A stretch of 28,671 bases of DNA from Crocosphaera sp. Lineage in GTDB: Bacteria; Cyanobacteriota; Cyanobacteriia; Cyanobacteriales; Microcystaceae. The stretch spans positions 1 through 28,671 of the forward strand of contig JASJDW010000039.1 in the NCBI GenBank assembly GCA_030064955.1, in the 5' to 3' direction. Positions within the stretch are counted from its first letter, which is position 1; every line of letters begins with the position of its first letter. The notes below the pieces were generated by a model that saw only the letters and a program-made list of their open reading frames with translations, had not been told where the DNA came from and searched no databases. The translations under genes were made by a program, and so were the position numbers. Below, in pieces: positions 1-28,671 of the stretch.

Positions 1-2
1 AT

Positions 3-619
3 TTGGTTCGAGTCTATAATCATAAGAAGGGTTTACACATTGTTGTCCTTTACTTAGTAATAGGAAATTGGCGAATCCCTTGGAATTTTCGTGTCTATAG
101 AGGGAAAGACAATCCATCGCCGTCCCAATTGGCTTTAAAATTACTGAATACATTACCTTCTATTTTAACAAAATCCTTTCAAATTTATGTCTTGGGAGAT
201 ACGGCATTTGGGACAATTCAATTTATTAAAAAAATCCGTAGTGCTTCTTTTAATCATCAGGGAATTCTAGGAATCCCTAATACCAGAACATTAACCGATG
301 GGGGAAATATCGATGGCCAATTGAAGGTTTCTTTAAAACGGCTAAACATCAGTTTAGTCTTCACCGTTTTGGTCAAAAAACTTTATTAGGAGTTTATCGT
401 TGGTTAATTCTTTCTTTTCTTTCTTATATGTTAGCTTACTGGGTTTATTTACACAATGATAACTTTGATGACTTAGATTGGTATGATTCAGCCCAACAAG
501 CCTTAATTTTACTTCTTCCTCACATTTTACTCCTTTCTCTTCTCAGGAGGTTAAAGTTACTAAATCCCTGGTTTTATGAACATGGTTTGGAACTTTGTCT
601 CATCAGGTGCAAGATGTGA
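3..619 (+). pseudogene. DDE transposase remnant (IS4/IS701-like superfamily). It is 5'-truncated by the window edge and split into two frames near 300-308.
   Basis: Track ORF 3..389 contains VLGDTAFG, a DDE-type Asp region. My own translation of the -1 frame is open from 281. It reads YRWPIEGFFKTAKHQFSLHRFGQKTLLGVYRWLILSFLSYMLAYWVYL and runs into track ORF 428..619. This is the Y-R-x-x-x-E...K block typical of DDE transposase C-termini. No left end or terminal inverted repeat is visible. Confidence 0.7.
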
Positions 620-627
620 GTCTACCC

Positions 628-2511
628 CTAGTTGAGAGTAGGCATTTTAAACTGGTCTAAAAATATGCCAAAAGTAAGAGGAATAATCAATAAATCTAGC
701 TCAAAAGGAAGATTCAGTCGAAAATCTTTTTGCTCATATTTTTTTCTAATATTTTTGATCATCTCTGGATTAAAGTAACCTTGTTTTTTAATTAATTGAC
801 TTGATAAGATATCATTAATATATTCTCGATTAGCTTTGAATAACTCAGGGCTACCAGGAGTATGAAAAGCAAATTTTTCTCTGGTAATAATTTCAGAAGG
901 AAGAAAATTTTTTCCTATCTGTTTTAAGATATATTTTTCGGTTAATTGATTTAATTTTAAATCGGGAGGTATTTCTTTAGAAAATTCAACTATATTTATA
1001 TCTAAAAAGGGATAACGAGCTTCAACAGAATTAGCGAGAGCCATGCGATCGCCGTGATCAGACACTAAATGATCTGATAATCTTAACTTAAAATCTAGAT
1101 AGGAGCGTTGATGAATATAATGTCGAGATTGTAGTTTCTTTGGATTAACTAATTCAAAATTGAGACAATCAAATTGATTAAATCTTTCATTAAGTTCTAA
1201 AGAATATAAAGCCAGCTTTGTTTCTCGATAAGCATAGAGATCCTTTTCATAAAAAATACGACTATCTCCCCAAACTTTCAGCCTTAACTCTTCTTCTAAT
1301 ACCGTTTCCCAATTATAATTATTTATAGTCTGAGAAGAATCACTTTTTTGAGCTTGATCAAAACGATAACCGACATATCCAGCAAATAATTCATCGGCAC
1401 CTTCACCCGTTAAAATAGCTTTGATATTATTACTATTTACACAGTTTGAAAGAGCTAAAGATGCTGTATTATAGGTTTCTTTGAGAGGACATTCAGAATG
1501 ATAAATAGCTTTTGCCAAACCTTCACTAATACTGTGTCTATCAAAATTAAGATTATGATGTCTAAAATTGTTCAATTGCTTCAATAAAATGTCACGATAA
1601 TCCCCTTCACATATATCTTTATCAGTAAACCCAATGGAAAAAGAATACATTTGAGTATCTGAACAAATTTTCTGAGCAATTGCTGCTATTAACGAAGAAT
1701 CTAATCCTCCGCTAATATACATTCCAACAGGAACATCAGCTTGTAATCGATATTTGATAGATTGAATTAATATTTCTTGTAATTTTTCTGTATAATATTC
1801 TTTTGATAAATAAACAGGCTCTTCCCCAATTTTGGGATAGTCTAAATCCCAATATTCTGTCAGCTTAACTTGGCAATCTTTAATGGTCAAATAATGTCCA
1901 CTTTTGAGACTTTTTATATTTTTAAACATTGTCCTTGGACTGACCAAACCCGGAAAAGTTAAAACTTGATCTAACCCTGTTAAATCAACTTCACGAACCA
2001 CAAGGGGATGAGCTAAAATTGCTTTTATTTCTGAAGCAAAAATCAAAATATTATCAACAATTGTATAAAATAAAGGACAAATTCCCATGTGATCTCTAGC
2101 TAACATTAAGGTCTGTTCTTTGCGATCGTACAGAACAAACGCAAATTGACCGTTAAGTTTATTTAAAAATTTATGGCCATATTCTTCATATAAATGGACT
2201 AAGACTTCTACATCAGTATTTGTCCGAAATTTATGACCTTTTTTCTGTAAATTTTCCCTGAGTTCACGATAGTTAAATATCTCTCCGTTACAAACCAAGA
2301 CGATTGAATGATCTTCATTATAAAGAGGTTGTTCTCCCCCTTCTAAATCAACTAAACTCAATCTGCGAAAACCCATTCCACCATAGTTTCCCAGAAAATA
2401 GCCCGATGAATCTGGCCCCCGATGAATTATCGTATTTGCCATAGCAACTAAAATATTTTTTTGGGGACTTCGCTCTTTTTTAATATCAAAATATCCGCAA
2501 ATGCCACACAT
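628..2511 (-). CDS. asnB: Asparagine synthetase (glutamine-hydrolysing), AsnB family. It is the last gene of the cluster and is probably a tailoring or precursor amidotransferase.
   Basis: ATG at 2511. The N-terminal MCGICGYF supplies the Cys2 nucleophile of class II (Ntn) glutamine amidotransferases. The PP-loop ATP pyrophosphatase motif YISGGLDSS is present. The 627-aa length is typical of AsnB. Confidence 0.9.
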   Translation of the reverse strand: MCGICGYFDIKKERSPQKNILVAMANTIIHRGPDSSGYFLGNYGGMGFRRLSLVDLEGGEQPLYNEDHSIVLVCNGEIFNYRELRENLQKKGHKFRTNTDVEVLVHLYEEYGHKFLNKLNGQFAFVLYDRKEQTLMLARDHMGICPLFYTIVDNILIFASEIKAILAHPLVVREVDLTGLDQVLTFPGLVSPRTMFKNIKSLKSGHYLTIKDCQVKLTEYWDLDYPKIGEEPVYLSKEYYTEKLQEILIQSIKYRLQADVPVGMYISGGLDSSLIAAIAQKICSDTQMYSFSIGFTDKDICEGDYRDILLKQLNNFRHHNLNFDRHSISEGLAKAIYHSECPLKETYNTASLALSNCVNSNNIKAILTGEGADELFAGYVGYRFDQAQKSDSSQTINNYNWETVLEEELRLKVWGDSRIFYEKDLYAYRETKLALYSLELNERFNQFDCLNFELVNPKKLQSRHYIHQRSYLDFKLRLSDHLVSDHGDRMALANSVEARYPFLDINIVEFSKEIPPDLKLNQLTEKYILKQIGKNFLPSEIITREKFAFHTPGSPELFKANREYINDILSSQLIKKQGYFNPEMIKNIRKKYEQKDFRLNLPFELDLLIIPLTFGIFLDQFKMPTLN

Positions 2512-2548
2512 ACAATTTCCCTGAATAATTGAATAATAGAGACTATAG

Positions 2549-2610
2549 CAGAAGTCAGAAGTGTGAAGTTCCTCGCTACGCTGCGGCGCGACTGCACAGA
2601 AGTCAGAAGT
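2549..2610. repeat. A 14-bp direct repeat (cagaagtcagaagt, itself 2x heptamer CAGAAGT) flanking a 34-bp GC-rich core.
   Basis: cagaagtcagaagt occurs at 2549-2562 and again at 2597-2610. The intervening 2563-2596 (gtgaagttcctcgctacgctgcggcgcgactgca) is conspicuously GC-rich in an AT-rich intergenic region. Confidence 0.8.
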
Positions 2611-2626
2611 AAAAGACTTAAAAATA

Positions 2627-5600
2627 CTAGGTTATAATCAATTTTAGTTGATTAGCTAATTCTTGAACATAGGGTTCAGCTAACATCGTTATGTGATCCC
2701 CAGGAACGTCATAAACGTCTACTGGTTCAGGGGTCAATTCACTCCACCCCAAGTCTGGTTGGCGAAAACTTTGAGAAAATACCCCATCAGAATCTTCAAC
2801 TAATGGCCTTGCTGCTCGCAAAAGGGTAATTTTGCCTGGATAAATTTGAGGGATATACTCAATTAACGCTTGGTGACTGGCTTTCTGAACTGCCAAGAGG
2901 GAACAAATCATTTGCTCTCCTGCGTCTGGCGGAATGAGATTACCTTGTCTCAATTTTGCTAAAAAGTAGCTATATTGCGCTGCTGAATTCAATTGCTGGA
3001 GTTCTGTATAATCAACTTCTAAGTGAATTCCAAAAAAGCGTTCTAAAACCTGCGCTCGTTTCACTAACCATTTTGCATCATCAATTGATTCAACAACCTG
3101 TCCATGAATCGGGGCAGGTGTATCCATAATCACCAGTAAGGCGATCGCTTGTCCTTGTTTGTGTAGTTGTTGAGCCATTTCCAAAGCAACCAGTCCCCCA
3201 AAGGAGTGTCCTCCCAACAAGTAAGGACCACAAGGCTGTATCGTTTTCACCGCTTCAATGTAATAACTTGCCAAGTCAGGGATGCTAGTATAAGGGGATT
3301 TTTGTCCGTCCATTCCAGGGGCTTGCAGGGCGTAGAGAGGCTGATTGGAACTGAGATAACGTCCTAAAGCAATATATCCTAACGCATTACCCCCAATGGG
3401 ATGAGCCAAGAATAAAGGGGTCTGAGAACCTGAGCTTTGGATAGTAACTAAAGGAGACCAAGAGGCAACAGCAGATTGAGCGCGTAAAATTGTCGCCATT
3501 GCTTCAATTGTCCCATTTTCAAAAAGAATCGATAGGGGTAATTCAATCTGGAACTGTTGTTCAATCAGAGCGATTAACCGTAACGCTAGTAAAGAATGAC
3601 CCCCAACGTCAAAAAAGTTATCGGTGACACCAATGGGATGAATCTTGAGTACCTCTTCCCAAATTTGCACAAGCTTAAGCTCTATACTGTCACGAGAGGT
3701 AATCAGCATGTTTGCTGAGGAGTGTCTATTATAATCTGGCTTAGGCAGTCTCTTGCGATCCACCTTTCCGTTGGGGGTTAAGGGCAAAGTATCTAAAGTC
3801 ATGATCCAAGAAGGAATCATATAATTCGGTAAATAACCCTTGAGGTAGTCCTTGAGTTTTTGTCCTTCAAGATCAAGGCCATCTTGAGGGACAATGTAAG
3901 CGACTAACTGCCTACCTATGGGGGTTTCATCAGCGATAACCACACAGTGCTGCACCTCTGGATATTGGCCAAGTCTTGTTTCAATTTCTCCTAATTCGAT
4001 ACGAAATCCGCGAATTTTAACTTGATGGTCAATTCTACCGAGAAATTCAATGGAACCGTCTTGATGATAACGAGCTAAATCGCCAGTTTTATATAATTTT
4101 TCTGAGGTAGACCCATTGAAGAAAGGATTAGGCAGGAATTGTTGCGCTGTCAAGTCTGGTTGATTCAAATAACCTTGTGCGAGTCCAATCCCACCAATAT
4201 ACAGTTCTCCTGGTACGCCAATGGGAACGGGTTGAAGGTAGGGATCGAGAATATAAACTTGGGTATTGGCAATTGGGCGACCAATAGAGGGTTGCACTTG
4301 GGAGTGAGTACATTCGGCAATGGTGGCACAAACAGTGGTTTCCGTTGGGCCATAAGCATTGAAAAAACGACAACGATGAGACCAACGAGCAACAAGATCG
4401 GCAGAACAAGCTTCCCCTGCAACAATTAATGTCTGCAAAGCGGGAAGTTCTTCCTCTGGTAGCATGGCTAACATAGAGGGGGGTAAGGTGATGGTTGTAA
4501 TGGATTGCTCTCGTAAATGTTGCCATAATTTGACGGGATTAGACAGAATATCACGACTCACTAAGCAAAGAGTTGCCCCTCTCACTAATGCCATAAAAAT
4601 CTCACTGATTGAAGCATCAAAGCTCATGGAGGCAAATTGCAGGACACGACTATCTTCTTGAACGGCAAAGGTTTCTATCTGGGCAAGGGCTAGGTTACAT
4701 AACCCGCGATGAGCCACGAGAACCCCTTTCGGAAGACCTGTAGAACCAGACGTATAAATAATGTAGGCAGGATGGTGGGCTTTAATCTTCAGATTCGGGT
4801 TAATCTGGCTGTATTGCTCTACTTCTTGCTGATTTTGGTCTAAACAAATGATGGTAATTTTTTCTGAGGTTTGCCAACGGTTTAATGAGGTTTCCGTGAG
4901 GATAATTGGCAAGTTGGCATCTTCTACCATAAAGGCCAAACGTTCTTGAGGATAGGTGGGATCTAAGGGAACATAAACTCCCCCTGTTTTGAGAATGCCT
5001 AAGAGAGCGATCATCATTAATGGCGATCGCTCTAGAGCCATTCCTATGTGATCGCCAGGTTTTACGCCTAATGAGCGTAAATAGTGAGCTAATTGATTAG
5101 CTTGGATATTCAACTGCTGATAGGTCATTAAGCGATCATTAAAGGTTAAGGCGATCGCCTCTGGGTTACGGTTAACTTGCCCTTCAAATAGCTGATGAAT
5201 GCACACATCATCGGGATAGTCTTTTTGAGTTTGATTCCAGTCTTGGATTAACTGTTGAGATTCAGCTTGCGTCAATAAGGGCAATTCATCCAATGACTGT
5301 TGAGGATTATTGACAATAGCGGTTAATAGGGTTTGAAAATGCCCAAACATACGAGTAATTGTCGTAGCCTTAAACAAATTTGTTCGATATTCCCATCGAC
5401 TACTTAATCCTTCTTCGGTCTCTTTTAAAGATAACGTTAAATCTAATTTCGCTCTCTTGGTTTCTACGGAAAAAGAACGTAAGCTTAAACCTGGCAATTT
5501 TAATTCTGTATTGGGGACATTATAGAAGACAAAGCCCACTTGAAATAAAGGGGAATGGCTTAAGTTTCTTTCGGGTTGTAATTCTTCAACTAATTTCTCG

Positions 5601-6793
5601 AAGGGTAAATCTTGATGAGCATAAGCAGCGAGGGCCACTTCTCGCACCTTAGCTAAGAGGGACACAAAGGAGAGGTCTCCAGAAAGCTGAGTTCGTAAGA
5701 CTAAAGTATTGACAAAGCAGCCAATTAATGGTTCTAATTCTGGCTGAGAACGGCCGGCTGTAGCTGTTCCCACCAGCAAGTCTTCTTGGCGGGTATAACG
5801 ATAAAGTAGTGTTTTAAAGGCTGCTAATAGGGTCATAAATAGCGTAACCCCTTGTTGCTGACTGAAGGTTTTTAGGGCATTGCTGAGGGGTTGTGACAGA
5901 AGAAAGGACTGGCTATCTCCTTCAAAGGAAGAGGATGATGATGGGGGATAATCGGTAGGCAATTGTAGGTAGGGGAGTTGGCCTTGTAGAGTTTGTTTCC
6001 AATAACTCAGTTGTCGATTTAAAACATCTCCTTGTAACCACTTTTGTTGCCAAACGGCAAAATCTTTATATTGGAGCGGTAATTTAGGCAATGAAGCAGG
6101 ATTACCATTGTATTTTGCCTCATATAATGCCTTTAATTCTTTAACCAGTATTGCGGTAGACCAAGCATCAAAAACAAGATGATGAAGGGTTAACACTAAT
6201 ATGTACTCAAATTTAGCTAAGTGTAGCAGGGTTGCTTTTAATAAGGGAGCATTAGCTAAATTGAAGGGTTTTTGCGCCTCTTCTGTAAGTAATAACGTGA
6301 TTGCTTCGGGTTGCTGGGGTTGGGGAATTTGTTGAAGATTTAAGTGCTTGAGGGTTAATGTTACCTCTGAATGAATCACTTGTCTTGGCTGTTCGTTGAC
6401 GACGTTAATGCTAGTCCGCAAACTTTCGTGACGTTGGATAATTTCATTCAAACACTGTTCTAATCTGTCTACTTTAAGGGGTCCTCGCAGGGTAATTCCA
6501 CCACAAATATGATAAACAGAAGGATCACGAATTAACTGTTCTAAAAACCAGAGACGCTGTTGGGTAAAAGAAAGGGGAAAATGAGACTCTCTATGGACTT
6601 GGGCAGTTATTTGGGGCGGTTTTCCCTGATTTTTTTGTAATATTTCAATGATTTCTGTTTTTTTTTCCGCTATCTGACTTAATAACTGAGATGTCATTGC
6701 TCCTTGTGGCGCATGATACCGCAGACGATCGCCATCTAGCCACAACTGAATGTTACTACCACGCAATGTTGATAAAAGCTCAATAACTGTCAT
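2627..6793 (-). CDS. NRPS termination module: TubC-type N-terminal docking domain, then C-A(Tyr-like)-T-TE.
   Basis: The track ORF starts at a TTG (6850). The ATG at 6793 overlaps the upstream stop as ATGA and opens with MTVIELLSTLRGSNIQLWLDGDRLRYHAPQG, a docking domain. C domain: PLSFTQQRLWFLEQL and HHLVFDAWS. A domain: YTSGSTGLPKG, NAYGPTETT, YKTGDLARY, GRIDHQVKIRG, with hand-extracted code DASTIAAVCK. T domain: DVGGHSLLA. TE domain: GHSFGG, an Asp in IMDTPAP and a His in PGDHITM. Confidence 0.95.
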   Translation of the reverse strand: MTVIELLSTLRGSNIQLWLDGDRLRYHAPQGAMTSQLLSQIAEKKTEIIEILQKNQGKPPQITAQVHRESHFPLSFTQQRLWFLEQLIRDPSVYHICGGITLRGPLKVDRLEQCLNEIIQRHESLRTSINVVNEQPRQVIHSEVTLTLKHLNLQQIPQPQQPEAITLLLTEEAQKPFNLANAPLLKATLLHLAKFEYILVLTLHHLVFDAWSTAILVKELKALYEAKYNGNPASLPKLPLQYKDFAVWQQKWLQGDVLNRQLSYWKQTLQGQLPYLQLPTDYPPSSSSSFEGDSQSFLLSQPLSNALKTFSQQQGVTLFMTLLAAFKTLLYRYTRQEDLLVGTATAGRSQPELEPLIGCFVNTLVLRTQLSGDLSFVSLLAKVREVALAAYAHQDLPFEKLVEELQPERNLSHSPLFQVGFVFYNVPNTELKLPGLSLRSFSVETKRAKLDLTLSLKETEEGLSSRWEYRTNLFKATTITRMFGHFQTLLTAIVNNPQQSLDELPLLTQAESQQLIQDWNQTQKDYPDDVCIHQLFEGQVNRNPEAIALTFNDRLMTYQQLNIQANQLAHYLRSLGVKPGDHIGMALERSPLMMIALLGILKTGGVYVPLDPTYPQERLAFMVEDANLPIILTETSLNRWQTSEKITIICLDQNQQEVEQYSQINPNLKIKAHHPAYIIYTSGSTGLPKGVLVAHRGLCNLALAQIETFAVQEDSRVLQFASMSFDASISEIFMALVRGATLCLVSRDILSNPVKLWQHLREQSITTITLPPSMLAMLPEEELPALQTLIVAGEACSADLVARWSHRCRFFNAYGPTETTVCATIAECTHSQVQPSIGRPIANTQVYILDPYLQPVPIGVPGELYIGGIGLAQGYLNQPDLTAQQFLPNPFFNGSTSEKLYKTGDLARYHQDGSIEFLGRIDHQVKIRGFRIELGEIETRLGQYPEVQHCVVIADETPIGRQLVAYIVPQDGLDLEGQKLKDYLKGYLPNYMIPSWIMTLDTLPLTPNGKVDRKRLPKPDYNRHSSANMLITSRDSIELKLVQIWEEVLKIHPIGVTDNFFDVGGHSLLALRLIALIEQQFQIELPLSILFENGTIEAMATILRAQSAVASWSPLVTIQSSGSQTPLFLAHPIGGNALGYIALGRYLSSNQPLYALQAPGMDGQKSPYTSIPDLASYYIEAVKTIQPCGPYLLGGHSFGGLVALEMAQQLHKQGQAIALLVIMDTPAPIHGQVVESIDDAKWLVKRAQVLERFFGIHLEVDYTELQQLNSAAQYSYFLAKLRQGNLIPPDAGEQMICSLLAVQKASHQALIEYIPQIYPGKITLLRAARPLVEDSDGVFSQSFRQPDLGWSELTPEPVDVYDVPGDHITMLAEPYVQELANQLKLIIT

Positions 6794-8673
6794 AAGATTC
6801 CTTCCTCTGTTTGACCATCCAAGGATCTTGGCGAAGTTTCGGTTAACCAACGTAGTGCCTCAATACTTTCCGCTTGAGCGGCTAATGTTGGTGACTCAAA
6901 AAGAATTCGCAAGGGAACTTCGACTTGAAACGCTTTTCCCATACGAGTGACTAATTGTGTGGCTAATAGGGAATGTCCCCCTAAGGCAAAAAAGTTATCA
7001 TTAATCCCCACTTGTTTAATATTTAGTACCTTCATCCAAATTTGCGCTAACTCTTGTTCTAGTGGCGTTCTAGGGGCAATAAACTGACGATTTACGGTTT
7101 GACTAGGAGAGGGAAGTGCTTTTTTGTCTACTTTTCCTGAAATGGTTCGCGGTAACCTCTCCATGACGACAAACGATGAGGGAATCATGATCGTTGGCAA
7201 GAATTGGCTTAAAAAGTCTTTTAATCGGGCAAATTCAAGCTCTTGGTTGAGAACAACATAAGCACAGAGATATTTATTACCATTGGTGTCGTTAATATCG
7301 ATAACAACTGCATCTTTTACCGCTTGATGTAAGCGTAAATAATCTTCAATTTCTCCTAATTCTATTCTCACGCCTCGAATTTTTACTTGTTTATCTTTGC
7401 GTCCTAAATATTCAAAATTTCCATCGGGTAAAATGCGACCAAGATCCCCTGTTTTGTAGACAATATCCGTGGGATTATTACTAAAAGGATTTGGAATAAA
7501 TACCTGATTAGTTAACTCAGGTTGTTGATAATATCCTAAAGTACGATAAGGTGTGCGAATATAAATTTCTCCTACCATTCCTATCGGAGAAGCTTGTCCG
7601 CTTTCATCAACAATTAATGCAGTTGCTCCTGTCATGGGTTTTCCAATGGGAATGGTTCGCCGTTGCTGATCTGAAGACTGAATAAAATAAAAGAATTTTG
7701 TCATGGTTGTTTCAGAAGCACCATAGAGATTCACTAATTGAATTCTGTCTCCATAAATATCACACCACCGCGCAATATCTCCACTGTAAATGGTTTCTCC
7801 TGATAAGAGAATATACTGTAAATCTGAAAATAATTGTGGCGTTAAGTCTTCATTGAGAAGGGTACGAAATAAAGAGGGAACACAGTGAATCAAATTAATG
7901 TTTTGAGCGTCTATCCATCTGACTAATTTTCTTCCATCAAGAATAGTATCTACTGAGTCTGGTACACAAACCACTCCCCCAGAACACAAAGGAAGAAACA
8001 TATCTCTGAGAAAAGCATCAAAAGATGGACTTGTTAATTGACTTACGCGAGTCGATTTTTGAATTTTTAAGGTTTCAATTTCCCAGTTAATAAAATGGGC
8101 GATCGCTTTCAGACGACCTGCTATTCCTTTTGGTTTTCCAGTTGAACCAGATGTAAAATAAAGATAGCATATATCATCGGGTTGTGAGTCAATCGTAGGG
8201 AGATCTGAAACAGAATAGGCTAAATAGTTTCCCAAGTAGCTTAGGTTTGATTTTTGGGTTTCAAACATTTGTTTTTCTCTAGAAATTAATCTGAGTTGAA
8301 AAGATTCAATTTCGGTTAAATTATTGATTTTTTCAAATCCCATTGCATCAATAATTAACCACTGCAAGTTAATGTCTGAAATAATTGTTTTAAGTCGAAA
8401 ATCAGGAAGATTTGGATCTAAGGGAACAAAAACACAGCCTGCTTTTAAAATAGCAATAATCGCTATAATAATCTCAGCCGAATCTTGAGAACAAATCCCG
8501 ATTAAAGTTCCTTTCGATGCACCCTGATCAATCAAGAAATTAGCCAGTTGATTAGATTGCTGTTCAATTTGGTCATAGGTGAAATGTCGTGATTCATAAC
8601 GAATGGCAATCTTATCATTAAACTGTGCTGCATTGTGGCTAAACCAAGCTTGAATGTGAGTTTTTTTGTCCAT
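6790..8673 (-). CDS. Stand-alone NRPS adenylation-thiolation (A-T) didomain. Its predicted substrate is an acidic (D-)amino acid.
   Basis: A domain: FTSGSTGKPKG, SPSFDAFLRDMF, LYGASETT, YKTGDLGR, GRKDKQVKIRG. T domain: ALGGHSLLA. The hand-extracted code is DARHLSLMTK. The track start at 8718 is a TTG. The first ATG (MDKKTHIQAWF) is at 8673, which is the start used here. The stop overlaps the next gene's ATG. Confidence 0.9.
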   Translation of the reverse strand: MDKKTHIQAWFSHNAAQFNDKIAIRYESRHFTYDQIEQQSNQLANFLIDQGASKGTLIGICSQDSAEIIIAIIAILKAGCVFVPLDPNLPDFRLKTIISDINLQWLIIDAMGFEKINNLTEIESFQLRLISREKQMFETQKSNLSYLGNYLAYSVSDLPTIDSQPDDICYLYFTSGSTGKPKGIAGRLKAIAHFINWEIETLKIQKSTRVSQLTSPSFDAFLRDMFLPLCSGGVVCVPDSVDTILDGRKLVRWIDAQNINLIHCVPSLFRTLLNEDLTPQLFSDLQYILLSGETIYSGDIARWCDIYGDRIQLVNLYGASETTMTKFFYFIQSSDQQRRTIPIGKPMTGATALIVDESGQASPIGMVGEIYIRTPYRTLGYYQQPELTNQVFIPNPFSNNPTDIVYKTGDLGRILPDGNFEYLGRKDKQVKIRGVRIELGEIEDYLRLHQAVKDAVVIDINDTNGNKYLCAYVVLNQELEFARLKDFLSQFLPTIMIPSSFVVMERLPRTISGKVDKKALPSPSQTVNRQFIAPRTPLEQELAQIWMKVLNIKQVGINDNFFALGGHSLLATQLVTRMGKAFQVEVPLRILFESPTLAAQAESIEALRWLTETSPRSLDGQTEEGIL

Positions 8674-8711
8674 ATTGATAAGGATAAATTGTGTTAGTTG
8701 TCGAGAAATAT

Positions 8712-9452
8712 TTAGCAATTATAATTTGCTTGAGATAGGGACAATTCAGGTAAAGTCCGAGCTAAAATAGTTAAAGGATCTAGAAAAATTTTTTCTTTTC
8801 TATTTTGATTCATCTGTAAATCCCAATATTTACTCAGTAAATGAATTTCTGTGCATCCGACAACAAACTTTTCTATATTATACTTGGTTTTTAAGGATTC
8901 TAAAATAGGAAAACACTCTTTTATTGTTCCTTGCACTTTAAGATGGTAAATCATTTGATGAATTATATTTTGATCTTCTTCATCCAGTAAAATTAGATAA
9001 TTTTTAGCCATTGGCCAAAATTCATGATTTTGAAAAATTTCTAATTTTTTCGTTCCTTTTGAACAAATCAAGAGATGTTTCTCTTTTTGCTTTAAAATAT
9101 CAATCATTATAATATCTATTAAAGAAATAATTCGCTTTTTAAATTCATCAGGAAGTTGCGGTAACAAGTAATGAGAAGTTATACAACAAATAATAATTTT
9201 TGAGACATTTAGTTGGCATAATTTCGAGAGAGTGTCAATTAATTTTTCCAAAAAATAATGATAATCTTGCTTAAGAAACACTTCGGTTCTATCAGGAAAA
9301 CTTGGATCAGAATAAACGATTATTTTAGGAAATTCTTGTTCTCGTTGCTTGTCAAGATTATATTCATATATTGTCTTTAAAAATTCTGCTGATGCTAAGG
9401 GGCCCATTCCCCCTAAAATTCCTATCATTTCTGATTGATTACTTTGTTTCAT
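8712..9452 (-). CDS. Aspartate/glutamate racemase family protein (McyF-like).
   Basis: ATG at 9452. The N-terminal IGILGGMGPLASAEF motif is present. The two catalytic-Cys motifs of PLP-independent Asp/Glu racemases are present: IIICCITSHY (compare PCNTAH) and VVGCTEIHLL (compare GCTE). Length is 246 aa. Confidence 0.85.
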   Translation of the reverse strand: MKQSNQSEMIGILGGMGPLASAEFLKTIYEYNLDKQREQEFPKIIVYSDPSFPDRTEVFLKQDYHYFLEKLIDTLSKLCQLNVSKIIICCITSHYLLPQLPDEFKKRIISLIDIIMIDILKQKEKHLLICSKGTKKLEIFQNHEFWPMAKNYLILLDEEDQNIIHQMIYHLKVQGTIKECFPILESLKTKYNIEKFVVGCTEIHLLSKYWDLQMNQNRKEKIFLDPLTILARTLPELSLSQANYNC

Positions 9453-9497
9453 TGATGTTATACTAAATCTGGTTATCGTAGGTTACTTATGAAGAAA

Positions 9498-9520
9498 GGC
9501 AATAGGCAATAGGCAATAGG
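9498..9520. repeat. Tandem heptamer GGCAATA x3 (plus GG). It is a STRR-like short tandem repeat in the 201-bp intergenic gap.
   Basis: Direct reading gives ggcaata (9498-9504), ggcaata (9505-9511) and ggcaata (9512-9518), then gg. Heptanucleotide tandem repeats are a known class of cyanobacterial intergenic repeat. Confidence 0.8.
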
Positions 9521-9576
9521 ATAAATAAATAAGTAGCTTTTGAGATGAGGATTTGGTATTAGTGACTGTTAAAATT

Positions 9577-9604
9577 ATCATAATTGTTTTTACTTGTTAC
9601 TCAA
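9577..9604 (-). promoter_or_regulatory. Candidate sigma70-type internal promoter (TTGAGT, 16-nt spacer, TATGAT) upstream of the racemase gene.
   Basis: The minus strand reads ttgagt (9604-9599), a 16-nt spacer, then tatgat (9582-9577). This is ~125 nt upstream of the ATG at 9452, inside the only large (201 bp) intergenic gap of the cluster. It is a motif match only, and AT-rich DNA gives such matches by chance. Confidence 0.2.
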
Positions 9605-9653
9605 CTAATTTGCTTTAAAAGCATATAAGAAATTCATGATTTCTGCTAGTGTT

Positions 9654-12600
9654 TTAGTCAAAATCTGCATTAAAACTATCTAATAATATTTTATTTTCTT
9701 CTGTGGGAGTTATGGTTATTTCTGAGAGATTCTGATTAGCATAATTGGGGACATTTTCTATTAAGGTTTGCAATTGATCAAGCAAACGACGAACGGATTT
9801 CTCTGTAAATTGCTGAGAATTATAATCAATGACAAGCAAGAAAGTTGGATATAATTCTACAGTAACCCCAAGGGAATAATTAGTCTGAGAAAAAGATTTG
9901 ACATCTACAATTTTAATTTCTCCTTGATGTAATGATGGATCAATGGGATAATTCTCTACAGTAATAAAGCTTTCAAATAATTGGCTTTCGGGCGTTATAT
10001 CACTCCATTTTTGTATCTGAACCAAAGAATTATATTGATATTCTAAACGTTCTATCTGTTCTTTTTGAAGCTGTTTAAACCAATCTAGCAGACATAACTG
10101 AGGTTGAATAGAAACGCTAACTGGAATAGTATTAATTAATAATCCTACCATAGATTCTACCCCTACTAATTCGGGTGGTCTTCCTGATACTGTTGCACCA
10201 AAAATAATCTCATCTTCTCCACTATAACGACTTAATAAAAAGGCAAAACAACCTTGAAGTACCGTATTAAGGGTTAGATGTTGAGATTGTGTCCAATTGA
10301 TTAATTTTTCGGTTATCTCCGTTGTCAGTTGACTTTGTTCTCTTGCTTGATTTTGATTGATTTGAGTATTTTTATTAGTCAGAGGAAGTTCAATTCCCCA
10401 TTGTGTCGCTTTTTTAATTCCTTTTAGGGATTGTTTCCAGAACTTTTCGGCTTTTGAATCATTGTTTTTGTTTAACCAATTAATATAGTTTTTGTAAGAG
10501 GAAACTGGTGATAATCTGACTTTCTTCTCTTGAGATAAGCTTTGATAAACGCTAAATACTTCTTGAAAAATAATGCTATTACACCACCCATCTAACAGCA
10601 GGTGATGATGACTCCAAATTAAATAATATTGATTATCAGAGAGTCGAAATAAACTCAGACGCATTAAAGGCGCATTGGCAAAAGAAAATCCTTGTTGAGC
10701 ATCAGTTTTCAGATACTTTTCTAAGGCTTTCTCTTGAGAAGATATCGATAAAAACCGCCAATCTTCTTGATACCAAGGCAAAGAAACTTCTGAGGGAATA
10801 ACTTGCAAAGGAGTTACTAAGTTTTGCCAAATAAAAGCACTTTTTAAGCTATCATGACGGTTAATAATTGTTTCCCAAGCTAAGCGAAACTTGTCCTCAT
10901 TTAAGGCACCCGAAAGGGTAAAAACTTTTTGCTGACAGTAAAGGTTAGACTCAGCTTCATAAAGACAGTGGAAAAGTAATCCTTGTTGGAGGGGAGATAA
11001 AGGATAAATATCGGCGATCGCCGGAAATTTCAGGACGATTTTGTCTAATCTTTCTTGAGTTAAATGAGCTAAAGGAAAGTCATCAGGGGTATAATTAGGT
11101 TTACTCTTAAGACAGTCGTCAATTAAAGTTTTTAAAGTATTTATGGTATCTTGCGCTAATTTTTCTATTGTTTCTGGTTGGTATTGCCGAGAATTGTAAG
11201 TCCATTCAAAACGAGTTTGACCCTCAACTACCATAACATCAAGGGTAATACTTGATGTATGCTGTCCTAAACCACTTTTTTCGCTGCCTCGATCATCAAA
11301 TAATAAAGGAAAAATAGAGTCTTCTTGGGTAAATTGACCCAGATAATTAAAACATAATTCAGGTTGTGGTAAATTACTTAATTGAGTCCCTATTTCCTTT
11401 TGCTGATTCAGATAGCGTAACATTCCATAACCGATACCTCGATTGGGAATTTGACGGAGGGTTTCTTTGACCACTTCTAGAGACTGAGAAGGAGAAAAAC
11501 AAGGATCACAAGATAATAATAAAGGAAAACGAGTTGTAAACCAGCCCAAGGTTCGGGACAGATCGATCTCCTCAAATAATTCCTCTCTACCATGTCCTTC
11601 CAACTCTACCCAGAGATAATTGTTTCCTGTCCAGCTTTGATAAGTTTGTAGTAACCCACACAGCAATAACTCATTCATTTGAGTGCGATAATGTTTGGAA
11701 ACTTTGTGCAAAGCTGCGTCTGTGTCTTTAGCATCCAGAAATACAATTACTTTCTCGATCTTTGCCTCAACTTTGCCATTTTGTTGATGAATTCGAGGCA
11801 GATAACTAGGAGAAGCAGGAAATTGGGCTAACCAATAATCTAATTCTGATAAAATACTTTCTGATTGAGCATAATCCTTTAATTTTTTTGACCAATATTG
11901 AAAAGATGTCGTTTTCGCCCCTAACTGTATGTTTTCGCCCCGTTTTACTTGGTTATAAGCTGTATGAAAGTCTTCTAACCAAATTCGCCAAGATACCCCA
12001 TCCATCAACAGATGATGAATAATCACTAATAACCGTGCGCCTCGTTTAACCCCTAAATCAAACCATACTACCCGAAATAAGGGAGGATGCTCTAAATTTA
12101 AGCTATTTTGGACTTGAGTTGCTTGGGTTGCCAGGGTGCTAGAAAGTTCTTTTTCGGGAATATTAGAGAGATCCCGTTTAATAAATGTTATTTTCTCCTT
12201 AATTTCCCCATAATACTGTATCCAACCCGATTTTTCTGGCCGAAAAGATAATTTTAAACTATCATGATGCTCAGCTAACCCTTGAATAACAGTTTCTAAA
12301 TCAGTGACAAGAACATTGGGAGGAATATCTAGGAGAATAGACATATTCCAGTGATGAAGATTAGGAAGGGAGAGTTGAAAAAACCACTGTTGAATGGGGT
12401 TTAAAGGAACTTGACCTTGATTATCTCCTATTTGTAACTTAAACGCTTCAGTTTCAATAATTTTGGCTAATGCTGCAATGGTTTGATGCTCAAATAGATC
12501 AATCGGTTTTAATTTTAAGCCCGCTAATTTAGCCCTGGCAACAATTTGAGTACCAAGAATAGAGTCTCCCCCCAACTCAAAAAAGTTATCTTCAACACCG

Positions 12601-15600
12601 ACTTGTTCAAGATGCAGAATATCTGCCCAGATTTTGGCTAAGGTTCCCTCTTGAGGAGTTCTTGGGGACACATAAGTGGTTTCTACTTGACTTCGGGTAA
12701 TTTCAGGAAGTGGTAACTTTTGTCGATCTAATTTACCGTTGGGTGTTAGGGGAATACGATCCAAAAAGACAAAGCAGTTAGGAATCATAAACTCTGGTAA
12801 GCTTTTTTGCAAAAAATTGCGTAATTCAGAAATTTTTGGCTTATTTGTGGCATAAGATACCACATAAGCCACCAGTAATTTATTTTCATCCGTTTTTTCC
12901 CTAACCATCACCCTTGTATCTCTCACTGACGGATGATTTTTTAATTTTGCTTCCACTTCTCCTAACTCAATACGAAAACCATGAAGCTTTATTTGATGAT
13001 CAATTCTTCCTAAAAATTCAATATTCCCGTCGGGAAGATAGTGTGCTAAATCACCAGTGCGGTAGAGTCGTTGTGATAACTTTATTTTAAAATTTTTGAG
13101 GTTTAATGTTGTGGTGTGACTGGTTTGCATCTTAAATTTTGCTTCTCGATTAAACCATTCACCACGGGTAATTTTTAATTTTAAGTGACTGTTTTTAACT
13201 TTTAGGGTTAACTGTTGATTAAAGGGATGAGACTGAAAACGATCTTGCGTTAAATTTGGTTGATTGAGATAGCCACGGGCTAAATTATCGCCTCCTATAT
13301 AGATTTCTCCTGGAAAACCAACCGGAACAGGACGCAATTGAGAATCTAATACAAATATTTGGGTATTTGGTAAAGGAGATCCCAAGGGAACTGAAGCAGT
13401 GCCTCTGTCTTGACTTTCTTGTGTTACTTGATAAGTGAGAACGCCTACGGTTGTTTCTGTTGGGCCATAATGGTTAACAATTTGGCAATTTGGGGCTAAT
13501 TTTTTGACCTTTTGAACTAATTCCCAAGGGGTTGTTTCACCCCCTAAGACTAAGGTTTTTTTCGGTAAAATTTGTGATGGGTTGGGACTTTCTGAGATTA
13601 ATGCTTGTAAATGACTGGGAACAATTTTTAAATAGTCAATTCCTCTTTGTTGTGATAAATAATCCTCTAATCCTAGGGGATCTGTCATATTTTCTTGAGA
13701 AATAATGTGTAAACAACCTCCATGACATAAGGAGGGGAAAATCATGGTATTCCCTAAGTCTGCCCCAAACGTAGAAATTAATCCATAACTGGCTTTTTTC
13801 GGTAACTGAAGACGGTCTATAATTCCCTGTACATAGTTAACAAGTTGTCTATGTTCGATCGCAACTCCTTTGGGTTTCCCTGTTGATCCAGAGGTATAGA
13901 TGACATAAGCTAAATTTTCTGAGGTTACCTTTATGTCTAAATTAGCTTCACTGTAATGGGAGATAACTGTTTCATCTCCATCTAAGATAACCGTTTGCGC
14001 TGCTAAGGGGGATATTATCGATTTAAGATGTTGCTGGGTGATGACTATTTGAGCTTGGCTATTGTCTACCATGAATTTTAACCGCTCATGGGGTAAAATC
14101 GGATCTAATGGGACATAAGCTCCTCCTGCTTTTAAAATTCCTAGTAATCCTATCAAGATCCAAGGTGATCGCTCAACACAAATTCCGACACAATCATCAG
14201 GTTTGACCCCTAAATGACGTAAATGATGGGCTAATTGGTTAGCTAGGGCATTAAGCTGAGAATAAGTCAGTTTTTCTTCCTCACAAATTACGGCAATGTC
14301 TTGAGGAGTCTGTTTGACTTGAGTTTCAAAAAGATGATGAATACAGGAGTCATTTAGGGAATTTTCCAAGGAATAAGAGATTAAGCTAGGATTAAATTCT
14401 AATAAAATACGTTGCTTTTCATCATCCGTTAAAAGATCTAATTCTTCTATCTTTTGAGTTGGCTTTGCACAGGCATTCATTAATAGTGTGTAATAATTTC
14501 GTAGCCAACCTTCAATAACGTCTGAAGAAAAACTTTTCGTATTGTAGTGAAATTCAATGTCAATTCCCTGAGAATATTGTTGACAAAAAACATTCAATTG
14601 ATAAGGTTGAATACAGGAAAATTCTCGGATTAATGTTCCCTTTATTTCTCCTTGAGCAGTTATTTTATTTGAGTGAAAATCAGTTTCAAATGTAATTCCA
14701 TTTCCGACAAATTTCTCAGCTTCAGGAACAAAATAGTCTTGACATTTGCTTAATTCTTGAACTTTTTGAGAGATTTGCTGACAGAATGTAATAAAATTAA
14801 GGGATGAGTCTACAGGTGTCGACATTGGCAAATATTTTGCCATTAATCCAATACTTTGTGCTAATTCTTCGTGATGACGATTACTAGACCCTAATCCTAC
14901 CGTTACCTCTTCTTCATGAGTTAGTCTTGATAAGAATATTAAAAAGCAACTTAGAAAAAAATCTTGATAAGTAATTTGATATTTTTTAGTCAAACTTTCA
15001 AATAATTGAAAGTCTTTTTGTTCAAGGGTTAAAGTAATAAACCCAGGTTGAAAATTAGCAGCAAATTCATGATTTTTTTGAAGGGTTAGGGGCATTTTTA
15101 ATTCAAAATAACCTGACGAAGTTTGCTGTTGCCAATATTCTCTTCCTTCAGCCGTTTCTGGGGATTCTAGTAACTCATTTTGCCACTCTGAAAAATCCAC
15201 ATATTGGAATGGTTCATCGATTATATTTTCTTCTCTTTTTTGTTCATGGCAAATACTAATTTCCCTGATTAAATGCCTTAAGGAAAAGCGATCAGCTAAT
15301 AAACTTGGCAAACCAATAATCAATGTCAATTCATTAGCTGAACATTGCACTAAAGCAATTTTAAAAAGGGGCATTTTTTCGAGATTTAATGGTCTTTGTA
15401 GCAGATTTTTAAAAATAGCTTCTATTTGTTCTAATTGTTTTTCTTTTGATTCTTTTTGTAAATTATATTGCTCAATGAAGGGAACATAGCTATCTCCAAT
15501 TACTTGCAGAGGAAGGGTGCTTTCTGGCAATTTATAAAAAGTTGTCCGCAAAATTTCCAAGCGTTGAATAACCATTTGCAGAGCATTCATTAATCGCTCT

Positions 15601-15731
15601 TTATCTAGGTGTCCTTCTAACAAAAATGCCCCTTGAGTTCGATAATAATTATTAGAATTCTTGTGATTTAATAACCATAGATATTTTTGCTGAGGGGAGA
15701 GGCGAAATCCTTCTATTTTTTTAGTAATCAT
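9654..15731 (-). CDS. NRPS: His-less C-like (interface-type) domain, then A(Asp code)-T-E-C(DCL-type).
   Basis: ATG at 15731. The N-terminal C-fold domain has C1 (RLSPQQKYLWLL) and C2 (RLEILRTTF) motifs, but C3 is GLPSLLADRFS instead of HHxxxDG. A domain: YTSGSTGKPKG, FGADLGNT, NHYGPTETT, YRTGDLAHY, GRIDHQIKLHG, with code DLTKVGHVGK. T domain: ELGGDSILG. E domain: PLNPIQQWFF and HHLLMDGVSWRI. Terminal C domain: DIYPLSPLQQGLLFH and SHHHLLLDGW. Confidence 0.95.
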   Translation of the reverse strand: MITKKIEGFRLSPQQKYLWLLNHKNSNNYYRTQGAFLLEGHLDKERLMNALQMVIQRLEILRTTFYKLPESTLPLQVIGDSYVPFIEQYNLQKESKEKQLEQIEAIFKNLLQRPLNLEKMPLFKIALVQCSANELTLIIGLPSLLADRFSLRHLIREISICHEQKREENIIDEPFQYVDFSEWQNELLESPETAEGREYWQQQTSSGYFELKMPLTLQKNHEFAANFQPGFITLTLEQKDFQLFESLTKKYQITYQDFFLSCFLIFLSRLTHEEEVTVGLGSSNRHHEELAQSIGLMAKYLPMSTPVDSSLNFITFCQQISQKVQELSKCQDYFVPEAEKFVGNGITFETDFHSNKITAQGEIKGTLIREFSCIQPYQLNVFCQQYSQGIDIEFHYNTKSFSSDVIEGWLRNYYTLLMNACAKPTQKIEELDLLTDDEKQRILLEFNPSLISYSLENSLNDSCIHHLFETQVKQTPQDIAVICEEEKLTYSQLNALANQLAHHLRHLGVKPDDCVGICVERSPWILIGLLGILKAGGAYVPLDPILPHERLKFMVDNSQAQIVITQQHLKSIISPLAAQTVILDGDETVISHYSEANLDIKVTSENLAYVIYTSGSTGKPKGVAIEHRQLVNYVQGIIDRLQLPKKASYGLISTFGADLGNTMIFPSLCHGGCLHIISQENMTDPLGLEDYLSQQRGIDYLKIVPSHLQALISESPNPSQILPKKTLVLGGETTPWELVQKVKKLAPNCQIVNHYGPTETTVGVLTYQVTQESQDRGTASVPLGSPLPNTQIFVLDSQLRPVPVGFPGEIYIGGDNLARGYLNQPNLTQDRFQSHPFNQQLTLKVKNSHLKLKITRGEWFNREAKFKMQTSHTTTLNLKNFKIKLSQRLYRTGDLAHYLPDGNIEFLGRIDHQIKLHGFRIELGEVEAKLKNHPSVRDTRVMVREKTDENKLLVAYVVSYATNKPKISELRNFLQKSLPEFMIPNCFVFLDRIPLTPNGKLDRQKLPLPEITRSQVETTYVSPRTPQEGTLAKIWADILHLEQVGVEDNFFELGGDSILGTQIVARAKLAGLKLKPIDLFEHQTIAALAKIIETEAFKLQIGDNQGQVPLNPIQQWFFQLSLPNLHHWNMSILLDIPPNVLVTDLETVIQGLAEHHDSLKLSFRPEKSGWIQYYGEIKEKITFIKRDLSNIPEKELSSTLATQATQVQNSLNLEHPPLFRVVWFDLGVKRGARLLVIIHHLLMDGVSWRIWLEDFHTAYNQVKRGENIQLGAKTTSFQYWSKKLKDYAQSESILSELDYWLAQFPASPSYLPRIHQQNGKVEAKIEKVIVFLDAKDTDAALHKVSKHYRTQMNELLLCGLLQTYQSWTGNNYLWVELEGHGREELFEEIDLSRTLGWFTTRFPLLLSCDPCFSPSQSLEVVKETLRQIPNRGIGYGMLRYLNQQKEIGTQLSNLPQPELCFNYLGQFTQEDSIFPLLFDDRGSEKSGLGQHTSSITLDVMVVEGQTRFEWTYNSRQYQPETIEKLAQDTINTLKTLIDDCLKSKPNYTPDDFPLAHLTQERLDKIVLKFPAIADIYPLSPLQQGLLFHCLYEAESNLYCQQKVFTLSGALNEDKFRLAWETIINRHDSLKSAFIWQNLVTPLQVIPSEVSLPWYQEDWRFLSISSQEKALEKYLKTDAQQGFSFANAPLMRLSLFRLSDNQYYLIWSHHHLLLDGWCNSIIFQEVFSVYQSLSQEKKVRLSPVSSYKNYINWLNKNNDSKAEKFWKQSLKGIKKATQWGIELPLTNKNTQINQNQAREQSQLTTEITEKLINWTQSQHLTLNTVLQGCFAFLLSRYSGEDEIIFGATVSGRPPELVGVESMVGLLINTIPVSVSIQPQLCLLDWFKQLQKEQIERLEYQYNSLVQIQKWSDITPESQLFESFITVENYPIDPSLHQGEIKIVDVKSFSQTNYSLGVTVELYPTFLLVIDYNSQQFTEKSVRRLLDQLQTLIENVPNYANQNLSEITITPTEENKILLDSFNADFD

Positions 15732-15827
15732 GGGTTATCTGAGTAAACTAAATAACTAAATTTCCTTTCTAGCTAATGGAATCAGTCATAAAATTTCAAT
15801 TGATATTTTTAAATCTTAAATAACTGA

Positions 15828-16640
15828 TTAGCTCCAATAATAAATACTTTGATTATCATGAGACACAGCTAAAAAGCCGCCTATAGTAATACGCTTTTTG
15901 CTTCCAGAGACATCTGCAACTTTATGCATAATTGTACTTCCTTTAAAGATAACCATATCTCCGACATCGGGATTAAAGAGCGTTTGAGGAGATTTATCTA
16001 AGTTCTTTTTGAGGTCAGCAAAAAACTCCTTGAGTTCTTTTTTTTCTTTATCTATTTTACTCAGAAACACATCATAAATAACTAATTCTCCTCCTAATTC
16101 TGGTTTATCAATTACTAAAAAATAACTCATGGAATCAGGTAAATCTGCTTGGGTTTTCAAATAATCATAACCAGTATTATATAAAGCTTCACTACCAGTA
16201 TGGGCAGGAATTCCACCTTGCTGTGGTTGTACAAATCGAATGGTTGCTGGCGTGTAGTAATTACCATTTTCTTGAGGGATTTTTATTTTCCTTCCTCCTG
16301 AAATTTGACTAAAAACTGATTCAACGTTTGTTTCAAAATCAGTAACAAATACCTTTTTTAAAGTGGCTCTCAAATCTTTTGATTCTTGAAAATAATCATA
16401 ATCACTCATGACTTTTTGAAATAGATTGAGTCCTATAGTTTCTCCATACATCGTAGGATGTAAGTTAGTTTGATAAAATGAAAGTTTTTGGCATACCTCA
16501 TCCATTTCTTGCTGTGAAAACACCTGTTTAATAATTATTCCATGAAGCTTTTCTTGATAAATTTGAGAGATTAAATCTTGAGAGGCAGTCAAGTCTTTTA
16601 AAGAAAGTGTAAGCCAGTTTAGTTGAGTTTGTTTGTTCAT
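15828..16640 (-). CDS. Stand-alone Fe(II)/2-oxoglutarate enzyme of the P4H-like fold. It is WelO5/AmbO5-like and has His-x-Gly in place of His-x-Asp, so it is a putative halogenase.
   Basis: ATIRFVQPQQGGIPAHTGSE aligns to the P4H-type block ending pHxD, with Gly156 where the Asp should be. This is followed by SYFLVIDKPELGGELVIYD, VGDMVIFKGSTIMHKV (distal His246) and KKRITIGGF (2OG-binding Arg). The C-terminus IGGFLAVSHDNQSIYYWS and the block YYTPATIR match my recollection of WelO5. The track start at 16661 is a TTG. The first ATG is at 16640. Confidence 0.75.
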   Translation of the reverse strand: MNKQTQLNWLTLSLKDLTASQDLISQIYQEKLHGIIIKQVFSQQEMDEVCQKLSFYQTNLHPTMYGETIGLNLFQKVMSDYDYFQESKDLRATLKKVFVTDFETNVESVFSQISGGRKIKIPQENGNYYTPATIRFVQPQQGGIPAHTGSEALYNTGYDYLKTQADLPDSMSYFLVIDKPELGGELVIYDVFLSKIDKEKKELKEFFADLKKNLDKSPQTLFNPDVGDMVIFKGSTIMHKVADVSGSKKRITIGGFLAVSHDNQSIYYWS

Positions 16641-16686
16641 AATTGTTCTTAAGTTTTTCAAGATTTTTATGGGGGTTAAACTTGTC

Positions 16687-17721
16687 TTAATTTGAGTAAG
16701 ACTGCGCCATTCCTACCAGAACTTTTCGTTCACCAAGATAAGGCATTCTTCCGTGACAAACTAGCATATTATCCAACAAAAGAATATCTCCTGTTTGCCA
16801 AGGAAAAATTATGGTTTCTTGTTGATAACAATGACAAATTTCAGCAATAATGGAAGGGTCAATGGGAGATCCATCTCCGTAATAAGCATTACGGGGTAAG
16901 TCTTCTTCTTTATACTCAGTTAAAAACAAATCTTGAATTTGGGGATCTAGACTAGATATATGGAATAAGTGCGCCTGATTAAACCATATTTTTTCTTTAG
17001 TCTGGGGATGAATAGCAGTTGCTTGACAGACTTGCCAAGTTTTTAGGCGATCGCCTTCGTTCCATTGCCAGTTAATTCTCTGCTGACGACAATAGGCTTC
17101 GACGACTGATTTTTCCTCAGTCTGAAAGACATTTTGCCAACTTAAATCTAATCCTTTACTATAGTTTCGCACATATAGAATCTTTTTTTCTTCAAATTGA
17201 GCAACAAGTTTCGGGGATAGTCTTTTGAAGATTTTTCGACTGTCTGCGATCGGGGTATTCCCCCCCTCTTTCGCTGCTTTTTGGCAAAAAAAGGCTATTT
17301 TAAGCGGCCAAGTACAACTATAGGCCATTTCGTTATGTAAAGGAATCGTTTGATGAGCAGGATATTCGGTTGAGGTGTGAATTTTTTCGGTTACCTGCGA
17401 TCGTGGTGTTGAACGATAAGTATAATCTAATAAATCTCCCCAAATTATTTGAAGTAATTGTTCAAATTCTACTAGCTTTTGGAGCGGGAAATTACGCAAT
17501 AAAATGCCACCATATTGATGTAACTTTTCTTCAATAAAGTTACGGTTGATTTCTAACCAACTGCGTAAATTCAAGCCTTCTAAGGTAGGTTGAATAATTA
17601 AAGGAATCTTTTCTCTAAAATAGCTGCTTTTAATTAATCCATGAGCTTCAATGTTAACAGATTTACGCCTAACGAGGCTTAACTTTTGATGTCCTAAATT
17701 TTTGAGTTTTTGTTGAGTCAT
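16687..17721 (-). CDS. TauD/TfdA-family Fe(II)/2OG dioxygenase, SyrP-like. It is a putative hydroxylase acting on a carrier-protein-bound amino acid.
   Basis: ATG at 17721. The facial triad is intact: IPLHNEMAY (His129-x-Glu131) and LVCHGRMPY (His323). GGNTPIADS follows the triad as in TauD/SyrP-type enzymes. The N-terminal LNLRSWLEINRNFIEEKLHQYGGILLRNF is typical of NRPS-associated TauD homologues. Confidence 0.85.
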   Translation of the reverse strand: MTQQKLKNLGHQKLSLVRRKSVNIEAHGLIKSSYFREKIPLIIQPTLEGLNLRSWLEINRNFIEEKLHQYGGILLRNFPLQKLVEFEQLLQIIWGDLLDYTYRSTPRSQVTEKIHTSTEYPAHQTIPLHNEMAYSCTWPLKIAFFCQKAAKEGGNTPIADSRKIFKRLSPKLVAQFEEKKILYVRNYSKGLDLSWQNVFQTEEKSVVEAYCRQQRINWQWNEGDRLKTWQVCQATAIHPQTKEKIWFNQAHLFHISSLDPQIQDLFLTEYKEEDLPRNAYYGDGSPIDPSIIAEICHCYQQETIIFPWQTGDILLLDNMLVCHGRMPYLGERKVLVGMAQSYSN

Positions 17722-17793
17722 AATAGGTTTTAGGTTGGGGTATTCTGAAGGTTAATCTAATTGAGATAAGTAATCAATCTTGATTTATTTATT

Positions 17794-18357
17794 CTAGAGA
17801 TTTTTAGCTAAGTCCAATGTAAATTTTTGTTGAACACCTGTCTTGACAGAATCAGACAAATATTTAAAAACTTTACGATAGCGAAGACGGTAAAATAATA
17901 TATAAATTCCAATTTTATGATGCCAAGGTACATAATCAAATTCTTCGATAACATTTGCCATATGTAAGATAACTAAATTGAGCCATTCTGAATAACTAAT
18001 CGTGATTTTATCAGAGGTTAACCGATTAATAATACAAATTTCCGACCTTTGGTTAGGTTGAATGTCAAAATAATTTTCTCGTTGTTTACAAATGCAAAAT
18101 AAATAGACAATTTTCTCAGCTTCTTCTCCAATCGCTTCTTGTAATTCTTTTCGTTGACAAAATTTTAAAATGTAGTTTTTTTGGGTTCCTTCTGTGCCAT
18201 AAAAAGAATGAAAATACCCAGCCAAACAGAGAGTAGGAGCACATTTCCATTTTTTTAATAAATCTCCGGTTCCGACTAAATGCTCATAAAACGTCCTTTT
18301 TGTATGAACAATTCTATGGGTTTGATAAGATTTGAGCAGATATAAAACATTTTCCAT
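17794..18357 (-). CDS. Hypothetical protein with an HD-domain-like His-rich N-terminal motif. Function is unknown.
   Basis: ATG at 18357. The 187-aa ORF is co-directional and tightly packed between cluster genes. The motif string HRIVHTKRTFYEHLVGTGDLL...LAGYFHSFYGTEG resembles the H...HD metal motif of HD-superfamily proteins, but with HS instead of HD. I cannot make a confident family assignment from sequence alone. Confidence 0.6.
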   Translation of the reverse strand: MENVLYLLKSYQTHRIVHTKRTFYEHLVGTGDLLKKWKCAPTLCLAGYFHSFYGTEGTQKNYILKFCQRKELQEAIGEEAEKIVYLFCICKQRENYFDIQPNQRSEICIINRLTSDKITISYSEWLNLVILHMANVIEEFDYVPWHHKIGIYILFYRLRYRKVFKYLSDSVKTGVQQKFTLDLAKNL

Positions 18358-18407
18358 TGTCTTTACTTTAATTATTAATTGTTAATTTTTAAATACTTTT
18401 AGAGTCT

Positions 18408-21400
18408 TTAACTGTTAGTTTTGCGTCGCATTCTTTTTAATCTTTTTTGGGCAATTCCTTCTAATTGCTCTGCTTTACCAAATTGTCTTCTTTGTTCTAA
18501 TTCTATTAGTTTTTGTTTGAGAGTAAGCAAAGGAATATTTGGATTGTCTATAATAGTTTTCAATAAACTTATAAATTGCTCGATCCAGTTTTGAATTGTT
18601 TCTGGTTTAAATAAATCTGCATTATAGGTTACAGTTAAGGTCAAATTATCTTCATTTTCTGCTAAATTCCAAGTTAAATCTCTTCGAGTTGCACCCGAAA
18701 AATTTAACACTGCTTTAACATCAAGATCGGTAAATTGTAATCCTTGACCAAATTTATCTAAATTAAATTGAACATTAATCAAAGGGGGACGACTGGGATC
18801 TCGTTTTAATTTCAATTTTTGTAAAAGTTGAGAATAGGGATAAGTTTGATGTTCATAAGCTTCTAATAGGGTTTGTTTTATATAAGCTAAATGTTGAGAA
18901 AAAGTTGTTTTTGGCTCACGAAAACGCACTGGTAATACATTAACACAATACCCGACTAATTTTTTTCTACCTGTCGCTAATTGTCCGGCTGCTGAAATTC
19001 CAATTACTCGATCATTTTGCTGAGATAAATGCTGTAAAAGCACATCAAAAATAGCCAAGAGTATCATAAATAAAGTTACTCCTTGTTGATGCTCTAAATT
19101 TTTTATTTTGTCTTTTAAACTACTCTCAATAATTCCAAATTCCTGTTTCCCTTGATAGGTTTGTATGGGAGGACGAGGGAAGTCCATGGGTAAGTCTAAT
19201 TGAGGAATAATATCATTAAATTGTTGTAACCAATAACTTTCATTCTTTGAATTATATAGATTAGTTTGGTGATTAAGAGATACATATTCACTAAATTGAT
19301 CTGGTTGTTTTAATGTGGTTTTAATTCCCTTTTTTTGTGCATTATAAAGTGCAGCTAATTCCTGCATCATAAGATCAATTGACCAACCATCTGAGATAAT
19401 ATGATGAATCGTCAATACCAACCAATGTAACTCTGAAGAAACTTTAACAATATGCCATCTTAATGGGGGATAATCACTCATATTAAAAGTTTCTTGCACG
19501 GTTTTATTTAACCAGGCTGTCATTTCAGCTAGTTCATTTTTGCTAAAATCTAAATAGGGAATTTCAATAGTATACTGAGGTAAAATTTCTTGAGTTTCTC
19601 CCTCAACATCAATTAGAATGCGTAAAGCTTCATGACGATTCACAATCGTTTGGATCGCTTGATTTAAGGCTTTAATATCTAATTTTCCTGTTAATTCTAA
19701 GCGTAATGAGTCGTTATAAGCAACTGATCCCTCTTCTTGGAGTTGTGCTAATGTCCAAAGTTGTTTTTGTGCTAACGTTAAGGGGATTTGATGACGAGAA
19801 CGAGCAATAATAAGGGATTGTTGATTAATTAAAGAACTATCAGGGGTTGGTAAAGAAATTATCTCAGTAAATCCTGTCTCTTGTAAAATTTTCTGCCATT
19901 TTTTTACGGATATCAGGGGATAAGAAGGACGTAATTCTTGATCTGTAAATTTCCACCATCCTTCTGTTAACCCAAAAATCAAATCTAACCAACGCTGGGG
20001 AGACGTTCCTTCCATTAAAATGATAATTCCCCCTGGCATTAATAGTTGATGAATATGTTTTAAACTCTGAATTAGGTTAGCGGTACTATGAATTACATTA
20101 GCGGCAATAATAATATGATAGGTCTTTCTTCCTAAGTCTTGGCTGTGGGGTTCCTGTTCAATGTCTAAACTGCCATAATGCAGACAAGAATAATGGTGAA
20201 AAACTTGTTTTGCACGGTTAATAAAGAGGGGAGAAAGGTCGGTAAAATAATATTCTACAGACGTTTGGGATAAATTAGGAACAATATAGGCAGTTGTTCC
20301 CCCTGTTCCTGCTCCTATCTCTAAAATACGGGCTTTTTCGCCTTCATTAATTGAGTCTAAAGCGAAACTAACAGTTTTTTCAATTAAAGTATTCAGAAAA
20401 ACTGCCATGGGAGATGTTTTATAAAGTTGAGTCGCAGCACTTAAGTCACCTTGAGGAAATATTAACTGTAGGGGATTAACTTTACCTTGTAATACCTCTG
20501 CTAAAGCGGAACCACAACGGTTGAGTAACGTAATTTCTGCTTGTAAAAAAGGATATTGAGTGGCAATTTCTTCTGCTAATATTTTAGATTCAATTATCTC
20601 TGGCTTTTTAATAATTTCTCCACCGGAAGGGGTAAAGTGGAAAATATCTTCTTCTGCTAAAATTTCTAACAACCGTTGCCAAAGTGAAGAAAATGAAGGC
20701 ATAATTCCCAATTTTTTCTTTATTTCTGGAGTCAATTTTTCCCCCTGAATAAAGTTGATTCCCAATTGCTCAAAAGCTTCGATGATATAGGCTAAACTCA
20801 GCTTTTCTATTTGTGCAAATCCTTGGGGATATTCCTGCAATTCTGAGTGCTGAGAAAGATGACTTATTAAAGGAAGTAAACGCCGATAAATAATGTTAGG
20901 AGATAATCGGTTTGCACTCACAGAAGAATTAATCGTTTCTTGAGTCTTTTTAGTGGGAAAAAAGCCTCCTTCTCGTAATTCTATGACACTAGATTTAATC
21001 GCTTCTTTCAAAAAATCAATATCTTCATCCGTATGTGCGCTAGAGAGAAAACAATTACGTCCTTCCCAAATATAAATGCCCTTTTCTAATAAGTGATAGT
21101 AGAGTAAATCTAAATTTTCTGGGGATGAAAAGCGAAACAATGAACCAAAATAAACAATTTTAAGAGGAATTTCCGCTTTTTCAAAATAATGATTCAACTG
21201 ATTAGCCAACTCAGTTGTCCGTCTATTTAATTGTTGTTGTAAACCTTCTCCCGCTTCTTTCAGATATTGTAAAATAGCATAAGCCCCAGCCATACCTAAA
21301 TGATTTTTATTAAAAGTTCCAGCAAAAAATGTTTTTTCGGCGCGAGGATAGGAATTATCCCCATAATTCCATTCTCCTCCATCAATGGCATCTAAATAAC

Positions 21401-24400
21401 GCGATTTACCAGCTACTACCCCAATTGGTAAACCGCCTCCTACAATTTTTCCATAAGTAACCAAATCCGCTTCAATGCCAAACCATTTTTGCGCCCCCCC
21501 TGGATGAATCCGAAATCCTAACAATACCTCATCAAAAATTAGAGGAATTTGGGCTGTTTGGGTGAAAGTGCGTAATTTTTGTAAAAAAGCTTTCGGTTGT
21601 ACATGGGGACGACGACTGGGAACCGGTTCTACTAAAACTGCGGCTAAATCATCTTGATGGTGAGATAAAATTTCTAAACTACGGGGGCTATCGTACTCTA
21701 ACATCAGCACGTCTTTGACCGCATTTTCAGTGATTCCCGCTACCATTGGAACAGTTTCCATTGTCCCGTGAGGTGCAACGGCTAAAACCCCATCAAAATG
21801 TCCGTGATAAGATCCCCTAAATAAAGCGATTTTGCGCCGTCCTGTGACAGTTCTCGCTAATCTTAGGGCTGTCATGACCGCTTCAGTCCCAGAATTACAA
21901 AATAAAACCCGTTCAACCCCTGTTAAATCTTGGATTAATTGGGCGACTTCAGCGGCTAAATTAGATTGAGGCCCAATTTGTAACCCTTTTTCTAGCTGTT
22001 TCGCGATCGCTTGACTAATAACAGGGGCATTATGCCCTAATAACAATACGCCAAACCCCATTGTAATATCTAAATATTCATTACCATCGATGTCCCAAAA
22101 TCGAGATCCCTGAGCTTTTTCTCCGACAATGGGATAAAGGAGTTCTTTGATTGAAGGGCGAAATCCAGCGACGGCTCGACTATCTGCAAGAAGAGGACGG
22201 AATGCGTTAGCTTTTGCTTTAGATTTCGCAGTTTTGGCATTATAACGCTTAATTAACTCATTTACATGGTTTTGTTGTTGAGGGGTAAAATTAACCGTTT
22301 GAGGGGTTTGTCTCCAGGTTTTTTTTTTCTCTGTTTCCGGCAAAGATAAAGAATTATTAGAATTTTGAGGAACAACGGGCAATTTTGGGGATTGATTTAG
22401 GGGTTTTCCCTGTAATAATGCCAATTGTTGAGACATTACCTCTAATTGCTGAGTAATAATTCTTTCGAGATTAGTTTCTGCTAAAGTAGAATTAAGCAAG
22501 GGCTTGGACAGAGATTTTTGACTAATTTCTTGAATTTCTGGCTTAGATGGTTCTAAAATTGGCGAAGAAGGAATTTCTTGGGCGATATGTTCTCCTAATG
22601 CTTCAATTGTTGCCCATACTTCAAATAATTGGCTAATATTAATCTTTAATCCATAGTTATTTTCAATGGCTCGCACCACATCTAATAAAACCAGGGAATC
22701 TGCTCCCATTTCTAAAAATGATTGACGATAATCTAATTTACTGGGGTCAATATCGAGTAAATTGGCGACTAAATTCCTTAATTCTTGAATAATCTGCTTT
22801 TTATGATGATTATCTTCTTCTGGTGTCAGGGGGTTATCAGTGGCTTGCTTCGGAAAATTTTGAGAGTCTGTCATAGTTTTTTGGGGATTTTCGAGATAAT
22901 TAGGAGAATTTTGGCTATATTCCCGTTCAATCTTTTCTGTTTCTTCCAGCCAATAGAATTGACGTTGAAAAGGATAAGTTGGTAAAGATAAGCGATGTCG
23001 GTGATAGTCCTGATCCCATCCTTTCCAGTTGATCTTTGCCCCTTGAACAGATAAATGAGCCATACTTGAGGCTAAAATTGTCCAATCTTCTGCTCCTTCA
23101 ACTAAAGAAGGAAGCCAAATTCCTTGCTGCCAACGTTGTCCTAATTTAGATAATATTGGTTTAGCCCCAATTTCTAAAAATAACTGGTATTTTTGCCCTA
23201 ATAATGTCTGAATTCCTTCTTTAAAACGTACTGGGTTACAGGTTTGTTGTCCCCAATAATTGCCATCAGGAATTTTATCTTCTGGCCACAATTTACCGGT
23301 TAAATTAGAAATTAAAGGAATTTTTGGCTTCTGAAAGGAAATGTCTGCCATACTGGTTTGCCATTCCTCTAAAATCGGCTCTATTAGGGGAGAGTGAAAC
23401 CCATGAGAAACCGTTAAAGGATGGTTTTTAATGCCTTCTCTCTCCAAAATCTCGATGATTTTCTCAATCGGTTCGTCTCTACCTGAAATAACCGTATTTT
23501 CTTCTCCATTTAAACTGCCGATTACGACCCAAGGAGACGATAGTTGCATTAGTATCGCTTTAATCAAATCTTCAGAGGCAAAAACAGCTACCATTCGCCC
23601 TTTTTCTGGTAAATTTTCGATTAATTTCGCTCTTATGGCAATTAATTTTAACCCTTCTTCTAACGTAAACACGTCAGCGAGACACGCAGCAACATACTCT
23701 CCTAGACTGTGGCCAATCATCGCAGCAGGTTTAATTCCCCAGGATAACCACATTTGAGCCAGGGCATATTCTAGGGAAAATAAAGCTGTTTGGGTATAAA
23801 TTGGTCTTTGAATGATATTTTGTGGAGAATCATTAGAATATAAAACAGAAAGCAAAGATTCCTCTAAATAAGGCTCTAAAATTTCCTCACAACGTTGCAA
23901 CCATCGCCGAAAAGTCGGTTGAGTTTCGTACAATTGCTTACCCATTCCCCAATATTGAGATCCTTGTCCTGTGAAGAGAAAGACCACTGGCGTTGGTTTT
24001 CGTTTGCTAAACTCTCCTGAAACGAGATGGGGATCTTTGGTGTTATTAAGAAAATTCTGTAATGAATCGCCGATTTGTTGTCGATTTTTACCAAATACTG
24101 CTAAACGCTGCTTAAAATGAGAGCGTCCTGTATTAGCTGTCCAACAAATATCCCCTAAGCTCAGATGAGCGTTATTGTGAAGAAAGTCATGGTAACGATA
24201 CGCTAATGTTTTTAAGGCAGGTTCAGTTTTAGCAGATAAGGTTAATAGGTGTTGGAGACGTTCAGGATTATTGGAGACAATAACAGACTCTGGTGCTTCT
24301 TCGAGAATGATATGACAATTCGTCCCGCCAAAACTAAATCCGCTCACCCCTGCAATCCTTTTTCCTGGTTCAGATACCCACGGTTGATTCTCTGTCGGGA

Positions 24401-25589
24401 TGAAAAAGCGGCTATCAGTCATCTCTAAATGAGGATTTAAGTCCTTCAGATGTAGATGCGGAAAAAACTGCCGTTTTTGCAACGATAAGATCACCTTGAT
24501 GATCCCGGCAATTCCGGCTGCATTTTCTAAATGTCCAATATTCGTCTTTACTGAGCCAATCGCACATTTTTCCTCAGGTTTGCGCCCTTCTTCTAATACA
24601 GCTTTAATCGCTCTTATTTCCACTGGATCTCCCAAGGGCGTTCCTGTTCCGTGTGCTTCTAGATAACTTACCTGATTCGGGTAAATTCCGGCGTTTTTTA
24701 AGGCTTTTTTGATAACGGCTTGCTGTGCTAACCCATTAGGGGCTGTTAACCCATTACTCGCCCCATCATGATTAATGGCTGATCCCCGAATAATGGCTAA
24801 AAGGCGATCGCCTGTTTCTAAGGCATCGGATAATCGCTTAATGGCAATCATTCCACACCCTTCTCCTCGCACATAACCATCCGCTTTCGCATCAAAGGTT
24901 TTACACCGTCCTTCTCCTGACATCATCTGTGCTTGGGAAAAAGTAATGGTCATATCAGGTGAAATCATTAAACTGACTCCCCCGGCTAAGGCGAGATCGC
25001 ATTCTCTTTGTTGTAAACTTTGGCACGCTAAATGAACGGCGACTAAAGAAGAAGAACAAGCCGTTTCGACAGCAAGGGAAGGGCCATGAAGATCGAGAAA
25101 ATAGGAGACACGATTAGCCGCTAAACTCAAGGTTAACCCGGTACCATGATAAGCATTAATGCGCTCCAAATCCTGACATAATAAGCGTCCATAGTCAAAA
25201 TTACCAATGCCAACAAATACCCCTGTTTGACTTCCCTTCAGGGAAATTGGAGCAATCCCTGCATTTTCTAAACATTCCCAGGAGACCTCCATCACTAAAC
25301 GCTGTTGTGGATCGATTCTCGTGGCCTCTTTGGGGGAAATATTGAAGAAATGCGGGTCAAAATCTCCGATCTGCTCTAAAAATCCTCCCCAACGACTATT
25401 GGTTTTTCCCGTCGTTTGCGGCTCAGGATGATAATGTTGTGAGATTGACCAACGATCTGATGGCACTTGTGTAATCCCATCAAGTCCTTTCACCAATAAT
25501 TGTTCAAAGGCGGCCGGAGCGGGCGATCGCGGAAAGCGACATCCCATTCCGATAATGGCAAAGAACTGTGGGGCAGATGGCTGATTCAT
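18408..25589 (-). CDS. Hybrid PKS/NRPS: KS-AT-ACP-aminotransferase(class III, PLP)-cMT-C. It is a beta-amino fatty acid forming module.
   Basis: ATG at 25589. KS: TACSSSLVAVH, EAHGTGTPLGDP, NIGHLENAAG. AT: FTGQGSQ, GHSLGE, HGFHS (malonyl-type). ACP: LEMGADSL. Aminotransferase: CNSGTEAVM, FDEV, YGKIVGGGLP (PLP Lys1381). Methyltransferase: ILEIGAGTGGTT, YFTDLS, IIAANVIHST, LLMPGGIIILME, FGLTEGWWKF, which is the PKS C-MT pattern. C domain: HHIISDGWS. There are no KR, DH or ER motifs. Confidence 0.95.
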   Translation of the reverse strand: MNQPSAPQFFAIIGMGCRFPRSPAPAAFEQLLVKGLDGITQVPSDRWSISQHYHPEPQTTGKTNSRWGGFLEQIGDFDPHFFNISPKEATRIDPQQRLVMEVSWECLENAGIAPISLKGSQTGVFVGIGNFDYGRLLCQDLERINAYHGTGLTLSLAANRVSYFLDLHGPSLAVETACSSSLVAVHLACQSLQQRECDLALAGGVSLMISPDMTITFSQAQMMSGEGRCKTFDAKADGYVRGEGCGMIAIKRLSDALETGDRLLAIIRGSAINHDGASNGLTAPNGLAQQAVIKKALKNAGIYPNQVSYLEAHGTGTPLGDPVEIRAIKAVLEEGRKPEEKCAIGSVKTNIGHLENAAGIAGIIKVILSLQKRQFFPHLHLKDLNPHLEMTDSRFFIPTENQPWVSEPGKRIAGVSGFSFGGTNCHIILEEAPESVIVSNNPERLQHLLTLSAKTEPALKTLAYRYHDFLHNNAHLSLGDICWTANTGRSHFKQRLAVFGKNRQQIGDSLQNFLNNTKDPHLVSGEFSKRKPTPVVFLFTGQGSQYWGMGKQLYETQPTFRRWLQRCEEILEPYLEESLLSVLYSNDSPQNIIQRPIYTQTALFSLEYALAQMWLSWGIKPAAMIGHSLGEYVAACLADVFTLEEGLKLIAIRAKLIENLPEKGRMVAVFASEDLIKAILMQLSSPWVVIGSLNGEENTVISGRDEPIEKIIEILEREGIKNHPLTVSHGFHSPLIEPILEEWQTSMADISFQKPKIPLISNLTGKLWPEDKIPDGNYWGQQTCNPVRFKEGIQTLLGQKYQLFLEIGAKPILSKLGQRWQQGIWLPSLVEGAEDWTILASSMAHLSVQGAKINWKGWDQDYHRHRLSLPTYPFQRQFYWLEETEKIEREYSQNSPNYLENPQKTMTDSQNFPKQATDNPLTPEEDNHHKKQIIQELRNLVANLLDIDPSKLDYRQSFLEMGADSLVLLDVVRAIENNYGLKINISQLFEVWATIEALGEHIAQEIPSSPILEPSKPEIQEISQKSLSKPLLNSTLAETNLERIITQQLEVMSQQLALLQGKPLNQSPKLPVVPQNSNNSLSLPETEKKKTWRQTPQTVNFTPQQQNHVNELIKRYNAKTAKSKAKANAFRPLLADSRAVAGFRPSIKELLYPIVGEKAQGSRFWDIDGNEYLDITMGFGVLLLGHNAPVISQAIAKQLEKGLQIGPQSNLAAEVAQLIQDLTGVERVLFCNSGTEAVMTALRLARTVTGRRKIALFRGSYHGHFDGVLAVAPHGTMETVPMVAGITENAVKDVLMLEYDSPRSLEILSHHQDDLAAVLVEPVPSRRPHVQPKAFLQKLRTFTQTAQIPLIFDEVLLGFRIHPGGAQKWFGIEADLVTYGKIVGGGLPIGVVAGKSRYLDAIDGGEWNYGDNSYPRAEKTFFAGTFNKNHLGMAGAYAILQYLKEAGEGLQQQLNRRTTELANQLNHYFEKAEIPLKIVYFGSLFRFSSPENLDLLYYHLLEKGIYIWEGRNCFLSSAHTDEDIDFLKEAIKSSVIELREGGFFPTKKTQETINSSVSANRLSPNIIYRRLLPLISHLSQHSELQEYPQGFAQIEKLSLAYIIEAFEQLGINFIQGEKLTPEIKKKLGIMPSFSSLWQRLLEILAEEDIFHFTPSGGEIIKKPEIIESKILAEEIATQYPFLQAEITLLNRCGSALAEVLQGKVNPLQLIFPQGDLSAATQLYKTSPMAVFLNTLIEKTVSFALDSINEGEKARILEIGAGTGGTTAYIVPNLSQTSVEYYFTDLSPLFINRAKQVFHHYSCLHYGSLDIEQEPHSQDLGRKTYHIIIAANVIHSTANLIQSLKHIHQLLMPGGIIILMEGTSPQRWLDLIFGLTEGWWKFTDQELRPSYPLISVKKWQKILQETGFTEIISLPTPDSSLINQQSLIIARSRHQIPLTLAQKQLWTLAQLQEEGSVAYNDSLRLELTGKLDIKALNQAIQTIVNRHEALRILIDVEGETQEILPQYTIEIPYLDFSKNELAEMTAWLNKTVQETFNMSDYPPLRWHIVKVSSELHWLVLTIHHIISDGWSIDLMMQELAALYNAQKKGIKTTLKQPDQFSEYVSLNHQTNLYNSKNESYWLQQFNDIIPQLDLPMDFPRPPIQTYQGKQEFGIIESSLKDKIKNLEHQQGVTLFMILLAIFDVLLQHLSQQNDRVIGISAAGQLATGRKKLVGYCVNVLPVRFREPKTTFSQHLAYIKQTLLEAYEHQTYPYSQLLQKLKLKRDPSRPPLINVQFNLDKFGQGLQFTDLDVKAVLNFSGATRRDLTWNLAENEDNLTLTVTYNADLFKPETIQNWIEQFISLLKTIIDNPNIPLLTLKQKLIELEQRRQFGKAEQLEGIAQKRLKRMRRKTNS

Positions 25590-25602
25590 AGATAAATATT
25601 CA

Positions 25603-27051
25603 TTAAATAAGTTTTTTTTGCGCTAATTTCTCAGATAAAGTATCAATATTAGGATATTCGTACATTAAAGCGGGGTTAAGGTGGTTTCCTAACCAATCAC
25701 TGAGATCTCCTATCATTCCCACCCCTTCTGCGGAGGATAAACCATAGCTTTGAAAGGAACTGGTAATGTCGATTTCTTCTTCATCTATTTCTAAGAGTTC
25801 TGCTAAATAGGCGATTAACCAAGTTTCTATTTCAGAGGAGGTGTTAGCCCGTGTTGAGGTAGACTTAATCTCATTGTTTGAGCTTTGATGGCTATTTTTG
25901 CGAGAAAGATTACCTACTAATTGGATATATTCCTCCATTGCTTCCTGGTTGCTCATTCCTCGATATTGATTCCAGGTACTCCATTGGATATACTTGCGAG
26001 GATGTAGAATAGGGTTAGGTTCGCTTTCTTGGCAATCCCCTTCAATGGCTTGTTTTTCTAGGGCATAAATGTCTAGTTTTTGTTTATCTTCAGGAATCTC
26101 GACTTGCTCGAATTTTACTTGATTTAAACAGGTTTGAAATTGTAATTCGAGATCGTTTAAATCATGTCCTTGGCGAATTAAATTATGTCCATATTTATCT
26201 TCTCCTGAGACTAATAAACAGTAATGTCGCTGAATATTATGTCCATTTTCATCAATAAAATTCCCTTGCCAACGATAAGGATAAACTTGGGTACTAGGAC
26301 GCACATAACGCCCAATAATTGCTAAACGGCGACGGTTAGAGCGATTCGGAAATGAGCGGTGCATGACTTTTTCGGTAAAAATAATGGCTTGTCCTGCTTT
26401 AATTGGAACGGTTTCTAAGGGCCAATCATTTTCATTAAAGTCATAGGAAAGGGAATATTTTTGTTCCCTTTGCCAGACAGTTTTATGGGCACTAATTCCG
26501 GCAAATACTCCTTCTTTGGCAGGAATACTAGCGGGTAACATGGGAAAGATTTTTTGATGGGAACCGTTAGCAAACTGCATACAACCATTCTCTAAGTCTG
26601 CATCGTCTAAAGCAACCCAAACTGTTAGATTAATCGAGTCTTCATTCGCATCATAAACTAGGGTTTTTTTCTGATAATCAATATCACTAGACGTATAATA
26701 TTCCTTAGCTTGATGCCATTTAATTTCTCCTTGCCCTGGCAATTTACAAAATACGTTAGTATACCATAACAAGAGATCATTTCCTGCAATTTGCTGAACT
26801 CTTTTGACCAGATCTAAATCTTGAAATAAATTAGCAATGGGTTGATGGAATAAATGTAAATCTCTTGGAGTTTCCAAATTAAATACATTGTTATAAAACC
26901 CCATGATTTCTTGTCCGTCTGCTTCAACGATCAAGCGACTATAGGTTTCTAAACAGTTTTTAGCATCAGTCAGTTTTGAGGATTCAAAGATGTCTAAAGG
27001 TCCAACCCATCCCTTTTCTTGAAAATGATTAATCTCCTTTAATGTCAACAT
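25603..27051 (-). CDS. HctB-like tridomain: PhyH-family Fe(II)/2OG halogenase (His-x-Ala), acyl-CoA-binding-protein (ACBP) domain, then ACP.
   Basis: ATG at 27051. GEIKWHQAKEYY gives His113-x-Ala115 where PhyH hydroxylases have WHQD. The distal motif is VMHRSFPNRSNRRR (His231). Residues ~300-385 (LDIYALEKQAIEGD...RKYIQWSTWNQYRGMSNQEAMEEYIQLV) align with canonical ACBP (IYSHYKQATVGD...[26 protein letters not shown]). The C-terminal carrier motif is SYGLSSAEG. Confidence 0.85.
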   Translation of the reverse strand: MLTLKEINHFQEKGWVGPLDIFESSKLTDAKNCLETYSRLIVEADGQEIMGFYNNVFNLETPRDLHLFHQPIANLFQDLDLVKRVQQIAGNDLLLWYTNVFCKLPGQGEIKWHQAKEYYTSSDIDYQKKTLVYDANEDSINLTVWVALDDADLENGCMQFANGSHQKIFPMLPASIPAKEGVFAGISAHKTVWQREQKYSLSYDFNENDWPLETVPIKAGQAIIFTEKVMHRSFPNRSNRRRLAIIGRYVRPSTQVYPYRWQGNFIDENGHNIQRHYCLLVSGEDKYGHNLIRQGHDLNDLELQFQTCLNQVKFEQVEIPEDKQKLDIYALEKQAIEGDCQESEPNPILHPRKYIQWSTWNQYRGMSNQEAMEEYIQLVGNLSRKNSHQSSNNEIKSTSTRANTSSEIETWLIAYLAELLEIDEEEIDITSSFQSYGLSSAEGVGMIGDLSDWLGNHLNPALMYEYPNIDTLSEKLAQKKLI

Positions 27052-27066
27052 ATTTTTTGTGAGTAA

Positions 27067-28671
27067 TTATGTAGATAAAATAAGCTTTTTTTGTTGAGAT
27101 GGTAACGGGTTTAATTGATGATGTAGGAATTGTTGACGACAAGTTTGACGCTGAATTTTGCCGCTAGAGGTTTTCGATAAACTTCCCTGTCTAATTAAAA
27201 CAATCTGATACACCCGTAAATCATGTTCTGCTGCGATCGCTTCTCGAATTCTCCCTTTGACTTGAGCCACCTCTAAATCTTTGCTGTGGCTGCGTTTTAT
27301 TTCTTGCACAACCACTAAACGTTCTTCTCCCTTGATTTCTACTGAAAAAGCTGCACCAAATCCTTCTCGTAAAGCGGGATGGCTTTTTTCTACCGTTAGC
27401 TCAATATCTTGGGGATAATGATTGCGTCCTTCTATAATAATCAAGTCTTTGAGTCTTCCCGTCACAAATAATTGTCCTTCATAGAAAAATCCTAAATCAC
27501 CAGTTCGCAAAAAAGGGCCTTCTCCTGTGTCCTGACGATAAGCTTGAAAGATTAGCTTAGTAGCTTGGGGATTATTCCAATATCCTTGAGCAACAGTCGC
27601 TCCACGTACCCAAATTTCTCCGATCTCTGTGGGTTGACACCCTGTTAGATGCTGAGGATGAACAATCTGGATTTGAGTATCAATTTCACTGCTACCACAT
27701 CCGACTTGGATTTGTGTTGGTAAATTTTTGGGTGGTGTGACTTGCTCTTGCTCTGTTCCTAATGCTTCTTTGACTACTTTTACCTGATGTTGTTCTAAGG
27801 CTTCTGTTTCTAGAGCTAAAAACAAAGGAGACTCTGCTTGCCTAAGTGCCGTAACTTTTAAGGTAGCTTCTGCTAACCCATATCCTGGGGAAAATGTTGA
27901 TTGTTTAAAACCATAAGGTGCAAAGGTTCGACTAAATAATTCTAGGGTTTCGGCCCTGACCCGTTGCGCACCGTTAAGTGCCATTTGCCAGCAACTTAAG
28001 TCTAAATCCTTGGCATCGGTGGGTTTAAATTTTCGCACACATAGATCATAAGCAAAATTAGGTGCGGCACTATGGGTGGCTTGGAAACGGGAAATTATTT
28101 TTAACCAGTTAATCGGTTTGAGTAGAAATGTTACAGGAGAGAGTAAATAGCAAGGAATTCCTACCAACAGAGGGGTTAAAATTCCATAGACTAACCCCAA
28201 ATCATGAAAAGTTGGCAACCAAGAAACGATTTTACTATCCTGACTATGATTCCAACCGCGATCGAGATCTTCACAGTTGATCATTAAATTACCATGACTG
28301 ACCATGACCCCTTTTGGCTCACCTGTAGAACCAGAGGTATATTGGAGTAAAGCTAGGGTTTCTGAGTTTATTTTTAGGGAATTCCCGTTTCTCTGGGTAA
28401 GATTAATAGGACTTGTCGTATCTAACCAAATTAAATGACCTAAATCTCGCCACTTATCTTTGTTTTTGGCTATTTTACTGGTGGTTAAAGCAAATTTTGC
28501 CTGTGCATTGCTAACAATTGAGTGCAACCGTTTTAAAGATTGATTAGGGCGCGGAGGATAAGCAGGAACCGCAACCATTCCAGCAGCAAAACAACCAAAT
28601 AAGGCACGAATAAACTCTAAACCAGGAGGATACAATAGTAAGACGCGATCCCCAGCCGCTCCTAACTGTTG
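27067..28671 (-). CDS. Fatty acyl-AMP ligase (FAAL), 5'-truncated by the window edge.
   Basis: The track start at 28635 is a TTG inside the gene. The frame stays open to 28671 and reads QQLGAAGDRVLLLYPPGLEF. Motifs: LQYTSGSTGEPKG, GYGLAEATL, LRTGDLGFF, GRLKDLIIIEGRNHYPQDIE, SGKIQR. It lies directly upstream of a carrier protein and a PKS, the usual FAAL context. Confidence 0.9.
   Translation of the reverse strand, partial: QQLGAAGDRVLLLYPPGLEFIRALFGCFAAGMVAVPAYPPRPNQSLKRLHSIVSNAQAKFALTTSKIAKNKDKWRDLGHLIWLDTTSPINLTQRNGNSLKINSETLALLQYTSGSTGEPKGVMVSHGNLMINCEDLDRGWNHSQDSKIVSWLPTFHDLGLVYGILTPLLVGIPCYLLSPVTFLLKPINWLKIISRFQATHSAAPNFAYDLCVRKFKPTDAKDLDLSCWQMALNGAQRVRAETLELFSRTFAPYGFKQSTFSPGYGLAEATLKVTALRQAESPLFLALETEALEQHQVKVVKEALGTEQEQVTPPKNLPTQIQVGCGSSEIDTQIQIVHPQHLTGCQPTEIGEIWVRGATVAQGYWNNPQATKLIFQAYRQDTGEGPFLRTGDLGFFYEGQLFVTGRLKDLIIIEGRNHYPQDIELTVEKSHPALREGFGAAFSVEIKGEERLVVVQEIKRSHSKDLEVAQVKGRIREAIAAEHDLRVYQIVLIRQGSLSKTSSGKIQRQTCRQQFLHHQLNPLPSQQKKLILST

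What the first reader, a model, noticed from the sequence alone, without database searches (positions are those of the whole stretch)
628..28671. Large co-directional FAAL/PKS/NRPS cluster with a gene and domain combination I cannot assign to any characterised pathway
Eleven intact minus-strand genes are separated by gaps of at most 201 bp or by overlaps. They encode a complete collinear line. The order is FAAL | Hal-ACBP-ACP | KS-AT-ACP-AMT-cMT-C | C*-A(Asp)-T-E-C | A-T | C-A(Tyr-like)-T-TE. Three different Fe/2OG enzymes are present, with His-x-Ala, His-x-Glu and His-x-Gly motifs. A racemase, an AsnB amidotransferase and an unknown 187-aa protein complete the set. Collinearity predicts a chlorinated 3-amino-2-methyl fatty acyl residue, then D-(OH?)Asp, an acidic D-residue and Tyr, released as an acid or as a macrolactam via the beta-amine. 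The parts recall several known systems: hectochlorin (HctA/HctB starter chemistry), mycosubtilin/iturin (AMT-C junction), microcystin (racemase plus DARH code), microginins (beta-amino lipid N-terminus, Tyr C-terminus, chlorinated tails) and beta-OH-Asp lipopeptide siderophores. The combination is not one I recognise. No transporter, PPTase or MbtH gene is in the window. The first gene is cut by the right edge, so the promoter and further genes lie outside.
Basis: partly seen in the sequence, partly recalled or inferred. Interest (0 to 1): 0.85.

Follow-up and report, generated by a model that had tools for sequence, protein, structure and literature searches.

The report
Orphan chlorinated lipopeptide cluster tied to lanthipeptide genes
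The window holds the assembly-line half of an uncharacterised cyanobacterial gene cluster family, predicted to build a chlorinated beta-amino lipopeptide, and in every related locus examined where enough sequence is visible it sits with a ribosomal lanthipeptide system that lies just outside the window.

Summary
Ten intact minus-strand genes and one edge-cut gene encode FAAL | Hal-ACBP-ACP | KS-AT-ACP-AMT-cMT-C | HD-fold DUF6817 | TauD | WelO5-like | C*-A(Asp)-T-E-C | racemase | A-T (DARH code) | C-A(Tyr-like)-T-TE | AsnB. The largest gap is 201 bp.

The interpretation needs two corrections.

- **The cluster is not complete in the window.** The source scaffold is a Crocosphaera sp. MAG. Directly upstream it carries a Nif11-type precursor peptide, a ProcM-like LanM, two more WelO5-type halogenases and a 156-aa protein.
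- **The cluster is not unique.** Ten related loci carry it in five or more gene orders (Okeania, Trichodesmium, Anabaena, Calothrix and metagenomes). The three A-domain codes are identical wherever seen. LanM lies inside NRPS operons in three loci and overlaps the PKS gene's stop in a fourth.

My best reading is one conserved BGC family. It would make a chlorinated 3-amino-2-methyl-acyl–D-Asp(±OH)–β-D-Asp–Tyr lipopeptide together with a lanthipeptide. Whether the two are covalently joined is unknown.

The PMC/bioRxiv searches found no described equivalent, but MIBiG could not be queried. I rate it a new variant of known kinds, interest about 0.7.

The parts
27067..28671 (-). Fatty acyl-AMP ligase (FAAL), 5' end cut by the window edge (534 of 609 codons)
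   Evidence: Pfam AMP-binding + AMP-dom_DIP2-like. The full 609-aa gene is on the source scaffold in L007. NCBIfam fatty-acid--AMP ligase families match at E 1e-141, though the score is below their curated cut-offs.
25603..27051 (-). HctB-like tri-domain protein: Fe/2OG halogenase (HxA) - acyl-CoA-binding domain - ACP
   Evidence: Pfam PhyH, ACBP, PP-binding. Aligns to CytC3/SyrB2 with WHQA at the H-x-A site. NCBIfam 'chlorinating enzyme' matches at E 1e-33. WHQA is conserved in 6 relatives.
18408..25589 (-). Hybrid PKS/NRPS, 2393 aa: KS (24447-25559), AT (23136-23984), ACP (22584-22787), aminotransferase (21063-22133), C-methyltransferase (about 19866-20837), C domain (18522-19796)
   Evidence: Pfam. 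The MT region matches CurJ cMT 5THY at E 1.4e-98. KS has TACSS/HGTGT, AT has GHSLG...HGFH (malonyl type), the AMT has its PLP-Lys motif and the cMT its SAM motif. The C domain has HHIISDG.
17794..18357 (-). DUF6817 protein, 187 aa, HD-domain-like fold. Accessory: seen only in the Crocosphaera version of the cluster
   Evidence: Pfam DUF6817. AF2 model with a 60-sequence alignment has pLDDT 94.6. Foldseek best hits are small alarmone hydrolases and Rel/SpoT HD hydrolase domains, TM about 0.5, E 4e-3. Absent from L094, L095, L097-L099.
16687..17721 (-). TauD/TfdA-family Fe/2OG oxygenase with HxE triad. Candidate Asp beta-hydroxylase
   Evidence: Pfam TauD. HNE aligns to the HHE of At3g21360. An ortholog at 72% identity is seen only in L095.
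15828..16640 (-). WelO5-family Fe/2OG halogenase ('WelO5a'), HxG motif, always encoded next to or near the start of NRPS1
   Evidence: Pfam WelO5, 252 bits. Aligns to WelO5 5J4R with AHTG at the H-x-G site and a second His in MHKV. Position is conserved in L094, L095, L097/98 and L099.
9654..15731 (-). NRPS1, 2025 aa: degenerate C* (about 14382-15731), A(Asp) (12732-14330), T (12459-12641), E (about 11052-12419), DCL-type C (9684-11015)
   Evidence: Pfam. C* reads PSLLADRFS in place of HHxxxDG, the E domain has HHLLMDG, and the last C has HHHLLLDG. E motifs PIQQWF, EGHGRE, GWFT and FNYLGQ are in the sequence. The code is DLTKVGHVGK (plus manual A4 reading; identical in relatives).
8712..9452 (-). 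Asp/Glu-family amino acid racemase
   Evidence: Pfam Asp_Glu_race. NCBIfam TIGR00035 asp_race scores above its cut-off. The exact protein is annotated in NCBI as a MAG Crocosphaera sp. racemase.
6790..8673 (-). Stand-alone A-T didomain, code DARHLSLMTK
   Evidence: Pfam. Code, identical in L095 and L096.
2627..6793 (-). Terminal NRPS: TubC_N docking domain - C - A (DASTIAAVCK, Tyr-like) - T - TE
   Evidence: Pfam. Code. C has HHLVFDA and the TE has GHSFG.
628..2511 (-). Glutamine-hydrolysing asparagine-synthase-type amidotransferase (AsnB)
   Evidence: Pfam GATase_7 + Asn_synthase. NCBIfam TIGR01536 scores 459 bits, above its cut-off of 267. The N-terminus MCGICG is kept in all relatives, and this is one of the best-conserved genes of the cluster at 74-78%. 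Best PDB hits are hydroxyamidotransferase 7YLZ and AsnB 1CT9.

Best explanation
The window is the assembly-line part of one conserved, still orphan cyanobacterial biosynthetic gene cluster family. The family couples a FAAL/PKS/NRPS lipopeptide line to a class II (ProcM-like) lanthipeptide system.

**Inferred route**

1. The FAAL adenylates a fatty acid and loads it on the ACP of the HctB-like protein.
2. The HxA halogenase domain of that protein chlorinates the tethered chain.
3. The KS-AT-ACP module extends it with malonate. The cMT methylates C-2 and the aminotransferase converts the 3-keto group to an amine. This gives a chlorinated 3-amino-2-methyl-acyl thioester.
4. The C domain passes it to Asp on NRPS1. 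In this strain Asp may be beta-hydroxylated by TauD. The degenerate C* domain may act as a docking platform for trans-acting Fe/2OG enzymes. The E domain then epimerises the residue.
5. The stand-alone A-T loads racemase-derived D-Asp through its side-chain carboxyl (DARH code).
6. The last module adds Tyr, and the TE releases an acid or a macrolactam.
7. AsnB amidates one carboxylate.
8. WelO5-type enzymes add further aliphatic Cl, or OH in relatives.

Outside the window, a conserved Nif11-type peptide (core ...MMDSYCSTTCHLGSVVGK) and LanM belong to the same cluster.

**Shown versus inferred**

- Shown: gene and domain content, catalytic motifs, A-domain codes, and conserved co-clustering.
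- Inferred: substrates, order of tailoring, the role of C*, the AsnB target, and whether the lipopeptide and lanthipeptide are separate or joined.
For: - **Domains and motifs:**
- **Source scaffold:** a 68.8-kb Crocosphaera sp. MAG contig. Upstream it reads LanM(-) p156(-) WelO5c(-) | LanA(+) WelO5b(+) FAAL(+)....
- **Same arrangement elsewhere:** seen at 64-81% aa identity in Okeania sp. KiyG1 (two contigs), Trichodesmium MAG_R02 and a Lake Mendota MAG contig.
- **Rearranged versions keep the same gene set:**
  - L009 has LanM starting on the stop codon of the AMT-cMT-C gene.
  - Logan contig SRR31200893_8269 has the operon WelO5c-p154-LanM-racemase-A-T-C-A-T-TE-AsnB, divergent from LanA-WelO5b-FAAL-HctB-PKS-WelO5a-NRPS1.
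  - Anabaena sp. GCA_963920905.1 and Calothrix sp. CCY 0018 have ...NRPS1-AsnB-racemase-A-T-C-A-T-TE-LanM in one direction.
- **A-domain codes and the degenerate C* motif** are identical or conserved across loci.
- **The LanA-like peptide** is conserved in 8 loci, including its C-terminal Cys/Ser/Thr motif.
- **LanM** keeps WCHG and CCG zinc-ligand motifs and matches LicM2/CylM.
- **Literature:**
  - HctB is a three-domain halogenase acting on carrier-tethered acyl groups (PMC6218459 abstract). It gives 5,5-dichlorohexanoyl-ACP (PMC10088813).
  - An AMT plus monooxygenase domain pair gives 3-amino-2-hydroxy units (PMC13252402). This makes AMT plus cMT giving 3-amino-2-methyl a direct analogy.
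Against: - No chemistry, expression or enzymology is available, so all substrate calls are predictions.
- The Asp, DARH and Tyr code assignments rest on my memory of reference codes (DLTKVGHIGK for Asp; McyB2 DARHVGIFVK; DAST[IV]AAVCK for Tyr). They were not checked against a predictor.
- The NRPS line has its own TE and could work with no help from the lanthipeptide genes.
- Co-clustering does not prove a shared product.
- For Okeania, Trichodesmium and the Mendota contig only the upstream half was retrievable, so the NRPS half is unverified there.
- In L095 no LanA or LanM is visible in the 21 kb read.
- The precursor's Nif11 match is borderline (23.7 bits against a cut-off of 23.8). No GG/GA leader cleavage site or LanT was seen.
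Confidence: 0.7

Rival explanations
1. Stand-alone lipopeptide cluster. The eleven genes are the complete pathway and the lanthipeptide genes are an unrelated neighbouring cluster.
For: The line is collinear and self-sufficient from FAAL to TE. In the Crocosphaera locus LanM, p156 and WelO5c are on the opposite strand, upstream of the lipopeptide operon. Adjacent but independent BGCs are common in cyanobacteria (general knowledge).
Against: The neighbourhood is kept in all ten related loci where enough sequence is visible, despite at least five different gene orders. LanM sits inside the NRPS operon in three loci and is start/stop-overlapped with the PKS gene in L009. LanA is always directly upstream of WelO5b-FAAL on the same strand.
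Confidence: 0.2
2. Covalent RiPP-NRP/PK hybrid. The lipopeptide, or its chlorinated lipid, is attached to the LanM-modified peptide. Possible routes are TE-mediated aminolysis, AsnB-type ligation, or thiol/amine alkylation at a chlorinated carbon or a dehydro-residue.
For: The operons are interleaved. The precursor core is unusually conserved, with invariant Cys residues and a frequent C-terminal Lys. AsnB is universal and highly conserved. There are multiple halogenases that could create leaving groups. From my own knowledge, PKS/FAS-RiPP hybrids exist (lipolanthines, goadvionins).
Against: No GNAT or other known RiPP acyltransferase is seen. AsnB keeps its glutaminase Cys2, which points to ammonia transfer rather than peptide ligation. 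In Anabaena the WelO5b ortholog has HxE and other paralogs have HxD or HxN, so chlorine as an obligatory leaving group is unlikely at those sites. There is no direct evidence of any linkage.
Confidence: 0.3
3. Beta-hydroxy-aspartate lipopeptide siderophore (cyanochelin-like).
For: A TauD-type oxygenase lies next to an Asp module that has an N-terminal degenerate C domain resembling an interface domain. There is an acyl tail. Cyanochelins are FAAL-primed beta-OH-Asp siderophores (bioRxiv 10.64898/2026.07.24.740629).
Against: There is only one Asp/TauD site. TauD is absent from the fully visible relatives (the SRR31200893 contig, Anabaena) and from the visible part of the Calothrix locus, although C* and the Asp code are kept. 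No TonB or ABC siderophore transporter cassette lies within 10 kb either side. Cyanochelin clusters have two beta-OH-Asp modules, lack an AMT, and no halogenase is described for them.
Confidence: 0.07
4. A microginin-type aminopeptidase/ACE inhibitor variant: a linear N-terminal beta-amino lipid peptide ending in Tyr.
For: The overall logic is the same: FAAL, carrier, alkyl halogenase, KS-AT-ACP-AMT, NRPS modules, Tyr terminus (PMC12250027).
Against: The halogenase is Fe/2OG (HctB type), not dimetal-carboxylate. A cMT replaces the monooxygenase domain, so the 2-hydroxy-3-amino pharmacophore is not made. The peptide is acidic (Asp, iso-Asp). No micG transporter is present. An associated LanA/LanM is not a mic feature.
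Confidence: 0.15

Closest known systems
Hectochlorin starter module (HctA/HctB)
   Same: An acyl-activating enzyme is followed by a tri-domain Fe/2OG halogenase-ACBP-ACP protein with the HxA motif. The next PKS module carries a cMT, so the carbon skeleton parallels the dichloro-2-methyl-octanoate unit.
   Different: An aminotransferase replaces the KR, giving 3-amino rather than 3-hydroxy. There are no thiazole-forming modules. The number and position of chlorines is unknown.
Microginin (mic) cluster
   Same: FAAL, carrier, alkyl-chain halogenase, KS-AT-ACP-AMT, a short NRPS, and a C-terminal Tyr.
   Different: CylC-type halogenase against Fe/2OG. AMT plus monooxygenase (2-OH) against AMT plus cMT (2-Me). 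Neutral peptide against acidic peptide. No ABC transporter here. No lanthipeptide genes in mic.
Microcystin/nodularin synthetases (McyE, McyF, McyB2, McyC)
   Same: A PKS module makes a 2-methyl-3-amino acid using cMT and AMT domains. There is a dedicated Asp-type racemase. The A domain has a DARH-type code for a D-acidic residue linked through its side-chain carboxyl. The terminal module is C-A-T-TE, which in microcystin cyclises onto the beta-amine.
   Different: The starter is a fatty acyl group (FAAL), not phenyl-derived Adda. There are only three amino acid modules, plus halogenases, AsnB and LanA/LanM. The MT follows the AMT here, which I believe differs from McyE (domain order from memory, not tested).
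Lipolanthines / goadvionins (PKS- or FAS-RiPP hybrid lipopeptides)
   Same: One cluster holds a ribosomal precursor, a lanthionine-type synthetase and a lipid-building PKS line.
   Different: Those use class III/IV-type synthetases, LanD-type decarboxylases and a GNAT to join the lipid and peptide. Here there is a class II ProcM-like LanM, a full NRPS with a TE, four Fe/2OG halogenase-type enzymes and no GNAT. Covalent joining is unproven.
WelO5/AmbO5 carrier-independent aliphatic halogenases
   Same: Pfam WelO5 family, HxG motif, second His conserved (about 35% identity).
   Different: The known members act on hapalindole-type alkaloids. Here three paralogs sit in an NRPS/PKS/RiPP cluster, and orthologs in other genera switch to HxD, HxE or HxN.
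Cyanochelins and other beta-OH-Asp siderophores
   Same: FAAL priming, an Asp module with a TauD-type oxygenase, and a degenerate C-like domain.
   Different: A single such site, TauD not conserved in the family, no transporter cassette, and an AMT and lanthipeptide genes that cyanochelin clusters lack.

Membership tests
HctB-type fatty-acyl halogenase | Tri-domain architecture: Fe/2OG halogenase - ACBP - ACP | tested here: met
   Pfam PhyH 12-242, ACBP 304-379, PP-binding 411-474.
HctB-type fatty-acyl halogenase | His-x-Ala in place of the carboxylate ligand | tested here: met
   WHQA aligned to the H-x-A of CytC3. Conserved in 6 relatives.
HctB-type fatty-acyl halogenase | Chlorination of an ACP-bound fatty acyl chain | not testable with these tools
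   Needs an enzyme assay or the product structure.
Microginin (mic) BGC | Dimetal-carboxylate (CylC-type) halogenase | tested here: not met
   No such domain in the window or flanks. All halogenase candidates are Fe/2OG. mic content from PMC12250027.
Microginin (mic) BGC | AMT with a monooxygenase giving a 3-amino-2-hydroxy acid | tested here: not met
   The domain after the AMT is a CurJ-like cMT. The AMT + OX logic is described in PMC13252402.
Microcystin-like D-iso-Asp incorporation | Asp racemase plus an A domain with a DARH-type code | tested here: inconclusive
   A racemase family hit and the DARHLSLMTK code are present. The reference code for McyB2 is from memory, and no Mcy sequence was compared.
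Beta-OH-Asp siderophore BGC | Two or more chelating residues and an adjacent siderophore transporter cassette | tested here: not met
   One Asp module. No transporter within 10 kb either side. TauD is absent in the relatives whose NRPS half is visible, apart from L095.
Beta-OH-Asp interface (I) domain | A catalytically dead C-like domain preceding the Asp A domain, partnered with a stand-alone hydroxylase | tested here: inconclusive
   C* lacks HHxxxDG and precedes A(Asp). However, it is conserved in loci without TauD. No I-domain profile was available to score it.
Class II lanthipeptide system (outside the window) | LanM with a dehydratase domain and a LanC-like cyclase with zinc ligands | tested here: met
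   Pfam DUF4135 + LANC_like. LicM2 at 1e-72 and CylM at 1e-44. WCHG and CCG motifs in 5 loci.
Class II lanthipeptide system (outside the window) | Precursor with a recognised leader and a Cys/Ser/Thr core | tested here: inconclusive
   Nif11 scores 23.7 bits against a cut-off of 23.8. The conserved core is DSYC(S/N)(T/S)TCH. No GG/GA site was found.
Lipolanthine/goadvionin-type hybrid | A GNAT acyltransferase joining the ACP-bound lipid to the RiPP | tested here: not met
   No GNAT-type gene was reported in any locus whose gene content was read.
WelO5 family halogenase | PF22814 match above its cut-off, with His-x-Gly | tested here: met
   252.6 bits against a cut-off of 27. AHTG aligned to HVG of WelO5. 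All three Crocosphaera paralogs are HxG.

The most novel reading that the evidence does not exclude
The family makes a covalent lanthipeptide-lipopeptide hybrid, or uses the ribosomal peptide as a scaffold, by a route that needs no GNAT. At least one WelO5-type enzyme would then be an Fe/2OG halogenase or hydroxylase acting on a ribosomal peptide. That would be the first class II LanM-NRPS/PKS hybrid, and I know of no described aliphatic Fe/2OG RiPP halogenase (the paper library returned none).
Probability: 0.3. Interest if true: 0.9.

Novelty: new variant of a known kind. Interest (0 to 1): 0.72.

Why it matters
- **Ecological reach.** The same uncharacterised cluster occurs in ecologically dominant or bloom-forming cyanobacteria, both marine (Crocosphaera, Trichodesmium, Okeania) and freshwater or brackish (Anabaena, Calothrix, Lake Mendota). 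Its product could be an overlooked, widely distributed chlorinated metabolite.
- **Enzymology.** It offers a fused AMT-cMT route to 2-methyl-3-amino acids. It carries up to four Fe/2OG halogenases in one pathway, with natural halogenase/hydroxylase switches between orthologs. It has a degenerate C domain that may recruit trans-acting oxygenases.
- **Ribosomal/nonribosomal coupling.** The invariant pairing with a precursor peptide and LanM makes the question of how the two pathways cooperate directly testable. Cultured strains (Anabaena sp., Calothrix sp. CCY 0018) carry the cluster.

Tried and rejected
- **Genome scan with DUF6817.** Exact 8-mers from the DUF6817 protein found nothing. That gene later proved specific to the Crocosphaera version.
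- **AMT-cMT homolog search.** It suggested at first that no named genome has this PKS. I rejected that inference because the tool listed no protein longer than about 1400 aa and did not return the query's own 2393-aa protein. The later genome scan did find Okeania and Trichodesmium copies.
- **Metagenome scan with the PKS C-domain alignment.** The patterns chosen were the generic HHxxxDG region, so it returned only unrelated NRPS C domains at 40% identity or less.
- **Exact-sequence cluster look-up.** It failed for five window proteins because I trimmed the wrong end of the minus-strand references. Only the DnaE look-up, which gave the Crocosphaera assignment, is valid.
- **DUF6817 structure.** The single-sequence AF2 model was unusable (pLDDT 40). 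The alignment-based model worked.
- **Literature.** I considered cyanochelins, lusichelins, fischerazoles/aranazoles, microginins and puwainaphycins. None has this gene content.
- **Beta-lactam-synthetase reading of AsnB.** Rejected, because Cys2 and a full AsnB-type profile match are present.

Full report
**1. The observation**

The window has eleven co-directional minus-strand ORFs between 628 and 28671.

- FAAL, cut by the right edge
- PhyH-type Fe/2OG + ACBP + ACP
- KS-AT-ACP-aminotransferase-methyltransferase-C
- DUF6817
- TauD
- a WelO5-family protein
- an NRPS with three condensation-family domains around A-T
- an Asp/Glu racemase
- a stand-alone A-T
- TubC_N-dock-C-A-T-TE
- a GATase/Asn-synthase protein

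With the public gene calls for the identical proteins, the intergenic distances run from a 4-bp overlap to 201 bp. No tRNA, Rfam family, transporter, PPTase or MbtH is present. The plus-strand ORFs (3-389, 23431-23757) have no family support.

**2. Catalytic detail**

- *HctB-like protein.* Its N-domain aligns to CytC3/SyrB2 with WHQA at the His-x-Ala site.
- *TauD.* It has His-Asn-Glu aligned to the triad of At3g21360.
- *WelO5-like protein.* It aligns to WelO5 with His-Thr-Gly and the distal His.
- *Methyltransferase.* It is a PKS C-methyltransferase: CurJ cMT 5THY at E 1.4e-98, then DisA, the citrinin PKS and AprA MT2.
- *PKS.* The AT carries GHSLG...HGFH (malonyl type) and the KS has its Cys and His residues. 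The C-2 methyl therefore comes from SAM.
- *NRPS1.* It begins with a C-like domain lacking HHxxxDG (PSLLADRFS). Next come A and T, then a domain with all E signatures (PIQQWF, HHLLMDG, EGHGRE, GWFT, FNYLGQ), and finally a C domain with HHHLLLDG.
- *A-domain codes.* Alignment to a GrsA-PheA stretch returned DAWTIAAICK as a control. It gives DLTKVGHVGK, DARHLSLMTK and DASTIAAVCK. From my knowledge of reference codes, these point to Asp, a side-chain-activated acidic D-residue as in McyB2, and Tyr. These assignments were not checked with a predictor.
- *AsnB.* It starts MCGICG and passes the TIGR01536 equivalog cut-off. It is therefore a glutamine-dependent amidotransferase, not a beta-lactam-synthetase-type enzyme.
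- *DUF6817.* With a 60-sequence alignment it folds confidently (pLDDT 94.6). It resembles HD-domain hydrolases (small alarmone hydrolases, Rel/SpoT; TM about 0.5). The usual HD dyad reads HS.

**3. Where the window comes from, and what lies outside it**

Identical proteins occur on a 68.8-kb metagenome scaffold (ENA ERZ23486730 scaffold_115; also NCBI JAAUYI01). The split DnaE gene on that scaffold is annotated MAG Crocosphaera sp., as are the racemase and WelO5a.

Upstream of the FAAL the scaffold carries, in order:

- a WelO5-family gene on the same strand (285 aa, HFG)
- a 103-aa peptide with a Nif11-type N-terminus and a C-terminus ...MMDSYCSTTCHLATQVGK
- on the other strand, a third WelO5-family gene (261 aa, HKG)
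- a 156-aa protein
- a 1093-aa LanM (DUF4135 + LANC_like; LicM2 at 1e-72; WCHG and CCG zinc motifs)

Downstream of AsnB there is an 800-bp gap, then three genes with no family match above cut-off, and then housekeeping-type genes.

**4. Relatives**

*Same order as the source scaffold.* A genome scan with the upstream WelO5 protein found four loci: Okeania sp. KiyG1 (two contigs), Trichodesmium sp. MAG_R02, and a Lake Mendota MAG contig. All read LanM(-) p156(-) WelO5c(-) LanA(+) WelO5b(+) FAAL HctB-like PKS at 64-81% amino acid identity. All four stop inside the PKS because of the flank limit.

*Rearranged versions*, found through protein searches and contig look-ups:

| Locus | Arrangement |
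|---|---|
| L009 | LanA, WelO5b, FAAL, HctB-like, KS-AT-ACP, AMT-cMT-C, then LanM starting on the preceding stop codon |
| Logan SRR31200893_8269, 33.6 kb (L094/L096) | Two divergent operons: LanA-WelO5b-FAAL-HctB-PKS-WelO5a-NRPS1 and WelO5c-p154-LanM-racemase-A-T-C-A-T-TE-AsnB |
| L095 | A-T, C-A-T-TE, AsnB, TauD, two WelO5 genes, NRPS1, and the PKS on the other strand |
| Anabaena sp. GCA_963920905.1 (L097/L098) | LanA-WelO5-FAAL-HctB-PKS on one strand; three WelO5 paralogs-NRPS1-AsnB-racemase-A-T-C-A-T-TE-LanM on the other |
| Calothrix sp. CCY 0018 (L099) | The same NRPS-to-LanM operon in the part that is visible |

*What is conserved across the family:*

- The three A-domain codes are identical apart from one V/I exchange in the Asp code of Anabaena, and the C* motif is conserved in all loci where those domains are visible.
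- AsnB is among the best conserved genes (74-78%) and always starts MCG.
- The small peptide is conserved in eight loci, with the motif YExxPMxxxMMDSYC(S/N)(T/S)TCH(L/I)(G/A)S(V/A)VG.

*What varies:*

- TauD is seen only in the Crocosphaera locus and L095.
- DUF6817 is seen only in Crocosphaera.
- All three Crocosphaera WelO5 paralogs are HxG. Orthologs elsewhere carry HVD, HFE, HRD or HKN. The family therefore alternates between halogenase-type and hydroxylase-type sites.

**5. Most likely mechanism**

Shown: the parts, their catalytic motifs and their conserved co-clustering. Inferred: everything below.

1. The FAAL loads a fatty acid on the ACP of the HctB-like protein, which chlorinates it. 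HctB is documented as a three-domain halogenase acting on carrier-tethered acyl groups and as the source of 5,5-dichlorohexanoyl-ACP (PMC6218459; PMC10088813).
2. The PKS module extends the chain with malonate. The cMT methylates C-2 and the AMT aminates C-3. Cyanobacterial AMT + monooxygenase domain pairs make 3-amino-2-hydroxy units (PMC13252402; microginins, PMC12250027). AMT + cMT making a 3-amino-2-methyl unit is the direct analogue.
3. The C domain acylates Asp on NRPS1. TauD, where present, probably hydroxylates it. The E domain and the following DCL-like C domain imply D-Asp.
4. The racemase plus the DARH A-T imply a D-Asp linked through its beta-carboxyl.
5. The last module adds Tyr, and the TE releases an acid or cyclises onto the beta-amine.
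6. AsnB amidates one of the free carboxylates.
7. The dead C* domain may be a docking platform for trans-acting Fe/2OG enzymes. This is by analogy with interface domains of beta-OH-Asp siderophore NRPSs and the X domain of glycopeptide NRPSs (my knowledge). It is conserved even without TauD, while a WelO5a-type gene always sits near NRPS1. It could therefore serve that enzyme instead.

**6. The lanthipeptide link**

Several facts argue that the two gene sets belong to one cluster:

- The same set stays together through at least five rearrangements.
- LanM lies inside NRPS operons in three loci and is start/stop-overlapped with the PKS gene in a fourth.
- LanA always sits directly upstream of WelO5b-FAAL.

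Whether they give two co-produced molecules or one joined molecule cannot be decided here.

- Against a covalent hybrid: the line has its own TE, no GNAT is present, and AsnB keeps its glutaminase nucleophile.
- For it: the interleaving, and the unusually conserved precursor core.

I put co-membership in one BGC at about 0.75 and a covalent hybrid at about 0.3.

**7. Comparison with known systems**

The cluster borrows from several known systems:

- the hectochlorin starter logic
- the microcystin way of making a 2-methyl-3-amino acid and of inserting a racemase-supplied iso-linked D-Asp
- the microginin outline

It fails defining features of the mic cluster (CylC-type halogenase, AMT + monooxygenase) and of beta-OH-Asp siderophore clusters (two chelating residues, transporter cassette, conserved hydroxylase). 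It resembles lipolanthine/goadvionin hybrids in concept only.

Ten full-text searches found no paper describing this gene set, a lanthipeptide with a WelO5-type enzyme, or a product from Okeania sp. KiyG1. MIBiG and antiSMASH could not be run.

**8. Verdict**

This is a real, intact, orphan BGC. The finding gains interest because the cluster is a conserved family in important cyanobacteria and is tied to a lanthipeptide system. I rate it a new variant of known kinds, interest 0.72.

Noticed in passing
L007 1556-8208 (source scaffold, upstream of the window's right edge): LanM, a 156-aa DUF3598_N-like protein, two extra WelO5-type HxG genes and a Nif11-type precursor peptide lie directly upstream of the FAAL. 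This set is conserved in all related loci where enough sequence is visible.
   Followed up: yes
WelO5 paralogs in window 15828-16640, L007, L095, L097-L099: The halide-site glycine (HxG) is kept in all three Crocosphaera paralogs but is replaced by D, E or N in orthologs from L095, Anabaena and Calothrix. This suggests natural halogenase/hydroxylase switching within one cluster family.
   Followed up: partly
window 17794-18357: The DUF6817 protein folds as an HD-domain-like helical enzyme, but the HD dyad reads HS. Invariant residues are H26, H50, Y53, R69 and E81. The family has about 1800 representative clusters, and this gene is present only in the Crocosphaera version of the cluster.
   Followed up: partly
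window about 13060-13200 (NRPS1 residues about 845-890): A Lys/Asn-rich insertion of about 45 residues lies between the A7 (GYxN) and A8 (YRTGD) motifs of the Asp A domain. It is conserved in L094 and L095 but absent in Anabaena and Calothrix.
   Followed up: partly
L010 (JBIPMW010000343.1): A Lake Mendota contig binned as Crocinitomicaceae (Bacteroidota) carries the cyanobacterial-type cluster at 63-81% identity and 37.6% GC. This is probably a mis-binned cyanobacterial contig.
   Followed up: no
L011 versus L013 (Okeania sp. KiyG1): Two near-identical copies of the locus sit on different contigs. One has LanM and the PKS broken into pieces. The assembly derives from four single-amplified genomes (PMC7660993), so this may be an assembly duplicate rather than a true paralogous locus.
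   Followed up: no
window 1-627 and L003 11885-15605: An unusually long gap of about 800 bp follows AsnB. After it come three co-directional genes (168, 654 and 139-143 aa) with no Pfam match above cut-off. The 654-aa protein has a weak chlorophyllase/alpha-beta-hydrolase hit. They are not seen in the other loci as far as those are visible.
   Followed up: partly
JGI 3300067032 contig (context of P0003): A stand-alone AMT-methyltransferase didomain protein (945 aa, 49% identical) sits between giant PKS genes in an unrelated cluster. The fused AMT-cMT unit therefore also exists as a discrete trans-acting protein.
   Followed up: no

Follow-up and report, generated by a model that had tools for sequence, protein, structure and literature searches.

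The McyF-like racemase and the stand-alone A-T protein encoded side by side in the window (the whole analysed stretch of 28,671 nucleotides from Crocosphaera sp.) appear to work as a dedicated D-aspartate insertion unit, which an AsnB-like amidotransferase would complete as a third gene. We put the probability of this reading at about 55%. D-Asp is the most likely substrate of the A-T protein as judged from its sequence, and analogy makes an iso-linkage the most likely form of its incorporation. The features on which the analysis relies are collected in Table 1.

Table 1. Positions of the analysed features in the window, with the matches or motifs that define them.
Feature	Position	Strand	Match, motif or remark
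AsnB-like glutamine-dependent amidotransferase	628..2511	-	Pfam Asn_synthase and GATase_7; N-terminal MCGICG
LCL-type C domain of the terminal C-A-T-TE protein	5249..6589	-	motifs PLSFTQQRLWFL, HHLVFDAWS
TubC_N-type docking domain, N-terminus of the terminal module	6635..6793	-	PF18563, E 5e-17
Stand-alone A-T protein	6790..8673	-	627 aa from ATG 8673; code DARHLSLMTK
T (PP-binding) domain of the A-T protein, with GGHSL serine motif	6868..7056	-	PF00550, residues 555-617
A-domain core (AMP-binding), holding the code positions	7528..8643	-	PF00501, residues 26-397 of the 642-aa ORF
McyF-like two-cysteine aspartate racemase	8712..9452	-	246 aa; Pfam, NCBIfam and PDB matches
'Dangling' C domain, C-terminus of the upstream NRPS	9684..11015	-	DCL-like and preceded by an E domain; motif HHHLLLDG
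E domain of the preceding Asp module (DLTKVGHVGK)	11082..12434	-	PIQQWF, HHLLMDG, EGHGRE, FNYLGQ

In the proposed mechanism, the racemase would interconvert L-Asp and D-Asp, as its similarity to McyF and its intact catalytic residues suggest. The A-T protein would pick D-Asp through a pocket with Arg239 and His278 and load its own carrier domain without the help of an E domain. The C domain that ends the upstream NRPS would act in trans and transfer the chain, predicted to carry a lipo-beta-amino-acyl part and D-beta-hydroxy-Asp, onto the amino nitrogen of the residue on the A-T protein. The last protein would receive the A-T protein at its TubC_N docking domain, and its LCL-type C domain would pass the chain to a Tyr-like residue before the TE domain releases it; the A domain of this terminal C-A-T-TE protein has the Tyr-like code DASTIAAVCK. 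D-Asp is most likely activated at its side-chain carboxyl. Such activation leaves a free alpha-carboxyl, the probable target of the AsnB-like amidotransferase, and amidation there would give a D-isoasparagine-type residue.

The preliminary description of this DNA had called the racemase McyF-like, a two-Cys enzyme whose gene abuts the A-T gene with a gap of about 38 bp, and our searches agree with it on each point. PF01177 (Asp_Glu_race) matched the racemase ORF with 50.4 bits (cut-off 31), and TIGR00035 (NCBIfam asp_race) with 102.8 bits (cut-off 93.1). McyF (5wxx) was the top solved relative in the PDB search (E 4.4e-43), whereas the generic aspartate racemases reached E 4e-18 or weaker. McyF is an assayed aspartate racemase, and its kinetics are quoted in PMC8142540. 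When the catalytic Cys/Ser positions of the McyF structures 5wxx, 5xnk and 5wxy were aligned, Cys90 (IICCITSHY) and Cys200 (VVGCTEIH) of the racemase fell on the cysteines mutated in the McyF crystal forms. In an alignment of 23 relatives, one of them McyF, both cysteines and the PDRT arginine are invariant; every invariant position of this alignment is common to McyF as well. With an identity of 39% to McyF, the window racemase is assigned by sequence comparison to a sister family, separate and large, and not to the McyF orthologs. The racemase stop codon (8712-8714) lies 38 nt from the A-T start at ATG 8673. An alternative TTG start at 8718 would give an ORF of 642 aa (6790-8718), but the gene callers choose ATG 8673. 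All genes of the window are on the minus strand, and the four letters ATGA hold both the A-T stop codon and the start codon of the gene that follows.

The A-T protein was also described as free-standing, in a module without an E domain, and Pfam indeed finds only AMP-binding, AMP-binding_C and PP-binding domains in it, without C, E or TE. Its core motifs are intact (A3 SGSTGKPKG, A7 YKTGD, A8 GRxDxQVKIRG, the A10 Lys and the GGHSL serine of the T domain). The code taken from SFDAFLRDMF, NLIHCVPS, ILLSGE, NLYGASETTMT and SGKVDKK is DARHLSLMTK, the same as that extracted by hand before, and it corresponds to the pocket residues D219, A220, R223, H263, L289, S291, L316, M324, T325 and K514. In code numbering, R223 and H263 are Arg239 and His278, and K514 is Lys517. 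Applied to further A domains, the column mapping gives canonical codes (DLTKVGHVGK, DASTIAAVCK, DAWQFGLIDK, DFWNIGMVHK and DILQLGLIWK), as it does for McyE, and it is regarded as validated for this reason. Read directly from Microcystis mcyE, the McyE code is DPRHSGVVGK, which bears out the DPRHSGVV given in the preliminary description. Nearly all of the 120 best A-T homologs read DARHL[AS]LM[TV]K; they are mostly stand-alone A-T proteins and come, among other sources, from cyanobacteria and Acidobacteriota. Positions 5-9 of the code had been said to match nothing known, and full-text literature searches for DARHLSLMTK, DARHLALMTK, DARHFSLMVK, DARHVGIF and DPRHSGVV likewise returned nothing relevant. 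No paper assigning DARHLSLMTK or the cassette was found in these literature searches.

To see how far the arrangement is conserved, we compared 80 genomic loci in which a racemase relative is encoded. An A domain with Arg239 and His278 is present in 54 of the 80. In 39 of them a D[AG][RK]H A-T protein is encoded within 250 bp downstream of the racemase, in 10 an integrated DARHFSLMVK module ends just upstream of it, and in another 5 a D[AG][RK]H A domain lies elsewhere in the locus. Counted by domains, Arg/Lys239 together with His278 was read in 58 A domains of the 80 loci, nearly all of which adjoin the racemase gene, and in none of the 109 other A domains of the same loci. Adjacent pairs of racemase and DxRH A domain occur in 49 loci from several phyla, Cyanobacteria and Acidobacteriota among them. 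The racemase gene was also immediately upstream in all three A-T homologs examined (Calothrix, Mastigocoleus and an Acidobacteriota MAG). Identity to the window co-varies between the racemase and the A-T protein (r = 0.86). The integrated modules keep the pocket code at an A-domain identity of about 38.6%, where unrelated domains have a mean of 33.6%. Because the pairing is conserved, the identities co-vary and the pocket code survives in divergent integrated modules, a functional link between the racemase and the DxRH A domain is supported. These three observations support, at the level of sequence, the earlier suggestion that a racemase-derived acidic D-amino acid is loaded directly. The split-module architecture, in which the upstream C domain is separate from the A-T protein, is present in the window and conserved; in 30 of 32 stand-alone cassettes, the first NRPS feature on the upstream side is a C domain.

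The AsnB-like amidotransferase as a conserved partner is a new point, beyond what the preliminary description held. TIGR01536 matched it with 459 bits (cut-off 267), its N-terminal Cys nucleophile (glutaminase) is intact, and its best PDB match is 7ylz, a hydroxyamidotransferase. In 23 of 35 stand-alone cassettes the racemase gene is immediately preceded by an AsnB-like gene with 56-76% identity to that of the window, and this pairing also occurs in loci without another Asp module. No AsnB-like gene was found within the 10-kb flanks in the integrated (type B) arrangement or in Mastigocoleus.

The closest comparison for the A-T protein is with microcystin biosynthesis. Like the window A-T protein, the McyE module has Arg239 and His278 and lacks an E domain, and both clusters contain a dedicated two-Cys racemase. 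The C domain downstream of the McyE module is LCL-like (287 bits versus 112 bits with a DCL query), and the window is the same in this respect, with 307 bits to TycC6 versus 116 bits to the DCL domains of SrfA-C and TycB1 (PDB). The window PKS ends in AMT-C as McyE does, and its C domain is nearest to the first C domain of McyE (37.6%). However, the A domains of McyE and the window share 31% identity, which is no closer than unrelated A domains, and they are not orthologous. The shared Arg/His pair may therefore be of convergent origin, and a different binding mode is possible. In the window the stand-alone A-T gene directly follows the racemase gene as a split module, whereas mcyF is not adjacent to mcyB; the window cassette also travels with an AsnB-like amidotransferase, unlike microcystin, and differs at code positions 5-9. 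McyB2 presumably has the code DARHVGIF for D-MeAsp/D-Asp in a module without an E domain. A metagenome scan aimed at McyB2 gave mcyE-F-G neighbourhoods only, and PDB 8hlk is McyB1. For the nodularin pathway, we take NdaG to be the counterpart in the racemase comparison with McyF.

What makes the iso-linkage most likely is the LCL type of the downstream C domain, which the C domain after the iso-D-Glu module of McyE shares. An LCL-type C domain is also expected after an ordinary L residue. If D-Asp were instead loaded through its alpha-carboxyl and incorporated by an ordinary alpha-peptide bond, the Arg/His pair would bind the side-chain carboxylate. Asp235 and Lys517 are kept in the A-T protein as in alpha-amino-acid A domains, and the sequence gives no direct sign of which carboxyl is adenylated, both of which fit such loading. 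We nevertheless think it unlikely, since an alpha-linked D donor is normally followed by a DCL-type C domain, while the C domain after the DxRH module is LCL-like in all of about 35 loci and an E domain in none. Moreover, the canonical alpha-activating Asp domains of the same loci read DLTKVGHVGK instead. The same C domain would suit an A-T protein that loads an ordinary L-amino acid beside an unrelated racemase, one with a housekeeping role or serving another step, and in 14 of 68 well-flanked racemase loci no DxRH A domain was found within 10 kb. But the adjacency of the gene pair across several phyla, the confinement of the Arg/His pair to these A domains and the co-variation of the identities leave this reading with very little probability. 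Apart from the A-T protein, the window has a single Asp module; this contains an E domain of its own and therefore does not need the racemase, which speaks against service at that step.

The nature of the acidic substrate can be questioned separately. D-Glu, D-beta-hydroxy-Asp, D-3-methyl-Asp, D-2-aminoadipate or D-cysteate might take the place of D-Asp, and several observations lean that way: code positions 5-9 have no literature match, McyE takes D-Glu with the same Arg/His pair, TauD genes lie inside the cassettes of L022, L023, L034 and L054, between the AsnB-like gene and the racemase, and the racemase has a sub-threshold match to CuyB (cysteate racemase). These substrates are improbable, however, when the racemase is far nearer to the assayed McyF than to any other solved enzyme and shares its invariant positions with it. 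D-Glu is available from peptidoglycan metabolism and D-Asp is not, so a dedicated racemase would be unnecessary for D-Glu and argues for Asp. The residues L, L and M at positions 299, 322 and 330 are also bulkier than S, V and V in McyE, which suggests a shorter substrate than that of McyE. The order of amidation and loading could also be reversed, with the AsnB-like enzyme converting free D-Asp to D-Asn or D-isoasparagine and the A-T protein loading the amide. The kept order of AsnB-like gene, racemase and A-T gene in the 23 cassettes and the intact glutaminase nucleophile are compatible with this scheme, but a pocket with Arg and His typically goes with a carboxylate, less so with an amide, and the Asn-activating domains of the same loci read DATKVGEVGK or DLTKLGEVGK. 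The integrated DARHFSLMVK modules have nearly the same code without an AsnB-like gene nearby, and an alpha-linked D-Asn would need a DCL-type C domain downstream. We regard amide loading as very unlikely.

A more specific version of the insertion unit is that amidotransferase, racemase and A-T protein form a cassette that is shared horizontally across phyla and plugged in after a dangling C domain, ahead of the next module, and that installs beta-linked D-Asp amidated to D-isoasparagine. This version is possible but doubtful. It has a parallel in the peptidoglycan of lactococci and enterococci, whose D-Asp cross-bridge is made by an aspartate racemase, an ATP-grasp D-aspartate ligase and the amidotransferase AsnH. 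The steps proposed for the cassette are the same: Asp is racemised, attached through its beta-carboxyl and amidated at its alpha-carboxyl to D-isoasparagine. The peptidoglycan pathway ligates by ATP-grasp on a cell-wall precursor and not by an NRPS A-T protein; the analogy is functional only. If the D-isoasparagine reading is true, the cassette would be the NRPS counterpart of the D-Asp/D-isoAsn cross-bridge pathway, and an abundant orphan specificity code would receive its first substrate.

If the D-aspartate insertion unit is real, it would give a substrate to an unassigned A-domain code, the one that almost all of the 120 best homologs have. A mining rule would follow, by which a racemase beside a DxRH A domain, whether an AsnB-like gene is present or not, marks a directly loaded D-Asp-type residue that is probably iso-linked, and structure prediction would improve for many orphan lipopeptide and small-peptide clusters. 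The microcystin-style loading of a ready-made acidic D-amino acid would then be general and portable, and not special to a single toxin family. The compact split module (C and A-T with docking) could also be used for engineering D- or iso-residues into peptides.

Stand-alone A-T didomains of the SyrB1, CmaA and CysH type present an amino acid for in-trans tailoring, and the window resembles them in having a free-standing A-T protein in a cluster with Fe/2OG enzymes. Unlike them, the window A-T protein is in line, with the dangling C domain upstream and the docking and C domains downstream, and its conserved partners are the racemase and the amidotransferase, not an oxygenase. In the speirobactin cluster of Photorhabdus, the aspartate racemase gene J was proposed to feed D-Asp to an A domain that lacks an accompanying E domain (PMC12406682). 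In contrast to the window, the Arg/His pair is missing from the speirobactin A-domain codes (DYWQIGFIDK and DIWYVGACSK), the genes for the racemase and the A domain do not adjoin, and the L isomer is incorporated as well as the D isomer (PMC12406682). Among the literature on racemase, asparagine synthetase, FAAL and NRPS, only Micallef 2015 was relevant; it lists as orphans some clusters annotated with 'aspartate racemase' and others with 'asparagine synthase and racemase'.

The product of the window was also considered. The same cluster is carried by the cultured strains Calothrix sp. CCY 0018, Mastigocoleus testarum BC008, Nostoc sp. UHCC 0251 and Rivularia sp. UHCC 0363. Literature searches by strain name found no product. 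Cyanochelins were rejected, as neither a racemase nor an aminotransferase is mentioned for their clusters, which also differ in architecture. Anabaenolysin and microginin were rejected as well, since their amino-acid content does not seem to fit Asp / X / Tyr; a literature search for 'anabaenolysin' found no paper.

The GC and GC3 values per gene did not clearly mark the cassette as foreign within the cluster, and a promoter/terminator scan of 8600-9750 gave sites no more numerous than in shuffled sequence. The Fe/2OG enzymes of the window cluster are a TauD protein, a WelO5-like protein and a SyrB2-like domain.

The window holds one hybrid PKS/NRPS cluster with every gene on the minus strand, as found by ORF and domain analysis, and homolog searches placed its nearest relatives in Nostocales cyanobacteria. 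Every element of the preliminary description of the locus was correct (the domains, the likeness to McyF, the 38-nt gap and the code DARHLSLMTK). Only AMP-binding, AMP-binding_C and PP-binding domains were found by Pfam in the stand-alone A-T. Its start codon, an ATG at 8673 according to the gene callers, lies 38 nt from the racemase stop codon, and its stop codon shares an ATGA with the start codon of the following gene.

Features of the window (genes from domain analysis)
Feature	Position	Strand
Fatty-acyl-AMP-ligase-like gene, incomplete at window edge	27067-28635	-
SyrB2/CytC3-like halogenase domain-ACBP-ACP fusion	25603-27051	-
PKS, KS-AT-ACP-aminotransferase-methyltransferase-C	18408-25589	-
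DUF6817 protein	17794-18357	-
TauD-family oxygenase	16687-17721	-
WelO5-like protein	15828-16661	-
NRPS, 2025 aa	9654-15731	-
N-terminal C-like domain of the NRPS	14412-15731	-
In-frame 47-codon stretch of the NRPS	13071-13211	-
AGGCAAT tandem repeat	9497-9520	
Racemase	8712-9452	-
Stand-alone A-T	6790-8673	-
TubC_N-C-A-T-TE protein	2627-6793	-
AsnB-like amidotransferase	628-2511	-

The 246-aa racemase ORF matched Asp_Glu_race in the Pfam search. Its nearest solved structure was McyF by a wide margin (E 4.4e-43; the top-scoring generic aspartate racemase in the PDB sequence search gave 4e-18); the two proteins are 39% identical, and the window racemase represents a sister family. Cys90 and Cys200 align with the two cysteines that were changed to serine in the McyF crystal forms. 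When 22 family members were aligned with McyF, both cysteines proved invariant, and all positions invariant in the family were also present in McyF. The homolog search returned 980 racemase relatives at E <= 1e-10.

The ten-residue code of the A-T was read from conserved motifs as DARHLSLMTK. We trusted the column mapping because it also recovered textbook codes elsewhere in the window and in A domains of related loci (DLTKVGHVGK, DASTIAAVCK, DAWQFGLIDK, DFWNIGMVHK and DILQLGLIWK), and because Microcystis McyE came out as DPRHSGVVGK, in agreement with the DPRHSGVV start given in the preliminary description. The McyB2 code is presumably DARHVGIF. PDB 8hlk was considered as a source for McyB2 and rejected, since the structure is McyB1. 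Almost all of the best 120 A-T relatives (49-100% identity; for the most part stand-alone proteins of 620-660 aa, with cyanobacteria and Pyrinomonadaceae among the sources) carried DARHL[AS]LM[TV]K or the near variant DGRHLALMAK.

Many of the best racemase and best A-T relatives came from contigs of identical length, which suggests that they lie on shared contigs. An Asp_Glu_race gene was immediately 5' of the A-T in all three contigs inspected (Calothrix sp. CCY 0018, Mastigocoleus testarum and an Acidobacteriota MAG, the last with a quite different NRPS). Scanning one genome per species gave 198 racemase relatives. Codes were extracted for every A domain (167 in total) in the best 80 of these 198 loci, which came from Cyanobacteria, Acidobacteriota (Pyrinomonadaceae, Ca. 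Angelobacter, Blastocatellia), Chloroflexota, Planctomycetota, Gemmatimonadota, Proteobacteria and others. In 39 of the best 80, an A-T with a D[AG][RK]H code started <=250 bp downstream of the racemase (type A). In 10, an integrated DARHFSLMVK module ended just upstream of it (type B), and in 5 a DxRH A domain (Arg239 and His278) lay elsewhere within 10 kb. No DxRH domain was seen in 14 loci with good flanks on both sides, 3 of which had a related DARS..Q.. code; in the remaining 12, one or both flanks were too short. The pair of Arg/Lys239 and His278 occurred in none of the 109 remaining A domains of the best 80 of 198 loci. The proposal made for one locus thereby becomes a conserved, directly testable rule over several phyla.

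Within type A, the identities of the racemase and of the A-T to the window proteins were correlated (r = 0.86), which is what co-inheritance as a unit predicts. Type B A domains were only ~38.6% identical to that of the window (unrelated A domains: mean 33.6%, max 38.2%), and despite this low identity they had essentially the same pocket. In these sequence comparisons, the racemase is tracked by the pocket code and not by overall A-domain ancestry; no other finding argues as strongly for the racemase product as the substrate of the A domain.

The 2025-aa NRPS contains a C-like domain, an Asp-type A domain (DLTKVGHVGK), T, E and a final C domain (HHHLLLDG). The E domain is genuine, with PIQQWF, HHLLMDG, EGHGRE and FNYLGQ motifs, and the Asp of this module is predicted to be epimerised in cis. 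Since the Asp module has its own E domain, the racemase must serve another step, and the adjoining A-T is the obvious candidate. The nearest upstream NRPS feature was a C domain, not A or E, in 30 of 32 type A loci with upstream flank. Therefore, the module is split: C ends the upstream synthetase, followed by small genes and then the A-T. In the window, the next protein opens with a TubC_N docking domain, to which the A-T would hand over.

D-Asp is our favoured candidate substrate. The A-T pocket has L, L and M at positions 299, 322 and 330, against S, V and V in McyE, and these bulkier residues would favour the smaller choice of D-Asp. Peptidoglycan synthesis already provides cells with D-Glu but gives them no D-Asp, which also favours D-Asp as the reason for a dedicated racemase. 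Moreover, McyF, the nearest characterised relative with all family-invariant positions, is an assayed aspartate racemase according to PMC8142540. Loading of D-Glu, hydroxylated or methylated Asp, or another acidic D-amino acid is a less likely alternative to D-Asp on this evidence, although McyE shares the Arg/His pair.

The linkage was considered from the C domain after the A-T, which is LCL-type, with PLSFTQQRLWFL and HHLVFDAWS motifs (bit scores: 307 with the TycC6 C domain, 116 with the SrfA-C and TycB1 DCL domains). LCL-type domains were found in all ~35 related loci where a C domain comes after the DxRH module; in these loci the module was never followed by an E domain or by a C domain of the type found after the window's E domain. 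For an alpha-linked D residue, a DCL domain would be expected. In McyE, whose module has no E domain, D-Glu is loaded and joined via its gamma-carboxyl, as the microcystin structure has established. The McyE A-T is followed by an LCL-like C domain too (287 vs 112 bits in Microcystis mcyE-mcyF loci), therefore the DxRH pattern agrees with the only case of iso-linkage that has an experimental anchor. The LCL pattern would also be expected for an L residue, and as a sequence criterion it discriminates only when combined with the racemase evidence.

An AsnB-like gene, 56-76% identical to that of the window, was directly 5' of the racemase in 23 of 35 type A loci with enough upstream flank, and in 0 of 9 type B loci. 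The order in Calothrix is NRPS, AsnB-like gene, racemase, A-T; a TauD gene lies between AsnB-like gene and racemase in several Pyrinomonadaceae loci. These acidobacterial clusters contain Gln-type modules but lack a further Asp module, which indicates that the amidotransferase belongs to the DxRH unit and not to another Asp residue. The window copy has relocated to the cluster end. Its protein keeps the N-terminal Cys (MCGICG) and passed the asparagine-synthase equivalog model, and its best solved relative in the PDB search was a hydroxyamidotransferase acting on a natural-product carboxylate.

The closest known system is microcystin/nodularin (McyF or NdaG with McyB2 and McyE modules); the window works alike but is not a member. 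The McyE A domain is only 31% identical to that of the window A-T and not orthologous, and convergence may therefore account for the Arg/His pair in both. Unlike microcystin/nodularin, the window has a split module, whose stand-alone A-T is operonically joined to the racemase, and an amidotransferase usually accompanies the racemase/A-T pair. No assignment of the A-T code or the cassette was found in the literature searched. In the genome mining of Micallef 2015, 'aspartate racemase' and 'asparagine synthase and racemase' clusters are given as orphans of unpredictable effect.

Several variants were observed near racemase relatives in other genomes (locus handles, own coordinates). The type B C-A-T module without an AsnB-like gene occurs at L017, L019, L020, L026, L028, L029, L036, L046 and L055, with the racemase near position 10001 in every case. 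DARS[LV]SQM[TS]K codes (Ser278, Gln322) occur at L040 (1747-3501), L078 (11496-13310) and L082 (10322-12082), in an Anaerolineales, a Rhodopirellula and a Pyrinomonadaceae MAG; a Blastocatellia MAG carries a McyE-like DPRHFGFQAK at L057 (1174-3009). The module order Asp (DLTKVGHVGK), DxRH, Tyr-like (DASTIAAVCK/T) is common to L008-L016, L028-L030 and L036, with many cyanobacterial carriers, including Nostoc, Calothrix, Rivularia, Anabaena, Roholtiella, Mastigocoleus, Trichodesmium, Cylindrospermum and Scytonema, and points to a widespread orphan lipopeptide family.

Other parts of the cluster were also inspected. The halogenase domain of the fusion protein carries WHQA (an HxA motif) beside an acyl-CoA-binding-protein domain and an ACP, which suggests that the fatty-acyl starter is chlorinated while tethered. 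In the WelO5-family Fe/2OG protein, both the HxG halogenase signature (HTG, opposite HVG of WelO5) and the second His are retained, and a carrier-independent halogenase may act in the pathway besides a hydroxylase; related clusters of Nostoc, Calothrix and Anabaena have one or two paralogs. The PKS methyltransferase domain (HTH_51 and Methyltransf_12, ~residues 1585-1908, between aminotransferase and terminal C) is a possible N-methyltransferase for the new beta-amino group, which would raise the likelihood of release as a linear product instead of a macrolactam.

The C-like domain before the Asp A domain lacks HHxxxDG (LPSLLAD), and the preceding protein already ends in a true C. An 'interface domain' arrangement is tied to Asp beta-hydroxylation. 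By analogy, this C-like domain and the stand-alone TauD resemble that arrangement, as outlined in the summary in PMC12628792. The DUF6817 gene beside TauD is conserved in Mastigocoleus (L006) and Trichodesmium (L030). Located between motifs A6 and A7 in the Asp A domain, the AT-rich 47-codon stretch LTLKVKNSHLKLKITRGEWFNREAKFKMQTSHTTTLNLKNFKIKLSQ appears to be an insertion specific to this lineage, because the homologous Calothrix and Mastigocoleus NRPSs are 30-39 aa shorter. The 201-bp gap between NRPS stop and racemase start contains 3.4 perfect tandem copies of the heptamer AGGCAAT.

Follow-up and report, generated by a model that had tools for sequence, protein, structure and literature searches.

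The DNA analyzed here, a window of 28,671 nucleotides on a Crocosphaera sp. contig, raises the question of what a relative of the halogenase WelO5 does in a lipopeptide assembly line. To our knowledge, every characterized WelO5-type enzyme comes from a hapalindole-type alkaloid pathway. An initial annotation had placed a WelO5/AmbO5-like Fe(II)/2OG enzyme of 270-277 amino acids at 15828..16661, and we found this open reading frame on the minus strand, with 277 residues from a TTG at 16661. The likelier start is the ATG at 16640, which is used by NCBI, agrees with the N-termini of homologues and yields 270 residues. We count residues (His-154, Gly-156, Ser-179, His-246 and Arg-257) from the TTG; from the ATG, all numbers are lower by 7. 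An identical protein is deposited at NCBI for a Crocosphaera sp. MAG. The protein matches the entire Pfam profile PF22814 (WelO5; positions 1-277 of 277, 252.6 bits against a cut-off of 27, E = 6.8e-75) with a single domain spanning residues 16-277 and contains no carrier or docking domain. A phmmer search of the PDB returned WelO5/WelO15 at E ~3.5e-34, and every sequence block that had suggested the relationship (GIIIKQVF, DFETNVESVF, YYTPATIR, SYFL..GGELVIY and IGGFLA..IYYWS) was located. An AF2 model (pLDDT 90.8) was compared with known structures by Foldseek, as had been proposed for a check, and gave TM scores of 0.84-0.86 to the WelO5 structures 5iqs/5iqt and 0.82 to 6gem, with SadA as the next fold at 0.52-0.59. 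The search of NCBIfam gave no matching model, PhyH and TIGR01762 were not matched in Pfam or NCBIfam, and no BesD/Hal halogenase was found among the PDB sequence matches. P4H-like 2OG oxygenases (PF13640 and relatives) scored 18.6-22.3 bits, below the cut-off of 27, and the query has a Gly in place of their Asp; the relationship to the prolyl-4-hydroxylase-like enzymes is one at the superfamily level only.

A residue-by-residue alignment with WelO5 accounts for the complete ligand set, all on the minus strand. The proximal iron ligand motif H154-T-G156-S-E158 (16188..16202), in which a Gly occupies the carboxylate position, corresponds to H164-V-G166-N-D168 in WelO5. The distal ligand His-246 (I-M-H246-K-V, 15918..15932) aligns with His-259, the Arg for the C5 carboxylate of 2OG (R257-ITIGGF, 15873..15893) with Arg-270, and a second-sphere Ser (M-S179-Y-F-L, 16116..16130) with Ser-189. 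The ligand positions given in the initial annotation are thereby aligned to those of WelO5, and Ser-179 is the second-sphere serine that it had asked for. His-154, His-246, Arg-257 and Ser-179 are invariant across 34 homologues; the position of Gly-156 does vary. In orthologues from Crocosphaera, Okeania, Microcystis and metagenomes, Gly-156 is retained and encoded by GGT, GGA or GGC, and its persistence across synonymous codon changes indicates that the glycine is under purifying selection. Ser-179 is equally invariant in HxD and HxE paralogues and is thus of no discriminating value. Glu-158 had been considered as a residue that might complete an ordinary 2-His-1-carboxylate site. It aligns with Asp-168 of WelO5 (H+4 in HVGND), and Glu, Asp or Gln is found at H+4 throughout the family, so that its presence does not speak against the assignment. 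Asp-168 is not known to be an iron ligand in the WelO5 structures. The PDB also contains the WelO5 variant G166D (5iqu), which in the 2016 work of Mitchell et al. reportedly hydroxylates and no longer chlorinates. Our analysis confirms the protein as a genuine relative of WelO5 with a WelO5-type chloride-binding signature.

We compared the protein to its closest characterized relatives and to the family at large. WelO5, AmbO5 and Wi-WelO15 (5iqs, 5iqt, 5j4r, 6gem, 8acv) share with it the PF22814 domain, the fold (TM 0.82-0.86), the His-x-Gly...His arrangement with 2OG-binding Arg and second-sphere Ser, and a stand-alone, single-domain architecture of ~270-290 residues of cyanobacterial origin. 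The query is, however, only 30-33% identical to WelO5/AmbO5 and belongs to a separate clade in a neighbor-joining tree. The pocket also differs: the alignment places Tyr-72, Gly-73, Thr-75, Asn-79, Phe-81 and Ile-151 at the positions of Val-81, Ala-82, Ile-84, Ala-88, Val-90 and Ile-161 in WelO5, Ile-161 being the sole match, with Y/F-G-T at WelO5 positions 81/82/84 instead of V-A-I. Positions 81, 88 and 161 are documented determinants of substrate scope in WelO5, and the distinct pocket suggests that the substrate is presumably different, more polar or lipid-like. The family had been described as small; we found 649 clusters at 50% identity (E<=1e-3), with Gly at the ligand position in 115 of the 150 best-ranked representatives. 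Within this set, the indole-alkaloid clade forms the minority. Because Gly is the family default and assays have been limited to members of the hapalindole clade, the step from an HxG motif to halogenation is one of analogy.

The genes surrounding the open reading frame, all on the minus strand, form a lipopeptide PKS/NRPS cluster, as the Pfam domains bear out. In descending coordinates, it starts with a fatty acyl-AMP ligase (FAAL, 27067..28635) whose N terminus is lost at the window end (AMP-binding match from profile position 53, DIP2-like domain; homologues have 573-629 residues). An HctB-like halogenase with PhyH-ACBP-ACP architecture follows (25603..27051); its H-Q-A motif (26707-26715) aligns with the HxA of SyrB2/CytC3, in line with the neighbor that had been anticipated, and its top NCBIfam match is TIGR01762 ('chlorinating enzyme') at 116.8 bits, under the curated cut-off of 226.3. 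A PKS/NRPS hybrid (18408..25589; KS-AT-ACP-aminotransferase-methyltransferase-C by Pfam, the terminal C domain with HHIISDG) is predicted to furnish a beta-amino (methylated) fatty acyl unit. Next come a DUF6817 protein (17794..18357; PF20680, 89 bits), restricted to the Crocosphaera and Okeania versions of the cluster, and a TauD/TfdA-family dioxygenase (16687..17721; PF02668, 145.5 bits) with a canonical H-N-E triad (17329-17337, HxE aligned to 1y0z), a predicted Asp beta-hydroxylase partner. The WelO5-like gene is followed by an NRPS (9654..15731) with the Pfam architecture C*-A(Asp)-PCP-C-C and the code DLTKVGHVGK, an Asp/Glu-type amino-acid racemase (8712..9452; PF01177, TIGR00035), a stand-alone A-PCP protein (6790..8718, Pfam) whose code DARHLSLMTK is invariant across all clusters, a terminal NRPS module (2627..6850; docking domain-C-A-PCP-TE by Pfam, Tyr-like code DASTIAAVCK), and AsnB, a glutamine-hydrolysing asparagine synthase homologue (628..2511; TIGR01536, 459 bits) that is 74-80% identical to its cluster orthologues. 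The HctB-like HxA enzyme represents a second halogenase type and marks the pathway as a chlorinating one. The two enzymes had been called structurally unrelated, but both are cupin/DSBH Fe/2OG enzymes, drawn from different families. Indole-alkaloid genes are missing from the window (1-28,671), which holds just FAAL/PKS/NRPS/TauD/AsnB/racemase-type content and, unlike the WelO5/AmbO5 loci, has no cyclase, Rieske or prenylation genes. A true hapalindole-type locus, analyzed as a positive control, did contain HpiC1-like, Rieske and OMT genes. This supports the earlier remark that no indole-terpenoid substrate is obvious, and the lack of hapalindole machinery suggests that the substrate is not a hapalindole-type alkaloid.

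The occurrence of a WelO5-like enzyme in such a setting is no isolated case: an orphan cluster family of this kind is conserved across at least eight cyanobacterial genera (Crocosphaera, Okeania, Microcystis, Nostoc, Anabaena, Fischerella, Rivularia and Calothrix). It comprises the FAAL, the HctB-like HxA halogenase, the aminotransferase-PKS, TauD, one or more WelO5-like genes, the Asp-NRPS, the racemase, the A-PCP protein, the Tyr-like TE module and AsnB. Each cluster encodes 1-4 WelO5-family paralogues, whose ligand position is occupied by Gly, Asp, Asn or Glu; Asp or Glu in paralogues of the same cluster points to functional differentiation. A tandem pair in Microcystis (HTG/HVD) has near-identical pocket residues and differs at the ligand position (Gly versus Asp). 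Despite rearrangements, every cluster variant has a WelO5-like gene immediately upstream of the Asp-NRPS. TauD adjoins it in Crocosphaera, Okeania, Microcystis and one further locus (L005); in the Nostocales loci, widened via AsnB, the span from the PKS end to the TE contains WelO5-family paralogues only and no TauD. Searches with TauD itself ran into a very large subfamily with a plateau at 55-61% identity. A Lys-rich insertion in the Asp A-domain is conserved and confined to clusters with TauD and the H-T-G orthologue. A literature search returned no product tied to this cluster family and no paper joining WelO5 homologues to lipopeptide BGCs. The fischerazole (fsh) cluster of Fischerella PCC 9431 was ruled out as a counterpart, as it contains CylC homologues, an ArzI homologue and a thiazole-forming NRPS; the fischerazole paper mentions, with its Fig. 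S21, a second multi-halogenase BGC in this strain. The microginin, puwainaphycin, cyanochelin and hectochlorin clusters were set aside on their architectures, none of which is known to combine AsnB and a racemase with WelO5-like genes and a stand-alone A-PCP. In the 2026 radical-halogenase atlas, AspX/BtnX fall into a CurA-related cluster and hence into another family.

Taking the locus as a whole, we consider it likely that the open reading frame encodes a functional stand-alone Fe(II)/2OG aliphatic halogenase that belongs structurally to the WelO5 family, tailoring an orphan chlorinated lipopeptide. By analogy with WelO5, Fe(II) would be held by His-154 and His-246 and chelated by 2OG, the C5 carboxylate of which would be gripped by Arg-257. 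As Gly-156 provides no carboxylate, chloride could fill the third facial site on the iron. Reaction with O2 and decarboxylation of 2OG would then generate a cis-chloro-Fe(IV)-oxo species, which may take a hydrogen from an unactivated sp3 C-H bond, with Ser-179 aiding oxo orientation such that chlorine rather than hydroxyl rebounds. The most likely reaction is the chlorination of a lipopeptide, either the product or an intermediate on the way to it, and the enzyme is predicted to chlorinate what is probably a new kind of substrate, presumably one other than an indole terpenoid. Judged from synteny alone, it might be an intermediate or product of a pathway that joins a chlorinated beta-amino fatty acid, Asp, the A-PCP-loaded residue and a Tyr-like residue. 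The Asp unit is probably beta-hydroxylated by the adjacent TauD. In our preferred reading, the enzyme would, like WelO5, act on a lipopeptide that is free or has been released, or on an N-acyl-amino-acid intermediate; the main alternative would be an intermediate tethered to the Asp module.

Two other accounts must be weighed against this one. The Asp-NRPS, which always adjoins the WelO5-like gene, opens with a C-like domain (14382..15731) in which motif comparison finds no HHxxxDG (LPSLLAD at 15291-15311). The domain lacks the motif here as well as in each of the 12 homologues compared, whereas canonical motifs occur in the four remaining C domains. His-less C-like 'interface' domains in modules of lipopeptide siderophores are described as recruiting trans-acting hydroxylases, and the domain here is a candidate of this type, so that a carrier-tethered substrate becomes possible for the WelO5-like enzyme as well and its independence of carrier proteins, presumed in the initial annotation, is an assumption. 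The enzyme might then be a carrier-protein-dependent halogenase, recruited by this domain to chlorinate a PCP-tethered Asp or the lipopeptidyl chain alongside or instead of TauD, a proposal we regard as unlikely. It would fit the layout of active C, C-like, A(Asp) and PCP domains with TauD, which is that of beta-OH-Asp modules in lipopeptide siderophores; the Nostocales clusters, which retain the C-like domain and, between PKS and TE, have WelO5-family paralogues but no TauD; and the restriction of the Lys-rich A-domain insertion to clusters with TauD and an H-T-G orthologue. Enzymatic 3-chlorination of Asp occurs in nature, albeit by AspX, which is of another family and uses free Asp, and SadA, the closest fold outside the family, acts at the beta carbon of N-acyl amino acids. 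Yet all characterized WelO5-family enzymes work on free-standing substrates, interface domains have been described for TauD-type partners only, and the 'interface' identity of the domain is taken from an absent motif and its position rather than from comparison with reference I-domains. Up to four paralogues per cluster are also too many for one Asp beta carbon, on which TauD and a chlorinase would compete. An extension of this proposal, in which the WelO5-family proteins of these clusters are the first carrier-protein-dependent members, docking on the His-less domain to chlorinate or hydroxylate PCP-tethered Asp, with the H-x-G enzyme forming beta-chloro-Asp, seems to us more doubtful still. 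If this is correct, beta-chloro-Asp could carry a cryptic leaving group that lets a ring close, giving either an aziridine or, with help from the AsnB homologue, a lactam.

The other account holds that the protein is a hydroxylase, desaturase or other oxidase despite its His-x-Gly motif, and that its iron site is completed by water/hydroxide or a remote carboxylate. Hydroxylase side activity is frequent in 2OG halogenases, engineered WelO5* variants yield both chlorinated and hydroxylated products from non-native substrates, HxG as the family default may not be diagnostic beyond the assayed clade, and the acidic Glu-158 lies two residues past Gly-156. But WelO5 is a chlorinase although Asp-168 occupies the position of this glutamate, and a 2His-1Gly/Ala site is the marker common to all known radical halogenases. 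Gly-156 is also maintained by purifying selection, and the Gly/Asp difference between the near-identical pockets of the Microcystis HTG/HVD pair is hard to square with hydroxylation by both proteins. We regard this account as improbable, the least favored of those considered, and retain the stand-alone halogenase as our working assignment.

Other Fe/2OG systems help to place the predicted chemistry. HctB, SyrB2, CytC3 and CurA-Hal also act within NRPS/PKS pathways, by Fe/2OG radical chlorination at a vacant carboxylate site in a cupin superfold, and the cluster studied here itself contains an HctB-like gene; they differ in being PhyH-like, in having HxA rather than HxG, and in needing or carrying a carrier domain, which the query does not have. 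BesD/HalB/HalD and AspX, likewise stand-alone, are Fe/2OG halogenases whose substrates are free and polar. The AspX product, 3-chloro-L-Asp, is relevant here as the adjacent NRPS module is Asp-specific, and HalB/HalD are distant from the query in structure and sequence (TM 0.44-0.47, 12-14% identity). Outside the WelO5 family, no solved fold comes closer than that of SadA, an N-succinyl-L-amino-acid beta-hydroxylase (3w20/3w21) whose N-acylated amino-acid substrates resemble a lipopeptide N terminus; it differs in being a hydroxylase outside the Pfam WelO5 family with 15-17% identity to the query. Its iron site is a canonical 2-His-1-carboxylate triad. The cupriachelin, potashchelin and cyanochelin clusters are similar to ours in being FAAL-primed and in combining an extra C-like domain before the Asp A-domain with a trans-acting TauD-family enzyme, whereas WelO5-family or HctB-like halogenases, an aminotransferase PKS, a racemase with A-PCP, and AsnB are not known from these siderophore systems.

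Free-standing Fe/2OG halogenases are sought for late-stage C-H chlorination, and a separate, conserved WelO5-family clade is found here within an orphan lipopeptide pathway that is widespread in cyanobacteria. The paralogues that differ in their iron-ligand residue (Gly, Asp, Asn or Glu), some with near-identical pockets, constitute a natural test of what controls chlorination versus hydroxylation and, including an unprecedented conserved His-x-Asn clade, would offer a ready evolutionary series for the halogenase/hydroxylase switch. The clusters flag a predicted, as yet undiscovered family of polychlorinated lipopeptides from cyanobacteria of environmental importance. Bloom-forming Microcystis commonly has the pathway, which is present also in Nostoc, Anabaena, Fischerella and Okeania.

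We examined the minus-strand ORF at positions 15828-16661, which the initial annotation had described as a WelO5/AmbO5-like enzyme; the ORF is present, with all the sequence blocks quoted there. It encodes 277 amino acids if started at TTG 16661 and 270 from ATG 16640; the latter start is annotated by NCBI for an identical protein, encoded in a Crocosphaera sp. MAG, and fits the N-termini of homologues. Residue numbers below refer to the 277-residue form. The Pfam family PF22814 (Carrier-protein-independent halogenase WelO5) matches the protein over its full length (profile 1-277 of 277, E = 6.8e-75, 252.6 bits at a cut-off of 27 bits), and generic P4H-like 2OG models from Pfam stay under threshold (18.6-22.3 bits). 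WelO5 and WelO15/WelO5* entries were the sole matches in a phmmer search of all PDB sequences (E ~3.5e-34), bearing out the assignment. An AlphaFold2 model (34 homologues as input, mean pLDDT 90.8) resembles the WelO5 crystal structures with TM scores of 0.84-0.86 and Wi-WelO15 with 0.82, again in agreement with the initial proposal. The next fold after the WelO5 family is that of the N-succinyl-amino-acid hydroxylase SadA (TM 0.52-0.59); for HalB and HalD, halogenases of the BesD type, TM is just 0.44-0.47.

The predicted iron center could be aligned to that of WelO5 residue by residue. In the motif A-H154-T-G156-S-E158, encoded at 16188-16202, H154-T-G156 corresponds to WelO5 H164-V-G166; His-246 corresponds to H259, Arg-257 (RITIGGF) to R270, and Ser-179 (SYF) to the second-sphere Ser-189. 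The glycine replacing the carboxylate, the distal histidine and the arginine are thus placed as originally read, and His-154, His-246, Arg-257 and Ser-179 are invariant among the 34 homologues. It had been considered that Glu-158 might instead complete a normal 2-His-1-carboxylate triad. This scenario loses force because WelO5 itself carries Asp-168 (HVGND) at the same H+4 position, where the whole family has Glu, Asp or Gln; in the WelO5 structures, Asp-168 is not known to coordinate the iron. Orthologues encode the glycine by GGT, GGA or GGC, and its retention across these codons indicates purifying selection at the ligand position. The core of the earlier interpretation is supported: the protein belongs to a distinct, conserved clade of predicted WelO5-family halogenases in an orphan, non-indole lipopeptide pathway.

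The family is not small, as had been assumed. Searching 1.84 billion cluster representatives exhaustively with phmmer returned 649 relatives at E <= 1e-3 (402 at E <= 1e-10), and the ligand position in the best 150 of the 649 is Gly in 115, Glu in 16, Asp in 8, His in 5, Ala in 4 and Val in 1. By these counts HxG is the default state, and the indole-alkaloid enzymes form a minor branch. A large HxG-rich family offers more candidate halogenases; since HxG is the default, it predicts chlorination outside the assayed clade by analogy only. Bacteroidota are the source of at least one group, with genuine H-C-G proteins (~35% identity). Separate from these is locus L010, from a MAG labelled Crocinitomicaceae bacterium (JBIPMW010000343.1), which is colinear with the Microcystis loci L003 and L007 and matches the window at the same identity as they do; this contig probably derives from Microcystis and was mis-binned into the Bacteroidota MAG. 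A Scytonema hofmanni UTEX 2349 gene (L025, 9995-10882) that scores 358.8 bits to PF22814 and carries HVGND belongs to the WelO5 clade proper. It lies between two large NRPS genes, genes for glycosyltransferases and one for a JmjC-type cupin; this is not a hapalindole cluster and thus another non-indole context.

All 11 large ORFs of the window lie on the minus strand. In order of transcription they encode a FAAL identified by Pfam and truncated by the window end (27067-28635), an HctB-like PhyH-ACBP-ACP protein (25603-27051), a KS-AT-ACP-aminotransferase-methyltransferase-C hybrid (18408-25589), a 187-residue DUF6817 protein (17794-18357; found in the Crocosphaera and Okeania cluster versions only), a TauD-family enzyme with a canonical H-N-E motif (16687-17721), the WelO5-like protein, a C-A-PCP-C-C NRPS (9654-15731), an Asp/Glu-type racemase (8712-9452), a stand-alone A-PCP (6790-8718), a docking-C-A-PCP-TE module (2627-6850) and an AsnB homologue (628-2511). 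The lipopeptide context noted initially is confirmed. Genes for a cyclase, a Rieske enzyme, a prenyltransferase or isonitrile formation are absent from the window, whereas the hapalindole-type locus of Fischerella PCC 9431 (L024), taken as positive control, encodes HpiC1-like cyclase, Rieske and O-methyltransferase proteins. The HctB-like protein is present as claimed, its H-Q-A motif aligning to the HxA of SyrB2 and CytC3; it and the WelO5-like enzyme are not structurally unrelated, both being cupin Fe/2OG enzymes of different families.

A-domain codes were read at the GrsA-PheA positions of a reference sequence. The NRPS adjoining the WelO5-like gene has DLTKVGHVGK, the classical Asp code (some Nostocales Asp modules have the Asn-like DATKMGHVGK), and the terminal module has the Tyr-like DASTIAAVCK. 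The stand-alone A-PCP carries DARHLSLMTK in all clusters examined, its DARH prefix resembling the D-MeAsp module of microcystin synthetase; its pairing with the racemase is reminiscent of McyF/D-MeAsp logic. Use of this A-PCP in trans is suggested because the cluster has five C-like domains and three A domains. The AsnB proteins share 74-80% identity between clusters and 60-63% with ordinary-looking Acidobacteria asparagine synthases; their role may be no more exotic than providing Asn or amidating Asp.

We surveyed contigs with homologues and scanned one genome per species. The gene set recurs in Okeania sp. KiyG1, where the gene order is that of the window, in Microcystis, several Nostoc strains, Anabaena CCY 9613, Fischerella PCC 9431, Rivularia UHCC 0363, Calothrix CCY 0018 and several metagenomes. 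The cluster's AsnB orthologue occurs on >100 Microcystis contigs, and the cluster is therefore common in that genus. Our literature search found no paper on WelO5 homologues in lipopeptide clusters or on a product of this cluster; for Fischerella PCC 9431, the fischerazole cluster was rejected as a different BGC.

Each cluster holds one to four WelO5-family genes. In the type shared by Crocosphaera, Okeania and Microcystis, the copy adjoining the Asp NRPS carries H-T-G, and Microcystis has an extra tandem H-V-D copy. Nostocales clusters combine an H-F-E copy beside the FAAL with an H-K-G copy; most also hold H-K-N and some H-R-D. A neighbor-joining tree resolves the WelO5/AmbO5 clade (HVGND), an H-F-E clade and a large, mostly Gly clade containing the query, with Asp and Asn subclades nested within. 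In all variants examined, one or more canonical-triad enzymes (TauD or H-F-E) accompany one or more paralogues of the Gly or Asn type; this pattern suggests that two tailoring steps are conserved. The H-K-N-N-D paralogues, with Asn at the ligand position, form a conserved clade represented in Nostoc, Anabaena, Fischerella, Calothrix and a Microcystaceae MAG (L008, 10001-10807; L009, 10891-11697; L013, L014, L016, L020 and L022, copy adjoining the NRPS), and in Calothrix this is the sole non-carboxylate copy; to our knowledge, no radical halogenase with a 2-His-1-Asn site has been reported. The overlapping tandem H-T-G and H-V-D genes of Microcystis (L007, 9196-10032 and 10001-10900; also L003 and L010) have nearly identical pockets (positions 81/82/84/88/90/161: F/G/T/S/S/I versus Y/G/T/S/S/I) and look like a natural halogenase-type/hydroxylase-type pair for the same substrate.

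The pocket of the query differs from that of WelO5: at these positions WelO5 has V/A/I/A/V/I and the query Y/G/T/N/F/I; the whole lipopeptide clade has Tyr or Phe at 81, Gly at 82 and mostly Thr at 84. Positions 81, 88 and 161 are the experimentally established determinants of substrate scope. Following the WelO5 paradigm, the substrate would be either a free intermediate or the lipopeptide after its release, and the presence of up to four paralogues per cluster also speaks for a larger scaffold with several sites to be modified. Carrier independence had been taken as given, but the Asp module opens with a C-like domain that counts against a free substrate. In this domain (14382-15731, minus strand) LPSLLAD (15291-15311) replaces HHxxxDG, a motif also missing in 12 of 12 homologues examined (LPSLCAD-like), while the remaining four C domains have the canonical motif. 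The His-less domain looks like an 'interface' domain, which in siderophore NRPSs recruits trans-acting Asp beta-hydroxylases. The Nostocales clusters retain it, and between PKS and TE module we saw WelO5-family genes only and no TauD. Because of the degenerate domain and this lack of TauD, action of a WelO5-family enzyme on the tethered Asp of the adjoining module is a live alternative to the free substrate.

A Lys-rich insertion of ~45 residues (LKVKNSHLKLKITRGEWFNREAKFK..., window 13071-13205) lies between the A6 and A7 motifs of the Asp A-domain. It is conserved where TauD and an H-T-G orthologue occur (Crocosphaera, Okeania, Microcystis, L004 and L005), is not conserved in the Nostocales versions, and may be a docking element. 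On scaffold KE650771.1 of Fischerella sp. PCC 9431, a lipopeptide-type cluster with three WelO5-family paralogues (L020, 6269867-6290634) and the hapalindole-type locus with a true WelO5-type gene (L024, 6295473-6316264) lie within ~25 kb. Directly 3' of the TE module, Nostoc PCC 9305 and Rivularia carry a LanM-like class II lanthipeptide synthetase gene with DUF4135 and LANC_like domains (L030, 19237-21881; L031, 18990-21881).

Follow-up and report, generated by a model that had tools for sequence, protein, structure and literature searches.

A polyketide synthase protein in which the ACP is followed by an aminotransferase (AMT), a methyltransferase (MT) and a condensation (C) domain raises the question of which acyl unit is made and where the methyl group is placed. 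Such a protein is encoded in the window, i.e. the whole stretch of 28,671 nucleotides from Crocosphaera sp. that was analysed. Our reading is that one module, KS-AT-ACP-AMT-cMT-C, probably builds a 3-amino-2-methyl fatty acyl thioester for a peptide assembly line. The features on which this reading is based are listed in Table 1.

Table 1. Features of the interface protein and of its gene neighbourhood.
Feature	Residues	Coordinates	Strand	Basis
PKS/NRPS-interface gene		18408..25589	(-)	uninterrupted 2393-aa ORF
KS	11-381	24447..25559	(-)	Pfam: ketoacyl-synt 3e-94, Ketoacyl-synt_C 1e-43
AT	536-818	23136..23984	(-)	Pfam: Acyl_transf_1 1e-52
Sole ACP	935-1002	22584..22787	(-)	Pfam: PP-binding 3e-14, single stretch
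Class-III PLP aminotransferase (AMT)	1153-1537	20979..22133	(-)	Aminotran_3 3e-54; NCBIfam
AMT-MT linker	1538-1567	20889..20978	(-)	alignment of six AMT-MT proteins
Complete PKS-type C-MT	1568-1929	19803..20888	(-)	phmmer vs PDB, Pfam, motifs
C-terminal C domain	1932-2356	18522..19796	(-)	Pfam: Condensation 9e-91
HctB-like partner, upstream: PhyH-type Fe/2OG, acyl-CoA-binding domain, ACP		25603..27051	(-)	Pfam: PhyH, ACBP, PP-binding
Fatty acyl-AMP ligase (FAAL)		27067..28635, cut by window end	(-)	Pfam: AMP-binding, AMP-dom_DIP2-like
Downstream NRPS: C-like, A, PCP, E, C		9654..15731	(-)	Pfam, motif scan

Domain organisation of the interface protein

According to the ORF listing all large ORFs of the window are located on the minus strand. 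The identical interface protein is called on 6 metagenome contigs. Its domain order in Pfam is KS-AT-ACP-AMT-MT-C with only one carrier domain, and no KR, DH or ER family was scored. The order ACP-AMT-MT-C without these three domains had been given in a preliminary description of 18510-22202, a region that corresponds to residues ~1130-2360 and thus to exactly the AMT, MT and C domains; it is confirmed here on the intact ORF. The motifs quoted there are each found once: YGKIVGGG (Lys1381), ILEIGAGTGGTT (1755), YFTDLS (1781), AANVIHST (His1834), LLMPGG (1849) and FGLTEGWWKF (1872). E-values of 3e-54 for the AMT, 2e-98 for the MT against the CurJ C-MT and 9e-91 for the C domain exclude chance as an explanation of the domain assignments.

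The motif scan places Cys178, His313 and His353 in the KS, which by its sequence is an elongating ketosynthase. The AT exhibits the motifs GHSLGE and HGFHS; following the HAFH/YASH rule, we take the HAFH-like HGFH to be of the malonyl type, which points to malonyl-CoA as the extender. With an AT of the malonyl type, the methyl branch must derive from SAM. The phosphopantetheine attachment site of the ACP is Ser965 in GADSL. In the C domain the motif HHIISDGWS is intact, and only 37 residues, without an A or PCP domain, separate it from the end of the protein.

The AMT was matched by Aminotran_3 (residues 1153-1509) and by NCBIfam models of glutamate-1-semialdehyde aminomutases (up to 9e-84), which stretch the domain to residue 1537. 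Its PLP lysine is Lys1381 in TYGKIVGGGLP (21447-21449). As in MycA-type enzymes, the Aminotran_3 fold is combined with the PLP-lysine motif GKIVGGG, and the domain comes next after the ACP in a module without KR, DH and ER. The C domain, however, does not follow immediately, since a C-MT of 362 residues intervenes. The linker between AMT and MT is short, poorly conserved and of variable length among the six aligned homologues.

The methyltransferase domain and its substrate

The MT consists of an N-terminal helical lid and a class I SAM core. The lid is matched by HTH_51 (1585-1649) with a bit score below the cut-off of Pfam, while the core is matched by Methyltransf_12 (1756-1856) as well as by Methyltransf_23, 25, 11 and 31; the SAM motif LEIGAGTGG begins at residue 1756. 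The best PDB match in phmmer is the CurJ C-MT (PDB 5THY) with E 2e-98 and 46% identity, for which residues 37-401 of the 405 in the chain are aligned. The further significant matches are DisA (1e-43), PksCT, AprA MT2 (4e-41), PsoF, a "putative methyltransferase" and LovB. Of the seven matches with E <= 5e-26, six therefore bear the name of a PKS or PKS-NRPS C-MT and one only that of a "putative methyltransferase", and the eighth-ranked match is already at E = 0.036. Even at E < 10, the PDB search returned no NRPS N-MT and no PKS O-MT. The domain thus belongs to the PKS C-MT class of CurJ and PksCT and not to the N- or O-MT classes, in agreement with the preliminary description.

His1834 (20088-20090) and Glu1860 (20010-20012) are separated by 26 residues and are presumably the catalytic dyad, a placement that we make by homology and from the published work on CurJ and PksCT. 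The alignment comprises 66 sequences, of which 22 are from AMT-MT proteins (25-57% identity), and both residues are invariant in all 66. The loss of catalytic residues, which the preliminary description had named as evidence against a C-MT, is hence not observed, as the SAM motif and the dyad are intact.

This conservation bears on two alternatives, both of which we consider highly improbable. Silent tailoring domains do occur in PKSs and a placement behind the AMT is uncommon, so that the MT might be a catalytically silent structural leftover; the product would then be a plain 3-amino fatty acid of the iturin or laxaphycin kind. Against this, neither the SAM-binding motif nor His1834 or Glu1860 is lost, and the catalytic residues are retained in 22 AMT-MT homologues with identities as low as 25%, which argues for purifying selection on catalysis. 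The second alternative, raised in the preliminary description, is a re-purposed C-MT fold which methylates the beta-amine once transamination has taken place; the reactions would then run in gene order. The physical order of AMT and MT fits such a reaction as well, and deprotonation of an ammonium group by the His/Glu base is possible in principle. If this reading were true, the domain would be the first PKS C-MT fold turned to the methylation of nitrogen, and the AMT-MT pair a portable didomain of an "aminate-then-methylate" type. The nature of the PDB relatives together with the intact SAM motif and His/Glu pair, however, makes N-methylation unlikely, and the active site consists of C-MT residues which are invariant across all genomic contexts. 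In addition, the MT domains from AMT-MT proteins are scattered among canonical C-MTs instead of grouping in a clade of their own (monophyly in 0 of 200 bootstraps), and neofunctionalisation is thus not indicated. Microginins do contain N-methylated beta-amino fatty acids such as N-Me-Ahda, but there a separate stand-alone MT is responsible (PMC12250027).

Two further alternatives concern the way in which a C-MT would act. Methylation of malonyl-ACP before condensation, as by the AprA MT domains, has very little to commend it and would leave the final product unchanged. AprA MT2 is one of the significant relatives, and the malonyl and beta-ketoacyl species both ride one ACP; the window MT is nevertheless far closer to CurJ, whose C-MT reportedly prefers beta-ketoacyl-ACP. 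The His-Glu dyad of PKS C-MTs acts on beta-ketoacyl-ACP substrates, and C-MTs of this type have been modelled with them (PMC9821293).

Double methylation, which would result in a 2,2-dimethyl-3-amino fatty acyl unit, is unlikely too, albeit somewhat less so. The gem-dimethylating C-MTs DisA and AprA MT2 are among the significant PDB relatives, the AMT is the sole competitor in the module for the second alpha-proton, and single and double methylation look the same at the sequence level. On the other hand, CurJ, which methylates once, leads the solved relatives by 55 orders of magnitude, and McyE, the functional analogue of the module, also methylates once. We know of no 2,2-dimethyl-3-amino fatty acids from cyanobacteria. 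2-Methyl-3-amino acids, in contrast, have been described from cyanobacterial peptides, namely Adda, Amha and Map (PMC6835634).

Since C-methylation is chemically required before transamination, as already stated in the preliminary description, its proposal of a 2-methyl-3-amino fatty acyl unit still appears to be the best prediction when this order is combined with the C-MT class and the putative malonyl-type AT.

Comparison with known systems and recurrence of the domain order

The preliminary description knew of no established logic that combines AMT and cMT, and it placed cMT domains normally between AT and ACP. McyE/NdaF, the classical example of 2-methyl-3-amino acid formation (Adda), speaks against the first statement, and the C-MT of McyE, which is located after the ACP and next to the AMT, against the second. 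The MT-AMT segment that separates a PKS from an NRPS module had already been pointed out by Ansari et al. 2008 (PMC2613160). McyE from Nostoc sp. 152 is assigned by Pfam as KS-AT-ACP-cMT-AMT-C-A-PCP-C (ACP 953-1019, cMT 1043-1317, AMT 1549-1871). McyE/NdaF and the window protein share KS-AT-ACP without KR, DH and ER, and a C-MT and a class-III AMT between ACP and C domain. McyE/NdaF pass a 2-methyl-3-amino acyl thioester to the NRPS, and a similar product is predicted for the window protein. The order of the two domains differs, being ACP-cMT-AMT in McyE and ACP-AMT-cMT in the window protein; moreover in McyE the chain goes on in cis with A-PCP-C, while the window protein stops after the C domain, and the two MT domains are only 38% identical. 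The starter is a phenyl-polyketide in McyE and a FAAL-loaded, probably halogenated fatty acid in the window cluster.

PuwE from the puwainaphycin pathway has an AMT-monooxygenase-C arrangement (PMC4219810), and in the PuwE-like protein P0280 Pfam locates a Bac_luciferase domain between AMT and C (AMT-Ox-C). Both PuwE and the window protein belong to FAAL-primed lipopeptide systems and consist of KS-AT-ACP-AMT, a C-2-modifying domain and a C domain. Between AMT and C, PuwE carries a luciferase-like monooxygenase that leads to a 2-hydroxy group, and the window protein a SAM-dependent C-MT, predicted to give a 2-methyl group. MycA (mycosubtilin/iturin) shares the ACP-AMT-C junction, the conversion of beta-ketoacyl-ACP to beta-aminoacyl-ACP and the Aminotran_3/GSA-aminomutase-like family, but has no methyltransferase, so that its C domain directly follows the AMT (PMC3870968). 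The CurJ C-MT has the fold and the catalytic residues in common with the window MT over a full-length alignment. It is located inside the reductive region and upstream of the ACP, while the window MT is downstream of ACP and AMT.

The hectochlorin unit is a chlorinated 2-methyl-3-hydroxy acid, of which the predicted unit of the window cluster would be the 3-amino analogue. In HctD a KR provides the 3-hydroxy group; in the window module an AMT takes the place of the KR, and the C-MT comes after the ACP. Otherwise HctA, HctB and HctD resemble the window cluster with an acyl-activating enzyme, a halogenase-ACBP-ACP tridomain and a C-MT-bearing PKS module (HctB: PMC10088813). The microginin (mic) cluster encodes a dimetal-carboxylate halogenase and a stand-alone SAM MT (MicH) and leads to a 2-hydroxy-3-amino acid (PMC12250027); these features are absent from the window, which contains PhyH-type and WelO5-type Fe/2OG enzymes and an embedded C-MT instead.

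The novelty is confined to the exchanged positions of the two post-ACP domains, AMT first and cMT second, an order for which no description was found in the literature. This order was present in 28 of the 80 loci listed from species-representative genomes, ~25 of the carriers among them being cyanobacterial species representatives, and within the best 150 database representatives it was seen in ~20 clusters at 50% protein identity. Carriers include Okeania, Trichodesmium, Nostoc and Fischerella as well as a few non-cyanobacterial representatives (SAR324, alphaproteobacteria); Okeania sp. KiyG1, Fischerella sp. PCC 9431 and Nostoc sp. UHCC 0251 are examples in culture. The recurrence of the order argues for selection on a working domain.

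Gene neighbourhood, proposed route and implications

The HctB-like protein contains an H-Q-A motif in its PhyH domain (HxA at residue 113) and probably hands a (chlorinated) fatty acyl starter to the KS. The complete FAAL gene on the contig encodes 609 aa. The first A-PCP after the PKS protein is found on a separate NRPS three genes downstream, the first, C-like domain of which lacks the HHxxxDG motif. For its A domain, a rule that had been calibrated with McyE gives the Asp-like code DLTKVGHVGK, and this NRPS is predicted to provide the acceptor for the C domain of the PKS protein. The cluster also includes WelO5-like halogenases, an Asp/Glu racemase gene (Pfam) and an A domain with the code D-A-R-H; the last two we take to be reminiscent of McyF and McyB2. 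FAAL, HctB-like halogenase-ACP and WelO5-like halogenases together predict an orphan chlorinated lipopeptide.

The route that we infer, including substrate, order of reactions, mono-methylation, amine donor and product, would start with fatty acid activation by the FAAL and loading of the fatty acid onto the ACP of the HctB-like halogenase protein. The KS would extend it with malonyl-ACP to a 3-ketoacyl thioester on Ser965, the C-MT would use SAM and His1834/Glu1860 to methylate C-2 of this beta-keto thioester, and the PLP aminotransferase (Lys1381) would then convert the 3-keto group to a 3-amine. Finally the C domain (HHIISDG) would condense the acyl thioester with an Asp-type residue that the next NRPS carries on its PCP. 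The domains would be visited by the swinging ACP in chemical rather than gene order. The chemistry would be that of McyE/NdaF with the two post-ACP domains permuted, and the AMT-X-C placement that of PuwE with a cMT substituting for the monooxygenase. The general view of PKS chemistry remains unchanged, since visits to domains out of gene order are an established behaviour of ACP-tethered substrates.

Many peptides of marine cyanobacteria contain 2-methyl-3-amino fatty acids (Amha, Map, Amoa and relatives). McyE/NdaF for Adda is the only worked-out route to a 2-methyl-3-amino unit, and no assignment of biosynthetic genes was found in the literature for fatty acids of the Amha, Map and Amoa type. 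KS-AT-ACP-AMT-cMT-C is a recognisable and widespread signature which could link 2-methyl-3-amino compounds to genes and uncover new chlorinated lipopeptides. The slot between AMT and C, which accepts a monooxygenase or a C-MT, may help to engineer beta-amino lipopeptides with a chosen substituent at C-2.

Domain organisation and class of the methyltransferase

The eleven large ORFs of the window are all encoded on the minus strand. The PKS gene is a single unbroken ORF for a 2393-aa protein, and gene calls on six metagenome contigs give the identical protein sequence; the largest of these contigs has 68.8 kb (ENA ERZ23486730). The domain calls of Pfam and NCBIfam are listed in the Table; neither library scored a KR, DH, ER or second carrier domain in this protein. 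Positions 18510-22202 (residues ~1130-2360) lie in its C-terminal half and comprise the aminotransferase (AMT), the methyltransferase (MT) and the condensation (C) domain. This confirms the domain order read in the preliminary description, whose quoted motifs are each found exactly once in the protein. In the homologue alignment a conserved ELREGGF(F/L)P closes the AMT; a weakly conserved linker of variable length then leads up to the MT lid. No clear trace of a recent MT insertion was seen in the base composition.

Coordinates of the features discussed (positions in the window unless stated otherwise; residues refer to the respective protein)
Feature	Position	Strand	Remarks
FAAL	27067-28635		truncated by the window end
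PhyH-type Fe/2OG domain-ACBP-ACP protein	25603-27051	-	H-Q-A motif, residues 113-115
PKS gene	18408-25589	-	
PKS: KS	residues 11-381	-	Cys178, His313, His353 present
PKS: AT	residues 536-818	-	motifs GHSLGE and HGFHS
PKS: ACP	residues 935-1002	-	one copy
PKS: AMT, class III	residues 1153-1537	-	GSA-aminomutase-type PLP-lysine motif GKIVGGG, Lys1381
PKS: MT	residues 1585-1649; 1756-1856	-	HTH_51 lid; Methyltransf_12 core
PKS: C	residues 1932-2356	-	HHIISDG intact
DUF6817 protein	17794-18357	-	187 aa, directly after the PKS gene
TauD-family gene	16687-17721	-	
WelO5-family paralogue	15828-16661	-	
WelO5-family paralogue	L001 4139-4924	-	outside the window
WelO5-family paralogue	L001 5889-6746	+	outside the window
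NRPS	9654-15731		A-domain code DLTKVGHVGK
NRPS: C-like domain	14382-15731	-	GLPSLLADRFS (15282-15314) replaces HHxxxDG
NRPS: Lys-rich insertion	13071-13211	-	47 residues, first A domain
Asp/Glu racemase gene	8712-9452	-	adjoins stand-alone A-PCP
Stand-alone A-PCP	6790-8718	-	A-domain code DARHLSLMTK
C-A-PCP-TE protein and AsnB homologue	628-2511 and 2627-6850	-	terminal A-domain code DASTIAAVCK
LanM gene	L001 94-3375	-	DUF4135 and LANC_like
McyE (P0251)	residues 953-1019; 1043-1317; 1549-1871		ACP; C-MT; AMT; then C-A-PCP-C (Pfam)
PuwE-like protein (P0280)	residues 1185-1544; 1644-1944; 1982-2420		AMT; Bac_luciferase; C
Split unit on metagenome contig L003	5628-13107		two genes

The excised MT (residues 1560-1929) was compared with all PDB sequences. 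Its top match is the CurJ C-methyltransferase (E 2e-98, 46% identity by blastp), of which nearly the whole crystallised domain is covered. Further matches are DisA, the citrinin PksCT CMeT, AprA MT2, PsoF, LovB C-MT and one entry titled just 'putative methyltransferase'; apart from the latter, all significant matches are C-methyltransferases of PKSs or PKS-NRPS hybrids. When the threshold was raised to E = 10, the match at E 5e-26 was followed by one at E 0.036, and even then neither an NRPS N-MT nor a PKS O-MT appeared among the PDB matches. N-methylation, the alternative to C-methylation, is therefore regarded as very improbable.

The SAM motif LEIGAGTGG is intact. His1834 (in AANVIHST) and Glu1860 (in ILMEGT), 26 residues further on, are both present and invariant across 66 aligned MT domains of related proteins, including all 22 located after an AMT; by homology we take them to correspond to the CurJ/PksCT dyad. 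Such a His-Glu dyad, acting on ACP-carried beta-ketoacyl substrates, is described for PKS C-MTs (PMC9821293). We give hardly any weight to a silent MT. The assignment as a C-MT is well supported, as the domain neither groups with N- or O-MTs nor lacks catalytic residues.

Searching proteins with just the MT domain as query gave only short fragments and missed full-length relatives; its hits were used solely to obtain sequences of canonical C-MTs. In a neighbor-joining tree of MT domains (200 bootstraps) the domains following an AMT form one clade in none of the 200 replicates, while CurJ and two ACP-MT-AMT proteins cluster together in all 200. In this tree, whose deep nodes lack resolution, the pattern fits repeated shuffling of ordinary C-MTs better than the rise of a new, specialised lineage of MTs.

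Precedents and distribution of the AMT-MT order

The AMT-MT stretch was searched against 1.84 billion cluster representatives, and three arrangements occur among those matched: AT-MT-ACP-AMT with the MT in canonical position, ACP-MT-AMT, and ACP-AMT-MT. Among the best 150 representatives, a ranking biased toward MT-containing proteins, the C domain directly follows the AMT in 97 and an MT follows it in 20; another 16 have an insert of ~400-460 aa before the C domain, which in P0280, the one examined, is a luciferase-like monooxygenase.

One of the representatives with the ACP-MT-AMT order, the 3480-aa protein P0251, proved to be McyE from Nostoc sp. 152 (AGZ05272.1). McyE finishes Adda, 3-amino-9-methoxy-2,6,8-trimethyl-10-phenyldeca-4,6-dienoic acid, which is a 2-methyl-3-amino acid (PMC6835634). 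Ansari et al. had noted an MT-AMT stretch lying between a PKS and an NRPS module; McyE and NdaF appear in their table of C-MT-bearing proteins, and we take these to be the two cases meant (PMC2613160). Layout and product together indicate that a post-ACP C-MT beside an AMT, yielding an alpha-methyl-beta-amino acyl thioester, is already established; in this pairing, only the order of AMT and C-MT differs between McyE and the window protein. In PuwE (puwainaphycin pathway) the PKS and NRPS modules are separated by an aminotransferase and a monooxygenase, and these two generate a 3-amino-2-hydroxy acid (PMC4219810). The layout of PuwE and P0280 thus marks the site between AMT and C as one serving C-2-modifying domains, occupied in the window by a C-MT instead of a monooxygenase. 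Hence the pair does follow an established logic, of which the preliminary description knew none: the chemistry is that of McyE/NdaF and the layout PuwE-like, with the two tailoring domains swapped. Our literature search, whose partial coverage makes absence no proof, yielded nothing beyond McyE/NdaF on an AMT-cMT order or on genes for 3-amino-2-methyl acids. A 2013 survey of embedded PLP domains gives AMT-C, AMT-Luc-C, AMT-FMO and AMT-SDH, AMT-MT not being among them.

When one genome per GTDB species was scanned with a query alignment spanning the AMT-MT junction, 395 AMT loci were confirmed; 28 of the best 80 match the whole AMT-linker-MT query. Domain mapping sorts these loci into three groups. 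In the first, junction identity is 64-65%: Okeania sp. KiyG1 (two loci), a Trichodesmium MAG and a MAG labelled Crocinitomicaceae. In all of these the cassette WelO5-like / FAAL / halogenase-ACBP-ACP / KS-AT-ACP-AMT-MT-C is entire. The downstream genes DUF6817 / TauD / WelO5-like / C*-A-PCP-E-C (C*, C-like domain) are also common to the loci of Okeania and Trichodesmium; the Crocinitomicaceae-labelled MAG has its downstream genes in inverted orientation. The contig binned as 'Crocinitomicaceae bacterium' (JBIPMW010000343.1) carries the cyanobacterial WelO5-FAAL-HctB-like-PKS cassette, whose domains reach 84% identity to those of the window, and is probably of cyanobacterial origin and mis-binned. 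The second group, with the same upstream cassette and ~50% junction identity, comprises several Nostoc, Anabaena sp. CCY 9613, Fischerella sp. PCC 9431, Roholtiella and Mastigocoleus. In the third, Rhizonema, Brasilonema, Scytonema and Nostoc sp. LPT encode FAAL ... KS-AT-ACP-AMT-MT-C-A-PCP-C-A... Modules of similar build are present in genomes of SAR324, alphaproteobacteria and Sphingomonas, and one Colwellia protein contains the same module. Carriers available in culture include Okeania sp. KiyG1, Fischerella sp. PCC 9431, Nostoc sp. UHCC 0251 and PCC 9305, and Mastigocoleus testarum BC008.

Other metagenomes show the unit divided differently between genes: into KS-AT-ACP and AMT-MT-C (L003), as a separate ACP-AMT-MT protein (metagenome contig L004), and as a 945-aa AMT-MT protein standing on its own amid genes for multimodular PKSs (JGI 3300067032, P0003). 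The AMT-MT didomain is accordingly recurrent, conserved and portable, and the relatives' split genes suggest that the pair can work in trans.

Proposed pathway and halogenase-like neighbours

The domain content makes it likely that the PKS produces a 3-amino-2-methylacyl thioester, with C-2 methylated before amination. The FAAL would transfer a fatty acid to the ACP in the tridomain protein, where the starter may be chlorinated. The KS would join the acyl chain to malonyl-ACP, the C-MT methylate the 3-ketoacyl-S-ACP at C-2, the AMT turn the ketone into the amine, and the C domain link the product to the first amino acid of the following NRPS. Methylation must come first because C-2 loses its activation upon amination; either the MT would outcompete the AMT or the AMT would prefer the methylated ketone. 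HAFH is the malonyl signature of AT domains, and as HGFHS is a variant of it, the methyl branch should derive from SAM and not from methylmalonyl-CoA. Methylation of malonyl-ACP ahead of condensation would give the same product and appears most unlikely. The preliminary description had predicted a 2-methyl-3-amino unit, which we consider well supported as a prediction from sequence; the 2,2-dimethyl variant it also allowed, arising if the C-MT methylates twice, seems improbable.

Halogenases of this type carry HxA, hydroxylases HxD/E. The tridomain protein, with HxA, resembles HctB of hectochlorin and is kept directly upstream of the PKS in the Okeania, Trichodesmium, Nostoc, Fischerella and Mastigocoleus loci. 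The contig further encodes three WelO5-family paralogues, whose HxG motifs (HTG, HKG, HFG) are shared with the carrier-independent halogenase WelO5; in the related loci one copy always lies upstream of the FAAL. The family is known from hapalindole-type alkaloids, and its occurrence in a FAAL-PKS-NRPS lipopeptide cluster is unusual.

Two known cluster types were rejected. A microginin-like cluster with N-methylated Ahda does not fit, as the MT here is a C-MT; mic clusters have a dimetal-carboxylate halogenase and a stand-alone MT (PMC12250027). The cyanochelin-type siderophore cluster has cMT and Ox domains, and its paper mentions no aminotransferase.

Downstream genes and candidate product

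The downstream NRPS opens with a C-like domain, although the PKS already terminates in a C domain with intact motif; this C-C arrangement is kept in the Okeania and Trichodesmium loci. 'Interface' domains are an idea from siderophore NRPSs, and given the TauD-family gene and the Asp-type A code, the C-like domain may by analogy recruit an Asp beta-hydroxylase. The DUF6817 protein holds the same position in the Okeania, Trichodesmium and Mastigocoleus loci.

A-domain codes were extracted by a rule that reproduces the McyE code (DPRHSGVVGK). We take the NRPS code to be the canonical Asp code, that of the stand-alone A-PCP to follow the DxRH pattern of iso-linked acidic residues of microcystin, and the terminal one to be Tyr-like. 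The A-PCP and the racemase gene resemble the microcystin pair McyB2/McyF, McyB2 (DARH...) specifying iso-linked D-MeAsp, and this likeness suggests a side-chain-linked D-acidic residue. Neither of the other two A domains in the window contains the Lys-rich insertion (LTLKVKNSHLKLKITRGEWFNREAKFKMQTSHTTTLNLKNFKIKLSQ), nor does that of McyE.

The cluster ends with a C-A-PCP-TE protein, whose N-terminal docking domain is of the TubC type, and with a homologue of asparagine synthase (AsnB), for which amidation of a free carboxylate is a possible role. Read from its listed TTG start, the TE-module ORF overlaps the preceding gene by 61 nt, so that the true start probably lies further downstream. The same contig (L001) also encodes a class II lanthipeptide synthetase (LanM), located upstream of the window and a few kb beyond the halogenase genes; it probably belongs to a separate neighbouring cluster.

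TauD-family gene, racemase, AsnB and A-domain codes together point to a candidate short chlorinated lipopeptide, for which the sequence suggests, as a lead only, the form (Cl)n-3-amino-2-methylacyl - (beta-OH?)-D-Asp - iso-Asp/Glu - Tyr. What is new is the AMT-to-cMT order of the two tailoring domains, an arrangement that is widespread and, as far as we found, undescribed. As a marker, it picks out an orphan family of lipopeptide clusters, probably halogenated, in cyanobacteria of ecological importance.

Follow-up and report, generated by a model that had tools for sequence, protein, structure and literature searches.

A putative HctB-type halogenase fused to ACBP and ACP domains in a microginin-like gene cluster of Crocosphaera sp.

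The tridomain gene and its neighbours

The DNA analysed here (the window) is a stretch of 28,671 nucleotides from a Crocosphaera sp. assembly, contig JASJDW010000039.1, in which a complete open reading frame at positions 25603–27051 (stop codon included) encodes a protein of 482 amino acids. A preliminary description had placed a tridomain protein here; its position and domain content stand, and the strand is corrected to minus. The plus-strand translation of 25603–27051 contains many stops, so the minus strand is the coding strand, as it is for every other feature described below, and the translated frame is free of frameshifts and untruncated. Pfam searches found all three domains that had been proposed for checking by HMMER: PhyH (aa 12–242, E 1.3e-21), ACBP (PF00887; aa 304–379, E 7.6e-18, scoring 64.9 bits and so above the gathering threshold of 28.3) and PP-binding (aa 411–474, E 4e-10). 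The protein is 100% identical to NCBI MDJ0598496.1, which is annotated as 'acyl-CoA-binding protein [Crocosphaera sp.]'.

The N-terminal Fe(II)/2-oxoglutarate (2OG) halogenase domain of PhyH fold (aa 1–295; 26167–27051) is assigned from Pfam PhyH, from phmmer matches to CytC3 and SyrB2, and from Foldseek. It is followed by an ACBP-like domain (aa 304–379; 25915–26142), a linker that is predicted to be disordered and to tether the ACP (aa 387–400; 25852–25893; pLDDT below 50), and the ACP domain itself (aa 411–474; 25630–25821). The AlphaFold2 model has a pLDDT of 85 and a pTM of 0.79, with disorder confined to the linker and high confidence across the junction between the halogenase and ACBP-like domains. 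When this model was used as a Foldseek query the top eight matches were to SyrB2 and CytC3, with hydroxylases below these, and the match to SyrB2 (E 1.6e-20, target-normalised TM 0.70) indicates a double-stranded beta-helix fold of PhyH type. The phosphopantetheine attachment site of the ACP is Ser440 (codon 25732–25734), which is invariant in 45 sequences. Among solved structures this ACP is closest to Asl1650 and to the N-terminal ACP of Pks13, the latter loaded by the FAAL FadD32.

The adjacent gene (27067–28671) encodes a FAAL, or fatty acyl-AMP ligase, whose N-terminus is cut by the window end. The full FAAL has 609 amino acids in a longer contig (L001), and a TTG start at 28635 is therefore an artefact of the window end. 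As the preliminary description had it, the tridomain gene follows the FAAL gene, which lies 15 nt upstream; a PKS gene with an aminotransferase domain begins 13 nt downstream, and both gaps amount to tight operon spacing. A domain search of the FAAL found no PP-binding (carrier) domain of its own.

Domain searches of the remaining window identified an assembly line and several tailoring genes. The downstream gene (18408–25589) encodes a PKS/NRPS hybrid with the order KS-AT-ACP-aminotransferase (class III)-methyltransferase-C, which would make a beta-amino acyl unit from the acyl chain and pass it to the NRPS. Beyond it are genes for a DUF6817 protein (17794–18357), the position of which is conserved within a marine sub-clade by locus comparison, a TauD-family Fe/2OG oxygenase that is a probable hydroxylase (16687–17721), and a WelO5-family protein (15828–16661; Pfam E 6.8e-75) that is a second putative halogenase, with His-Thr-Gly aligned on His-Val-Gly of WelO5 and the distal His retained. 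The full source contig has up to three such WelO5-like genes with His-x-Gly in the cluster. There follow an NRPS with the order C*-A-T-(E-like C)-C, in which the first C-like domain is without HHxxxDG (9654–15731), an Asp/Glu-type amino acid racemase (8712–9452), a stand-alone A-T didomain (6790–8718), a terminal NRPS module with the order docking domain-C-A-T-TE (2627–6850), and, at the cluster end, an amidotransferase of the glutamine-hydrolysing asparagine synthase type (628–2511). The A-domain specificity codes were read by hand from motif positions and are weak; we take that of the last A domain to be Tyr-like, as at the C-terminus of microginins. We detected no heterocyclisation or oxidation domains in the window, and no dimetal-carboxylate (CylC-type) halogenase either in the window or in the 10 kb upstream in L001.

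The iron site and the ACBP-like domain

The motif KWHQAKE spans residues 111–117, and in phmmer alignments with CytC3 (E 1e-22) and SyrB2 (E 1.5e-21) its WHQA falls column for column on the WHQA of both enzymes, with vmHrsfpn aligned on lmHasyph of SyrB2. The codons of His113-Gln114-Ala115 (26707–26715) specify the predicted proximal iron ligand and a putatively non-coordinating residue at the carboxylate position, and His231 (codon 26359–26361), within VMHRSFPNRS, is the distal ligand by alignment. Arg248 (codon 26308–26310) aligns on the Arg of SyrB2 'sRyv' and is, by analogy with SyrB2, a candidate anchor for the C5-carboxylate of 2OG. His113, His231 and Ser440 are present in 45/45 full-length homologues, and Arg248 in 44/45. 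When 80 homologues and HctB were aligned with MAFFT, the tridomain proteins had Ala or Val in the column of Ala115, and the distant PhyH matches (P0068–P0080, with HQE or HQD) had Glu or Asp there. The numbering of Ala115, its facial-triad position and the identity of the distal His had all been proposed beforehand and are borne out by these alignments, and we predict a two-His iron site in which a non-coordinating Ala115 replaces the facial-triad Asp or Glu. The earlier listing of HctB itself among the His-x-Ala/Gly enzymes was wrong, as HctB has Val at this position. The best NCBIfam match is TIGR01762 'chlorinating enzyme' (SyrB2/CmaB-like; 116.8 bits, E 1.1e-33), and because the score is under the curated cut-off of 226.3 we do not file the protein in that subfamily.

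These features are consistent with halogenation, and the principal competing interpretation is that the domain chiefly hydroxylates the ACP-bound fatty acyl chain, oxygenates it to a ketone or desaturates it, with the product halogens coming from the WelO5-type enzymes. Two family-wide acidic residues close to the site in sequence, Glu117 (four positions after His113) and Glu227 (four before His231), lend this some support, as do the three WelO5-like His-x-Gly genes in the same cluster and the caution, raised in BMC Genomics 2021, that a single residue can switch between hydroxylation and halogenation in this enzyme class; HctB, moreover, forms oxygenated and vinyl-chloride products besides dichlorinating its substrate (PMC6218459). 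The acidic residues are nonetheless a weak argument against halogenation, because HctB, a reported working halogenase, has both, as Asp and Glu in the alignment. The published HctB model places Glu223 no more than 6 Å from the iron centre, and not as a ligand (PMC6218459). Four positions ahead of their distal His the HQD hydroxylase-type matches are likewise acidic, and this residue is not a ligand there, since these proteins already have a regular triad; the alignment partner of Glu227 in SyrB2 is Ser231, and CytC3 has Ser there also. Since the carboxylate column is Ala in 30/30 members of the His-x-Ala clade, although Asp/Glu relatives exist, and since the nearest structures are those of halogenases, we consider a primarily non-halogenating domain unlikely.

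It could also be proposed that the oxygenase domain is dead, and that the protein is merely the acceptor ACP for the FAAL with an ACBP scaffold, used for chain initiation only. The ACP of the tridomain protein is the sole carrier available to the FAAL, and the WelO5-like enzymes could supply the halogens; a dead domain is nevertheless hard to reconcile with the conservation of both His ligands, the 2OG Arg (44/45) and about 60 further residues that are invariant in 45 homologues down to 44% identity, with a pLDDT mostly above 90 in this domain, or with the intact reading frame, and we give this explanation almost no credence. A catalytically active halogenase domain is our preferred interpretation.

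The ACBP domain had been described as clearly recognisable, which it is, and as retaining the ligand-binding Tyr and Lys positions, which is true only in part. Bovine ACBP contacts acyl-CoA through Tyr28, Tyr31, Lys32, Lys54 and Tyr73, with Lys54 contacting the 3'-phosphate. By alignment to the bovine protein three of the five contacts are kept (the equivalents of Tyr28, Lys32 and Tyr73), whereas Tyr31 is replaced by Glu and Lys54 by Gln; the RKY motif falls on bovine K50-G51-K52 and not on Lys54. The Lys54-equivalent position is Gln, Glu or His in 45/45 family members and never Lys. The canonical set of acyl-CoA contacts is not retained in full, and the likely role of this middle domain is to hold the acyl chain or the pantetheine, or to serve as a scaffold, rather than to bind acyl-CoA.

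These substitutions bear on a further possibility, namely that the ACBP domain captures acyl-CoA, on which the enzyme then works in trans instead of on a substrate bound to its own ACP. The domain scores far over the Pfam threshold and keeps three contact residues, as such a role would favour. Against this, the Lys54 and Tyr31 equivalents are lost, a pantetheine-tethered substrate is favoured by the invariant Ser of the fused ACP and by a FAAL that does not depend on CoA, and HctB uses a tethered substrate (PMC6218459). We regard action on acyl-CoA as very unlikely, and favour a substrate carried by the fused ACP.

A conserved cassette and the proposed pathway

The tridomain architecture is found in 50 homologous 90%-identity clusters. 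HctB (AAY42394.1) aligns with the tridomain protein over its full length (514 bits), with 242/481 aligned residues identical (50%), and the HctB-like fusion order suggested at the outset is thus present. The His-x-Ala group and the HctB (His-x-Val) group are sister clades and not orthologues. Adjacency of the tridomain gene to a FAAL gene is common to both clades, whereas the aminotransferase PKS is confined to the first: the order FAAL, tridomain, KS-AT-ACP-AMT-MT-C is conserved in 18/19 informative His-x-Ala loci, and an aminotransferase PKS is present in 0/10 informative loci of the HctB clade, where the downstream PKS is of KS-AT-MT-KR type. The anticipated difference from hectochlorin in downstream use is therefore real and conserved. 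Again in 18/19 informative loci, from cyanobacteria and some high-GC bacteria, the conserved cassette includes a TauD oxygenase and putative halogenases of WelO5 type, and WelO5-type genes accompany only the His-x-Ala clade and not that of HctB. Among the carriers of the cassette are Fischerella sp. PCC 9431, Mastigocoleus testarum BC008, Rivularia sp. UHCC 0363, Nostoc sp. UHCC 0251 and Oscillatoria salina. We considered whether all non-cyanobacterial matches are contamination and rejected this, as three loci (L006, L025 and L026) have 65–72% GC and are genuinely non-cyanobacterial; a contig from a 'Crocinitomicaceae' MAG (L008), with 37% GC and 78% identity to the tridomain protein, is probably a mis-binned cyanobacterial contig.

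Taken together, we consider it likely that the tridomain gene encodes an HctB-type, carrier-protein-dependent Fe(II)/2OG aliphatic halogenase, the substrate of which is a fatty acyl chain presented in cis. The original interpretation, a hectochlorin-like halogenation of an ACP-bound fatty acyl group, is supported by the architecture, the homology to HctB, the Ala115 column and the best structural matches to SyrB2 and CytC3, and halogenation itself is what we infer from these.

From the architecture that we observe, we infer the following chemistry. The carrier-less FAAL would adenylate a free fatty acid and load it onto the Ser440 phosphopantetheine of the C-terminal ACP, and the disordered linker of about 15 residues would allow the ACP to swing the acyl-pantetheine into the N-terminal halogenase domain, to which the ACBP-like domain is predicted to be rigidly joined. 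Fe(II) would be held by only His113 and His231, with Ala115 leaving the third facial position open for halide and Arg248 anchoring 2OG; reaction with O2 would generate Cl-Fe(IV)=O, which would abstract hydrogen from an unactivated carbon, and Cl (or Br) would rebound onto the radical. By analogy with HctB, which also oxygenates and desaturates its substrate (PMC6218459), the outcome may be a mixture of products. The haloacyl-ACP would then pass to the KS of the next gene for malonate extension, transamination to a beta-amino acyl unit and possibly methylation; three NRPS modules would extend this unit, and the TE would release the product, which we predict to be a linear, microginin-like halogenated beta-amino lipotripeptide. 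The WelO5-type enzymes, up to three with His-x-Gly in the full source contig, could add further halogens.

We tentatively extend this proposal to the clade as a whole, and suggest that the combination of a His-x-Ala tridomain protein, a TauD oxygenase and between one and four WelO5-type Fe/2OG enzymes could define a widespread family of microginin-like beta-amino lipopeptides that are polyhalogenated and have yet to be described. Its makers would be marine diazotrophs and mat-formers (Crocosphaera, Trichodesmium, Okeania), heterocystous cyanobacteria and some high-GC bacteria whose MAG or scaffold labels read Proteobacteria; its WelO5-type enzymes would act on a fatty-acyl or lipopeptide substrate and not on indole alkaloids, and one WelO5 orthologue would switch naturally between halogenase (His-x-Gly) and hydroxylase (His-x-Glu) according to the organism. 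In the literature that we searched for halogenase, FAAL and aminotransferase we found no paper tying an HctB-type enzyme to a beta-amino lipopeptide, and no product assigned to the His-x-Ala cassette.

Both the enzyme type (HctB) and halogenated beta-amino lipopeptides (microginins, made with another halogenase class) are already known; what is new is an HctB-type enzyme that appears to feed an uncharacterised, widely conserved microginin-like pathway, and our understanding of how such enzymes work is unchanged. According to a preprint of January 2026, no Fe/2OG halogenase other than HctB is known to use fatty acyl chains (PMC12871659), so each new and clearly distinct clade is a candidate for biocatalysis, namely for halogenating C-H bonds of unactivated alkyl chains selectively. 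The choice of Ala or Val as the carboxylate-replacing residue, together with differences in the ACBP and ACP motifs, provides natural variants for structure-function work. This orphan gene-cluster family, in the ecologically important Crocosphaera, Trichodesmium and Okeania, has up to four putative halogenases and offers a lead to new halogenated lipopeptides. If the proposal is correct, two unrelated halogenase classes reach halogenated beta-amino lipopeptides in nature.

Comparison with known systems

The closest characterised relative is HctB of the hectochlorin pathway in Moorena producens JHB, a three-domain enzyme that dichlorinates an ACP-tethered hexanoyl group at a 2-His iron site (PMC6218459). 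The two proteins share the order Fe/2OG halogenase, ACBP, ACP, an activating enzyme of HctA/FAAL type encoded immediately upstream, a non-coordinating residue at the carboxylate position, and an acidic residue at a distance of four positions from each His, after the first and before the second. They differ in that residue, with His-Gln-Val in the HctB clade and Ala in that of the tridomain protein; in the ACBP domain, where the counterparts of bovine Tyr28 and Tyr31 are swapped (Tyr/Glu in the His-x-Ala clade, Glu/Tyr in HctB); in the Lys32 equivalent, which is Lys here and Gln in HctB; and in the ACP motif, Ser-Ser in the His-x-Ala clade and Gly-Ser in the HctB clade. SyrB2 and CytC3 are the top matches among solved structures in both sequence and fold, with an identical WHQA, an aligned distal His and 2OG Arg, and carrier-tethered substrates; however, identity is only 24–26%, and they are stand-alone proteins that act in trans on aminoacyl-S-carrier proteins. 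The likeness to WelO5 and AmbO5, which are carrier-independent Fe/2OG halogenases, concerns the neighbouring gene at 15828–16661 and not the tridomain gene, and whereas WelO5 acts on free indole alkaloids, the paralogues described here sit in a lipopeptide cluster.

Three cluster identities were considered and set aside. A cyanochelin-like siderophore cluster was suggested by the TauD, racemase and FAAL genes, and was rejected because the description of the cyanochelin B cluster includes neither halogenase nor aminotransferase. A fischerazole (fsh) or aranazole (arz) cluster was set aside on the description of fsh, which relies on halogenases of CylC type, free-standing ACPs and an NRPS that forms a thiazole; no heterocyclisation or oxidation domain was detected in the window. 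The fsh paper mentions in passing a second cluster with multiple halogenases, to which the homologous locus of Fischerella sp. PCC 9431 (L013) may correspond. A puwainaphycin cluster was rejected in turn, as chlorinated puwainaphycins are associated with a cluster in which no halogenase was found (PMC4219810).

The aminotransferase PKS does resemble PuwE of the puwainaphycin pathway, in which a KS-(AT)-ACP-aminotransferase-C protein makes the beta-amino acyl NRPS starter from a FAAL-activated fatty acid (PMC4219810). In both the puwainaphycin and MycA-type systems, the fused halogenase-ACBP-ACP loader is absent. MycA of the iturin and mycosubtilin pathways is a KS-(AT)-ACP-aminotransferase-C hybrid that likewise converts a FAAL-activated fatty acid to a beta-amino acyl NRPS starter.

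As a pathway, the cluster most resembles that for microginin (mic), in which a FAAL, an ACP, a fatty-chain halogenase, a methyltransferase, a PKS module that forms the 3-amino acyl unit and three NRPS modules lead to a linear lipopeptide (PMC9594780). The Crocosphaera cluster likewise has a FAAL, a PKS module predicted to form a 3-amino acyl unit, and a TE together with about three NRPS modules. The mic cluster has been cloned by DiPaC for expression in E. coli. The differences lie in halogenation and loading: MicC belongs to the dimetal-carboxylate (CylC-type) class and has no relation to the Fe/2OG enzymes of the Crocosphaera cluster, the mic carrier is a free-standing ACP with no ACBP domain, and WelO5-type and TauD genes are not part of the mic description (PMC9594780).

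The tridomain gene and its cluster

Positions 25603–27051 contain a single intact open reading frame on the minus strand (482 codons and a stop); translation of the plus strand meets many stops, and the strand of the preliminary description is corrected here. The halogenase-ACBP-ACP fusion proposed there was recovered in full by Pfam, with each domain above its gathering threshold: PhyH at residues 12–242 (E 1.3e-21), ACBP at residues 304–379 (E 7.6e-18) and PP-binding at residues 411–474 (E 4e-10). KWHQAKE corresponds to residues 111–117, in agreement with the earlier numbering of His113 and Ala115, and His231 lies within VMHRSFPNRS. The protein is 100% identical to NCBI MDJ0598496.1 ('acyl-CoA-binding protein', from a Crocosphaera sp. 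MAG), and the identical sequence is also present on a 68.8-kb ENA metagenome contig (L001).

All genes in the window are on the minus strand. Gaps of 15 and 13 nt separate the tridomain gene from its neighbors, a FAAL gene (27067 to the window end at 28671) and a gene coding for KS-AT-ACP-aminotransferase-methyltransferase-C (18408–25589). The FAAL lacks a carrier domain and its N-terminus is cut by the window end; it is 609 residues long on L001, and the TTG start at 28635 is an artefact of the window end. The remaining genes code for a DUF6817 protein (17794–18357), a TauD-family oxygenase (16687–17721), a WelO5-family protein (15828–16661; Pfam E 6.8e-75), an NRPS with the organization C*-A-T-E-like-C (9654–15731), an Asp/Glu-type racemase (8712–9452), a stand-alone A-T (6790–8718), a docking domain-C-A-T-TE protein (2627–6850), and a glutamine-hydrolysing, asparagine-synthase-type amidotransferase (628–2511; TIGR01536, 459 bits, above the cut-off). 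Possible substrates of the amidotransferase are an Asp residue, which it would amidate, and the beta-amino acid; a homologue was seen in one related locus only, the fetched flanks being short. The racemase gene overlaps the start of the stand-alone A-T gene, and this pairing (6790–9452) resembles that of McyF and McyB in microcystin synthesis. The first C-like domain of the NRPS (15300–15731) has no HHxxxDG motif and reads GLPSLLADRF, and the PKS immediately before it already has a terminal C domain, whose motif reads HHIISDG; this C-like domain is probably non-catalytic or serves in docking.

In the WelO5-family protein, 'aHtGse' (His-Thr-Gly) aligns with 'vHvGnd' (His-Val-Gly) of WelO5 and the distal His is aligned as well, and we therefore regard it as a second putative halogenase, here encoded in a cluster of the lipopeptide and not the indole-alkaloid type. 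A further two WelO5-like genes, both with a His-x-Gly motif, are positioned just upstream of the FAAL gene, outside the window (L001 5601–6386, minus strand, and 7351–8208, plus strand). The FAAL-adjacent gene reads WHFGNQ (His-x-Gly) on the Crocosphaera contig, and its orthologues in Oscillatoria salina (L003), Mastigocoleus (L004) and a high-GC metagenome contig (L006) read WHFENQ (His-x-Glu); judged by these motifs, the carboxylate position seems to switch naturally between halogenase and hydroxylase forms. A small ORF of 103–107 residues, conserved but with no Pfam match, directly precedes the WelO5 gene nearest the FAAL gene in four distant loci (L001 6645–6956, L003 6777–7088, L005 6767–7090 and L006 6857–7174). 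A gene resembling class II lanthipeptide synthetases (about 1100 residues, with DUF4135 and LanC-like regions) adjoins the WelO5 genes in Crocosphaera (L001 1556–4837, minus strand) and O. salina (L003 421–3741, plus strand), and may be either a separate neighboring cluster or part of this one.

The iron site and the relationship to HctB

The top phmmer matches among all PDB sequences are the halogenases CytC3 (E 1.2e-22) and SyrB2 (E 1.5e-21). In both alignments 'kwHqA' is placed on 'dwHqA'; 'vmHrsfpn' falls on 'tmHaslph' of CytC3 and 'lmHasyph' of SyrB2, and 'gRyv' matches 'sRyv'. When the 80 database homologues and HctB were aligned with MAFFT, the column of Ala115 held Ala in the 30 full-length tridomain proteins of the same clade, Val in HctB and its clade, Glu in three homologues (P0068–P0070, HQE) and Asp in ten others (P0071–P0080, HQD), and it is therefore the carboxylate-bearing column in hydroxylase-type relatives. 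An AlphaFold2 model built with 45 homologues as input (mean pLDDT 85, pTM 0.79) gave only SyrB2 or CytC3 chains as its best eight Foldseek matches in the PDB (E 1.6e-20 to 1.4e-16), with hydroxylases, epimerases and PHYH ranked lower. We conclude from the two sets of alignments and the structure model that Ala115 occupies the facial-triad position, as first proposed.

His113, His231 and Ser440 are invariant across the 45 homologues, and Arg248 is present in 44 of them. Two acidic residues lying near the site in sequence might act as a substitute iron ligand: position 117 (His113 + 4), acidic family-wide, is Glu in this clade, with Asp predominating in that of HctB, and position 227 (His231 – 4) is an invariant Glu that aligns with Ser231 of SyrB2. 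Both positions are also acidic in HctB, for which chlorination of the tethered substrate is reported; the HQD hydroxylase-type matches combine a regular triad with an acidic residue at the fourth position ahead of the distal His. In an HctB model the equivalent of Glu227, Glu223, is among the residues within 6 A of the iron center and is not a ligand (PMC6218459). We therefore regard Glu117 and Glu227 as probable second-sphere residues.

HctB (AAY42394.1, Moorena producens JHB; P0084 in the cluster look-up) shares 50% identity with the protein over 481 residues spanning all three domains. The preliminary description listed HctB among His-x-Ala/Gly enzymes, which is incorrect: it reads His-Gln-Val, in agreement with its published numbering of His111, Val113 and His227 (PMC6218459). 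The tridomain family falls into two clades, His-x-Ala (51–100% identity to the Crocosphaera protein) and His-x-Val (about 49–53%, including HctB), with a single odd member having His-x-Tyr. The best NCBIfam match is TIGR01762 'chlorinating enzyme', and because its score of 116.8 bits is below the cut-off of 226.3, NCBI takes the protein's name from the ACBP domain; JGI labels the homologues 'chlorinating enzyme'.

The ACBP and ACP domains

The ligand-binding residues of the ACBP domain, initially described as retained, are only partly so. Alignment to bovine ACBP (1aca) shows that Tyr28, Lys32 and Tyr73 are kept (as Tyr329, Lys333 and Tyr375), and that Tyr31 and Lys54 are replaced by Glu332 and Gln356 respectively; the 'RKY' sequence aligns with bovine K50-G51-K52 and not with Lys54. 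None of 45 family members has Lys at the Lys54 position, which is Gln, Glu or His, and the Tyr and Glu at bovine positions 28 and 31 are exchanged between the two clades (window 25984–26067, minus strand). In CoA, the 3'-phospho-ADP part is the portion contacted by Lys54 and Tyr31, and it is absent from a pantetheine-tethered substrate. Because these two contacts are replaced, we infer that the domain has been repurposed, either to hold acyl-pantetheine or as a scaffold.

The AlphaFold2 model is of high confidence across the halogenase-ACBP junction and is disordered only at residues 387–400, directly before the ACP; this predicted pattern is in keeping with the halogenase and ACBP domains forming one rigid body from which the ACP swings. 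Among solved structures, the ACP is closest to Asl1650 (E 1.2e-14) and to the N-terminal ACP of Pks13, the latter being loaded by the FAAL FadD32.

Conserved pathway partners and comparison with known systems

Loci were gathered around homologues in public assemblies and by a scan of 185,579 species genomes (35 loci), and each was searched by tblastn with the domains of the window. The His-x-Ala clade is represented by 22 distinct loci, three of which end before the relevant region; in 18 the immediately downstream PKS has an aminotransferase domain, usually accompanied by between one and four WelO5 homologues, and often also by a TauD. Neither an aminotransferase nor a WelO5 homologue was found by tblastn in any of the ten informative HctB-clade loci, where the tridomain genes are followed by KS-AT-methyltransferase-type PKS modules. 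The suggestion of a downstream use different from that of HctB is thus borne out. The one exception in the His-x-Ala clade, from a Nostoc indistinguendum MAG (L018), has no aminotransferase PKS; its FAAL and tridomain genes are followed by KS-AT-KR-ACP-sulfotransferase-TE of the olefin-synthase/CurM type (8233–18502), an organization suggesting a chlorinated terminal alkene as product.

The cassette is present in Crocosphaera, a Trichodesmium MAG, Okeania sp. KiyG1, O. salina, Fischerella sp. PCC 9431, Mastigocoleus testarum BC008, Roholtiella, and several Nostoc, Anabaena, Calothrix and Rivularia strains. Okeania sp. KiyG1 has two full copies with near-identical scores (L010 and L011), which could reflect either a genuine duplication or redundancy introduced by co-assembling four single-amplified genomes. 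Three loci of 65–72% GC (L006; L025, labelled Rhizomicrobium sp.; and L026, labelled Burkholderia multivorans WS-FJ9) have the FAAL, tridomain, aminotransferase PKS and TauD genes, and also WelO5 in those whose flank is covered; the cassette therefore extends beyond cyanobacteria. Cyanobacterial contamination was rejected as an explanation for these three loci because of their GC content.

From the observed architecture, homology, residue conservation, and gene order and its conservation, we infer the chemistry, the delivery in cis and the role of the ACBP domain. The FAAL would load a fatty acid onto Ser440, and the ACP would then present it, in cis, to the iron site with its two His ligands, where halide would take the position that Ala115 leaves free. 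A halo-oxo-iron(IV) species would abstract hydrogen, the halogen would rebound, and the haloacyl chain would pass to the KS of the next protein and be extended by malonate, whereupon the aminotransferase domain would generate a 3-amino acyl unit, which the C domain would hand to the NRPS. The A-domain codes were read by hand. That of the first A domain (DLTKVGHVGK) we tentatively take to specify Asp; the code of the stand-alone A-T (DARHLSLMTK), which agrees with that of McyB2 for methyl-aspartate in its first four residues, may point to an acidic residue, and that of the terminal module (DASTIAAVCK) to Tyr. Together these features suggest a linear halogenated lipotripeptide that is N-terminally 3-amino, possibly N-methylated and possibly hydroxylated.

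In the literature searched we found neither a link between an HctB-type enzyme and an aminotransferase PKS nor a product assignment for this cassette. According to the fischerazole paper, Fischerella sp. PCC 9431 has a second cluster with multiple halogenases, not pursued there, which may be the cassette-bearing locus from that strain (L013). The original observation is confirmed and its interpretation supported, once three points are corrected: the coding strand, the residue of HctB (Val) at the carboxylate position, and the ACBP contacts, of which only part are retained. For natural-product and biocatalyst work the protein offers a good lead, although it is no surprise in principle. HctB is a characterized 'unique three-domain halogenase' (PMC6218459), its homologues were noted in 'several distinct orphan BGCs' in 2021 (BMC Genomics 2021), and a January 2026 preprint still describes it as the sole Fe/2OG halogenase known to act on fatty acids (PMC12871659). 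This kind of enzyme is therefore already known, and the Crocosphaera protein is a new HctB-type member in a sister clade with a different, conserved pathway partner. The chemical logic of the pathway is likewise known from microginin (mic) synthesis, although the mic halogenase is a dimetal-carboxylate enzyme, unlike the Fe/2OG type here (PMC9594780).
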